A DNA stretch of 55,882 nt, the filler included, from Sphacelaria rigidula (lineage: Eukaryota), in the NCBI GenBank assembly GCA_964200075.2. It is 4 parts of 4 records of this genome, joined end to end, with 100 filler letters (N's around TTAATTAATTAA, not from the genome) between each part and the next. Parts side by side here need not be neighbours in the genome. Positions count along the whole stretch, not along the records: positions 1 to 13,896 come from CAXNAA020002600.1; positions 13,997 to 27,892 come from CAXNAA020002601.1; positions 27,993 to 41,887 come from CAXNAA020002602.1; positions 41,988 to 55,882 come from CAXNAA020002603.1. One strand, given 5' to 3'. The position numbers were made by a program, and so were the translations under genes. Positions within the stretch are counted from its first letter, which is position 1. Every line of letters starts with the position of its first letter. Shown here piece by piece: positions 1 to 55,882 of the stretch. The notes under the pieces are model-generated. The model saw only the letters and a program-made list of their open reading frames with translations. It had not been told where the DNA came from and did not search any database.

Positions 1-51
1 GGAAAAATACCCCGGGTATACAGAAAACGGTACCTTACAGAACACAACCTT

Positions 52-227
52 GGAAAATTCCCCCCTGTTTTTTTATCGCTTGACCGTTTTTTGTTGAAAA
101 TCCGTGTTTGGCCAAAAATGAAAGTGCGGCCAGCGGGAAATGCAAAGTTGCCCTGGAACGTCCTCGATGAGTGGAGCAAGTCATTCCAAGGCGTCAACAT
201 CCGCCTAGCCCTCTTTTCGGGCGTAAA
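52..227. mobile_element. Partial right arm of foldback MITE family A
   Basis: Direct-repeat copy of 446-621 (GAAAATTCCC...TATCGCTTGACCG...GTGCGGCCAGCGGGAAATG...GGCGTAAAA). It stops where the full copy at 228 begins. Confidence 0.8.
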
Positions 228-689
228 AGGCCAACTCTAACGGCAGCCGTTCAAAATTCCTGTCGAAAACTGCCTTTTGGGCCCTTCTCCGTCGATTTAC
301 CCCCGAAAAGAGGGCCAGGCGGATGTTGACGCCTTGGAATGACTTGCTCTACTCGTTGAGACCGATCTAGGGCACCTTTGCGTTTCCCGCTAGCCGCACT
401 TTTTATTTTGGCGAAATGAGGCCAGACACGGATTTTTCAGGTGATGAAAATTCCCTCCTGTTTTTTTTATCGCTTGACCGTTTTTTGTTGAAAACTCGCG
501 TTTGGCCAAAAGTGAAAGTGCGGCCAGCGGGAAATGTAAAGTTGCCCTGGAACGGCCTCCATGAGTAGAGCAAATCATTCCAAGGCATAAGCATCGGCCT
601 AGCCCTCTTTTCAGGCGTAAAACGACGGAGAAGGACCAAAAAAGTAGTTTTGAACATAAATTTCCAACGGCTCCCATTAGAGTCGGTCT
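228..689. mobile_element. Foldback MITE family A (~460 bp, almost entirely palindromic)
   Basis: 228-440 is the reverse complement of 446-689. Termini are AGGCCAACTCTAACGGCAGCCGTTCA ... AACGGCTCCCATTAGAGTCGGTCT. A second full copy lies at 49213-49686. Confidence 0.85.
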
Positions 690-872
690 GAATGTATACT
701 GCGGTCATTTTTTTACCGACATGAAAACGTGCTTGAAACTCCATGCTCGGGCTACCGTATTATCGTCGCCGCACTGTCATACCATGCACTCCATGAAGCA
801 CACCGGCCCCCGCCCGCCCCGCTCCGCGTCGTTGTCACTCGACATGCCACACCCACCGCACGTGCGTAGGAG

Positions 873-1008
873 TTGACGGTGGACGAGTACGCGGAGATGA
901 AGTGTGCAGAAGCATTGGCCAAGAAGGGCAAGTGTCCCGAATGTGTCAGGGAATGTCCTGTGCCGAGCGCAACGTCGACCAAGGCCACCACACGATGTCC
1001 CCCGTGCG
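873..1008 (+). other. Possible isolated Cys-rich exon or gene fragment
   Basis: Translates as LTVDEYAEMKCAEALAKKGKCPECVRECPVPSATSTKATTRCPPC (two CxxC motifs) and ends at a strong donor GCG|GTAAGT. No partner exons were identified. Confidence 0.2.
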
Positions 1009-2250
1009 GTAAGTATTTTATTCTGTTTCTCGTACTTTCATTTGAACCCCTTCCCTCTCCATCCCCCGCTCCCATCGCCCACCGCTCCCTCGGGACGAAT
1101 CCATAGTCTCGAGGAATATCGACCCAGCTCTCTCCTCGAACTCGGCGTTGGATTTTTCTCTCGCGAGAATTGGATTGGCACTCCCAATCTATCGGGTATT
1201 TTTTTACTTGATCTTGTTATCCTGACCTTGAGCATTAGGGTTGGCATGTGGGCGTTCAATTCTGCACTCAGCACCTAGCCGTTTATTCCATTCAGTTTCT
1301 CAGTATAATAGTTATTTCAAACCTCTCATGGTAGTGTTGACGACTGTCGTTGCCGAGTTTTTGTACTTCTTTCACCTTTGGAGGGACTCGACGAAGCTTA
1401 GCACATCCTACGGGTGCCTGTGCGATTGTCTCAGAGAAAGCAGGAGCCCCCGATTGCTCCAAGTGCAGTTGCAAGAGCCGACCGGATTGTCTTTCCACCG
1501 CGGAGTGCACCGAGAGGCAAGGCGAGGTCGCTGCGACTGCTGCGCGGACATCGAATGAGGTAGGGACGCGAGTACACGATCGACGTTCATATCTGTGGGG
1601 GCCTTTTCATTGTGAAAGATATGGATCTTTACTGCAGGAGCATTCGTATTTTCAACATGTGACCACGAAACAAACGCTCTAATGGGTATACATATGCAAA
1701 GCTCGAGCATAATCACGTGGCTCGTGGTCGGAGGGGTAAAAAAAAAAAAAAAACTTCTCCCACGACGCGGTCTGTCCTCTTTGTTCTTTGTTGTCGCCTT
1801 TGTTTACCCTGTTTCCTTTCCCCCTCTATCATCGTGTTTGTACCTTCAAATAATCAACATGCAGTTTGGCCATTTCAAGGTCGTCCACTTTCCCTCGAAG
1901 AATGTCGAGATTTTTCAAACGGTTGGTCGTCCGAGTTATGGCCGTTTCATCGTCAGGGTGTGGTCATCATTTGGATCGGCATCATTATCGCTTGAACAAG
2001 AATGTGAAATCCGCATGACACACCCACCCCCGGAATCAAGTATAACAGTTGACTTTCGTTATCATGATGAAGTATGAGGGGGAACAATACACGAATTTTG
2101 CTCAATGCGTGCTCTCTTGATAACACTCAGGGAGCTCAACTGGGAGAACAAAGATGTAGGACGTGTGTTGACAAGGATTCCAATTATACCCACCGGTTGT
2201 CCGAGTTTCTTGGGTAATTGATTCACACAACGGACGAGCACGAATATGGC

Positions 2251-2894
2251 TAGTGACACTCGCACTCGTCGGGCTGCTCGTTGTGAAAAAGGTTAATAGG
2301 GCGAGTACTCGAGCCATTGCTCGTGGGGGAGGAGTGACTGGCTCGAGCACACGAATCACTATTACTCGTGATGAAATCCTTGCATGCGCCGTCGACGAGT
2401 GGGACCTGCATGCCGCACACATCGCGACCACATCCCCGCTTAGGTATTCCACGCCCCCTTTTACAAATAACCGGGTTAGATCTCACCGGCGCGGAAATAC
2501 CCCTCCTGCAGCTATCACGATTTCCGGGGGGAACTTGAGAACTAGTCGAGGAGTCAGCAATCCGACGAGCAAGTAATTATCATGAGCTCTTCGGCAATCC
2601 TGAACCTAGAATATTCAAGTTCATATGCATATAAGTGCACATGTTCAAGCATCAATCTCCAAAGCTCGTTTTCAGTTGGTTCAAGCACCCCCCCCCGCAC
2701 GCACACACACACACTCGCGCTCGTTGTGTTGCTCGTTGATCGTGAAAATTAATAGGGCGAGTACTCGAGTCATTGCTCGCCGTGGAAAAATGAATGACTC
2801 GAGCACACGAATCATTGCTCGTCGTGAAAAAATCAATTACTCGAGCAACGAGTCACGCTCGTTATGTTTTCAGAAAGCATCCACGAGCGCACTA
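2251..2894. repeat. Duplicated ~120-bp unit rich in CTCG/CGAG motifs (transposon-subterminal-like)
   Basis: 2257-2380 resembles 2712-2835 (TTAATAGGGCGAGTACTCGAG.CATTGCTCG...CTCGAGCACACGAATCA). CTCGAG/GCTCG motifs are dense. No TSD was found. Confidence 0.6.
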
Positions 2895-3487
2895 ATTGAA
2901 GAGGGCCCTCAGTCGAGAGCACAAAATATGTGACAGTAGGGTACGAGAAGCCAAAGCGCCACGTACCGCTCTACTCGGCGTGTTGGGTCCAGCGCTGCAG
3001 GGAGCAAATTTGGAAGAAGGGGCCAAACAAGCTAGCTCATGATCCAGATCGGTACTCTGATAGGAAGTAATATTGAGGTAGCTCATGAGCTGTCCCAAGT
3101 GTGAATGATGCACATTTAGTGCTGCTGATGCCAGGGCGTAAACCGGCTTCACACCCGGTCTACAGGACACGTGTTTCCAATAAGTGATGTCTGTTTTTTT
3201 GCCCCAGCTTCTCGAACCGACGATAGCCGCCAGTTGTTGTAAGCTTGTTCCTGCAGCGATGAATGTAGCATATTGTTTTGCATGTCGCACCTTTAACTGT
3301 TCTTATTCCTCGGGACGAGTCCCTGGCCTCACACAATCATCGCATCTCTCCTCCCAGAACCCAGGGAAATGAACCCCACCTCAGAATCGAGTATTTATTC
3401 GGGCAGGGATGCCCCTCATTTAAGGTAATTATCCAACGGTGGATGTTGGCGACATTTTTGCCTTGCACGAGACGCTACCAAAGCCAA

Positions 3488-3532
<45 letters not shown>

Positions 3533-3930
3533 ACCCCCCCCCGCCCCCCCGGCGCGGCCCCGCCGACCCGGCGAAACGGCAACAGCCCACCCGCCACCCG
3601 CCCACCTGTCNNNNNNNNNNGTTTTTGGCCGCTTTTTCGCCTTGCCCCAGACCCCAACAAAACCCCAAACCCCCCCCCCCCCCCCCCCCCCCCCCAACAC
3701 GAGACCTGCACAAGAATACACGTCGGTTTTAAGCTGCATGCACGCACATACAATCCCTTTGTAGTGGAAGTGTCATAATGTTTAGTGAATTGCTAGAACA
3801 GCACGACGAGTTCGGTTTCGGCCGGGTTTTCTATGCGTTCTCGAAGGCCTCTGAGGGAGGTGGGGAGAACGGGGGCCAGCCTGCATTTCGTACGACCCGT
3901 TGATTTGTACCGTGGCAATGCCACCGATCG

Positions 3931-4434
3931 ATGGACAACCTCAGCATAGGCTCCGGGCCATCCAGAGTAACGCGCCACGAAAATGATGCGGTGATAAATA
4001 TCCAAGATTTCAAGAAAATGGAGCCTTGCTTGATTGAAACAAAACATCAGCGGAACGAACCTGTAACAACCGTAACGACATCTCCCCCCCCCCTCCTCCA
4101 CTCCATCCCGCCCACGTATGTGCAGGGCGGCCTGGACCCGTGGCAAATGATGTGCATGCTATTGGGGATAGTTTGGTTTATCGTAGTGTTCGGTATTACG
4201 TGCTGGAGACAGGTGTACGACCCGACCATAGTAGCCCCTGCTGCAGCTACTCCGGCTACACCAATGCAGAACGGGTCAAGGTCGGGGTATGCGGCCAGCC
4301 CTACACCCAATGTATCGTCAAATGGTGGTGCCTCAGGGAGGGCATCTCAGAGAAGGGTGGGCAGGGCAGCATCAAATGGACGGTTTGATGGCGACGTTCG
4401 GCCGATTACACCCAATAGTGCGGGCGGGCGGTGA
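3931..4434 (+). CDS. Hypothetical 167-aa ORF with one TM helix (possibly a terminal exon or gene relic)
   Basis: Open frame with hydrophobic segment MMCMLLGIVWFIVVFGITCW, then a low-complexity S/G/A/R tail and a T-rich UTR-like stretch. There is an in-frame TGA at 3901 upstream. No recognised domain. Confidence 0.3.
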   Translation: MDNLSIGSGPSRVTRHENDAVINIQDFKKMEPCLIETKHQRNEPVTTVTTSPPPLLHSIPPTYVQGGLDPWQMMCMLLGIVWFIVVFGITCWRQVYDPTIVAPAAATPATPMQNGSRSGYAASPTPNVSSNGGASGRASQRRVGRAASNGRFDGDVRPITPNSAGGR

Positions 4435-5589
4435 TGGCTTGTGTGGGTGTTTTGTGTTATTTTTGCCTTTTGAGGGTGGGTGAATTATTCGTTCATGTAT
4501 GTGTGTTGTTGAGTACATGAGATAATTGCGGAAACATTTTTATTTTGTCAGCTCAACTTTTTTCAGCGTATATCTACAGCTCGCGGCGCTGAAAACCCTT
4601 TTTTCGTCACACAACGCATGCGAAAGTGAAAACGCCGACAGTATGTATTATTGCGTGTTCTCGGAAGTATCGAAATCATGAGGTATACTCGCAGACGAAA
4701 AGAAATGCGTTTCAAAAAGTTTCCGTTGTATGTGCTTGTCTTCTCTGAGACGAGATGATCTGTGATACGCCCGTTCATCAGTTTGTTTTGGAAAACGGAA
4801 CAAGAGCGGGGTTTGCCAGAATGGAACGGTTTGCATACTCGTGCGGTTTTCCTTTTCAGGCGATTCCTTGGATTGACCACGATGGAAAGTAGTTGGGTCC
4901 AGTTGGTTGGGATCGGTATAACAACCTACTTCTTCTCGTTTTGTCAGAAATCAAAATTAAGGGGGGATGGACAACCGCATCAATTACTCTTGCGTAGGCG
5001 GTCAGGGGACTAAGGGGTAGAGGGTGATCCCCATCAAGCAATCTTTTCGTCGAACAATAAGTTGGCCTAGGAGCGTTGGCTGCGTCACACGATTTACCGT
5101 CTACGGTCTTCGAGGTAGGATGGATGACTGGGGCATACCTCGCATGGTGTTAACTGCCTACTGATGTCGAGATCTTGTAGACGCTCGACCCAGCAGCGTG
5201 GACAGTCATGCATACGTGTCCCACGTATCACGTCGACGATATCCCAATAGCCACCCTGTGCATTCTAACGATATGCCCGGGAGGCGTTTTTTTTTGTTTT
5301 TGCGAAAGTGGTGCGGGTTGCGGACGGTCCTCGCACTTGACCCGCCCGCGTCGCTACAGTTCAGCAACCGGTTAACCCCTTGATTGCCCCCATGTGTATA
5401 CCTCTAGACATTATTTTGGAAGTCATTCATGAATGGACGGGCGGATACGCTGGGCATTTCTAGGCTTTCGGGTGATTCTTGATGAAGAGGACCTCCTTCG
5501 TAACTTTTCTGTTGTAGGGGCGCTTCGTATGGCAAACAAAATTGAAAAACCTGGAAAGCTGCCCTTTTCGAGCTTCTTAGCCCTACTTG

Positions 5590-5724
5590 TAAAAGAGAGT
5601 TGGGCGGATTTTGACACGTTTGAATGGCTTGCTGTACTCGTCAAGATGGTTCCAGCAGACCTGTGCGTTTTGCCGGTTGTCGCAGCTTTTTTCTTGGTCA
5701 TACGTTCATTTTTCTCGGAGACCA
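5590..5724. repeat. Diverged relative of MITE family A arm
   Basis: GGGCGGATTTTGACACGTTTGAATGGCTTGCTGTACTCGTCAAGATGGTTCCAG aligns with 318-430 (GGCGGATGTTGACGCCTTGGAATGACTTGCTCTACTCGTTGAGACCG). The inverse-oriented counterpart is at ~6750-6830. Confidence 0.55.
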
Positions 5725-5726
5725 GT

Positions 5727-5945
5727 TAACTCTTGGACAGCGACCCCCACCCCCCCGCGCGCGCGCGCAGGTAGACTCAGTCGAACTTTGCCACATTGGG
5801 CTCCAGAACTGCTCTTTTCTCGCTACACAAAACGCCTCTTTCATGAACACGTGGATATTTGCCATCTGTATAGAAAATAGTCCCGGAGAACCCCTGACCA
5901 GTTTTGATCCTGTAGTCAAATGCGTGCAGAGTCGGTATGTATGTG
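5727..5945 (+). repeat. Dispersed repeat, copy 1 (copy 2 inverted at 27135-27350)
   Basis: CTTGGACAGCGACCCCC...GCTCTTTTCTCGCTACACAAAAC...GGAGAACCCCTGACC...CGTGCAGAGTC matches the reverse complement of 27135-27350. Confidence 0.7.
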
Positions 5946-6394
5946 TGCTGTATGTCTTCACTGGAAACAGCGCAAGAGACAGTACAGTGTAAGTGTGCCA
6001 TCCCTCTCCACTGAACACAATTGACTGCATGCTGTGGATGCCTCTGCTTAGTGCACAACAACAACAACAACACTACAGAAAGCGTGAAACTATGCTGGCA
6101 GCACATGAGGGATCAGGCAGGCGGTGTAGACCACGAGCAGAATACAAAACAAGTTATTTGTACCCATGTAATCTATGGTCGATTTCCCACGACCAAAACG
6201 ACTCGTGGGGGCAGACAGCGAATTAGTCCAATGTAGTCCACCCGAACCGGACGAACGTGCTCATTTTGGCGACCGTGATCGGTCAAAATGGGCATCCCGC
6301 GCCTCTCGGGCCTCGTGCAGTGCTCATAATCTTCCTCAGGAGACTTCCAAACACACAACGTTGACTTGTTGGTGAGCTTTGCGGCTCCTCTGCG

Positions 6395-6830
6395 TACAGA
6401 TACCCCTCCTCAAAAACCGCACATCCCGGCCACCGGAAAACCCCGATTGCCTCCAGACTGTCAGCCTGTGAAACTGTTCCGAGGCGACGCTCGCTGTCTA
6501 AGGGTTGAGTCCACAAAAATTTCGTATCCGGTCTCTGACGAGAAAAATGCAAGTTTGGTGAAGAAAAAAAGTGCAGCCACTGGGAAAACGCTTAGGTGTG
6601 GCTCTGCGGACAGACACCCGCCCCTCTCAAAAACCACATACATACCCCGGCCCTGGAAAACCCCGAATGTCTCCCGGGCTGTCAGCCTGTGAAAAAACTG
6701 TTCCGAGGCAACGCTCGCTGTCCAACGGTTAAGTCCACAAAAATTTCGTGTCCGGTCTCTGAGGAAAATGAAGTTTGGTCAAGAAAAAGAGTGCGGCCAC
6801 TGGAAAAACGAGCAGGTGTGCTGGAACCAT
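6395..6830. repeat. Tandem duplication, 2 x ~220 bp
   Basis: 6405-6600 resembles 6622-6820 (GGAAAACCCCGA..GTCAGCCTGTGAAA..CTGTTCCGAGGC.ACGCTCGCTGTC..GTCCACAAAAATTTCGT.TCCGGTCTCTGA). Confidence 0.85.
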
Positions 6831-6994
6831 GCTCCAAAAAGACAGGTTTCTAGCTTTTTACCCAAGTTTTTACTCTTGGTTGCCGTAAGAAGTGGCCTCA
6901 AGGTCACAGTCGCGTGCTTATTCATCGTCGTCCGAAGAAACATCCCTCGGGACGACGCATTTTTGTCCTCCCTTGTTGTTTCTCGTCCGACAGG

Positions 6995-7125
6995 GCAACA
7001 AGTCGAATTTTGTGTACCCGACATATTGTAGTCGATCTCCACTGTTGGGCACTGTGTGAGAAAAATCCCAGATGGCTCCGAGATTCGAACCCACGACCCA
7101 ACCGTCAGGAGGTTTATCGAGGTAC
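6995..7125 (-). mobile_element. tRNA-derived SINE, 5'-part fragment
   Basis: Homologous to 20030-20152. It carries an intact B box, GGGTTCGAATCTCGG (reverse complement of 7078-7092). Confidence 0.75.
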
Positions 7126-7399
7126 AGTATGTTACCATCATAGGTCTACCTACAGTAGCTATTATAATAATAGGTAAAAAAAAATTTGGGGGGGGGTGGC
7201 GCCCGACCATCGGGTTGGAGTTAAAAGAGCCTGAAAGGAGGGCGGATGGCCGCCAAAATATGGCCGTGGTTTTGTACTACTTTTACTTTTGCTCGTGCGT
7301 AGGGGTACACAAAGCGATGATATCAACCGGTGTGACCACACATCTGCAGGCCAGCGCTGTATAATCAGCCAAATATATGAGCGTAAGATCCACGATTTG

Positions 7400-7610
7400 C
7401 GTACGTGTGTGCGTGTGTTGTCGTCCCATTTATTTTGGACGCCGGTCTACACCTTTCGCGGTATATGTGGGCGCACCAGCCGAGGTCACACAAGGACCGT
7501 CAACACAGGGGCTTTTCTTTTTTTTTTCAGTACCCCACCTTCCTTCTGCGGTGCTTGACTTTACTTTTTATCGCGAGAGGGATTCAGCAGTCCCTTTTCC
7601 TGGTCGACCG
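7400..7610 (-). mobile_element. tRNA-derived SINE, 3'-part fragment
   Basis: Homologous to 19812-20030 (GTGTTGTCGTCCCAT.TATT..GGACGCCGGTCTAC...ACCCCACCTTCCTTCTGCGGTGCTTG...TATCGCGAGAGGG). Confidence 0.8.
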
Positions 7611-8079
7611 TGCTCTCGAAAATATGATTATTTAGCTCGAAACTACAGTACACAGACCACCACAACCATATCAACGGGTCTGACATTGAGTGAACCGACC
7701 TAGTGTGATAAACAAATCAGTTTTCAAGTTTTTTCCATGGGCGGGCGGGCGCGCCGTTCAGAGAGCTCGTGGCTTCATTCGTATCCTCCGCTACAGCACT
7801 TAGCATACATTCATCAACCACACAACGGTAGCCTACCTCCCACAGGACTGTTGAAAGTCAGTTCCTGTATATCTACTCGTGGCACTCAACACTGCTTGTT
7901 GGCGTTGTATACAAAGCGCTGGGGTATCGCATATCCAAAAGGTGCGGAGATTTTCAAATTGAACTTCACCTTCTTTTTGCAGCAGCACATCAGCTGGCAG
8001 AAACAGTCACCGGCAGCAGCACGTCTGGCCATCACGAGCAGTCTCAGCCGGCCGTCTGCGCACATAAGTTTTCGGGACA

Positions 8080-11000
8080 ATGGAACGCAACGAAGATGCC
8101 GTGGTGGCGCTCGAAGAGAAGGCCAAGAGGTTGCTCAAGCGCTGCCGATACGGCGAGGCCAGCTGTGTATTTAAAGAAGTGGCTTCATGTCGAAAGCTAC
8201 AGCGTCAAACGGGCAAGGAACAACTGCAACCAAGGGTCATCGCGGCGGAGATTTCCGCTCTGGAAGGGCTGGCGTTGTGCCTGAGCAGACAACTGGAGTA
8301 AGTTTAGTTATGCGTGTAGTGGGTAGCCGGGGTTTCAAGTGTGGTGTACTTGTCTTGGGGGACGGTTGGGGGAATGTGTTGTACAGTACTTTACCGGGCG
8401 CGGGTGTCGTGCTTGACCCGTCCATCTACGGTATTTAGTATTGTGTACAAGAAGGGGAGCATGAACGAGTAGACGGGCTTTGACTACTGACTGTACAAGA
8501 TTGCATCGAATGTGCGATTGTGCCGTACTGTATGTCTGTACGGCACTGTGCGGTACTGTGCGGTGCTGTACTGTACTGTATGGTACTGTCCTGTGCTGTG
8601 CTATCCTCAAAAGGATACAGTCCCGCGTGGTGATTTGAAGGTCCCTCCAGGAACACAAAAGTAAGCAGCAGATACCAGATACACATCGAAAGGTAAACTT
8701 ATGTGCGGGCGAGCTCCTCCTGTGCGCAGAATGTTACGCGTGTGCATCTGCCTGCAAAGCCTCTTGTTTCGTCGTGATGGACCTGCGGTGTATTTCCGAC
8801 AAAATCTCAGCAAGCGTGGCCCCCATAGCCCCCTTACAGGCAGAGACAGTACTCTCTACCATCCGTATTCATGTGCCGAACCCAACCGACATGTCTTCAG
8901 GCAGCATGCATGTATGTGCGTCTGCAACGTCTAAAAAAAAGTTTCAGTCCAAACATGATGAAACTCTACTCAACCACCATGAGGAACGGGCATGTCCGTA
9001 CTGTCTCCATGTACAGATGCACCGATCATGTATCTACGAGTGAGCTGTCATACCCCTTCACTCGCGTTAAAGACACAAACGCACGAATCAAAGGCCATTT
9101 CCTGCACGATATACTCTGCGATCCCTTTAATTTTTTCCTAGAAGTATAGGCAGCGAAGCCCACATATTTAATGTTCTATGGGCTAGACGCAAGCTTATTT
9201 ACCTTCAACAACGGCGGTCAGTCCGCAGCCGATGTGAACTCGAAAAATCCGACGTGTACTATGGCGATTGTGGTGCGTGGCGGGCTGAAGCTATCCTGCA
9301 CTCCAATAGTTGAGACGGTATTAAACACGTGTAATGCTTGCGTCGGCTGCTGCTGCGCATTTGATAGCCGCTAGTGGCGGGTGATGAAGATGACATCATG
9401 TGTAGGTACAGCAGGTGTAGAGGTCTGTAGATTTGCGGAGGCCGACCGCGTCAGGAAATCGATGCTATCTTCACTTGCTGCATGCGCAAACTGTATGCGC
9501 GGGGTACCCGCTCCTGAGAATGAGCAAATGTCTGAAGGAGTAGTGAAGCATTCGAGCGAGAGACAATCTCTCTCGGCGTGGCGAGGGAGTATACTGTCTG
9601 CACTGTACACTCTGCAGAAGCAGTGTGCGCGAGAGTAAGAGTATGTACTGTGTGTCGACGTTTTCAGTGCGGCACAGACAATACAGACAGGAGGAGTATT
9701 GGGGGTCTTGTGTATGCTTTTAACCATTGATCGCGAACCCGCCGCTGGTGAACTTAGATGAAATTGCAATACAGGCTGATTCACGGTTTTGACCAAAGAA
9801 TGTGTCATCAGTAAAAGTCTTCCGCAGTACCCACCCAATATGGTCGCAAACATGGTGGTATCATACTGACCGCAATGAACAAACGAAGAGGGTGACATGG
9901 GCAAGTTATTGTTTTAGGGCCAAAGCGTTGGCTGCTATGGGCGAAAAGGTACCTCGACCAATCAGCGCCCTTTAATTTGTTCCGAAACTGAATATATGAT
10001 GTTCCACGTTAACCCTTGGAACGCGAGGGCAGTCCATCTGGATTACGCATATTTTTTCCAAGTGAAATTGACGTTGATTCAACATATGATCTACTCTTGC
10101 TGTCTAGGGGTTAATTTTTACCCCATCTCCACATGCTCGAGTCGTAGTAACCCACCACCGACTAGGAAATCGAACGGTAAAGCAGTTTTGAAAACGGTCA
10201 CTACGGGATCGAGTCATACCCCCAAACCGTGGTATTTCGATGATGTGGGGTTTGGCATAGTCGTCGGATTTGCACTGATGTCACTCGTAGCAACAAAGAC
10301 CCACAGAGCCTCCTCACAACAGTTTCCCTTAAATCTGTCGTAGAAAAGCTCAGGCCGTCCTCCAACATGGTCGTGGCGTAGGAATTAGTGCTTCAGCTGG
10401 GAAAATATGTATCGTTGAAGAATATTCCAAAAAATCTCCGCTCTTTTCCGGCTTCCGGGGTTCTTCACGCTGGAACCCCCGGAAACCGATACAGAATGCC
10501 TCTGAAGAAAGAGTACCAATGTGTGTTCCGGGGTAGTCCAAATATTGTATCTGTAAAGTCTGGTTGCGAAACTCCAAAGCCTGGTGCAGTTTTCCTCGCA
10601 TTAACGTTGAACGTACCGAAAAAACGTCTTCATACTATATATAATGAAGTACTTATTATAGGGGTTCGCACGTTTCACGCTCACTTAACTACACGAGAGC
10701 GCACATGTTATCGTCGATTTTTGGAGTTCGAAGCTGAAACTCTGCCCAGATATACTATAATGTTATATGAGACATTACAAAACTTTGTACAAAATGTCGT
10801 ATTTCGACTCCTTGTTTTTCGACCGTTGTACGGGGTCCCAGGGTTCTGGCGATGCCCTTGTAGGACCTCCGATAGCTGGCGAAAAAAACAAAAACCGAAG
10901 ACCCCATTCATGCAAAGCTTTGTAATGTGCCATATTATATCTGTGGAAAATTTCAGAGTCTGATAACTCCAGGACTTTGGCGTGAAAATTTGCGGATGAG

Positions 11001-13717
11001 TGGATTTCGGGGTTCACAACAGCTGTTTTTTCACAAGGCAAATTGTGAATGCCAGTTCTGCGAACCCCAACATGCCCCCTCGTGCCTGTCCATAGGACAC
11101 CGGTGGCCACGAGCAACGTCTGTCGAGTTCTCGGCTAGACCGCTCTCGGAGAGTTATCTCCAAAGGTTGTGACATAAATACATGGGTAGTGCACTCGCTG
11201 GGATATTCATCATTTCGTTTTTCTTGGGTACGTCTATCATGAGACCACGGGTGGACTCCTGGGGGGTCAGTTAAAGTGCGACAATCAATCAATCAATCAA
11301 TCAATTGTGACACAGACGGTGCAGTTGGGATTGCTTTCATATATATTTCAGTATGGGACACAATCGGAACAGAAACAAGTGCACTGTCTGTGTATGTATC
11401 TTGTATATATACATATAACCAACTGCACCGTCTGTAGGTCACGGACGACTTATTTTTTTATTTTTTTAATATACATTTTAATATGGGACAATCGGAACAG
11501 AAAAAAGTGCACTATTTATGTATATATGTCATAACCTTTGGTTGCCTCTACATTTCGTGATGGTCTCAAGGCGATACGTACGTCCCAGACTAAAGGGGTT
11601 TCACACACAACACCATCGTAAGAGCCTTCCTCGATTCGCCGTCTGACCCCTATATCCGTGCAAGAGGTGCAAGGTTCTCCCGTCCGCATCGTCTCACTGT
11701 TGTGTGCCTCCACACTTCCCTGTCCGGCTCTCTCCAATTAGACTGCCCCGTCAAGGCCTAACGTCGACAGTATCCCTGCCCAAGGGATTTATGGGTGATA
11801 TTGCGCCCAAGGAAGGAAGGAAGGTGTCAATCGATTTCCAAGGACAATCACCGTATAACCTGAATTCCCTCGGGCGCGATCGATATGCCCCTGTACTTCC
11901 TCTGCCTCATAAATCTGCTCGGTCATGTTTGTATGGGCTCTTCAACGCGTCCCAGTTTGTCTTCGTTTTTTTTTTCCTATAAAATTCTGCGGCGTTTCTT
12001 ATTTCAAACCCTTTTTTTTTTTGACAAACAAGTGATTGCCGTTTTCCCCCATGCAGTAAAACCACCGGAGAAAGAGCAGTCGGCCCGAAAACAGCCGTAT
12101 TTCACACCTTCTCCGGGGGCAACACAACAATAAAAACCCAGAAAAATGACGACCAGAGCCAAGAACTCCTCGTTTCAGCTCACTTCTTGTACAGAGGCTA
12201 GCCACGTCTCGTCCTGATTAGCTTTTGTCTCGTGATCACTTCTGACCATTACGAAAGTGACAAGAATAGGTGGAATTTGGCTGTAGGGCCGCTTCTCATA
12301 GCCAGAAAACGGACTGTCTGAGAACTGCCCTTTTTGAGCCTTGCATGGCGGATTTTTGGCGGAATACGGGCCTTGGCGGATTGGGCCTCGTCTGAAAGAT
12401 TTGGTATCTTTTCCAAGAGTATTCTAGCGCACTTTCCCGATTTTTCGTACCCCCAGTTTTACTCTCAAGTATGCATGGTCCAGATGGACCACCCTCCTCG
12501 TGGTCAGGGTTAACACGGGTAGGTGGTATTAATCATCCACTGGAAATAAGTACCGATGGAAATAGGTATCGCTGAGTTGAGGTTAGTTCATCAGTCGGTA
12601 GGTATGGGAATTTCTCGTAAATTTTTATTTCGAATAACTCTAACTCTAACCCTAACCCCAACCCTCACCCCAAGCGAACGCATACCGAAAACCCTCGGGT
12701 AAAAGGGGTGCAAAGTTTTCCCGAGGCAAAGTGCGTGTTGCGAGACCTCAAACCGGCGCCGGTTCAGACAAAAACGTGTTCTGCGCACGCTAGGAGCACA
12801 GTCCTCATGAACCCTTATACCGCGAGGGTAGGTCACCTGCTGAATCGGCAACAATTTTCACTCGAAAAAAGTATGCGTCATCCACCTGGACTACCCGCAC
12901 CGCAGTCTAAGGGGTAAAGATACGGATTTCGGTGTATATTATAACTACCAAGTGGTGAACTCTACTGGGTGAGTCATACCGTATATCTCAGCCACTGGCA
13001 AAAATTTCCGCTGAGTTTCACCGTAAAGCTCAGCCAGTGGCAGAAGGTGCCGCTGACTTGTGCCATATACCTGGTAATTCACCCATCACAGGGGAAGTGG
13101 CTTCCGCTGAGTTATTTCGACATGACCTCACTCGAGTGTAGGTGAGTTGAGTTATCCCGCGTGTGAAAACAGCGCACCACTTTGGTGGGTCTGCATGCTG
13201 AAAACCCTTTTGTGAAGGCCTGTTGATTTCTGTTCCGAGACTTGACTATCTCGACAGTAGTCCCGCGAGTGTTCGGAGGATGTTTTTTGTTCTCATATTA
13301 CATGTATAATTTGTGCATGAGTATTAGCTCCTGTTGCTTGTTTTCGATCCACACACTCTCAACGGCTGAAGGGCTGACGCGATATAATTTTCCCTCGCCC
13401 GCACGAAATGTGAATATTTTTTTGCCAAAATATTTTGCGATCGCAGCGACTCCGCGGCGGAAGTGGCCCAAAGACAAGCACTGGAACTGAGGTGTCGAGC
13501 CTGGCAGACTGGTGGCGTAGCAGACGGCGACGTCGGGCTGAAAGACCCTGCTCCGTACAGCGACCAGTCGGTCCCCGAAACAACGACCACATTCCAGAAC
13601 ATCAAGAAGAGCAAGAAGGAGGTGGCTGCGGCCAAGAAAGCAGCGTTGCCGTGCCTGCGCAATCTGGCCAGTTATGTCTCCAACCAAGGGAGACAGGTGG
13701 ACGCCGAGATGGTGTTG
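8080..13717 (+). CDS. TPR-like repeat protein, spliced, 3'-incomplete
   Basis: join(8080..8297,9431..9634,13447..13717). Two GT-AG phase-2 junctions join in frame (LE|FAEADRVRK; CARD|DSAAEVAQRQALELR). Helical TPR-like segments are AKRLLKRCRYGEASCVFKE, ALEGLALCLSRQLEFAEADRV and LPCLRNLASYVSNQGRQVDAEMVL. The model ends at donor TTG|GTGAGT. The next exon is not established; one candidate phase-0 acceptor is near 19004. Confidence 0.65.
8520..8603. repeat. Degenerate (TACTG)n pentanucleotide microsatellite
   Basis: GTACTGTGCGGTGCTGTACTGTACTGTATGGTACTGTCCTGTGCTGTGCT. Confidence 0.75.
11177..11304 (+). mobile_element. 3' end of a non-LTR retroelement with (CAAT)n tail
   Basis: TTGGGTACGTCTATCATGA.ACCACG...CCTGGGGGGTCAGTT.AAGT..GACAATCAATCAATC is shared with 47745-47835. 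A possible TSD TTGTGACA(T/C)A lies at ~11167 and ~11305. Confidence 0.65.
12637..12900 (+). repeat. Dispersed element with telomere-like CCCTAA repeats, copy 1
   Basis: CTCTAACTCTAACCCTAACCCCAACCCTCACCCC followed by AACCCTCGGGTAAAAGGGGTGCAAAG...TTGCGAGACCTCAAA. Matches the reverse complement of 18095-18395. Confidence 0.65.
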
Positions 13718-13828
13718 GTGAGTGCCATGACGCGTTCCACAATCTTATGTGCAGTCCTTGCGCGGTTCAATCCCCATCGGCAACACCTGTACAATGCAGT
13801 ACCCCCCTCTCCCCCCTCCCCCCCCCCC

Positions 13829-14050
13829 TACGGCGAAACAGGACGGGGATAAGATATGTAAAAGGTTTTTGTGTAATGTATGGAAGAAACGTAATGNNNN
13901 NNNNNNNNNNNNNNNNNNNNNNNNNNNNNNNNNNNNNNNNTTAATTAATTAANNNNNNNNNNNNNNNNNNNNNNNNNNNNNNNNNNNNNNNNNNNNGGTC
14001 CTCCGCCCCAAAAGGGGGGTGGGGTCAATGGGCAAACACAAAAAGCAAAC

Positions 14051-14081
<31 letters not shown>

Positions 14082-14212
14082 GTCCCCCCGAGGATGCGAG
14101 GTCAATGGTCTTACGACTATGGCATGCATGATCATGAGTACACCCCCCCCTCCCCCCGAGGACAATGATCTCATGACTGCGGCATGCAAAATCATGAATG
14201 CACCTCCCACGC
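13829..14212 (+). mobile_element. Stacked 3' ends of the poly(C)-tailed LINE (subfamily A across the gap, then two subfamily B ends)
   Basis: 13829-13896 encodes TAKQDGDKICKRFLCNVWKKRN and matches 36112-36178. After the gap, three successive ...GG(T/A)CAATG... ends each terminate in a C tract. A C tract at 13802-13828 precedes the stack. Confidence 0.75.
13897..13996. other. Artificial contig linker (44 N + TTAATTAATTAA + 44 N)
   Basis: The identical 100-bp spacer, with stops in all six frames, also occurs at 27893-27992 and 41888-41987. Confidence 0.95.
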
Positions 14213-14681
14213 CCCGTATCGCGGTGGGATAGTATAGCTTCGTACACCCGATCAACTCATACGTTCCCATGCCTTTCTCTCCTCTGCTAGCCTCCTTGCG
14301 TGTATCGCAGACCGTCCCACTTGCACAGGCGCGGCGTTTACAGCACCAACGTCAGATCCGATGCCTGCCGGGATAGCGATACAGCGCAGGAACGATGTGC
14401 GCCACCTCCATATGATCGACGTGTGTAAGATGCTCGGTATCGAGATACAAGACCCCTTGGGATCAAGGTCGACGTCATTGAGGTGTATCAAGAAGCAACG
14501 CCTTGCACAGAAAAAAAAAGACGCGATGACGAGAGAAACCCAACGACATGACCTTCGTCGCGTGCCTCCTGTTGTTTCCAAGGAAACAAGGTTGGAACAA
14601 TAACACCAGAGGAAATACAAACCATGAGTGCCTAGACGTCCGCCCTTTTCCCCCACGCCCCACCCCACCCGTAGACCCTCA

Positions 14682-16471
14682 CCTATGTATTCCAGCTTGA
14701 GGACGACGAGAGTAGCGAGGTCGGCATGGCACGTGAAGATTGCGTTCATGTACTTGCCCTGATCGTCGTTCATTGAGTTGATATTTGAAGCGCAAGGGAA
14801 GAGGCGGGAGAGAGGGGGTAGCCATTTTTATCTTCTTAAGATGACGAACTGTCAAGAAACCCTCCTTCTGCTGCCGTCAAATGAAAGCGTCAGTGAGAGT
14901 GTAGCAACCACAGGAATCAGCTATAATACAATTTTCTCGGTCGTTTTGGTATGTGCTTCTCGGTAAGGAGCAATCCAAGCGCAAGCGAGGAAAATGGGAT
15001 TGAACGTGAACACTGTTTTCCTCAAATCTGGATTGAAAAAAATGTTGGCATGTTACTTGTGGCATTTCGGCTTCTGTAGTCTCAGACGCTACTTGATCGG
15101 TCGTCCGATGTCTTACGTTGAATGAAAGAAACGTTTCCAGCCGTCCGAACCTAATGGCAACTGCCAGCAAAGCTGCGATCATGATCTACCCGAGTTCACA
15201 GGCCGCATGAATCGCTCTGCGCATGACACGCCAGCGAACCTGAAGATCATGGATAGCATCAACACCGCCCCTGCAAATACGCCTCCCTCATCTCCTGCCT
15301 CCAACCTTGTCTCTAACCACCTTTGGCAAGGCTGCAAGAAGCGATTGAAAACCGGGGATCGTTTCAGGGATAACTTCTCTATTTGTTCATGAGGACGCGT
15401 GGTGTATAGTCCACCAGCGACAATGCCCGGTACCTGGGTGCGTCCTTTCCTTCCTCCCGCAACTGTCGTGACCTCGCGCAAGTTGCCGTCTAAGAATCGT
15501 GCTCCCTGAACATACTGTGTGACACGTAAGCAATCACCTCGAACACCCGTAGCACATGAAACAAAATAGTGAGGCTTCCAAATTCGTTCCCAGTTGTCGC
15601 CGTCAAGGTGCTACGTGCTCCTCACTTTACAGAAAAGGCAATCGTCTCACATCTAGACAAGAAGTCCACGTTGGGTATCCCTGGAGATATCCAGCATCAA
15701 GAAACTCCTTTATCATCGCGCGCACCATCGCCTGCGACCAAGCCAAGCGCAGGAAGAGGGACCAGGGGAGAACAGAACCCGAGATTTTCGCTGATACATA
15801 CGTGACTATCACCTGTTGTGCATCATCATAGAGATGTTTCAGACGAACCAGCTCTTCACCATGTAGTGACCACGTGTTGATAGGCGCAAAGTCAGCGAAA
15901 TTCGGGCACTTGTGCAACAGGTTCCAGAGCTACATTCAGCAAAACAACGCCCAATTATGGACACGGGTTTATCAGATCGCGTGTGGGAAGAACAAAAACG
16001 ATAATCCCTGAGGAGGGGGTCAGTTGGATTGCGGGTTCGGGCACTCGCTATCTTTCGTACATCCTCGTTCGACTGATGGCTGCGATAGCTCACCTCGACT
16101 TCGATCGTCACCTCTTCCTCTCTCTCCATCGCCTCGCAATGCTCCGCTTCCACACCGGACGGCAAGCCGTTGCTTCCAGCACCCCCAGCGCTAGGAGCAA
16201 CGGAAGGAGCAGACGTGTTTGCCTCATCTGCTGCCGCAGTCGCTGTGAAGGCGCTCGAGCGTATGGGTGACGTTTTCTGCAATGTTTCGGCCCCGAATTG
16301 TACCGTTGCCTGGCGGATGAGACGCGATCTAGGACCGCCGGTACTCGGTGTGCTTGGTTGTTGTTCGGAGTCGTTGTTGATTCTACTGCTGCTGGAGGCG
16401 GCGCCGAGAGACGGCCGGTGGCCATGGACTGGGGTCGGGCGCTCGGAAGCACCGATCTCTGCGTACCGCAT
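14682..16471 (-). pseudogene. Decayed ~1.8-kb coding-like region of unknown family
   Basis: A chain of adjacent or overlapping minus-strand ORFs (15839-16471, 15627-15917, 15179-15481, 14877-15182, 14682-14773) can be linked by frameshifts and stops. It has a low-complexity N-terminus and ends at a donor-like ATAG|GTGAGG. No recognisable domain. Confidence 0.35.
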
Positions 16472-18094
16472 ACAATTTTACAGCACCGACAAGTTGAGCG
16501 CAAACGGGACGCGGGTATTTGTGTACGGCTGCGCGGTAGTAGTTGATGGTAAGTAAGCAGGACTCAGGCAAAATAACTGTGTGTACCAAACTGACAGCTC
16601 TGTTCGCTGCAGGATCAGGCGATAGTTGAATGTTGCATGTTTTTCTTCGATATAGCAAATGGGGGAGAAATTGGGCGTTGACGTACCATACATGTGCCGC
16701 ACAAGTCTAATGTGCTCGGTTGTTTTAATCAATCGTAGATACTATGGACTAGTTTCCTGCCGCACAGTCACCAATCCGCGTTGAAGTCTGCCTTGGTCAC
16801 AAGACAGGTGCACCCAAGGTGAGCGCACGGACGAGCTTGCTGAATGACAATCGAGAGAAATGGCGGATAGAAAACGGGAAAAGTGCGAAGAAGGAAGAAA
16901 AAGCGTCGCCAGGCCAAGAATCAGTAACGGTCCCCAGAGGACCCCAACAGTCCCCTGCCTGGGCTTCAGGCAAGGAGGCCGTTCACAGTGCAAGGTCGTT
17001 GAAGTACGTCACGAGTCCGATACCTGGAGGTCATACTATTGGGGCAGGAGCTCCCAGTGACCACTTCTCCACAGGGGGGGGGGGGGGGGGTGCACACACA
17101 CTCATGCGGTTCATGCCTGCCGCACAATCACTCATGGGCGTGAGATACACTGATCTGGTACTTGTAGTCTTTCATCAGAACAGGCACGGCTGATAAGGAG
17201 GTGTGACTGTGCGCACTTCAGGTAGACGAAACTAAATTGAAAGTTGCTGTGCGTTGCGCTAGTACTGGTTATCGTATTGACATTCATCTCTCTCGAATTG
17301 AAACCGCAGCCTGAACACCAATGTCTTCATACACCACGAAAATCTGGACCTAGGGAACGAACACCAGCAACTACAATATACTCGCTGAGCAAGAATATCA
17401 GTGAACGAAGCAGATAGATGATGGATACTTCAGGGCTAGCTACCAATTCTGATTCTACGGTCCACGACAGTTTACCGAGTGGTGCTATTCAAATACCTAA
17501 ATACGTACAGTGTAAAATAGGTTGTAAGTACCCTCGTGGTTATAGTGTTTCGGAAACGTTTTTTTCTTGCCAGCGCAATGCTTGCCAGAGTATATATCAT
17601 GAAGTCGACACTTTCGACAACTTACACTTGGTCTCTCAGCATCTCGAGTGTCGCATGTGTTGTGTGGGAAATAAAAATAAAAACATCAAAACTGTCAACT
17701 TCATGAGGCATTCGCGAGGGAAAGTCATGACGACAAGGAAAACGAGTTTCTGAAACTTCCAAATAATATATATATATGTATATACAAGGTTCCCCTTCGG
17801 GTGGTTGGTACTAGCCTCCCAGGGGTGACGCAAGTCGAAAATATATCAGCGTTATTCCTTTTCTACGTTATAGAGGCATTTGTGTGGGAGAATATGCACC
17901 TTCCAGTAGATACTGTAAATTTCCACAGTTTCAATTGTCCCAGACCAAGAGTGGAGATCATCACAGGAAGAGGTGGGCACGTCCATAATGAAAAGCTCGC
18001 TTCACGGGCGGTGTGCGAAGGTGGAAAAAGCACCATCACGCACGAGACCCGTCACAGCACACATCGCAAGTGATTGCTACTGAACAAAAAGTGG

Positions 18095-18395
18095 CGTCGC
18101 GGTAGTACACGCGGCGAACTTGTGCAGGGTTCTCTACATGCCGGCCCCACCCCGCGCGCACGGATTTCGAATCACACTCGGTTAAAGAGATGTACGTAAA
18201 CAAGGATTGGTACTCGATTTTACTTGATTTCAGAATGAATGTACGTAAACAAGGATTGGTCCAAAATTGGCTCAAAGGCGTCAATTTGAGCTCTCGCAAC
18301 GCGCGTTTTACTTTAGAAACACTCTGCACCCCCCTTGCCCGAGGGTTCTCGATATGCCTTGGTCGGTGTTTGGGTTAGGGTTAGCGTTAGGGTTG
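18095..18395 (-). repeat. Dispersed element with telomere-like TTAGGG repeats, copy 2
   Basis: GGGTTAGGGTTAGCGTTAGGGTT at 18372-18394. The adjacent ~130 bp align with the reverse complement of 12640-12770. Confidence 0.65.
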
Positions 18396-18448
18396 GCGGC
18401 ATCTCCATAGTATCAACAATTGTTCACGTACATTTATTTAGGCCCCCT

Positions 18449-18543
18449 CTGTGAAGTACCTGCGTAGGGATGTATCTCTGTCACAAGGACATCTCTGCAA
18501 TCCCTGTCACAAGGACATCCATCCCTACGCCGGTACTTCACAG
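18449..18543. repeat. 95-bp hairpin with 24-bp arms
   Basis: CTGTGAAGTACCTGCGTAGGGATG pairs with CATCCCTACGCCGGTACTTCACAG (1 mismatch). The loop has CTGTCACAAGGACATC twice. Confidence 0.85.
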
Positions 18544-19811
18544 GTGCATCGTGCGAGTGAACTCTCTCTTACGAGTTGCATGATCACAGCGATTTCGGTA
18601 CCCCCTGCGCTGGTCCTCCACAACAGGTGACCCACAGTGGGGACGTTTGCCCACGGGTGCCTTGGTCAACCCGCCAACGGCTCACGGCACGGTCTTGTGT
18701 CAGGGCAATGATCAATAATTGTTTTCAACTGCTTTGCTCTCATGTTGTCGTGATATTCGCTGCAACACCGCTGTCATCGTGCTCCCAAATCGACGACAAT
18801 GCAAAGAAAATCACGGTGAAGACATACTCCGCCATGAACAGGCTTCTGTGGTTCCGGTTCCGGTGTGAACTTTTCCACGATCTTGAGGAGGCTTTTGTGG
18901 TTTGAGATCGACACCCCGCGGAAAAGAGCCAGTGTAGGCGACTTTCAATGGCCGGAACACGCGCCCGTGGTAATGTACCGCTGCTCCTTCTTCGTGCACT
19001 GCAGAAGAAAGCGCGTGATGATATGTCTTGCCGCCAGAGAAAACTCGGCAAGAGTGGTGAAAAATGCGAAATGAAACATGTACATATATCAACACCCCTT
19101 GGCATGCCGTGGGAGTTCGGTACTTACCACGCATAGCCAACAGTCCACCGGAGGTCGTCATGTTTACGCTAAATTCAAATGCGAGTATTTGCGAAGGTGG
19201 TACGTGGTCTTCGATGTATAGTAGTTAGCGTCTGACCTATTCATTTTGCAATTTCTTCGTAATCGGCGATTTTCTTAGGCTCTTTCGCTTGCCACCGCTC
19301 ATCACATTGGGATTCTGGAGATATTTGTACCCGCTCCATATTCCAAGAAAGAAAATCATATGTACTCAATACTGAGTGATTCACAGGCTGACCAGTCATC
19401 GGGGGTCCTGCCACGTTTCAGCCTAGATCCTGACTCGTCGGTATTTGACCGACCACCACAGTGATTCAACATAACCTAGACGGGTACGCTTGGGGCGCCG
19501 TTTTTAGTGACAACAAGTACGTTGTGAGCGTAGATTTTGATGACAGGTTCGCAAAAGCTCAAGTCGACCACATGTGATGATTACCACGTCCTGAGTCCGG
19601 AGCCCGTCACTGAAGACTGCGCGATGTTGCAGTACATCATCGCACACGTCGAGAAGATCGTTATCTGTGTCACCCGGGTTATGCAGGTGGAGCGTAACCA
19701 GGTTTGTGTACACGATTCGGATGACACAGTGCAACCAGTTACGAAACGGTTCCCGTGTTCTGGGTATCATCCACGATCATGAGGGAGGTTTCTTGTACAA
19801 GTCATGAGGGT

Positions 19812-20182
19812 GTGTTATGTGTATGTGTTGTCGTCCCATCTATTCCGGACGCCGGTCTACTACACCTTTCGGCATATGTGGGCGCTCCAGCCGGGGTCAC
19901 ACAGGAGGAAGGTCGACACAGGGGCTTTTTCTTTTTTATTTGTTTTCAATACCCCACCTTCCTTCTGCGGTGCTTGCCTTTAATTTGTATCGCGAGAGGG
20001 GTTCAGCAATCCCTTTCCCTCGTCGACCGTTAAGTCCAATTTTGTGTACCCACGACATAGTCGCTCTGCACTGTTGGGCATGGTGTGAAGAAAAATCCCA
20101 GATGACTCCGAGAATTAAACCCACGACCCAACCGTCAGAGGGTTTCGAGGTTACCAACTGAGCCACCGGGGCGACCGGCTAG
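19812..20182 (-). mobile_element. Full-length tRNA-derived SINE (~370 bp)
   Basis: Minus strand: A box TGGCTCAGTTGG (20165-20154), decayed B box (20122-20108), unique body and an (AC/ACAT)-type tail. Candidate TSD TGAGGGT at 19805-19811 and 20183-20189. Two partial copies lie at ~7 kb. Confidence 0.8.
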
Positions 20183-22528
20183 TGAGGGTATCACAGGTTT
20201 TTCTCGGCGTTGTGAGCACATCTGATTCTGATAACGCAAGTGTGTCTACGGAGGCGATATACCGCTTAAAAAGAGTGTACAAATCACGTATTGAAACCCT
20301 GCTACAAACAACTCTGGTCACGCAGATCACCGTCAAGCGAACTTGTACGAATCACACGAGTCATACAGATTGTCAATCAAGCCATATCTGTACAGAGCGA
20401 CCGTGCTTTTCAGGTCACCAGCCGGGAAATGTGTGTAGGTCAACAGTATCATACGGACATCACCTACATCACTCGCAGACCGCGAAGTTCATACGGATCA
20501 TCGTCGGGCGGGCTTGCGGCGGGAGCCACCCGTGCTTCATCAACGCCGATACTGTACACGTCGATGACTTTTCCCCCCGGAACGTTTTGTGATATGCTGG
20601 CCGAACAGCGTCATTATGTGCCAATTGAGTAAAGTACTATCTGTAGTGACCCTTTCTTTCCCAGCCGCACATGAGTGCGCACCCTCAACGAGGAAATACG
20701 AAGACAGTTGTCCATACTTCCGCTAGGACTACTGACCATGCGTTTCATCTACGCAAATCACCACCATTATTCCTTACCCCTACCGCTTCTTGTACCGAAG
20801 CGAAGAAATCCCACGATTTTACAAAAAACCATGCTCCTTGACGACGTTTAGCGCTAACAGCACACGAAAAAAAACTACCAGGTGAAGCAGGCCTCTACGG
20901 TGCAAAGGTCGAAAATGCGTCGAAGAACCCCAACCCATCTACAGCCTCCTCCGCCGACTCATCATCAATGTTGAATATCGAACGGCATGAAAAGTTCGAT
21001 ACGATTTAAAATATCGATGAAGAAACGTCGATATCAGTTCTTTTTTTCGATACTCGGGAAATGACGCGGTACGTATCGCGATCTTTTGGTAGGGACGGAG
21101 CTTGCAAGACCTGACGGTACTACAATGGCACAATAGCAGCCTAACGCGAAGTGGGTGCACGCCGGAGGGTATGAAGATACAGCAGCAGAAGTGTGTGAGT
21201 TGTTATTTGACACCATAGAAGCGGCGGCACACAACACGCGGTGCGATGCTTCTGTCTGACAAAAAATGTCCGCCATCGTGCAAGAGGCAAGAGAGAAAAG
21301 AGGTGGTTGATCACAACGCCAGGTGTGATATGTGATGCACAATGTGCTGTTCAAATCGGTGACATACGAAGTATATTTTGCGGCCACTATTCTGTCATGT
21401 GTCGATCGAATCAGAGTATTTACCTTGACTCTGCGAACGTAGAGCGAACGTCTGCGGAAAATCACACGAGTAATTGCGAAGGATGAGGAGATGATGACCT
21501 CGAGAAGCGAGCGCAGATGACAAGCGATCATACAGCAGAAAGATCAAGCCCATTCCTCCTGGATACAACAGTAGGTGACCCGATTTAATTCTTCAAGGTC
21601 ATGGTAATCTAAAGGCCACGTAACTTCCCTCGTCACACCTTCCACAGATTTGAGGACGATGTTCCTGGCTAAGCCGAAAGTGGCCTTGAATCAGATTGCT
21701 CCGCCCAGCGCCATCGCATAGTCGTCAGAACCCTGGGCACTCCACAGAGTTTTCCGCGCCACCAGGAAGGCATGCCAGGGTGACATTCGCGACTTTAAGG
21801 GGGTAGCACACGTCTATGTCGGACCGAGCTTTATTTGTGAAGGCATTTTTTCGAGTCTGGCATGTGTTGCTCTCATGTACAGTAGTACTGCGCTAATATT
21901 ACGGGTGCCTGCGAGGGTGCTGCGAGAGGGTATGGCCCGGTTTTGTTTTTGTTTTCCGTGTCTCTAACCGAGAGGATTGAGAGCGCATCAAGTCCTGCGG
22001 TAGAGGATGAGACAACACAACACCATGCGTGTTCGGAGCAGCACACTGCAATGATCCTATTCCCTGTCGACGGGAACAACACTTGCCGCTTGTATATCCT
22101 ATGTAAGGCCGATAACCCGATAAGGCCGATTCGTCCTCAAGTAGGGTGCCAAGTAAAACAGATACAAGTCATGTCCGATATAAGGCCTAAACGGCCCTAT
22201 ATCGGTTGAAAGCCACTATAGATTCAAGGGCGCCTTTCTCGGGATGGATCAGGGTGGCCTCGAACCGGGTCACCTACGGTCTCCGATTTTCAACACTGCT
22301 GTCTAGCCGTATTTCTCATTTTGATCATGGCATTCAACCATAGATGGCATGGGCACAATGAACGTGCTTTTTGCTCTGCTCGTAGTCTATGCCATCTGCC
22401 TGACACCTCATGTGTTACCAGCGTAGCTTCTCACGGTCACCAGGGTTGTTGTGGAGAATGAAGCAGAGACACCAGCAGCATGCAGTAGACTGTGCTCAGC
22501 GTTTCTTGCCGTTGTTTCAGGCGGAACC

Positions 22529-25500
22529 ATGCAGCACATAGCTGTCTCCAAGCTAGGAGATAGTGTTGATTTTCCTTTATGGAAAAGACGCTTCGAGGGC
22601 TTCCTTTTGTCTAACGATTGTGCGCAGGCTTTTACTACAGCTTTTGACATGCCCGTAAGTGAACCCGCAGTTAGTTCCCAGTTATTGGTTGGCCAAGGGG
22701 TCAGTGAGATAAGCATAAGACGATCGCGTATTGCCTGGATGTGTTTGACGCAGAGAACGACGGACCGTGAATTATTAAGCAGGATGTGTGATGAAAACTC
22801 CCCGAGTGCAGGCGGGCGTTTTTTATGTACTTGGTTTTTCCCGAAAACCCTGTCGAAAAAATCGAAGTGGAAACGCTTTCAACGAGTTACAGATGGAGAG
22901 TAAGGACGACCTGATGAAGTTTTTCGCGCGCGTGGATAAGATTGTTGGTATACTAGTGTCTCTAGGGCTACATATGCCTGTAGAGGATGGTAACCTCAAA
23001 ATATTTGAGGTACTCATAAGCAACTACGAGTACGAACAGCGTACAATTTTGTACAGAGACAACATCACCCGAGTAGAAATAGAGACTATTGTAAGACAGA
23101 GGTACACACTCATGTTCAGGAATGATACTAAGAGCCGTAACATGGGGCAAGCTCTCGTCACTAGCAAGCCCACCTGCCGAAATTGCAATCAAGATGGCGC
23201 TAAAGGTGGTAGGGGTGTTTCCAGTGGTATTGTAGCGGACAAGAATGATCAGAGTAGCAGTACGGAACACGTGGGCGAGAAGTACGACGACGTGCGAAAC
23301 AAGTGTCCTCGTTGCTTAGAGCCACGACATCAATGGTTCGACTGTACCGCACACGTCATCCCAGCCCCGAAGAAATCGCAGGATGGCTCTGGTGAAAGCA
23401 TAGCGTGTTAACCGATTGGTATGCAACATAGTAAAAAGGATACGGTGGGAGAGCGTAATAACAGTAATGATGGTATTGAGAGGTGGATAGCTGATGGTGG
23501 AGCAACATTCCATACGACAAAATCAGCTGCATTGCCCCGTGACGTGCAACCATCAGAGAACAGATTTAAGATCGGTAACACTACCCTCATCGACGTTAAG
23601 GGAGATCATTCATTGACTGTAATTTTCCCCAACAGGGCTGGAGGAGTAACAGTAAGGCTTGAGAAGGTCGCATACGTACCCGATTTAACTTTTACCCTTT
23701 CCTCATTAGTAGCTGCGCACACACGAAGAGTAGGCTTCTCGACTGATGACTCGGACATGAGTGTAACCCTACTGGATGGACGTATTAGGTTTTGGAGCGA
23801 TAGATCTGGATACTCAACGTATGGTAGAAGGATTGATTATGATGATGACTGCATCCCCTCTCCCTTATTGGTTCCCGAGTCTGTCGGAAATTCAGTGCAA
23901 CCCGACCCTCCTGTTCCCCTGGCGTTCCCTGTGATTGTCCCCGGTAGTGCCCACCCACGCGAGACCGCCGTAGACATGAACGCCTTCCACTGCATGCAGG
24001 GACATGCCAATAAATACTTATCGAGAGAGACAGCAAACTCGGTAGGTATAGAGTTACTGGGCAACTTAAAACAGTGTACAGGATGTTCTATGGCAAAGGG
24101 GTGCCGGAACTGAACGGCGTTGCCGAGAGAGCTCTGGTGATGACTAAAAATGCCGCACTTGCCACTCGCATCCAAGCCTCAATCCTCTTTCCACATGTCG
24201 AGCTGCCAGCATCGGAGACCCTCTGGGTTGAAGCGATATATTGAGCGTGTGACGCCCTGAACCACACCGCGACAACGTCCAACTTAGGTAGCAAGTCGCT
24301 GTGCGAGATGTGGCACGGCAAGAAAGCACCTGCATCACCACACCCGTTTCTTCGTGCGGGCTTTTGCCGCTGGAACCGACCGTCAAAGTCCTTCCTCAAG
24401 TGCGAAAGTAGCTTTTACCTCGGGCCCGGCATCGACCACCCCCGCGATGCATTACGGATATTGACGCGGGCAAATAAAGTAGTGGAGACAAGGGGCGTCA
24501 CCTGGGGGGCACCGCCTGTCATGGTGATGCCGCCGGTACAACTGCAGCAGCCGGCTTCGCCAAAGCTGGCAGGGGCGTCGGAGCTGGGAGGTTGGAGCTG
24601 GGAGAGACTCCAGAGCCGGGAGAGCCGGATGTTTTCGATTCTTCTCCACCGACTCCATTACAGCTACTGGGTGGAGGAATTCCCCATCAGCGTCAAGTTA
24701 ACTCTCGGCGAAGAATGCAGACCATGGTGATGAACGTGAGCGGGGTTCTCTCGGCGAGAAAAATCAGCCGCCCCCGACAACATGCTTTTCTGCCGACGGC
24801 GACCTCTCAGTGGAGGGGAGCGATTCGTCCTCATCGGACGAAAGTATTCCACTTCCAACGACAGCGCGGACTGCGTGCCAACGTGAGTGAAATCTACTTT
24901 GATCTGAAAATGGCGAAGAGATTCGGCGAACCAGAGCGCAGACGCGAGCGCTCAATCGAGAAGCGTTCGGGCTCGTGACCATGTTACGGCCCGACGGAGG
25001 GGGCAAAATAATCCATGGCCTGCTGACGGTACAGGAGGTTACCCGTGAGACGGGCGAGCTTCCTAAATGTCTCGTCAAGGGAGCAGGGCAGGAGTCGTTG
25101 TCGTATTCTGCGGCGTGTTCATCACCATACTCGGATTTGTAAATGGAGGCGATGAAGAATGAGTTCGATGGAGTCATGGCTGCCGGAACGTTTGCGGAGG
25201 TGACTAGCTCCGAGAGGAGTGCAACATTGTGGGTGCTGAGTGGGTATATAAGCGGAAGAATGTTTCACATGGTATAGTTGACCGGGCGAAAACCCATATG
25301 GTAGCTATGGGGTACCGTCAGGTGGAGGGACTAGACTCGTTTGAGACATTTGCCGTATATGGTGAAGCAGTGCGTGTCAACAAGGCCTTATACGGATTGA
25401 AGTAGAGTGATCGTGCGTGGCATCAATTATTGCCGTCAACCCTGGGGGAGTGTGGTTTCGAGCAATGCTTGGTAGATCCCTGTGTATTCAGATCGAGGGT

Positions 25501-26592
25501 TGATGACGTTGGGGCGATGATGGCCTTTCATGAGGACGACATCATGATAGCAGCTACTGAGGAGGTGACTAAGGTGATAGTCGGTGGATTCGGAGATTTG
25601 CCACTAAACATTTCGGGGAGGTAAAGTGGTACAGGGGAGTGAGTACAAAAGGGACCGGGAAAAAGGTACTCCGGAGATTTCACAAACCCAATTCATCAGG
25701 AGTGTGCTAAATCGTTTTGACGTCTCCCAGACTAATCCCATTCCCGCTACCCCTTCCTTAGACCTCAGGCATGCAAGCGAGGAGGAGACCGTGGTGGATG
25801 TGCCTTTCCTTGAGATCGTGGGGAGCTCGATGTCGATAGCGAACCAGACGAGACCCGATATCGCGAAATGTAGTTCGGGCAGTCGCTCGGTTCTCTCATG
25901 AACAATAGTTGATTCATCTAAAAGCGACACAGCAGATGCTCGAGTATGTGAATACTACTTCGGACTTAGATTTACTTTTCAAGAAGAGTAGCGACTCGGG
26001 ATGTATTCACTTGACGTCTGATTTGGATACCTGTACGCACGTAGACGCAGACTACGCCCATGAGGCGGTAGACCGACGTTCCGTTTCTGGTATAGCTATT
26101 TGCTGTGGAGGTACGCTAGTGTCGTGGTTCTGTAGGACGCAGAAGTGCGTCACCCTATCTACTACTAAGGAAAAGTGTATGTAGCAATGGCAGACGGTGT
26201 CAAGGAGGCCTATGACGGTTTAAGAGACAACCAACTAGACTACTGATCAGTCAGCGCCGACTGGTCAGTAGTCTAGTTGATTGTCTCTTACACCGTCACA
26301 GGCCCTGTATGTGAGAAGGATTATGAAGTTCCTACTGCCCAATTTAGGGTCGAAAAGCATTGGCGTTTGTGAGGACAACACGGGGGCAATAGACCTAGCT
26401 GAAAACCCCTTGAGCTCGTCCAACAGTGAACACATTGATGTACGATACCATTTCCTCAGGAAGCTGATTACTAGTGGTGACATATCCGTGAAATATCTTC
26501 AATCAGAAGAACGGCAGGCGGATATTCTTACCAAAGCCATTGGTAGAGTGAGTTTCGAAAGGCACCGTGATTTCCTTTCAGGCAAGATGTAA
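22529..26592 (+). mobile_element. Degenerate Ty1/copia LTR retrotransposon, internal gag-pol
   Basis: Domains appear in copia order: gag (DFPLWKRRFEGFL), CCHC knuckle CPRCLEPRHQWFDC, protease WIADGGATFH, GAG-pre-integrase HCMQGHAN..CTGCSMAKG, integrase 3' remnant (core deleted), RT remnants (KALYGLK*SDRAW; GFEQCLVDPCVF; TRPDIA) and RNase H (VDADYA..DRRSVSG; EDNTGAIDLAENPLSSSNSEHIDVRYHFLR). Many stops and frameshifts. No LTR pair recognised. Confidence 0.93.
26211..26300. mobile_element. 90-bp fully palindromic mini-element with 4-bp TSD (GGCC), nested in the copia RNase H
   Basis: 45-bp arms pair at 40/45 with no loop. Termini are T(A/G)TGACGG...CCGTCACA. GGCC flanks both sides (26207-26210, 26301-26304). 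Excision restores AMADGVKEALYVRRIMKFL. Confidence 0.9.
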
Positions 26593-27134
26593 AATCCACC
26601 GTTTTTATTTTTTTGTTGCGGTGGACCCTATCAATTGAAATAAGCGATGGTAGTAGGGAGTTCCTATATCAGGTTATTCGATACAATAAGGCCATGCTTA
26701 GGCTTGTTAGTCGACAAAGCTAGAGAGGGTGTTCAATATAGTTGATCTACGAACAGAAGCCAGAAGCATGAGCGGGGAAAATGCGGGGTATTCGAGTGTT
26801 CTTGGACAGTTACTGAGAACGTTCCTTGTGATTGAACAAAGGCACAATCTCCGAGTTCCTATTTCTTTATAACTGTGTGCGTATCTGCTGCGGATCTTTC
26901 GCCGACAATAGATTTTGGGTTGTAGGCAGTCATGACAGGGTAATGCTCTGCGCTCTACTCTCTCACTCATCTCCCTCACCTCTCTTCACCCAATTTCCTA
27001 CGTATGTATAGTAATAGCACAAACTTAAAACACATCTGCGTCTTCTCACTCGCTGAAAGAGGGCAGTGATCTGTTTGGGCACACAGCAAGGAGCTGTTGT
27101 TGCTACAAAGTAGTCTGATCACGATCATTCTAAT

Positions 27135-27350
27135 AATGCGGACGTACAGACTCTGCACGTAATTGACAGCAGGGCCAAAACGCCGGTCAGGGATTCTCCA
27201 GAACTGTTTTTCTACATTGATGCCAACCATCCGCATGTTTTTGACAAGTGGGTTTCGTGTAGCGAGGAAAGAGCTGTTGTTCTGAACCCCAAATGCGGCA
27301 TAGTCCAACTCAATACACTTACTTGTGGGGGGGGTCGCTGTCCAAGTGTC
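27135..27350 (-). repeat. Dispersed repeat, copy 2 (see 5727-5945)
   Basis: Reverse-complement similarity to 5727-5945. Confidence 0.7.
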
Positions 27351-27892
27351 GAACAACCAAAACCATGTTTAAAGACATGTTTCTGCCCCCAAAAGTTCCC
27401 CCTGACAAGGTACGACCTAACATCACCCTCTCTTTGATTTGGCCGTCATCTGTGACTCCGTTCATCATCCTCAAACAATTTCATGCTCAATTATTCGTAA
27501 AATCCTGTGTTTGTTGAGCAGCAAGTCGGTCAGGTTCGGTTGCAGGATATACCGGGGAACAATCCGGCGGCGCACACTGCTGCTGTTAATAATGATGATG
27601 TTGCCCTGGCATCCATTTCGGTTAATGCCATCATGCCGAGACAAGGCACTCTATTATACCCTCGAGGCAGGCCATGGTCGTGACTTCCCCGCACGTGTGC
27701 ATACCCAACTCGCTCGTAGAACAAGATGCTGCGGATCTCGCAAACAAGGGTGCACGACAACGAATTTCCCGCACACCTACGTACCAAATTTGTTTTAGGA
27801 CCCCCGGGGGGGGGTAGGGTACTAGACCCCCCCCCCCCCCCGAAAACAAAAGACATACAAACTCCTATAAACCGATCCCATACTAAATATTC

Positions 27893-27992
27893 NNNNNNNN
27901 NNNNNNNNNNNNNNNNNNNNNNNNNNNNNNNNNNNNTTAATTAATTAANNNNNNNNNNNNNNNNNNNNNNNNNNNNNNNNNNNNNNNNNNNN
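27893..27992. other. Artificial contig linker
   Basis: 44 N + TTAATTAATTAA + 44 N. Confidence 0.95.
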
Positions 27993-28045
27993 GGTCAATG
28001 GTCAAACGACTAAGGCAAGCAACACATGAGAACGCCCCCCCCCCC
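27993..28045 (+). mobile_element. Poly(C)-tailed LINE 3' end
   Basis: GGTCAATGGTCAAACGACTAAGGCAAGCAACACATGAGAACG followed by a C run, directly after the gap. Confidence 0.8.
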
Positions 28046-28415
28046 CTGTCGTAGCATCACTTCAATATTTGGCCTCCACTGTGAACCCCTACCGAACTGT
28101 AGCACGATTCATCTGTCTGGATTAGATCTCGCAACCCTTTGTCCTCACTGGCTAGAGTTGTACTGGCTAGACCAGCAGGGCGCGGCAACAATGCAGTGGT
28201 AAAACGAACGCAAAAAATGGATGCGCAATACGCTAAATGTTCGAATGCTTCGAATGATCGGCCTCTGCAGTATCACCGAAGTATAAATTTTCAGTGTTCT
28301 GCACGATCAGATCAGATACCATCTTCTACAGCCTATTGTCCTCTTTTCCGGAATAGCAGCATAGGAAGTATGTTCTTGAGACAGATTTTTCCCCGACCAA
28401 TAAGATCCACCTCAC

Positions 28416-31400
28416 CTGCGAAACAAAACCCAAGCGCCACCACAACAACACCCCCAATGAGACACACGAGCTTCCTCCGTTGTTTGAGGCGCTGTTGGAA
28501 CTGCCGCTCCCGCTGTTCCCTCGCGACCTGTCTTTCGTGTTGTCGCCTGACCTCTTCTCTTGCTCTCGCCCGAGCAAACGGATCCCGCGTGCTCTGCACA
28601 TCACGTGAAATGGCATTTCGAGCTATCTCTGAAAAGGTCGGCAAAGCAACCCGACCGCCTCCACCACCCCCGACAATGGCGGCGACAGCAGTACCACCGC
28701 CGCTGTGTTGCACCGATATGGTATTGCTGCTGCCGCTACTGCCGCCGTCGACGGTGGAGTAGGCTTCAGCAGCGACAGTAGGCATGGACGGGGAGGGATT
28801 GACGCAGGTGCTGTCGACGAGGCTTTCGACGGGTGAGGAGCAGGAAGGGCTTCCGGCCGCGGACCAGCAGGGAGAGGGGTTGTGCCCCGATTGTTTTACC
28901 GGAATGGGCGGATGGTGTCCTTGCAGCGGAGACGAGCGAGGACTGTGGCTACGACTTCGGCTTCGACTTCGCCTGCGGCGCGCAGACAAAAGTCAAACGG
29001 GTCACACTATGCCTTCTCAGCAAAAGTTGAATCATTGGGTAGAGGGGAAGCAACAATATGTACGGTATGAAACTGAAGAGGGCACACGTCCACATCAACT
29101 GCCATACTCAAGATATCCACGAGGAATACATTCTTCCCTCGCGTGCGACGCTACTATGAACACATGGTTGGTTTGGGCCACATACCGCATTGAAGCACAC
29201 GCAACGACACAGCTGTACAGGCGATGTCTCTTTTGCTTCACACGTAATTTCACGGAAGGGTTTTCGCCGTAGACGCTGTGAAGAGTAAGGGGGTATATTC
29301 AAGGCGACAATATTGTTGCTTGACTGCCGACAACCCGTAACGCAGAGCTAGGTTTTGTTTGCCTATTCGACGAATGCCATCAATTTAATCTCGTCCTATG
29401 CTCCCCTCTGTCATATACATAGACCAGGGACGATGTATGAACTACAGAAACGGACCTGGGAAGAATAACTCGTAAGTCTTTTCCCACTACTTACGCAATG
29501 GATGTGTGTCGAGCCTAGGATCGAAGCCCAGACGATACTGGCGTACCACTGCGATCGATTGCAACACTGGACCAGATCCGTCAAAGCTTGCTTGATGGTC
29601 TTGGTGGGGCAAGTTTCTTCATTGTTGCACTGTGCTAGGAGTGCATGAATGGCCGTCAAACCTGATCTTCCGCCAAAATACCACACGAAGATTAAAGTAG
29701 TTGCGTATTCGGGTGAAGAAAGCAGTCGTGGTTGGGCGACTATACCAATTGATGAGCGGCATGTTGATCCTCAGAGGTTTGTTTTTTTGCATGTGATTCG
29801 CCCGGAACATTCGTAACCATCCACGCACTGGATGTCAGTGGAACCAAGCAGCGTCGATGTTACTGTTGATATCGGTTGCACCGGCTGTTTACACCGACCG
29901 ACAAAAAAAGTGGTCCGTTATTCAGAAATAGCTAGGTATGAAGTTCAAGGTTTATTGTTTTAGGGTAATGAGCTCTTGGTACAAGAAATGGACCACATTG
30001 ATGTCATCATTAGATAAGATTTAGGTGAATCTAGGTAAAGCAGATACGAAATATGGTGCTACTACCTCGTCAGGTCAAGTAGACAACACTACAGAATCGG
30101 GTCGAGAGAAACTACAAGGGAACAGCTCACCCACCAAACGCGGCTTTGCTGGCACCCGTTCACTCCGAAAATTTTAACTTGAGGCTGTGGCCACGGGTAG
30201 CATGTGATGTAAACGATGCGCTCATGATTGCCATCGACTAGGAACTACCTTCTATGGCACGTCGATCTGCTCCAAGAAGTTCATGTTTTATAGACGGACC
30301 TAAGTCGGGAAAAAACGCGCCTGAAAATATCAAAGTTCACGCCGACATCAATGATGACATGGCCACAACTCTCATCGCTCTCGTATACACTTCAACAGCA
30401 TGGCTTTTTCTGGGAGCACACGTGAGGTTTTTGAGCGGTTCCTTACGCCAGAAGTCCAGGCATTTCTTTGGCACAAAGTTACTATTATAGGCGACTTGGG
30501 GTAGAACCCATGAGCCTGGGTATGCGTCAAGTGTCCGCAAGTCTTGAATTTAGAGCACGCGTTGACCCTATATTCTCGCTTCGCTCGTCCACTAATGTGC
30601 CAGACCATTTCCTCTCTCTGTTTCATCGCGCCGCGAGGTTCACCTAATGATGTACTTGCCATTGGCGGCTGAATCATGACGCGCGCTAGATGTACAGTAC
30701 CACGCGTTCCTCGATAAGAACTCAGCGAAAGTGCAAAACACAGTTGGTTAGCGCTGTTCTCCGACTAATGCCGAGATTTCCCCCCCACCGCAAAAAGTGC
30801 ACCGGAGACCGTCCGACAAACCGGCTGCGATCCCACAACCGGGCTCGTTTGCAGCAACTTTCGTCCACATGAAAGGCGTGTAGCAGTCCGAAATCAGCTA
30901 TAACGCCCAAATGAGTCGCGTCGTGTAGCAGACAGCTCTAACGGCATTCATGATCATCGCCTCCGTGCACTTTTTTGGCCGGTCCGGGGGGGGCGATCGC
31001 GGCAGAAGTTCTCCCCGGAACGGAGGAACAACCTTGTCAGACCTTCTGACGAATGGAGAAACATGCCAATAATGTAAACATCGACTTGATAAAACATTCT
31101 GACAGTTTGCCTGGATTCAAAACTATTGCTTCTTGAACGTAGGCCGCCGTAAGGAGTGTGATCATGTGGCATCAGGCCGCCAAATTATTTGGGCTCGCTG
31201 ATCCAAGCAAGAGTTGTAGACCACAAGAACAGAGCAAGAATGAACATGTCCCAAACAGGATGGTGTCGTCTACTGGTTCCGTTAAGTCGTTCGATCCCGT
31301 ATGTTTTCGCCACCTACTGCACCATAGCATTAGTAATAGCCTTACATCGACATCTATATGCGTACTGTATGCACTCGCGTTCGATATAGTCATCGACGGC

Positions 31401-31523
31401 AGGCACCCACGCGCCCCACTGAAACTCCACACACACTACGTTGACTAGAAACCACACTCATGTATCTCACCCACGTATAGAGCTTCCTCCATTTTTCAGC
31501 GGTGGCGCGAAAGCAGCACACAT
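28416..31523 (-). CDS. Hypothetical Ser/Arg-rich protein with coiled coil and C-proximal TM helix, spliced, 3' end unresolved
   Basis: complement join(31523..31471,28972..28416): MCAAFAPPLKNGGSSIRG|RSRSRSRSHSPRSSP...ARARAREEVRRQHERQVAREQRERQFQQRLKQRRKLVCLIGGVVVVALGFCFAG|. Donor GG|GTGAGA, acceptor CCGCAG|G (phase 2) and donor GCAG|GTGAGG. Exon 1 is less certain. Phase-compatible final exons exist at 27504-27491 (GFYE*) and near 27776-27631, both beyond an assembly gap. Confidence 0.5.
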
Positions 31524-31827
31524 CACCTTGGATGCGTACTGCAGAATTCACAAGGCGCAGAGACGCCGTACTGTCTAGTCGGTAGACACAGTAGCGCCGT
31601 CCATCGTTTTGTGTGTGATCACGATACGTGCGGCACAACCTACGCATACGCGGTGAAATTGGTTGCGGTTCGACGAGGCAGCGTTTGTTTTCGGCACAGG
31701 TACAGCAGTGCAGTACTGCAGTATCGTGTGGCAAGTGAGTAGCGATCTTTTCCAATCGAACTTCCTCACCCCCACTATATGTAGGAACCGAACTGTTCTT
31801 TCCAAGGACAGAAGTCAACCGCGAATC
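31524..31827. promoter_or_regulatory. Putative bidirectional promoter region
   Basis: Only ~300 bp separate the divergent start codons at 31523 (-) and 31828 (+). This depends on the minus-strand exon-1 call. Confidence 0.35.
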
Positions 31828-34800
31828 ATGGGAGATGAGGAAGTGGAGTACAAAGCAGAGTATCTAGATACGGCAGAGGATGCCGAACCTGAGGTACAGT
31901 ACATCGCGGTGTTCACCAACGCCGCTCCGCATGTATGACAATCATGAGCAAATATATACTAGGCTACATGCGTATCTGTGCCTCATTGATGCGCCCACAT
32001 ACACCGGAAGGTGTAGGTGTCCAGAATAAAATGGGAGGAAACATGCGTACCCATACACATGCAAGTCAAGCTCGATCCAAATCGATCCAACGAGAAGTAG
32101 GTCTCTCTGTATACACCGTCTGTCCAGACGGATCACAACAGAAAAACGTGGTACGTACTGTAGCTTCCATAAACCGAAGTACCACAAGGGTCATGATCTG
32201 CTGGGTAGTAGGCGTATGCGTGCTGCACTACTACGACTAGAAACAGTTTCCACAATTTCGCGCAGAATATTGCCGTCCTTGCCTCGAAATGAACGGCAAC
32301 GATTATCGGCCGCTAATCAAGGCTCTTTACGCTCTTTTACTACCGTAAGAAAACGAAATGTATACACCTTTCTAGGATGCGAAATGAGGATGTGGAGCTC
32401 TACTATACTGGGACGAGCAGAGAGAAGCAGGTTAAAGGCAAACGCTCTCCCGAAAAGCGTCCTGCCGGCGCCCAACATCTTTCCTAAAATACCACTCACC
32501 TACATATCTTTCGAAACCGCCATCTCCCTGTTTGAGGGAAGTTGTTGTGTGTGGCATTGGTCTATATTATACTTGCACTTCCAGAGAATGCACACGATGG
32601 CAGATGACTCATGCATCAGGTGGGCTGCAGGTACCTGTCCTTTCGAGAACCAAATTCCTGAGATGGTCCATGAAAGAATCAGTTGAACAGCTTGAAGCCA
32701 CATTGATGCTCTGGTGAACTACAAACACTACCGAGACATGGCACGCGGAATCTCTTGTGTTGTCACTTATTTGTAGACCGACTTACAGGTAATGCCAGCA
32801 GCCATTTCTTCCCACGGGATGCCAACAATCCGGTACTCCAACGGTGCATATCGAAGTCGTGGACCGTGGCCTATCATTCCGCATATCGATATTGTTATGC
32901 CGAGCATAGCACAAGTATAAGGCTGTTCGTAGTACTACCTGTATTCCCAGCGCGCTCCACAGCCAAGGTTCCGTGTGCCAGAAGATTGGGAGGAAGGTAG
33001 ATGTCCGAATACAGGGATCTCTTTCGTTCGAAAAAGAGCTGTTGGGCAACTAGAAATAGCAACGCGCAGTCATCTTCCCCTCACCTCGTTCACCAATCGC
33101 ATGTACGATGTGCGTGGTAGCTCCCGGTGTGCCGTGTTTAATCATATCGAAACAGAGAGCAACCTACCATTGCTCTCAAGAATATCCTTTCAAATCGGTA
33201 GACACCTCGAAAATGCCATGGTGCGGAAGACCCATCCTCATAAATTGAACGAGCAGAGATGCCGCGCAGGTTGCCAACTGGTTGCCCAGGCCGGGAAAGG
33301 CGAAGGTGACCTACGCGGGCGGATCAACATTTGAGGGTGTGTTCAACGGAGAGAGAATCAAGGAAGGGGTAGGGAAATATACGTGGATGAAGCTTCCCGA
33401 GGAAGATGGAGAGGACCCTCAGGTATCGCATATACCGCAGTACTCGGCTCTCGCACCGCCCCCTATCATTTTTCATGTTCGATTTTGACATGACGCAAGA
33501 CCCTGAAATGTCGAAGGAGTAGGTTTATCGGCATATCTCGACTATTTTCTTCGAAACACAGCTGCGTGCGGAGCAATGCTACGATAGGGGTGCACTTTTT
33601 GCGCAAAATCTTGTCCGGTTCAGGGGCTCTTAACGATTCCAGATGCACAAGAACGTGGGTCAGGACATCCCCGTTTACAAATTCATTCGGGATATCCCCA
33701 GCATCTTGGGATAGTAATCCGGGCGTACTCTCACATATTTTCATACGTCATGTTTTGGATGAGATAGCGGGCTCCTTACAATTCTAAACTCAGAAAATAT
33801 TTATGCACCACTACCGTAGCACCACTCTGCGCAACGAGCACCATCGCTGCCGAATCTGAAGAATGACACTCATCAGGGAACGCAATAACAAATAGTGTAA
33901 CGAGACCTGTAGGAGCCTATTACGGGTAAATATGATTTCTAAACTAGCATTGCTTTACCGGACGGTTATTAATGGACGTATATTTAACGCGCCGTGGTGG
34001 TGACAACAACTTGAAAATATATAGGCTCTTCATCTGTTTTGCATCCACGGTGGCTGAGTCTATATTTCGAACTGATGACTTGGTACGATCACTCTTTGTG
34101 AAACCCAGATCCCCAGCAAGTGGAATGTTTGGGGATAAGCGCCGCAGTTTCCCCCAGCGTACACGGCAAATAACGGTCCACTTGTGCCTCACTGAAAACA
34201 TCGCACTGTACTGAAAGCTATACAGCGCACATGTGCGCCGTCGGCACATTTGAAGGAGTTCGCTGTCTTGCAAAAGTCGTGTTGCCACGAAAAACATCGG
34301 TCGCTATGCCTTTTGCTAGTACTTCATTCATCAACTGAAAGGAAACATAAGTAAAGGTAGTATGGTACGGATTCAGCATCACACCAACCGCGGTGGGGAG
34401 GGGTCATCACAGGATTAGCCCCAAATCTGGTATTGTTGCTCGTTCAGGTACAAGCGATCTTCGAGGGTGATTACGTGGACGGGAAAAAATCTGGCCATGG
34501 CAAGATGACATTTCCTAATGGAGATGTGTACACGGGAGCATGGAAGAACAATCTCATGGAAGGAGAAGGGACATACGTCTACAAGGTACCGTGGGCTTAT
34601 GGTAGACTGCCGAATCACGGGCAACAGTCGTGGTCTACGAGGCTGCACTACCCTTTCTTCATAGGCTGGTACCTGCTCATCAATTTTTCTTCTGCGAACC
34701 AGCACCGCACGTTGAGTGGTCCTGATCCCCTCTAATTCGACGATTCGGTCGCACGTTGTGCTCTCTTCCGTGCAGGCCGTCGCGGCGGCCTCTGTTGCTT

Positions 34801-36600
34801 CAACAAGGGACCTCGTCCCTTGGTTAGGTGACATCCAATGTTGAAGTGTAAAGTTGAAACATTGAGCAATCTTGTTCAGTAGCAATGGTAGCAGTGACAT
34901 TAGCAATGGGCAACAATAGCAGCAAATGAAGTAAGACGGGAACTTACGAATGACTTATCCTCCAAGTTGATATATTTCTCAACGTCTTCTACCCCTTCCC
35001 CCCCTCCCCTCCCGCTTGTACCCCAGACTACAGGCGACATATACAGCGGCACATGGATCGGTAACAAGAAGAATGGGCAAGGCATGTACCAGTTCGGGGC
35101 AGACGACAGTATGATGCAAGGGACATGGGTTGATGGCACCATCAGCGAGGGAGACTGGGTATTTAAGGTGAAAATGATCATATTTGCAGCCACCGACCAC
35201 ACGCACCATCGAAGCTAACCCTCGGGTTGTAAAGAACGTTCTTCAGTCATAGCTTGTTCATGACGCCCACGCAAAGTTGTGCACTTATCTTATTTAGCAA
35301 AAACATACCCCCTTCAAAACATTAGGGGCGACTCTTCCCTCGGAAAATCAACTTGACACGAAAATTTATCCACGAACGAAGACCCGTTCGGATTCTCGCC
35401 AGAGTTACAACACAATAGTCTTGCTGGTGGGTGACAGTACAACACAATAGCTAGGGAACTACAGGTGTCCAAATTCTGACGGGTTAGTAAATACCTTCAG
35501 GTGTGCACGGTATATAGATTCAAACGAGTTGTGGACATGGAACACGACTGCATGACCTCCAGTGCTCCGTCTCGGAAAGGATGCGTGGTGAATGGTCAAA
35601 CTAAGGCAAGCAACAAATGAGTACGACCCCCACCCACCCCCTCCCCTTCCCCCTAGTAACTCATTCGGGGCTGTCATCCATATGCAAAACAATCAGCACG
35701 CTTCGAGTCGAACAATACTAGCAGGGTGTAGCTCACCCTTTATGCAATTGCATGCAGGATCATGAGTACACCCACCTCCCCTTCACTCAGGCCGCCCCTA
35801 CTTCCACCCAATCGTCTTCTACACTCACTCATATACTCCATGAAATAAGCACCGTATTGCCTCTCCAAAAACATACACGTGGTATGTGGGACGGTACGGT
35901 GTGCACCGGAAGATTCGAGGGCGGGCGTCCGCGTGACAAAGTAATAGAGAGCGGAACTTATGTAGCAGAAGAATGTGAACTATCGAAGGAGGAACGGGGC
36001 GTGGTGGAGGGGCACATGCGGGACGTGAACGGAGGGTGCCATGGAACCGTTTGATGCAGTAGACAGTAGCGGGAACACGATGACTATCCTAGGAGATAGA
36101 TGATGGGCATAGGCGGTGAAACAGGGCGGGATAAGATGTGCAAACGGTATTTGTGTAACGTATGGAAGAAACGTAATGAGCACTGAAATGTTGGAGGTGT
36201 CTCTATCAGGAGTAGGAACGGTTCTCCGTCTCGAAAGGGATGCGCGGTCAATGGTCAAACGACTTGGGCAAACAACAAATGAGAACCCCCCCTCCCCCTC
36301 CTCCACCTCCCCTTCACCTGGGCCGTGCCTACTTCCACCCAATCGCTTCCTGCACTCACCCATACATCCCATGAAATAAGCACCGTATTGCCCCCGCGAA
36401 AACATGCATGCGGTATGTAGGACGGTACGGTTTACACCGGAAGATTCCAGGGCGGCCGGCCGGCGGGGGAAGGCACGTTCTCCTTCCAGAGCGGCATCAC
36501 GCAAAGCGGGCGATACGAGGTGGTGAAAGCGGAAGAAGATGCTGATGAGGATGAGCCGCCTGCACTCGTCTGGCGTGGCGAGAGCGTCGTTGCCTGCTGA
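31828..36600 (+). CDS. MORN-repeat protein, radial spoke head RSPH1/RSP10-like, 225 aa, 5 exons
   Basis: join(31828..31893,33270..33422,34448..34585,35027..35167,36421..36600). All introns are GT-AG, phase 0. MORN repeats include FEGVFNGERIKEGVGKYTW, FEGDYVDGKKSGHGKMTFPNGD, YTGAWKNNLMEGEGTYVY, YSGTWIGNKKNGQGMYQF and YTGRFQGGRPAGEGTFSF. Both termini are acidic. The MORN call is secure; the orthology is inferred. Confidence 0.92.
33615..33800 (+). repeat. Dispersed repeat, copy 1 (copy 2 at 39243-39428)
   Basis: TTCAGGGG...TGGGTCAGGACAT.CCCGTTT...CATTCGGGATATCC...GGCGT.CTCTCA...TTTTGGATG is shared. Confidence 0.7.
35563..35655 (+). mobile_element. Poly(C)-tailed LINE 3' end (MORN intron 4)
   Basis: GCTCCGTCTCGGAAAGGATGCGTGGTGAATGGTCAAACTAAGGCAAGCAACAAATGAGTACG followed by a decayed C tract. 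Confidence 0.8.
35772..35931 (+). pseudogene. Dead duplicate of the MORN intron-4 end and exon-5 start
   Basis: Aligns with 36303-36462 at offset 531 at both ends. The acceptor TATGTAG is mutated to TATGTGG. It translates DGTVCTGRFEGGRP versus DGTVYTGRFQGGRP. Confidence 0.88.
35926..36302 (+). mobile_element. 5'-truncated poly(C)-tailed LINE (longest copy in the window)
   Basis: Decayed frameshifted ORF ...IESGTYVAEECELSKEERGVVE..MRDV..MEPFDAVDSSGNTMTILGDR*W..AVKQ../DKMCKRYLCNVWKKRNEH*NVGGVSIRSRNGSPSRKGCAVNGQTTWANNK*, then GAAC and a C tract. The 3' 60-180 bp are repeated ~10 times in the window. Confidence 0.75.
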
Positions 36601-39242
36601 CTCAGCCAATACAAAAAACAATCGCTGATTTTTTTTAATTCTATTTTCTTGGGACGGCACCCCAGTCAATGGTGCTAGCTCGTGCTGTTTCTCAAACGCT
36701 TGAACCATGCATATAGAAGATAACACAAATATATGCGATAGTGCGTTGTCGCCCGACTCGTGTAATATCGCCAGCTGCGTTCAAAGTATTATTCAATGGG
36801 TTGATCGCGTATGTATACTTGAAACCGATACAAAATTATACCGCAAAACCTTATCGCATGGCATGTGAGATGTTGCGTGGTAGCCTTCGAGTACCCTCAT
36901 TCATCTACACGGCCGTATTTTTACGTCTTGGATATTTGTCCGTGTATTCCTTCCTGCCTGTATATATTTACCTATATGCTGCTGTCGCGGTCACAGTCAC
37001 TGAAGTAATTACCGTTTCGCAGTTAGCAGTTAAGTTTTCCGCAGGACGTATGCAGTACAAAAGCAGCGTAGTCGATACTACACACAACAACGAGAAGGCG
37101 ACATAGATGAAGACGAGTGATCTGTCCGACGCAGCTGTCGGGTAAACGGACTCGCGTTTGGGAGGTGATTTCCTCGACTCCCTGCCAACCACTCAACTAC
37201 AACAGTAAAACCGCGACACCCGCAGAAAAGTAAGCGAAAATGTTGGAATTTATCGCCTGACACTCTGTGCATGTGAAGTTGCCTAAGTGGCGGTCTATTC
37301 GCAGCAAACCCCAAACAACAAGCGCGTGCGTGCTACGCGACGCTGGCGCTGCGTAGAAAGCTCCTTTAAAACCTGACAGAAGTCGTCAACCGACAAGACA
37401 CGAGTCAAACAACGCTAATGGTGTTTGAGCATGTTTGATCCAGATCGCGGTGTTCTCGTATGATCGCGTGACAAGACGCAGCGAAACAAATTTAATTCTT
37501 CAAAATATGTCCGCAAAATATCTGGAATCATCAAGACGCAGAAACCCAATCTCCATTGCTTTGCCTCTCGTGAATACACTGTTTTGTTTTCGAGAAGACG
37601 ATTTTCCCTCATTATCGTTCATCTTTCCAGATATCCGTACGAGTCGATGATCGTGTGAGAGTGTAAGGAAAATTCCGGAGGTGATGAACTTTCATCATGG
37701 TTCCCTCACATTAGGTGTATCCTTTCACATGCAGTGCTCCTCTCTCGTACACCGTACTCCTGAATCATTCCCACCAGTTTGGCGAACGCAGGCCTCGGGA
37801 GATACTTCGGAAAGACATCTGCGAGCTTGTTTCCGCCGTTCACGTAGTGTGGTGAAAATTGACCGTTTTAAAACGACTACATACTTGACTTTGAAGCCGC
37901 CCTGTCCATCTCAACGTAACCGTTGAATGGTCACCCATGGACCGCTAGGGTGGGTGTCATCGGCATCAATCTCGCATCCATTCTCGAGTGAAAATGATGC
38001 TGGATAAACAGATGACGCTCCGTCAAGGTCAAACGTTCAACAGCGAGGGTTAGCAGCAACAAGGGACGTTATTTATTATCCTCACTCTTTACGTCAAAAC
38101 ACAGAGACTACCCGTTGGAGAGTCGTCGGCCGTGTGAACTTTACGTGTCACCAAATGCTAGCATACTTTTCATATATACCCAGCCATGCGGACAACGATG
38201 GATCCGTTCGCTCCATGACTATATTCTAACCTCATCATCAACCGGGTAGAAAGCTCTTCGTATCTTGGAACACTGTTCTATCCAGAATATATTCCGTGGA
38301 AACTATTTTGTGCCTCGAGATACAGACGCGTCCAGAAAACTATGCATATCTAATCTGAAATCCCTGAAGGTCCGATCTCCATCACGTGATTTCTTCATGG
38401 CTGCCCAAACACCGTCCACACAGACTGTTTTCATCTTAGTATTTGGGCAGTGTTTGTTCAGCCAATTTCTACAGGCTACAGGTAAACAGTGGCCACTCAC
38501 GCACGGAACATCAAGGCGCTATCGCTACGCTAGAACCACGGACCTAAGGATATGCGAAAGAGTATCGATCTACGGGTCGTCGCAAGATCAAGAAGCCTGT
38601 AATAATACGTGAAATAACCATATCCTTTCGTGGGTATGCCGTACCCCCTCAACGCCTAATTATGGCATACGGTATTAGAACAACTGAAATCCGAAACAAT
38701 TTACAAAAACAAAAAAATGAATGACAAAATGAACAAAAATATGGCTGGATTTATCAGAAATCAGTCGACAATATAAAACAGCCCGTCGATCCATCAAACA
38801 ATCAATATTTGTTGCGCACGGTGCCGTGCAAAACCGGGTAAAACTACGAGGACTATTTATTATGCCTTTTAGTGCCTTTGTGTACGACACACTTGCGATG
38901 TGAGCCCTGTAGTCAACTTCGAATTCCTTTGAAATTGACAGCGCGCTGTGCCCCGAAAAAGGCTGTTTTGTTTTGTTCTTGCAAAGTGCGTACGTATGTG
39001 CTCTTCAAAATCAAATGAGCAGGGAGGCGTCCGTCAAACTACGATGGCAACAAATATATGGGAGTCATGCTACGGCAGGGGTTACACTTTTGGGCCCAGA
39101 TATTCTCCATCCAGAGTGGTTCTACAGTAGGGGGCGCGCAATTTTTCCAAGGTTCTGCATTTTCGGAGCCTCTTGATGGGTCTTCGTTTGCAGCCTCGGA
39201 AACGTTTTGGATCCAATAGTGCACTCCTACCGTAGAATCACT

Positions 39243-39428
39243 CTTCAGGGGTTCCTAAATTTAGGAGCACACAAGAGTATGGGTCAGGACATTCCCGTTT
39301 TGAAGGCTCATTCGGGATATCCTTAGCCCAGTAGAAAGATAACTGTGGCGTGCTCTCAATATGTCATAAGTCGGTTTTTGGATGCTGAAATAGGGGGCTC
39401 CAAGCAATTCAAACCCTAGTTGATATTT
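39243..39428 (+). repeat. Dispersed repeat, copy 2 (see 33615-33800)
   Basis: Direct similarity to 33615-33800. Confidence 0.7.
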
Positions 39429-39762
39429 GTTCATTCCTAAAAATATTTTCGTGAAATTGAGAGTCTAGGATACGGGTGAGAGTAAGAAGCGGTCATTTGA
39501 TAAATTTCGGTTCCAAAAATATCCTTCCGGGCCTTATACGAGGCCCGATACGCTTCACGTAGTGGCTTACCACTGAAGCTTTTGATATCCCCGGGTAGGA
39601 TATCGACGTGTTGCTGTATGCACACGACAGTGTTATATAGGCAAAGAAAAGCGCGCACATACAACGGGATAGAAAAATGTCGAGTTGGAGCGAACAATAA
39701 AACTGCCTCTCACTTAACGCCAGATATCATAATCTTACATAACCTTACGAAAACATTGTTGC

Positions 39763-40250
39763 CTGCCGTGGCGGGACCCCTACATATTCTGGAACGGCCA
39801 CCTTTAGACTACATTTTTCTATCGCGATAGTATCGCGACAATATCGAGATAGAAAAAAAAAAAATCTCTATCGCAATGATACCGCGATAGGGAAATTTGG
39901 CTCGGATAGCATCGCGATAGCATCGCGATAGAGAGAAATTGCATTTTTTTATCGCGATACTATATATCTGCCACAGGATCACACAGTTTCTTGCAACGAC
40001 CACTGGCGACATTAAACATTTTCACGAGGAAATATGTAGGACCAGACAATTTACCTTAACTTGATTTTCTCTGGTCGTAAACGATGCTATCGCAATGCCA
40101 ATCCTGGCCATTTCTGTCCATCGCGATAGAGAGCATCGCGGTAGGAAATTTTGTCTTTCTTTATATCGCGATACTATCGCGATACCACTTTTAGGGTCAA
40201 ATAGGCCTAAATAGACAGTTCCAGAATATGTGGTATACTGGCCGTGGCAG
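39763..40250. mobile_element. TIR element/MITE with TATCGCGATA subterminal motifs
   Basis: Imperfect terminal inverted repeats with a 14-bp perfect core, ACATATTCTGGAAC (39782-39795) and GTTCCAGAATATGT (40218-40231). About a dozen (T/C)ATCGCGATA-like palindromes cluster inside both ends. Confidence 0.7.
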
Positions 40251-40519
40251 CGCCACTCATGAATAAAGGTTAAATCGATCGATACGAAAAAACTGTACCC
40301 GGATAGACAACACTTTCAGGTTACCTGGCAATTCTGTTTTTGCTGTCTCAGACGGTAACTGCATAGAGCCTATGGTGTTATTTTATATTCGGTACTAGTA
40401 CCTGTAGTCATAGAAAAATACCGTAAAATGTAAGGCCTGACCCGTGCAGTGTTGCAAACTGATATTCGAGCAGCATCGTCCTACCTGCCGCGTGCTAACG
40501 CCTTGATCACGAGCCTTGA

Positions 40520-40556
<37 letters not shown>

Positions 40557-40961
40557 ACCCAAACACAAACACCAACCAAAAAAAAAAAAACAACGACAAC
40601 CGGTCAGCCTGATCNNNNNNNNNNATTTGCCCGCCCGGCTCCCCCCCCCCCCCCGCGCCCACCCCCCCACCACGCGCCCTTCTACCCCCCCCCCCCCCCC
40701 CCCCCCTACCCCGAAAAACAAAACAGCCCAAAACTGTCACGAGAAAAATGATCATGCGCCTGATGTTCGGCTTTGCAGGCTCCATGAAGCGCCTCATGTG
40801 GGCGAACTGGCGAAAACGAACCGAAGCGTGGGAATTCCCAGCTGCTCGTCGTGCTCGTTTTTTTTCATTCTGATTCACATGTAGATCTTCTTGCCCCCCC
40901 AAGCCAGCCAATTTTTCTGGGGGGGGGTCTATCGTAGAGAGAAAGTGTGATACAATATGTA

Positions 40962-41393
40962 ACACGGGGTTTTACAAATTGGGGATGGATCTTTTACTGG
41001 GGATGAAAACCCGGAGGGTTAAAATCTTCGCACCACCCACACCAAATCTTCGAAGCATGCGTCCACTTCTTCACTTGCTGGTAGCTATTGACAACTACTA
41101 CGCGCCATACAAATTTGGATTTTGATAACCGAAATGACGGGGTCCTAGGTGAAAAACCAATTTTGGCGTCCGATCGGACACCTGAAATCCCCCAAACTAG
41201 TTCTTCACCTAGAATGTCGACACTTCGGTTATCGAAATCCAAATTTGTATGGCTTGTAGTAGTTGTCAATAGCTACCAGCAAGTGAAGAAATGGAAGCAT
41301 ACTTCGGAGATTTGGTGTGGATACGAATATTTTAATCCTCCGGGATTTTATCCCCAAATAAAAGATCCATCCCCAATTTCTAAAATCCCGTGT
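40962..41393. mobile_element. Foldback MITE with TA target duplication (Tc1/mariner-type)
   Basis: ~205-bp inverted arms: TA|ACACGGGGTTTTACAAATTGGGGATGGATCTTTTA ... TAAAAGATCCATCCCCAATTTCTAAAATCCCGTGT|TA. The mirror-image ORFs MTTTT.HTNLDFDNR on both strands confirm the symmetry. Confidence 0.9.
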
Positions 41394-41849
41394 TATGTGA
41401 AGATGTTCAGACACTTCCATCCGGCAGCTAAAACAATATTGATGGGTGGTCTCAGTATCACGACTTGCACTTCGTCTCCGTCGGCAGAGACTATCATAAA
41501 TGTACCTTGATCATTCACGCGTGACACGCGTGACACGGTGAAGTTTCCAAAGCGTGTAGTCGCAGCAGCAGGAGGGGGAGGAGGAGAAGGAGTAAGAATG
41601 GCCAGAATGGGGTACACCTTCTGATTTCCTGCCAGTTGACGATACATACAGCGAGGTTTTTTCACGGTGCGTGCACATCAAACGGACGGAGTTGGTTTTT
41701 GACCCTCGATACTTAATTCGTTTTCTTCGCCGGGTGCGCGCATTCGTTCCTTCAGCACTGCCTTTCCTCGTGTACCACAGGTGACGTGTGATGAAAGTGG
41801 ACGAAGAAAACAAGCGAGTTGGTTCTTCGGAAAGCTAGTACAAAAGTTC

Positions 41850-41887
41850 GGGGGGGGGGGCGTACTCATTTGTTGCTTGCCTTAGTC
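41850..41887 (-). mobile_element. Poly(C)-tailed LINE 3' end
   Basis: G run + CGTACTCATTTGTTGCTTGCCTTAGTC running into the gap. Confidence 0.8.
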
Positions 41888-41987
41888 NNNNNNNNNNNNN
41901 NNNNNNNNNNNNNNNNNNNNNNNNNNNNNNNTTAATTAATTAANNNNNNNNNNNNNNNNNNNNNNNNNNNNNNNNNNNNNNNNNNNN
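41888..41987. other. Artificial contig linker
   Basis: 44 N + TTAATTAATTAA + 44 N. Confidence 0.95.
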
Positions 41988-42118
41988 GCAAAGCGAATTG
42001 AATCAATTCCGCCGCACGAACTCGTTCGAGTCGGAAAAAAATTGATAAGACACCGCCTCATCAAATTTTATTCGATTCGAACGAGATCGTGCGGCGGAAC
42101 TGATTCAGTTCGCTTTGC
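41988..42118. repeat. 131-bp hairpin (46-bp arms)
   Basis: GCAAAGCGAATTGAATCAATTCCGCCGCACGAACTCGTTCGAGTCG pairs with CGATTCGAACGAGATCGTGCGGCGGAACTGATTCAGTTCGCTTTGC. A diverged partial copy lies at ~42850-42915. Confidence 0.85.
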
Positions 42119-43342
42119 TACGAGTATGTTTGGGTCCGAGCGAATTTGCACGCTTTGAATCGAAAAGGCTAAGCGAAATTCATGAAGCGGTACTTCTTTT
42201 CTTATATTCAATAGACAGTACAGTACCAACGGTACAGACCGTACAGCCGTGGCTGCCTGTACTGTCTGGATCGTGTGTTTGTTTTGCACAGAATGCAGGC
42301 GCGATGTGGATAAGAAGCGGGCAACGCGACATACAGAGAGCACAGCTTCCTCACTGCATACAGGAGAATTCAAGTCATATTTAAACCACGTGCAGTTTTG
42401 CACCGCCTCTACTGTCCATGAGCGCGTTGGCAATTCGATCGCCCACCCCAACACGCAACTCTGTCGGTGCACCCTGCCACAAAATTATATGCCCAAGTTT
42501 TCGCCAACAACAAGGAGACACATCGTGCCAAAAAGTGGTGGTGTCGCTCACATATCACTGCAGTGTATCGACCCCTGTGCTCAGTTCGTGATCCATGCCG
42601 CAGGTTTGAGTAGGTAGCTGCGAATGAACCATTTGGGTTTTGCGTAGTTCTGTGAAACGGTGGTATCTGGCACAGGTGTCTGCAACATAGGAGATACGTA
42701 TCCCTTCGTTCATTCCGCCGCTCGTTTCGCTCGAAAAGGCCAAGCTTTCCTGTTTTTGACCCTGCTCGTCGCGCGCAACTAATCATAAAATGGACTTGAA
42801 GCCATCTGAGAACATAAATGCCGTGGACGTATCTGATACGGCCTCGTAGCGACCAATTCGATTCGACCGCATGTTTTCGAGTCGGAAAAAAATGATGAGA
42901 CACAGCCTCGGTCGTATCTTCTCCTCTCAATCTCACGAAAACACTGTTTGGGCCCGTCCCTTCCCTCTATATGAGTACAAGAATTCAATAGTTTGTCCAC
43001 GAGCTTGTTTGTTCGTGCAGGCATGTTGATAGGTTTACTATACTGTGTACTGTCATATACACAGTACCAATGCCCTCAAACTTGGTGCTCATGATTGAAG
43101 TATCGCACCGGTTTGTGAGGATTTGTTTGACGGCATTGTGGCGCGCTGGCATTCTGCGTGAAATGCGCGTGCAAGTCGGAGCACTAGATCTCGGAAATGG
43201 CACCGGTTATAACTGGCCATTATAAATATAATGGTAAGGCAACTTCTTGTGTACCAAAACACCTCTATCGTGAAACGCGTTCCTGATAAATGACCAAAAA
43301 CCCACCTCTCATGTGATCAGAAAACGCGTTTTGCGATAAGAA

Positions 43343-43433
43343 TTTTTCTGATAACATTTTCCGACAGCCCAAAGTTATCAGAAAATCGTGATTTTCTGAT
43401 AATCTTGGGCTGTCGGAAAATGTTATTGAAAAA
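43343..43433. repeat. Near-perfect palindrome (~37-bp core arms, 2-nt loop)
   Basis: ATAACATTTTCCGACAGCCCAAAGTTATCAGAAAATC-GT-GATTTTCTGATAATCTTGGGCTGTCGGAAAATGTTAT. Confidence 0.85.
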
Positions 43434-43649
43434 GCGTTTGAACATACCTTACAGCCCATGACAGCACCTGTGAGGCTTGGCTGCTATCACTGCTGCTGTC
43501 GCTGGTGCTCGCGGGCATTCAGCGTGTTGCATCATTGTCCTTCGCTCGCCAGAAGCGTGGTGGCCCTTTACCCCATGAGAACAGCAGATTGTAGGGTCGA
43601 TGACGAGTGCTGTACAGACAGGACAGTCTATATGTAGTCCGTACAACAT

Positions 43650-44110
43650 TGTAGCTCAGTTCAGGTCTGTGCACGCAGCGTGTTGCGAACAGCCGTCGCA
43701 ATGCGTTACAGACTGCCCACGCACCCAAGCCTTATAGAGACAGGACCGGACTGACGGTACACACAAGACCACAAAAATAGGTAGCGCTACTACTGTAGTA
43801 TATCCAATGCATACAACACAACAGTACTGTCTGTACTGTTGTCCGTGCTGCCCGTACAATCGAGTACCACGGTGCAGTGAAATTGCAGCTTAGTTCAGGT
43901 CTGTGCATGCAGCGTCTTGCGAGCAGACGTCGCTTTGCAGTACAGGCTCCCTACGCACCGAAGCCTTGTAGATACACGACCGTAGTGAAACTGCACACAA
44001 GACTATGAAGAGTGCTACTGTTGTAGTACTACAGCCAATGCATTCCATACAGCATTGTCTGTACTGTTATCCGTGATGTCCGTACAATCGAGTACTACAG
44101 TGTAGCAGAA
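43650..44110. repeat. Diverged tandem duplication, 2 x ~234 bp
   Basis: Both units begin TG.AGCT.AGTTCAGGTCTGTGCA.GCAGCGT and end TGTCTGTACTGTT.TCCGTG.TG.CCGTACAATCGAGTAC.AC. Confidence 0.85.
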
Positions 44111-44502
44111 AAGCCCAACCGTCACTTGTACAGTCAGTTGGTACAGCAAGGCGGTGTTCTTATTGCTCGCCTTGCGTCACGCAGCCCACCATGTATTGCT
44201 CGGCCAATATATTACAATAGTACAGACAGACAGTGCGGACCGTACACCACGACACGACAGCAGAGTGTTGTGTCTCTCTCGCGCGCCCCAGAATTTGAAA
44301 GTATGCTCACACGCCTCGTAGAAAACGGTGAACAGTACTTTTCCAATGTTGAGATAGCGTCAATCACTTAAGAAGGGATACTTCAAAAAATTATGTTGAA
44401 AAACGTGCTGTTGAAAAAGGGCTTTTTATATTACGGGTTCTTGCATACATAAGAAGTAGCCTAATAATGGTAATGGTTGTATGAAAAAATTGTATAATGG
44501 TT

Positions 44503-45672
44503 TGGTGGTGGTGGTGGTGGTGGTGCTGTCTTTACATTAAAAGCTGTTCCGACCTTTGCGTGGTACATCCGTACTGGCCATCTGATGCGGACGCCTTCCG
44601 TGGTCACAGACTAGCGACCTCTAATAAGGTACAGTATGAGGAAATCAAACAAAACCAAAAAGACAAAAAGAGACCCAGAAAAAAGCTCACTAACGCGACA
44701 CAAGCAAAACAGGAAGAAAGAGGAAAAAGATAAAGAATACATACGGCTAACTTCAGAATATCCGGTGCCATTCGAACTTCAGGGGGTGGTGCCCGGCTTT
44801 CTCACTCGACGCGCGAGACCAAGTAGAAATGAACAAAGGGTCAGACTACGGGCGAAAGTCCAGGCCCAAAGAATATCATCCAAAGAACCAAGAATCGAAA
44901 GGTTCCATATGTTGACCTCTCGAGGCACAGCCATACGTACAAGCATACCAGGTGTATCAAGACAAGCCCTGCATGAAATAACGACACCCCTTATCGAGGG
45001 GGTTCGCCCCCCCCCCCCCCTTCTCTGGACCGTCGCCATTGCTGTGTTGGCTTCGTTGGTGTCCCGTCCAATCGCATGCAGTCGACTGGCCTCCTCTTCA
45101 TTTCTGTGCCATGAGGTCATGAACCTCTCCGCCCCCTGCAGCACTCCCGCGTGCCACGGCAACCCCCCCTCCCTATTCGCTGCTGAGAGCCATAGGACGC
45201 GGTCAATTCCAAATGTCTGGCGGTTGTTGTCCGTAGATCCGTCTGTGGCTCCGAAAACGTGGAGATCGTCTCTCAGGCACTTCAGCCAGTTTTGTTCCGG
45301 GCACCCTGGTCCTGGATCCTCCCCCCCGACTAGTGTTCCGAAAGCTATTCGCTTCGGTAGTCGTCCGTCCCGCGAACAGCAGTCGTCGTTGCCGGACGAT
45401 GGCTTCGGCACTCTGGCATCCGGTCTTCTTGAGAGCCTGTGCATACGAAAGCTATCGGTATGTGCCGCGCACTCGGCGGTACCCGATGACTCGCAGGAGG
45501 AGCCGGTAGTGTTCCTTTCTCAGCAAGTCGTCGTGTTCGCGGTGCGGGACCCACGTCATGCACCCGTAAAGTAGGGCCTCCATCTCCTCCGCTTTTAGCA
45601 GTCGGACCTTGAGTCTCCACGGTGCTTTCGGTCGGTCAAAGAGCTCCCGGGAGAACTTCTTGACGCAGGTTT
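44503..45672 (-). mobile_element. 5'-truncated RTE-clade LINE (ORF2 C-terminus, 3' UTR, (CAC)n tail)
   Basis: Minus strand: KKFSRELFDRPKAPWRLKVRLLKAEEMEALLYGCMTW..HYRLLLRVIGY..LSYAQALKKTGCQSAEAIVRQRRLLFAG / DGRLPKRIAFGTLVGG..PGCPEQNWLKCLRDDL. These are typical post-RT motifs of RTE elements. One stop and one frameshift. (GGT)n lies at 44503-44525. Confidence 0.9.
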
Positions 45673-45891
45673 CAAACCATTATTGAAGATTCCCGGCCTG
45701 CTTCATACAGCACACAGCTACAGACAGTACACAATATGCAGCACTGTCTGATTTTTTTTCGATAAAAAGTTGTAATGGGCCACTTTTTTCTTTTGAAATT
45801 CCAAGCCAGGTGCGCTATGGTTTTGCCCCTGAAAATCGTTCCAAATCCCACGTATTGTTTTAGCTCTTGTGAAGCTATATCGCGTAAAAAT

Positions 45892-47327
45892 CAGGAATAT
45901 GCACGGATCAAGAATGAATCCGTGGAGCGGATTATTACGGTGCAGCTTGTCAATCCGCACCACTCGGTGGCACTTATAGGGGGCGGATGTGCGCTCCGTG
46001 ACAACCCGTGATTTTTCCCACTGGCGGATATCCACTCCGCTCCGTACCATATTTGAAAAATCCGCTCCGCATCCTGACATTTTCGGTTGCGGATGTCCGC
46101 TCCGCAATAATACGTGACGATAAAAAACAAAACGCTCCGCTCCGCATAGATTACAGCTGTGCGGTTGGAACCATGAAACGCGGTTTTTATGGTGCGGTTT
46201 TATCCACTTCGTAGGTAATCCGTGCGTTCTCCGTGGCATAACTTACGGATCAAACTGCTGAAAAGCCACGGATTTCCATGGACGAATTTGTTTCGAATGC
46301 CGGATAACTTATTTCTCGAAGTGTAAAAATATCGTTCTGGATAAGCAATTCGCCGATGCGGTTCTTCAAGTCTGCACTCCGTACTTTATCCGTGCGTTCT
46401 CCGTAGCATATCTCAGATCAAACCGCTGAAAAGCCACGAAATTCCGCTGACGAAATTGTACGTCCTGAATGCCGGATAACTCAGGATTCGAAGTTTAGCA
46501 AGTATCGTTCAATAAGCAATTCGCCGATGCGGTTCTGAAATTGTCCTCCGTACTGCATCCGTGCGTTCCCCGTAGCATCACTCAGGTCAAACCGCTGAAA
46601 AGCCACGAAATCCCACGGGAAAAAATGTTCCGAATGCCGGGTAAGTTGGAATGTTGAGAATACAAAATTTGTTCTGGATAAGCAGTTCGCTGATACGGTT
46701 CTGAAATTCTGCTGTTAACATGCAATACGCGCTTTGCACGGGACACACACACACACACACACACACGAGCGTGCGCCTCAAGCTGGAAAGCGTAATTCGA
46801 ACTTGGCGGGGGTGCGCGGACCTCGGATGGTTGATACCATGGATTCCAATGCCGAACGCAATGCCGAGCAATCATCTACTTCAGAGGCCATGTAATATTC
46901 AATATTCTCAATTGATTTTTTTTTTTCTCCGGGGATTCGACCTTGCATGTGCGCTATTAAATCCGCCGTCCCCCCTGTCCAGCAGCTGGAAGTCCCAGCA
47001 AAAAAACTCCTTTCGTACTTTTTGGTATTTATCCGCGGATGTCCATACAATTTTCGTGATTAACCGTATCGTTTTCACGGATTACCGCCACGGTGCACCG
47101 TGAGGAATTGCCGCGGTTTGTGCGGTTTGTTCCACGGAGGGGGTCAAACCGCTCCGTGAAGAACTCCGTGCCACGGATATCCGCTCCGCAATAATCCGTG
47201 ACACTTTTATTGGCGGATACCCGCTCCGTCATAATCCGTAATTTTTCACACAGTGGGATATCCGCTCCGTGGGGTTTCGGAAAAGAATCCGCATGGCGGA
47301 GCGGATTGTCCTCCGTACACATCCCTG
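45892..47327. mobile_element. Non-autonomous hAT DNA transposon (1436 bp)
   Basis: TIRs CAGGAATATGCACGGA / TCCGTACACATCCCTG (13/16; Ac-like CAGGGATG). Perfect 8-bp TSD GTAAAAAT at 45884-45891 and 47328-47335. Subterminal CGGAT..CCGCTCCG motifs at both ends. No transposase ORF. Confidence 0.92.
46218..46714. repeat. Tandem array, 3 x ~170 bp, inside the hAT element
   Basis: Units start ATCCGTGCGTTC.CCGT.GCAT at 46218, 46388 and 46557, and share TCAAAC.GCTGAAAAGCCACG and ATAAGCA.TTCGC.GAT.CGGTTCT. Confidence 0.9.
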
Positions 47328-47744
47328 GTAAAAATGTGCCTCCGACCTGGCGCCTCCAGCGGGGTCCTCCGGGGGCGTCTCCGACGGGGCCCCCTCTGCC
47401 GGGGGGGAGGGCTTTTTGGCCCGCGGCTTGGCCGCTCGATGACCAAAACTGGAAAAGCCCTCCAAGCCGCGGGCTGATGTCGAGGTGCTGTTTTTTAGAC
47501 AACATATGGTTGATTGTTCGCAGCTTCCAAGGACCACCATTTTGCCCAAGGCGTGTTTTTCGGAGCCGCGACCGCTTCGAACTGGCGGTAAACCGCTTAA
47601 ATACTGTATCGCGCCTCAATCCTTCCACGTGTGGTGAGGGGATTTCGGTGTGCTCGGCCTCACTACTTTGTTTCTGTAATGCGACTTTTTTTTCTTTTTT
47701 CTTTCTTCTGTTCCTTGTTGTCTTGAGCGAGTGTTTCCGTTTCG

Positions 47745-47835
47745 TGTTTGTTGGGTACGTCTATCATGATACCACGACTGGATCATGACTACCTGGGGGG
47801 TCAGTTCAAGTCGACAATCAAATCAATCAATCAAA
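47745..47835 (+). mobile_element. 3' end of the (CAAT)n-tailed retroelement, copy 2
   Basis: Matches 11222-11304. Confidence 0.65.
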
Positions 47836-48799
47836 AACAAAATCAATGTGGCTCAGCACCCCTGCCAAGTGTTGGACGGGTACGACCTCCGGACTGTAGC
47901 ATAACAATACTCCGGTGGGGTGCGTCACCTATATAAATGTGTGCCGCAGTGCCACACGGGACTAACTATATAGAAAATATGCGGGTGTTGCTGATTTTTT
48001 TTGTATGAAATTCAGAGGCCGCGGTGCTGGTTTTTGCCACAAAGTTCACCATACTTGACCCGTTGCGTCCCCTCATTCGATAAAACTAATCCGACCGCAC
48101 AGGAGCGACATTTGTGGTCCGAGCATGACGTGTGTCGGTGGGTTCTTCTGTGGCCTTCCGCCGTAACAATGGCTGTTGTCGGTATTTGTTTTTCCCCATC
48201 TTTTTTGCCTTGTCAGCGCTTGAAATAAGGAGGCGTCTGGACCGGGGACGGGAGGGGAGGGTTCCCGAAGGGTTAATGGTTACGCGTCAGACAAACCATT
48301 TCTGAGCTCTACGGAGCACTGTTTTTCCGTATCGCATGATATACCGGGGGCGCCGAGCAGATCCGTCGAGGCCCCTCATTGTCCGTGTACTTGGACATGC
48401 ATCCTCCACAACTTGAGCAGCAAGCCCAGAAACGTCGTGCACACCAGGCTAGAAGTCACCCTCAACACGTGCACTACTCGTATGTGGTGTGGCCACTTCC
48501 TTATAAGTGGAGGTGTGCGTATCAGCCCATATCCATTTGTTTGCTCATCTGTGCAGTGCGAGGGCGACACAGAGGTTCAAACACCAAGAACATTTAGTAG
48601 AAGCGGATAAACACAATTACTTCCAATTTCGACGATGGACACGGCAAAGACCGAATTCGCGGGAGCCCTACACTGGTAGTGTGGGCAACTAATGGTGTGA
48701 CCAGCACAGTCAGGCAGTACACTGAAGCCGACTACTTTTTCTAAACGAAGCAATAGTTTGTTCATTTCTTTGGGGTGTCCGGTTTGGTCCTCTCATCAG

Positions 48800-51700
48800 G
48801 TGGAGATGATAGCGGATGGCTTTGCTTTCACGGAAGGAACGCAGTGGGTGCACGATGAAGAGGTGGGGCGCTTGATGCCGATTGTTTTGGTAGATTAGAG
48901 TAGAGACTGTATTATTTACATGCGCAAGCCTTCCTGTTGAACGTTGAATGCCTGAGTCATGACCACCATACGTGAATCTCGCACTGTTGTTTTTTCGGTC
49001 CTGTCCCCACTCAGATATATCGCATTGCACTGTCTGATTGCCCCTACGTCGTTGTTCGACCTGCCGCGTGGTGTGGTACGGTGCTCTGTTCGTGGAATGC
49101 CTTTCGGCTGATGCACGCACGTCAGTACCCGTGCGATATGTGCAAACATGGGGCGATGGGACAGTGGTTCGGCGGTTGTATATGAATCTAATATTGTTGT
49201 AAAACTTATATAAGGCCAACTTTATTGGGAGCCGTTCAGAGTTCCTGTTGAGACCTGCCTTTTGGGCCCTTCTCCGGTGATCTACGCCCGAAAAAAGGGC
49301 TAGGCGGATGTTGATGCCCTGAAATGACTTGCTCAAGTCGTTGAGACCGTTCCAGGGCAACTTTGCATTTCCCGCTGGCCGCAGTTTTGTTTTTGGCCAG
49401 ACACGCATTTTCAATAAAATAACGGTCAGGTGATCGAAACACTGTCATTTTCCCCCCTGTTTTTCATCACTTGACCGGTTTTTATTGAGCATGCGTGTTT
49501 GGCCAAAAATAAAACTGCGGCCAGCGGGAAATGCAGAGTTGCCCTGGAACGGTCTCAACGAGTAGAGCAAGTCATTCCAAGGCGTCGACATCCGCCTAGC
49601 CCTCTCTTCAGGCGTAAAACGACGAAGAAGGGCCCACAAGGCAGTTTTCAACGGGAATTTTGAACGGCTCCCATTTGAGTCGGTCTACGCAACAACGGCA
49701 GGTCCGGCTCTTGCTCCTACCCCCCCAGTGTCCGTTCTCAAGTCGAAATATTTCCAGTTAGGAACAGGTTTGCTGGACTTTTGTTCGTTTTTACTCTGAC
49801 CTGTCAATATTTTGATGAAGCGCGAGTTGTAGTGCTGTTCATGACATGTATTTTTCTTCCGTTTTTTTTTTATTATTGGTTCAGGCGGATAGAGTCTACC
49901 TCCTGTTTTCGGACATTCCCAACAACAGGATATGGAAGTGGGAGGTGAGTGGCGGATGTAGGCGCGGCGAACGAATCTTCCTAGGACCGATGCTCACTGA
50001 CAACACTTGAACCATCCCTTCGCGTTTTCTAGCTGCCTGCTAATCATAGCTCAACCCTGCCTTTGGTGAGCCAGAAAGTACAGCATCAGATCTCTCGAGT
50101 AGCATGGAGAAATATGTCACTCCACCATGCAGTGAGCATCACATGCACCTCAGATGGACGTACAGAGCACGGGGAAATGATTAGAGTACCGCATTACCGA
50201 CTCCACTTTGAAGATAAACAACCGGATACCTCTTGTATGTTGCGGGGTAGACACGAGAGCAGCACACGTCACCCAGAAGAAATTCTGCCTGATGCTCAAC
50301 AAGTTGATGAAGTCACAGCCACCTCACCCCGCCCCATGCGAGGTTACCCTCCTCGGGCATGCACACATACCTGAAGGCGCCCCTCGGCGTTTCACACCCT
50401 TGTTCCCCTAACCGCCGATTTTGTCATGATCCAACGTGGCGACTTCTTTCGGCCCACAATAACCATCGTGAGCGACTGTAGGAAGGGGGAGGGATTTTTA
50501 CGCTCGGGAAATCACTGTTCTTGGATCGCAGCGGATGCCGGGGAGGTGCGTACTGCGACAGCTCGCTCGAGCCAGGATCCAACGGCCTGATGTTGGTGAG
50601 AACAAACGGGTGCTTCGCAGGGCGGTAGATTTCAGTGGTGAACTAAAGCGGGACAGGTTGGATGATCATGAGTGGCGAAAACGACCCTGCTTCCTCAGCT
50701 TGAATCGCTCGAGAGATTCATCGTCAGCATCAATCTCTCGGATTCCCCAGTATTTTGTTAGTGCTGTTGTTTTGGTTTTTCGTCGTGGGCCTCCGTTTTG
50801 GTGGGCAAGAATCCCGCAGTACAATATTCCGTGAACAAACACCGGGGGGGGGGGGGGGGGGGGAAAAAAGGGCTTTACGACCCCTCGGCCAGCGGGGGGG
50901 CACCCTGTAAAAATTTTGGCGACNNNNNNNNNNTGGGTTATTAATGTTACTGTTTCGGGTAAACCTGATGTGACAAACCATGGCGGGGGGGGGGGTGTTT
51001 GTGGAATAACTGGCTTTACGACCGCTCGTACAGCTGGGGCGCACACTGTAAAAATCTTGGCGACTCCTGTGGTTGCAAAGATACACCAACACTAGTGTTG
51101 GTTCAGTACAGAGCGGCGGGCTATGTGCGCATGAGCACCGAAGCCTCAACTGAAATCGTGGCCGGGCATGGAAAGCCGTGGGATACTAAGGCCGACTGCA
51201 CAAATGCGACAACGTGGCACTTCCCACCTAATGTTATCTCCCGATATTTTCCATCTGATTTCTTCGTTTGCGTTTGCTCATGCGATGCCATGTGGTGTTG
51301 AGATGCCGGGATCTGGCGAGGTGGTGATTTGCGAGCACGGCAACCGCAGGATAACACGGATGGAGAAAAATGGAACTAGAACGCCACTGGCGACGCACTT
51401 TAATGTAAGTCGACGCTGCAGTGGACGACTGCACTCTGATACTATCGCCCGCTGTAGATTTTATGCGTAAAAAGCACGCACTTCAGTGCTGTAAATCCAC
51501 ACGATGGCAAATGGAAGCAAAATCGATTGTGTGTGGTCTACTTTTGTTCCAGCTGACCTTGTTCGCGCGACCCTTGAACACCAAGGGTAAACGAGCTTTG
51601 GGCATCTCCATGTTATCTGATGACAGCGCCCTCTGGCGCTCGATTAATGTAGCGCCTATCGCCTTCCGTTGATATGTACATTATTCCATGTGGATTTCTC

Positions 51701-54408
51701 CGAAAATACGCGCGGTGTCACCCATGCCGAAGCTGACGTAGTCAAGGAGCTGCTCTCGAGAAATGCCCGTTCTACTCCGATGAGGGTATTCACAGCCTAC
51801 AGCGCACTACATTTGGTCATGGAGTCACCAGAGTATGTACCCTTCGTGCGATTATCGAGCCCAACCGGAGGCATGTCAACCACGATTGTGCAGTCTAGGT
51901 GAATTATTGTGTATGCCAAGTCAATCGCGCTGAAGCTCGGCTGTGTTTTCAAAATATATTTCATAAGGGTACGAAGAAGGTGGGTTCGATACGCGCCGAA
52001 TGCTTATAGCTTTTTTTTCTTGGAAGTACAGGTATCTCATTTGCGCCGTTGAAAGCGTGAGGACGTACGTGAGGACGTACGTGAGGGCATGCGTGAGCAG
52101 CAACAAGTGTTCGATTCAGTTTGTTTGACCAGAGTTGACGCGACGCACGAGTGGTGATGGTCATGATCCAATCCTCGATAACAAAAAGCAAGGCGTGTAC
52201 CGGGAGAGAGATGAGTTCATCCCTTGGGACCATTAGACCATTAGACCCCGGGCTCGTCCCGAGGAAGCGGAGGGGTTGAAAGTGGAACGAAAAAAATCGC
52301 GGTCCAAAGGTATCCCCGCTTAATAATTCGTGTTCGAACCCCGAACGTGTCAGGAAATACGGTGCGTGTGTGTCTACTAAGCACTGTTTTGTGTACGTGT
52401 ATGCGATAATCTCGGCGGATGGACTGAACAGGGACGCCAGCTCAACAGTCCGAACGACCTGGCGTTTTCCAAGCAGGGGGATCTGTACTTCACAGATCCG
52501 CCTTATGGCATGCCCCAAAAGGAAAAGAACCCGGAATATGGCGGGAAGAGTGGCGTGTATCGCGTGAAAAAGGAGGCTCTGGATGCCGCGCGCGCAGATG
52601 CGGAGGCGGCGCCAGAGCCAGAGCTGGTGGAAGATGGTCCGTTTTCTTCCTATAAGATTTCGTGGGAGGCGGTTTGTGTTCTTGTGCTAAAGTGTTCGGG
52701 GGGTTGGTGCACTATATAGTAAGAGTTGTGGAAAAGTGATGTGTTGCTTCAGCAGAAGATTCAGTTGAAGGTGGTACACATCGCAATGAAGTTGTGAATA
52801 GCGGGTGCATTCGGTAGCAAGAACTGTGGAGAAGTACCATTTTCATGTCGTCAAAAGAGTTGTTGGGAAATCGATGCGTTTTGTGAAAAACGGAAGTGGT
52901 CGCGTTCTGTCTGTAAATATATATATATATGTGTGTATATGACATGACGAGATTGTGTTGACGCAGTTGTTGTCCAGCGAGTATGAATCGTGTGGGTGCT
53001 TCTACAGCATTGCTTTAATGCTGTTTATGTCGATCATGATGATTCTGCTATACCGCCGCAAGTTCTCGTGATATGGCCACCTTGCGAGTCATCATCAAAC
53101 ACTTCACCTCGTTGTTTGTTGGTTGGCGGTTTTTAGATTATTGACAACAGCAAATTAATTCGTGCCTCCACAGTAATCAGTGCTTCAAATAACGCATTGC
53201 TCTCCGCCCGGTCCTTCATCGGTCAGGGTTCACGTGGCCGAATGGACTGGCGTTCTCCGTAGATTTCTCGAAATTCTATCTGGCGGACGCTTCTCCGGAG
53301 AACCCCGCTTGGTACGTCTACGACGTTCCAGAAGACGGGGGGTTGTTCAACCGGAGGCTTTTCCTGGATGCGATTCCGATGAAGAAGGTAAACGGACGTA
53401 CGCAAGTTATTGACGCGATATGATGGGCTGGCTCTTGATGAGAATGCTGGGACACGAGAAGAGGGGAGAAAGGGGGTCGGGGGGGGGGGCGTACTCATTT
53501 GTTGTTTGCCTTAGTCGTTCGACGGGGTCGGGCGGGGGGGGGGGAGCAGCCAAAGCTCAAACAGCAGCGTTGTAAAGGCAAAACATGTGTGCCACACCCG
53601 GAAAACCCATGACCTATGGGTTGGGGTCGATGGATACTCAGCACAGGATGCACTTTACTGTATGTGGGTAACATGTACTCAACCCGAGTGGTGGTGATGG
53701 GAGGTTAGTGTTTCGGGACGTTTCACGTACTCGTGTTATTCACTTCAGTCCCCGCGTACGCTGGAAGCGATTCAGCAGAATTTTGTGGGTGTTACGATTG
53801 GCGTAGAAATTGTTGTTCCAAAGGAGGTCATGACTGAACTTCAGTTTTAACCTTTTTCAATTGCATTCTCACTGGCGTCTGTGGGATGCTGCACGGCCGG
53901 AATGTACCAGCCGGGAGCACCGGCCTCATTGGCTGACTGGTATCCAAATGCAACTACTCATGACGTGAACATTTGTGCGGAGGTCCGGGTGCTATCCCTG
54001 GAATTTTCTCAGCTTGAATGGGGGTACTAGCCTGTGAGAGTGACGCCGTTCAAGCGGGCCACCGACTGTTTTGTGTTGCTCAATTATATGCTTGTTTTCC
54101 CCTTGCTTTCGTTTTTTTAATCGCACTTGGTTTCTTTCTTCATTCCCTGTCGCTGTAATCAGGACGGTCGAGTCGGAGCACCTGACGGGTTGAAGGTAGA
54201 CGAGCGAGGGAACATTTTTGCAGCCGCTCCAGGAGGTGTCGCCATCGTTTCTCCCGAAGGGAAGCATCTCGGAACAATATTAACCGGTGGTGTTTTTACT
54301 GCAAACGTCGTGATCGCAGGCGACGGATATTTGTACATGGCGGCATCTGAATCCATCATGCGTGTCAAGATTCTTACGAAGGCAGCACCGTCACCCACAC
54401 TGACATGA
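48800..54408 (+). CDS. SMP-30/gluconolactonase/LRE family lactonase (six-bladed beta-propeller), 5'-incomplete, 316 aa recovered
   Basis: join(48800..48862,49885..49944,50482..50595,51303..51404,52432..52636,53227..53387,54163..54408); all junctions are in frame. Motifs: ADGFAFTEG, LLFSDIPNNRIWKW, EPGSNGL, CEHGNRRITR, LNSPNDL..GDLYFTDPPYG, PNGLAFS and PDGLKVDERGNIF, so the E/N/N/D metal ligands are present. Upstream exon(s) were not identified. Confidence 0.93.
49213..49686. mobile_element. Foldback MITE family A, second full copy (lactonase intron)
   Basis: Palindromic ~230-bp arms, AGGCCAACTTTATTGGGAGCCGTTCA ... TGAACGGCTCCCATTTGAGTCGGTCT. Homologous to 228-689. Confidence 0.88.
53490..53523 (-). 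mobile_element. 34-bp poly(C)-tailed LINE 3' end flanked by a duplicated G-tract target
   Basis: GGGGTCG-G(n) | CGTACTCATTTGTTGTTTGCCTTAGTCGTTCGAC | GGGGTCGGGCG(n). Confidence 0.85.
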
Positions 54409-54787
54409 CCGTTGAACCTGGGACTTGTGCGCTCGGCACAACGACTGCGGTGCGACAGACCTCCAGACGGGATGTGCACTTCGTTTATCCGAGGTTCCGT
54501 TCAGTCTTTCGCAGAAACACCCGCAACTGTGAGATTTTGGCTGCCATGGACGCTCTGATCTGGGTTGGGGGCAGCATATTTCTACAAGGAAAATGTTTTC
54601 GATGCGTGAGCTCGTAGTGATGCTGAACACGATGTACAGCTGTGTTAAAATACTGTGAACGATTTGAACGGACTGGACACTTCTCGTATCTTTTCAAAAA
54701 AATGCGTTTCCCCGCACCATTGGATTTTCCGCCCATTTTGCGGTATTTTCCTGTCTCATGCGGTTTTCTTCCTTAGATTTTGATGGC

Positions 54788-54870
54788 AGCGGGGTGTACT
54801 CATGATCTTGCATGCCGCAGTCATGAGACCATTGACCTCGCATCCCTACAAAGCCGGGATGGAGAACGCT
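54788..54870 (-). mobile_element. Poly(C)-LINE subfamily B 3' end
   Basis: Reverse complement reads GGGATGCGAGGTCAATGGTCTCATGACTGCGGCATGCAAGATCATGAGTACACCCC. Matches 14091-14150, 14158-14210 and 35750-35775. Confidence 0.75.
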
Positions 54871-55882
54871 GTGTTTTTGCCGGATCAGGCTCGTAATCAC
54901 CAAGCGCCGTAATGTGTTGGGTGAGTCACATGAAGGTTGACCTGCATCCTCCTAGGATTGTTCGGCCCGAGGCGTACTGATTATCTTGCAGTGGATGACA
55001 GCCTACAATGAGTTGCTTCATTTTCTAATACCATCACTTCCAGAGACAGCCACGGGTTGACATTGCCTCATGGGTGTCTCACCATTCAAGCACCACGTAT
55101 TGATGGTACGGCCATCCTCTTCGCGCCAAGTTGAGGTTTTCCCACCCCGCAAAATTTGATCTAGCCCGACCACCACCATGTTTACCGCAAGAGAAACGCA
55201 AACGAAAATGAAATCGGTAACCTGGTTGCCGAGCTCACGCAGTGAGTGACGTTTTACAGCGTCTTCGCCAACCGGCCCCAACCCTCGAAAGGGCGGGAGG
55301 AAGATTAGACGATATTTTCCTAAGGTCGTGCATGTCTCCATGTTCACTGTCGGGAATGGTCACCCCCGGAAATAAGTACTCCTGCTTGATACGTCCAGTT
55401 GGGCGCACGCACAGCCCCCCCACACTGCACACGCCACCAATGTATCGTACCGTAGCTTGGGGTGTTTATGACTTTCGGCACTGCAACCGCTGTCGTCACA
55501 TATTGATGTGGAGTGTGGAATCTCGAATCTTCCAAATGGTCCGAAACCCGTTCACAACAGCGAGACGAACAGTCGTGTTTCCACTTTCCTCGACTGGAAA
55601 CGCACGAAGTATTGGATGCAGAACAAAAGCACGCACAGCCGTGTCACTCGAGTCCACGTTTGAGGATCTCGTGACTGCGCCATCGCTCGCGAGGGTGGTA
55701 GTCTCACGATCAAGCTTGGGATGATATAGCACGGATCGAAACAAATTGTAATGGCACCAGTGGAGTATGGTCCAACTGAAAAATAGAAGCAGCCACTGTG
55801 TATTACTACAGTAAACAGCCGATTTTCGAAAATGGGATTGAAAATTAAAATGTCGTTCAACTCAAAAGCCGTGCTTTCCCTG

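What the first reader, a model, noticed from the sequence alone, without database searches (positions are those of the whole stretch)
13802..54870. High-copy non-LTR retroelement that ends in poly(C) and appears to target poly(C) tracts
Seen: about ten copies share one 3' terminus, ...GGTCAATGGTCAAACGACTAAGGCAAGCAACAAATGAGTACG-C(n) (subfamily B: ...GCATGCAAGATCATGAGTACA-C(n)). They lie at ~14020, 14091, 14158, 27993, 35563, 35750, 36240, 41850(-), 53490(-) and 54788(-). All are variably 5'-truncated with a fixed 3' end, the signature of target-primed reverse transcription. The longest copy carries a decayed ORF ending ...KGC.VNGQTTKASNK*, with the stop only ~5 nt before the C tail. Established: LINE tails are normally poly(A) or short tandem repeats, and L1 primes at T/A tracts. 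Inference: this family is a C/G analogue that primes at G/C homopolymers and seeds new ones, which would explain the many long C/G tracts here. I recall similar peptides among brown-algal predicted proteins but cannot verify this, so the family may already be catalogued; the poly(C) targeting is the point to test.
Basis: partly seen in the sequence, partly recalled or inferred. Interest (0 to 1): 0.8.

Follow-up and report, generated by a model that had tools for sequence, protein, structure and literature searches.

The report
Poly(C)-tailed LINE family in an alga
A very abundant jumping gene of a brown-alga-like genome ends in a run of C instead of the usual run of A and seems to insert preferentially into existing C runs, which would explain why this genome is littered with long C/G tracts.

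Summary
All ten listed sites carry the shared 3' terminus followed by a C run: 9 pattern matches against 0 expected, plus one variant tail.

- **What it is:** an endonuclease-plus-reverse-transcriptase non-LTR retrotransposon. Near-identical copies on outside contigs keep intact ORFs of 1426 and 1382 codons. These carry Exo_endo_phos and RVT_1 and stop 5 nt before the C run.
- **The C run is terminal:** 4 of 4 outside copies, found with a pattern that contained no C run, show C8-C13 or a C-rich tract and then unrelated flanks. In the organism's own sequencing runs, hundreds of contigs continue past the terminus with more C and then diverge.
- **Targeting is supported but not proven:** C runs lie directly upstream of 5 of 8 visible 5' junctions. 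Three copies have C-rich target-site duplications, and copies sit in each other's tails.
- **New here:**
  - Many contigs in these runs start at one fixed point 67 nt from the 3' end, a stretch that is a predicted closed RNA fold.
  - A non-autonomous partner shares the last ~55 nt.
  - Other short repeats also end in C runs.

It is probably the brown-algal family catalogued as RTE-X. Clade and prior description of the C tail are untested.

The parts
13802..13830 (+). C-rich 5' flank (CCCCCCTCTCCCCCCTCCCCCCCCCCCTAC) directly upstream of a copy
13831..13896 (+). A-type copy, its 5' part only (cut by the artificial piece join). 95.5% identical to L002 and encodes TAKQDGDKICKRFLCNVWKKRN.
13997..14081 (+). 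Variant tail (cut at its 5' side by the join) followed by C29
14090..14157 (+). B-type 53-nt fragment plus C8TC6. TCCCCCC stands on both sides, a possible 7-bp target-site duplication.
14158..14217 (+). B-like 47-nt fragment plus a decayed C tract. It is the third member of a head-to-tail array.
27993..28046 (+). A-type 3' end (cut at its 5' side by the join) plus C12
35560..35657 (+). Complete 66-nt A-type 3' unit (starts GTGCTCC) plus a decayed 32-nt C-rich tail
35658..35771 (+). B-type non-autonomous copy lying directly in the tail of the preceding unit. It has an internal deletion relative to the 54.8-kb copy.
35772..35931 (+). Upstream copy of a ~160-bp target-site duplication. It starts CCACCTCCCC right after the B tail and ends inside a MORN-like exon.
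35929..36302 (+). Longest A-type copy (359 nt, decayed, in-frame stops) plus a 15-nt C-rich tail
36303..36462 (+). Downstream copy of the ~160-bp target-site duplication (84% identical to 35772-35931). The exon continues after it.
41850..41887 (-). A-type 3' end (cut by the join), 100% identical to L002 and L004, plus C11
53472..53544 (-). 32-nt A-type fragment (53490-53521) between two C-rich flanks that match at 16 of 17 positions (C7GC3GACCCC against C11GACCCC)
54791..55014 (-). Longest B-type copy (at least 220 nt) plus C4. It shares its last ~55 nt with the A type.
3455..3695 (+). Two related short units, each followed by a long C run (C42 and C26), on either side of an N10 assembly gap. 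Possibly another C-tailed family.
40493..40706 (+). A short unit resembling the 3455 units by eye, followed by C34. Further C14 and C22 runs lie around an N10 gap.
50844..51064 (-). Two copies of a different ~80-nt unit (81% alike), each followed by a C run (C20 and C11), around an N10 gap

Best explanation
These repeats are 5'-truncated copies of an autonomous non-LTR retrotransposon. It has one long ORF: an N-terminal extension, an apurinic-type endonuclease, a reverse transcriptase and a C-terminal Cys/His-rich region. A non-autonomous partner (type B) shares only the last ~55 nt. The 3' untranslated region is only 5 nt long, so the RNA signal that the reverse transcriptase recognises must lie in the last ~67 nt, which also code for the conserved C-terminal peptide. 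The element ends in a templated (C)n tail, not a poly(A) tail. Integration is by target-primed reverse transcription. The endonuclease nicks the strand that carries a G run. That G-rich 3' end anneals to the C tail of the RNA and primes cDNA synthesis. Existing C runs, above all the tails of earlier copies, therefore become preferred targets. This gives head-to-tail arrays, C runs on both sides of copies, and C tracts that lengthen, probably through slippage and nesting. Shown: the family, the endonuclease and RT domains, the terminal position of the C run, very high abundance, variable truncation with a preferred start at -67, and C-rich flanks and duplications at local junctions. Inferred: the nick-site preference, G-run priming, tail growth by slippage, and the role of the 67-nt fold.
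For: 1. Endonuclease and RT: the tail peptide finds 29 proteins of 31 candidates. A longer relative finds P0031 (1360 aa; RVT_1, Exo_endo_phos) and P0033.
2. Intact relatives: L002 holds an intact 1426-codon frame with Exo_endo_phos at residues 235-461 and RVT_1 at 807-1056. L004 holds an intact 1382-codon frame. L002 is 95.5-100% identical to the window's younger copies.
3. Terminal C run: the search pattern held no C, yet 4 of 4 outside loci continue with C8, C10, C13 or a C-rich tract and then unrelated sequence. Of 18 read-through tails in predicted proteins of other assemblies, 16 show PPP within 10 residues.
4. Own-organism runs: single-copy depth is about 27, 14, 28 and 3. Bins holding copies reach 196,728 to 845,032 summed word depth in X1. 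Loose ends behind 28046 number 447, 215, 494 and 64 contigs; their consensus is 12-19 more C and then no agreement (0.36-0.43).
5. Targeting: 5 of 8 visible 5' junctions have a C run directly upstream (13831, 14090, 14158, 35658, 53521). A sixth (35929) has a ~160-bp duplication that starts CCACCTCCCC exactly at the end of the B copy. The 53.5-kb fragment has flanks matching at 16 of 17 positions. In X1, X3 and X4, 346, 272 and 331 contigs have 26 or more C just before the unit start. Of the 15 joint rows shown, 14 run from a copy's tail to a unit start, 13 at 36224 and one at 36229.
6. C/G runs of 10 or more: 17 seen against about 0.07 expected, compared with 8 A/T runs. Eleven of the 17 abut a repeat unit.
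Against: No empty (pre-insertion) site was seen, and insertions 35560-36179 are shared by a divergent strain (X4 record 20). The duplications lie in low-complexity C-rich sequence, where chance similarity is easier, and only three were found. One complete unit (35560) has no C run upstream, and the 5' end of the 54.8-kb B copy is uncertain. Upstream C runs can be tails of earlier units made in one event by template jumping, which needs no target preference. Intact copies come from outside contigs, not from the window's own assembly. Their 5' ends and duplications were not captured. Summed contig depth is not a copy number. No RNA data were available.
Confidence: 0.7

Rival explanations
1. The C run is made afresh at each insertion. 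The reverse transcriptase adds untemplated G to the nicked target, or to the cDNA at template jumps. There is no preference for C/G targets. Arrays arise in one event by jumping from the 5' end of a short template to the 3' end of another.
For: Tail length varies widely, from C4 to C42. Many contigs in the runs show more than 24-31 C, while the intact outside copies have only 8-13. A fixed unit start followed by another unit (joints) is what template jumping on a short RNA would give. One full unit (35560) has no upstream C run.
Against: The intact copies carry the C run in their DNA, so transcripts can template it. The 53.5-kb fragment has the same C7-11...GACCCC on both sides. The 35929 copy has a 160-bp duplication that begins at a pre-existing C-rich tract belonging to a different subfamily's tail. 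Both imply that a C tract was present in the target.
Confidence: 0.15
2. The unit-plus-C-run arrays are mainly a minisatellite spread by unequal crossing-over or replication slippage. Retrotransposition plays only a founding role.
For: Head-to-tail arrays occur at 13997-14217, 3455-3695 and 50844-51064. Adjacent units at 14090 and 14158 both start GAGGA after TCCCCCC.
Against: Neighbouring units are often of different subfamilies: variant, B, B at 14.0 kb and A, B, A at 35.6 kb. Hundreds of contigs show different flanks after the tail. Solitary fragments with flanking duplications exist.
Confidence: 0.1
3. The C/G runs are sequencing or assembly artefacts, such as poly-G from two-colour chemistry.
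For: All three N10 gaps of the assembly are flanked by long C/G runs, and Logan contigs break near the repeats (table 8).
Against: The C runs lie inside contigs between unique flanks. They recur in 4 runs of 2 studies and in 4 independent outside assemblies. They always follow the same element terminus on the element's own strand.
Confidence: 0.02

Closest known systems
RTE-X LINEs and their non-autonomous partner RTEX-N1_Ec32 in Ectocarpus (PMC12477816, passages read)
   Same: The host group is brown algae. [quoted passage not shown] One such partner shares only its 3' end with the autonomous element. A 60%-identical relative ending ...NGQMTTASNK is annotated in Ectocarpus sp. (P0034).
   Different: Identity with RTE-X was not tested, because no reference RT set was on hand. 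The main text of that paper says nothing about a C tail or C-run targets. Its figure of terminal motifs and its supplementary notes could not be seen and may already record the tail.
Mammalian L1 (LINE-1), from established knowledge
   Same: It has an apurinic-type endonuclease plus RT, and the best solved-structure match is L1 ORF2p (E 3e-22). Its homopolymer tail is complementary to the primer left by the nick. It shows 5' truncation, target-site duplications, insertion into tails of earlier copies, and mobilisation of non-autonomous partners.
   Different: The tail here is C, so it cannot come from polyadenylation and must be templated or made by the RT. The 3' UTR is only 5 nt. The partner shares a specific 3' sequence (stringent recognition), whereas L1 partners share only the tail. 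No separate ORF1 is seen.
Stringent LINE/SINE pairs with simple-repeat tails: eel UnaL2/UnaSINE1, CR1, RTE/BovB, I factor (recalled, not checked here)
   Same: A conserved structured 3' end is shared by LINE and partner. The tail is a short repeat rather than poly(A), is thought to anneal to the target, and grows by RT slippage. RTE-type elements have very short 3' UTRs.
   Different: The tail here is a C homopolymer reaching 30-40 nt. The recognition module overlaps the coding sequence.
Microsatellite-specific R1-clade LINEs: Waldo, Mino, Kibi, Koshi, Dong (recalled, not checked here)
   Same: The element's tail and its target are the same simple repeat, so copies nest in the repeat and in each other.
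   Different: Those elements target di- to tetranucleotide repeats in insects and belong to the R1 clade. Here the target would be a (C)n/(G)n homopolymer in an alga, and specificity is loose enough for dispersed insertions in introns.

Membership tests
Non-LTR (LINE) retrotransposon with apurinic-type endonuclease | Reverse transcriptase domain in the element's ORF | tested here: met
   RVT_1, E 1.1e-30, residues 807-1056 of P0036. Precomputed RVT_1 on P0030-P0034.
Non-LTR (LINE) retrotransposon with apurinic-type endonuclease | Exo_endo_phos endonuclease domain N-terminal of the RT | tested here: met
   Exo_endo_phos, E 6.7e-13, residues 235-461
Non-LTR (LINE) retrotransposon with apurinic-type endonuclease | Fixed 3' end with variable 5' truncation | tested here: met
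   Copy lengths are 32 to 359 nt with the same terminus. A preferred start at -67 was also found.
Non-LTR (LINE) retrotransposon with apurinic-type endonuclease | Target-site duplications of variable length | tested here: inconclusive
   Three candidates of 7 bp, 17 bp (16 of 17 identical) and ~160 bp (84%). All are C-rich at their start, and the sample is small.
RTE-X clade (as used for Ectocarpus LINEs) | Placement of the RT domain within the RTE-X clade in a phylogeny with reference elements | not tested
   No named reference RT sequences were available. The feature search gave only generic endonuclease/RT clusters.
RTE-X clade (as used for Ectocarpus LINEs) | Single ORF, and a non-autonomous partner sharing the 3' end | tested here: met
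   A single 1426-codon frame in L002. The B type shares the last ~55 nt. These features are not exclusive to RTE-X.
L1 clade | Poly(A) tail and a separate ORF1 | tested here: not met
   The tail is (C)n in 9 of 9 window copies and 4 of 4 outside copies. No other sense-strand frame of 120 codons or more is listed on L002.
SINE (for the B type and the 67-nt unit) | Internal RNA polymerase III promoter or a small-RNA-derived head | not tested
   The only tRNA gene found in the window is at 25267-25359, not in these copies. No Rfam family reached its threshold in the window. Promoter boxes were not searched.
Self-cleaving ribozyme or known structured RNA (for the 67-nt 3' module) | Match to a curated RNA family | tested here: not met
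   No Rfam hit at gathering score in the window. On L002 and L004 at E up to 1 there was one unrelated weak hit elsewhere.

The most novel reading that the evidence does not exclude
Brown algae host a LINE/SINE system whose primer-template pairing is G:C instead of T:A. A (C)n tail anneals to a (G)n primer made by an endonuclease that prefers C/G homopolymers. The main mobile product is a 67-nt processed 3' module (a closed three-way RNA fold) plus its tail. This product copies itself into its own tails and seeds very many long C/G tracts that are prone to G-quadruplex and i-motif formation. Several unrelated short repeats use the same C-tail machinery.
Probability: 0.4. Interest if true: 0.7.

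Novelty: new variant of a known kind. Interest (0 to 1): 0.55.

Why it matters
Homopolymer-tailed LINEs are understood almost entirely through poly(A) and T-rich nick sites. A natural C/G counterpart would allow three tests.

- **Coupling of tail and target:** it would show how far tail-target pairing, rather than polyadenylation, drives target-primed reverse transcription.
- **Minimal template:** it offers an RT-recognition module of only ~67 nt that overlaps the coding sequence.
- **Genome consequences:** it would explain why this genome carries far more long C/G runs than chance allows (17 against about 0.07 expected in 55 kb). Such runs break assemblies; all three N10 gaps here sit among them. 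They are also potential G-quadruplex, slippage and fragile sites inside introns.

In practice, annotators of brown-algal genomes should expect contig breaks and chimeric gene models at these elements. Several predicted proteins fuse the element's tail peptide to host sequence.

Tried and rejected
- **Whole genome:** none is held, so no genome-wide BLAST or tally of flanks was possible.
- **Curated RNA families:** no Rfam match reached threshold in the window. L002 and L004 gave only one unrelated weak hit, so no known ribozyme explains the fixed -67 boundary.
- **Other ORFs:** Pfam on the ten window ORFs submitted (the longest of the 41) found only a Copia-type Pol_BBD fragment.
- **RNA evidence:** no RNA holder was listed, so expression and C-tailed transcripts could not be examined.
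- **Outside copies:** Viral contigs gave 0 matches. The bin that holds L004 has only that one copy. The 5' ends of L002 and L004 were not captured, so neither gives a duplication.
- **Empty sites:** none appears among the 15 joints shown, and 965 further rows were not shown. This says nothing either way.
- **My first duplication guess for L002 (CCTTATCA):** dropped, because homology with L004 runs further upstream.
- **Earlier scan notes:** none found.
- **Literature:**
  - 'poly c tail' + retrotransposon gave 0 papers.
  - 'poly c' + non-LTR retrotransposon gave 0.
  - A five-term search including 'poly c' and target-primed reverse transcription listed 5 of 6 papers, none with a 'poly c' occurrence.
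  - 'poly-C' + retrotransposon + LINE gave 80 papers, and none of the 20 listed titles was relevant.
  - 'polyC' matched Polycomb.
  - The search engine cannot take 'poly(C)', so these blanks are weak.
- **Sources I could not see:** the figure and supplements of PMC12477816 were not viewable.
- **Clade assignment:** the feature search and a gastropod paper that mentions RTEX gave no diagnostic features.
Full report
**Setting.** The window is not one continuous locus. It is four pieces of 13,895-13,896 bases joined by N44-TTAATTAATTAA-N44 linkers. Three further N10 gaps are each flanked by long C or G runs. Named protein relatives come from Sphacelaria rigidula and Ectocarpus sp., and one holder run is labelled an algae metagenome. 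The source therefore looks like a brown alga or a close relative. Four of the six inner piece ends fall inside copies of the element (13896, 13997, 27993, 41887). That is what one expects if the source contigs break at a very abundant repeat.

**Observation.**
- The A-type terminus occurs 5 times and the B-type 4 times, with none expected in 100 shuffles each.
- The tenth listed site (14021-14052) is a variant tail followed by C29.
- All nine matches are followed by a C run or a decayed C-rich tract.
- Copy lengths vary from 32 to 359 nt while the 3' end is fixed.
- The frame ends ...KGCAVNGQTTWANNK* with TGA 5 nt before the C run.
- The window contains no RT or endonuclease part.

**What it is.**
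- The 59-residue tail peptide, with one in-frame stop read as X, found 29 proteins of 31 candidates.
- The 218-aa relative P0007 then found P0031 (1360 aa; RVT_1, Exo_endo_phos, Exo_endo_phos_2) and P0033 (1328 aa). Both end ...NGQMTKASNK.
- A 22-nt DNA pattern of the terminus, written without any C run, found three metagenome contigs and one contig in a bacterial bin. It found none in viral contigs.
- L002 carries an intact 1426-codon frame, with Exo_endo_phos at residues 235-461 and RVT_1 at 807-1056. L004 carries an intact 1382-codon frame.
- L002 is 95.5-100% identical to the window's younger copies and 81.5% identical to the old 359-nt copy.
- The best solved-structure match is L1 ORF2p (E 3e-22).

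The intact copies come from outside contigs. In the organism's own runs, however, 134, 111, 140 and 41 contigs (X1, X3, X4, X5) continue upstream of 36187 with a consensus that resembles the element's upstream sequence by eye.

**Is the C run terminal?**
- In 4 of 4 outside loci the terminus is followed by C8, C10, C13 or CCTCCCCCCCTCC. After that the flanks are unrelated.
- Of 18 tails that predicted proteins read through, 16 show PPP within ten residues. The two exceptions are P0001, with a short C4, and P0022, which ends after PP.
- Logan contigs of four runs were laid on 27993-40614. Behind 28046 they give 447, 215, 494 and 64 loose ends. Their consensus is 12-19 more C and then sequence without agreement (0.36-0.43).

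The consensus therefore does not continue beyond the C run. Many copies have tails longer than 24-31 C.

**Abundance.** Single-copy bins have depths of about 27, 14, 28 and 3. Bins that hold copies reach 405,241 (27993-28413), 196,728 and 845,032 in X1. The tool warns that summed contig depth is not a copy number. I take it only as evidence of very high multiplicity.

**Targeting.** Eight 5' junctions can be read in the window.
- Five have a C run directly upstream: 13831 (29-nt C-rich tract), 14090, 14158, 35658 and 53521.
- The sixth, the 359-nt copy at 35929-36302, is flanked by 35772-35931 and 36303-36462. These match at 84% over 160 bp.
  - The upstream repeat begins CCACCTCCCC exactly after the terminus of the B copy. 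It ends inside a MORN-like exon that continues only after the downstream repeat.
  - The two elements upstream of the two repeats belong to different subfamilies.
  - A long target-site duplication whose first nick fell at the B copy's C-rich tail is therefore the simplest reading.
- The 32-nt fragment at 53490-53521 lies between flanks matching at 16 of 17 positions, C7GC3GACCCC against C11GACCCC.
- The 14090 fragment has TCCCCCC on both sides.
- One complete unit (35560) has no upstream C run, and the 5' end of the 54.8-kb B copy is uncertain.

In the runs, 346, 272 and 331 contigs (X1, X3, X4) have 26 or more C just before the unit start. Of the 15 joint rows shown, 14 run from a copy's tail to a unit start, 13 at 36224 and one at 36229. 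The fifteenth goes back from 36263 to 35603. All of this fits insertion into C runs, especially earlier tails. It does not exclude arrays made in one event by template jumping, and no empty site was available.

**A fixed start and a fold.** The boundary at 36224 (three nt after the unit's first base, GTG|CTCC) recurs in the loose ends and in 13 joint rows. The window's own 66-nt copy at 35560 starts there too. The 67 nt from GTGCTCC to GAGTACG fold into a closed three-way structure, and the closing stem pairs the first six with the last six element bases before the final G. Free energy is -19 to -19.9 kcal/mol, with z -2.4 and -2.7 for the two intact copies and weaker values for the others. 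One pair shows a compensating change: GUUCUC/GAGAAC in the 36.2-kb copy against GUGCUC/GAGUAC. The B type does not support this stem. I read the module as the likely RT-recognition element, which overlaps the last 21 codons. Why cDNA or RNA so often ends at its 5' edge is unexplained.

**Other C-tailed repeats.** The window has 17 C/G runs of 10 or more against about 0.07 expected, and 8 A/T runs. Eleven of the 17 abut a repeat unit:
- four are tails of this family;
- two are its upstream flanks;
- five follow other short units (3455-3532, 3621-3695, 40493-40556, 50864-50923 and 50996-51064). Two of these pairs are confirmed as repeats.

The C tail may therefore be shared by several families. 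This was not followed further.

**Known or new.** A curated census of Ectocarpus TEs reports RTE-X as the most abundant LINE group, with a non-autonomous partner sharing its 3' end. It also reports frequent 5' truncation and very short non-autonomous families (PMC12477816, passages read). That fits this family, but clade membership was not tested. The passages found by my term searches in that paper mention no C tail or C-run target. Its figure of terminal motifs and its supplements could not be seen. My literature searches for poly-C-tailed LINEs found nothing relevant, but the engine cannot search 'poly(C)'. I rate this a new variant of a known kind, with a real chance that curators already know the terminal motif.

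Noticed in passing
window 13897-13996, 27893-27992, 41888-41987: The window is four equal pieces joined by N44-TTAATTAATTAA-N44 linkers, so distances and neighbourhoods across these joins are not real. Four of the six inner piece ends lie inside copies of the element.
   Followed up: partly
window 3611-3620, 40615-40624, 50924-50933: All three N10 assembly gaps sit between long C or G runs within arrays of short units. These tracts evidently break the assembly.
   Followed up: partly
window 30519-31360, 31782-32202, 33466-33886, 39360-39780: Other very high-depth repeats lie in the same piece, with summed depth of about 9,500 to 222,000 in X1 against about 27 for single-copy sequence. At 30930-30933 many contigs end on both sides. 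Their nature was not examined.
   Followed up: no
window 35000-35180 and 35880-36500: MORN-repeat-like exons (YSGTWIGNKKNGQGMYQF..., DGTVYTGRFQGGRP...). The element copies lie in an intron of this gene, and one insertion duplicated the start of an exon.
   Followed up: partly
window 23412-24110 (+): An ORF with a Pol polyprotein beta-barrel domain (Pol_BBD, E 1.1e-08), which I take to be a fragment of an LTR retrotransposon polyprotein.
   Followed up: no
window 25267-25359 (+): A predicted tRNA-Tyr (GTA) gene of 93 nt, long enough to hold an intron.
   Followed up: no
window 17074-17090 (-): A C17 run preceded by ...GCATGAACCGCATGAGTGTGTGTGCA, which by eye resembles a decayed B-type tail.
   Followed up: no
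L004 5000-5259 (reverse strand, upstream of the ORF): Two to three tandem ~80-bp repeats (...GACATAGACAT.AA.TACT.AACTAACCAGTTTTTTTT...) lie in the element's 5' region. They may be promoter monomers. The element's true 5' end was not captured.
   Followed up: no
L002 3695-4222 (-), residues ~60-235 of P0036: The N-terminal extension before the endonuclease has no Pfam match. By eye it has an RNA-recognition-motif-like pattern (VLLVFGV...EFKRKC...FRVTL). If that is right, an ORF1-like RNA-binding part is fused into the single ORF. Untested.
   Followed up: no
proteins P0017, P0012, P0024, P0034: Gene models in public brown-algal annotations fuse the element's tail peptide to host or other TE sequence, for example a class 3 lipase in P0017. 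These are chimeric predictions caused by the element.
   Followed up: partly
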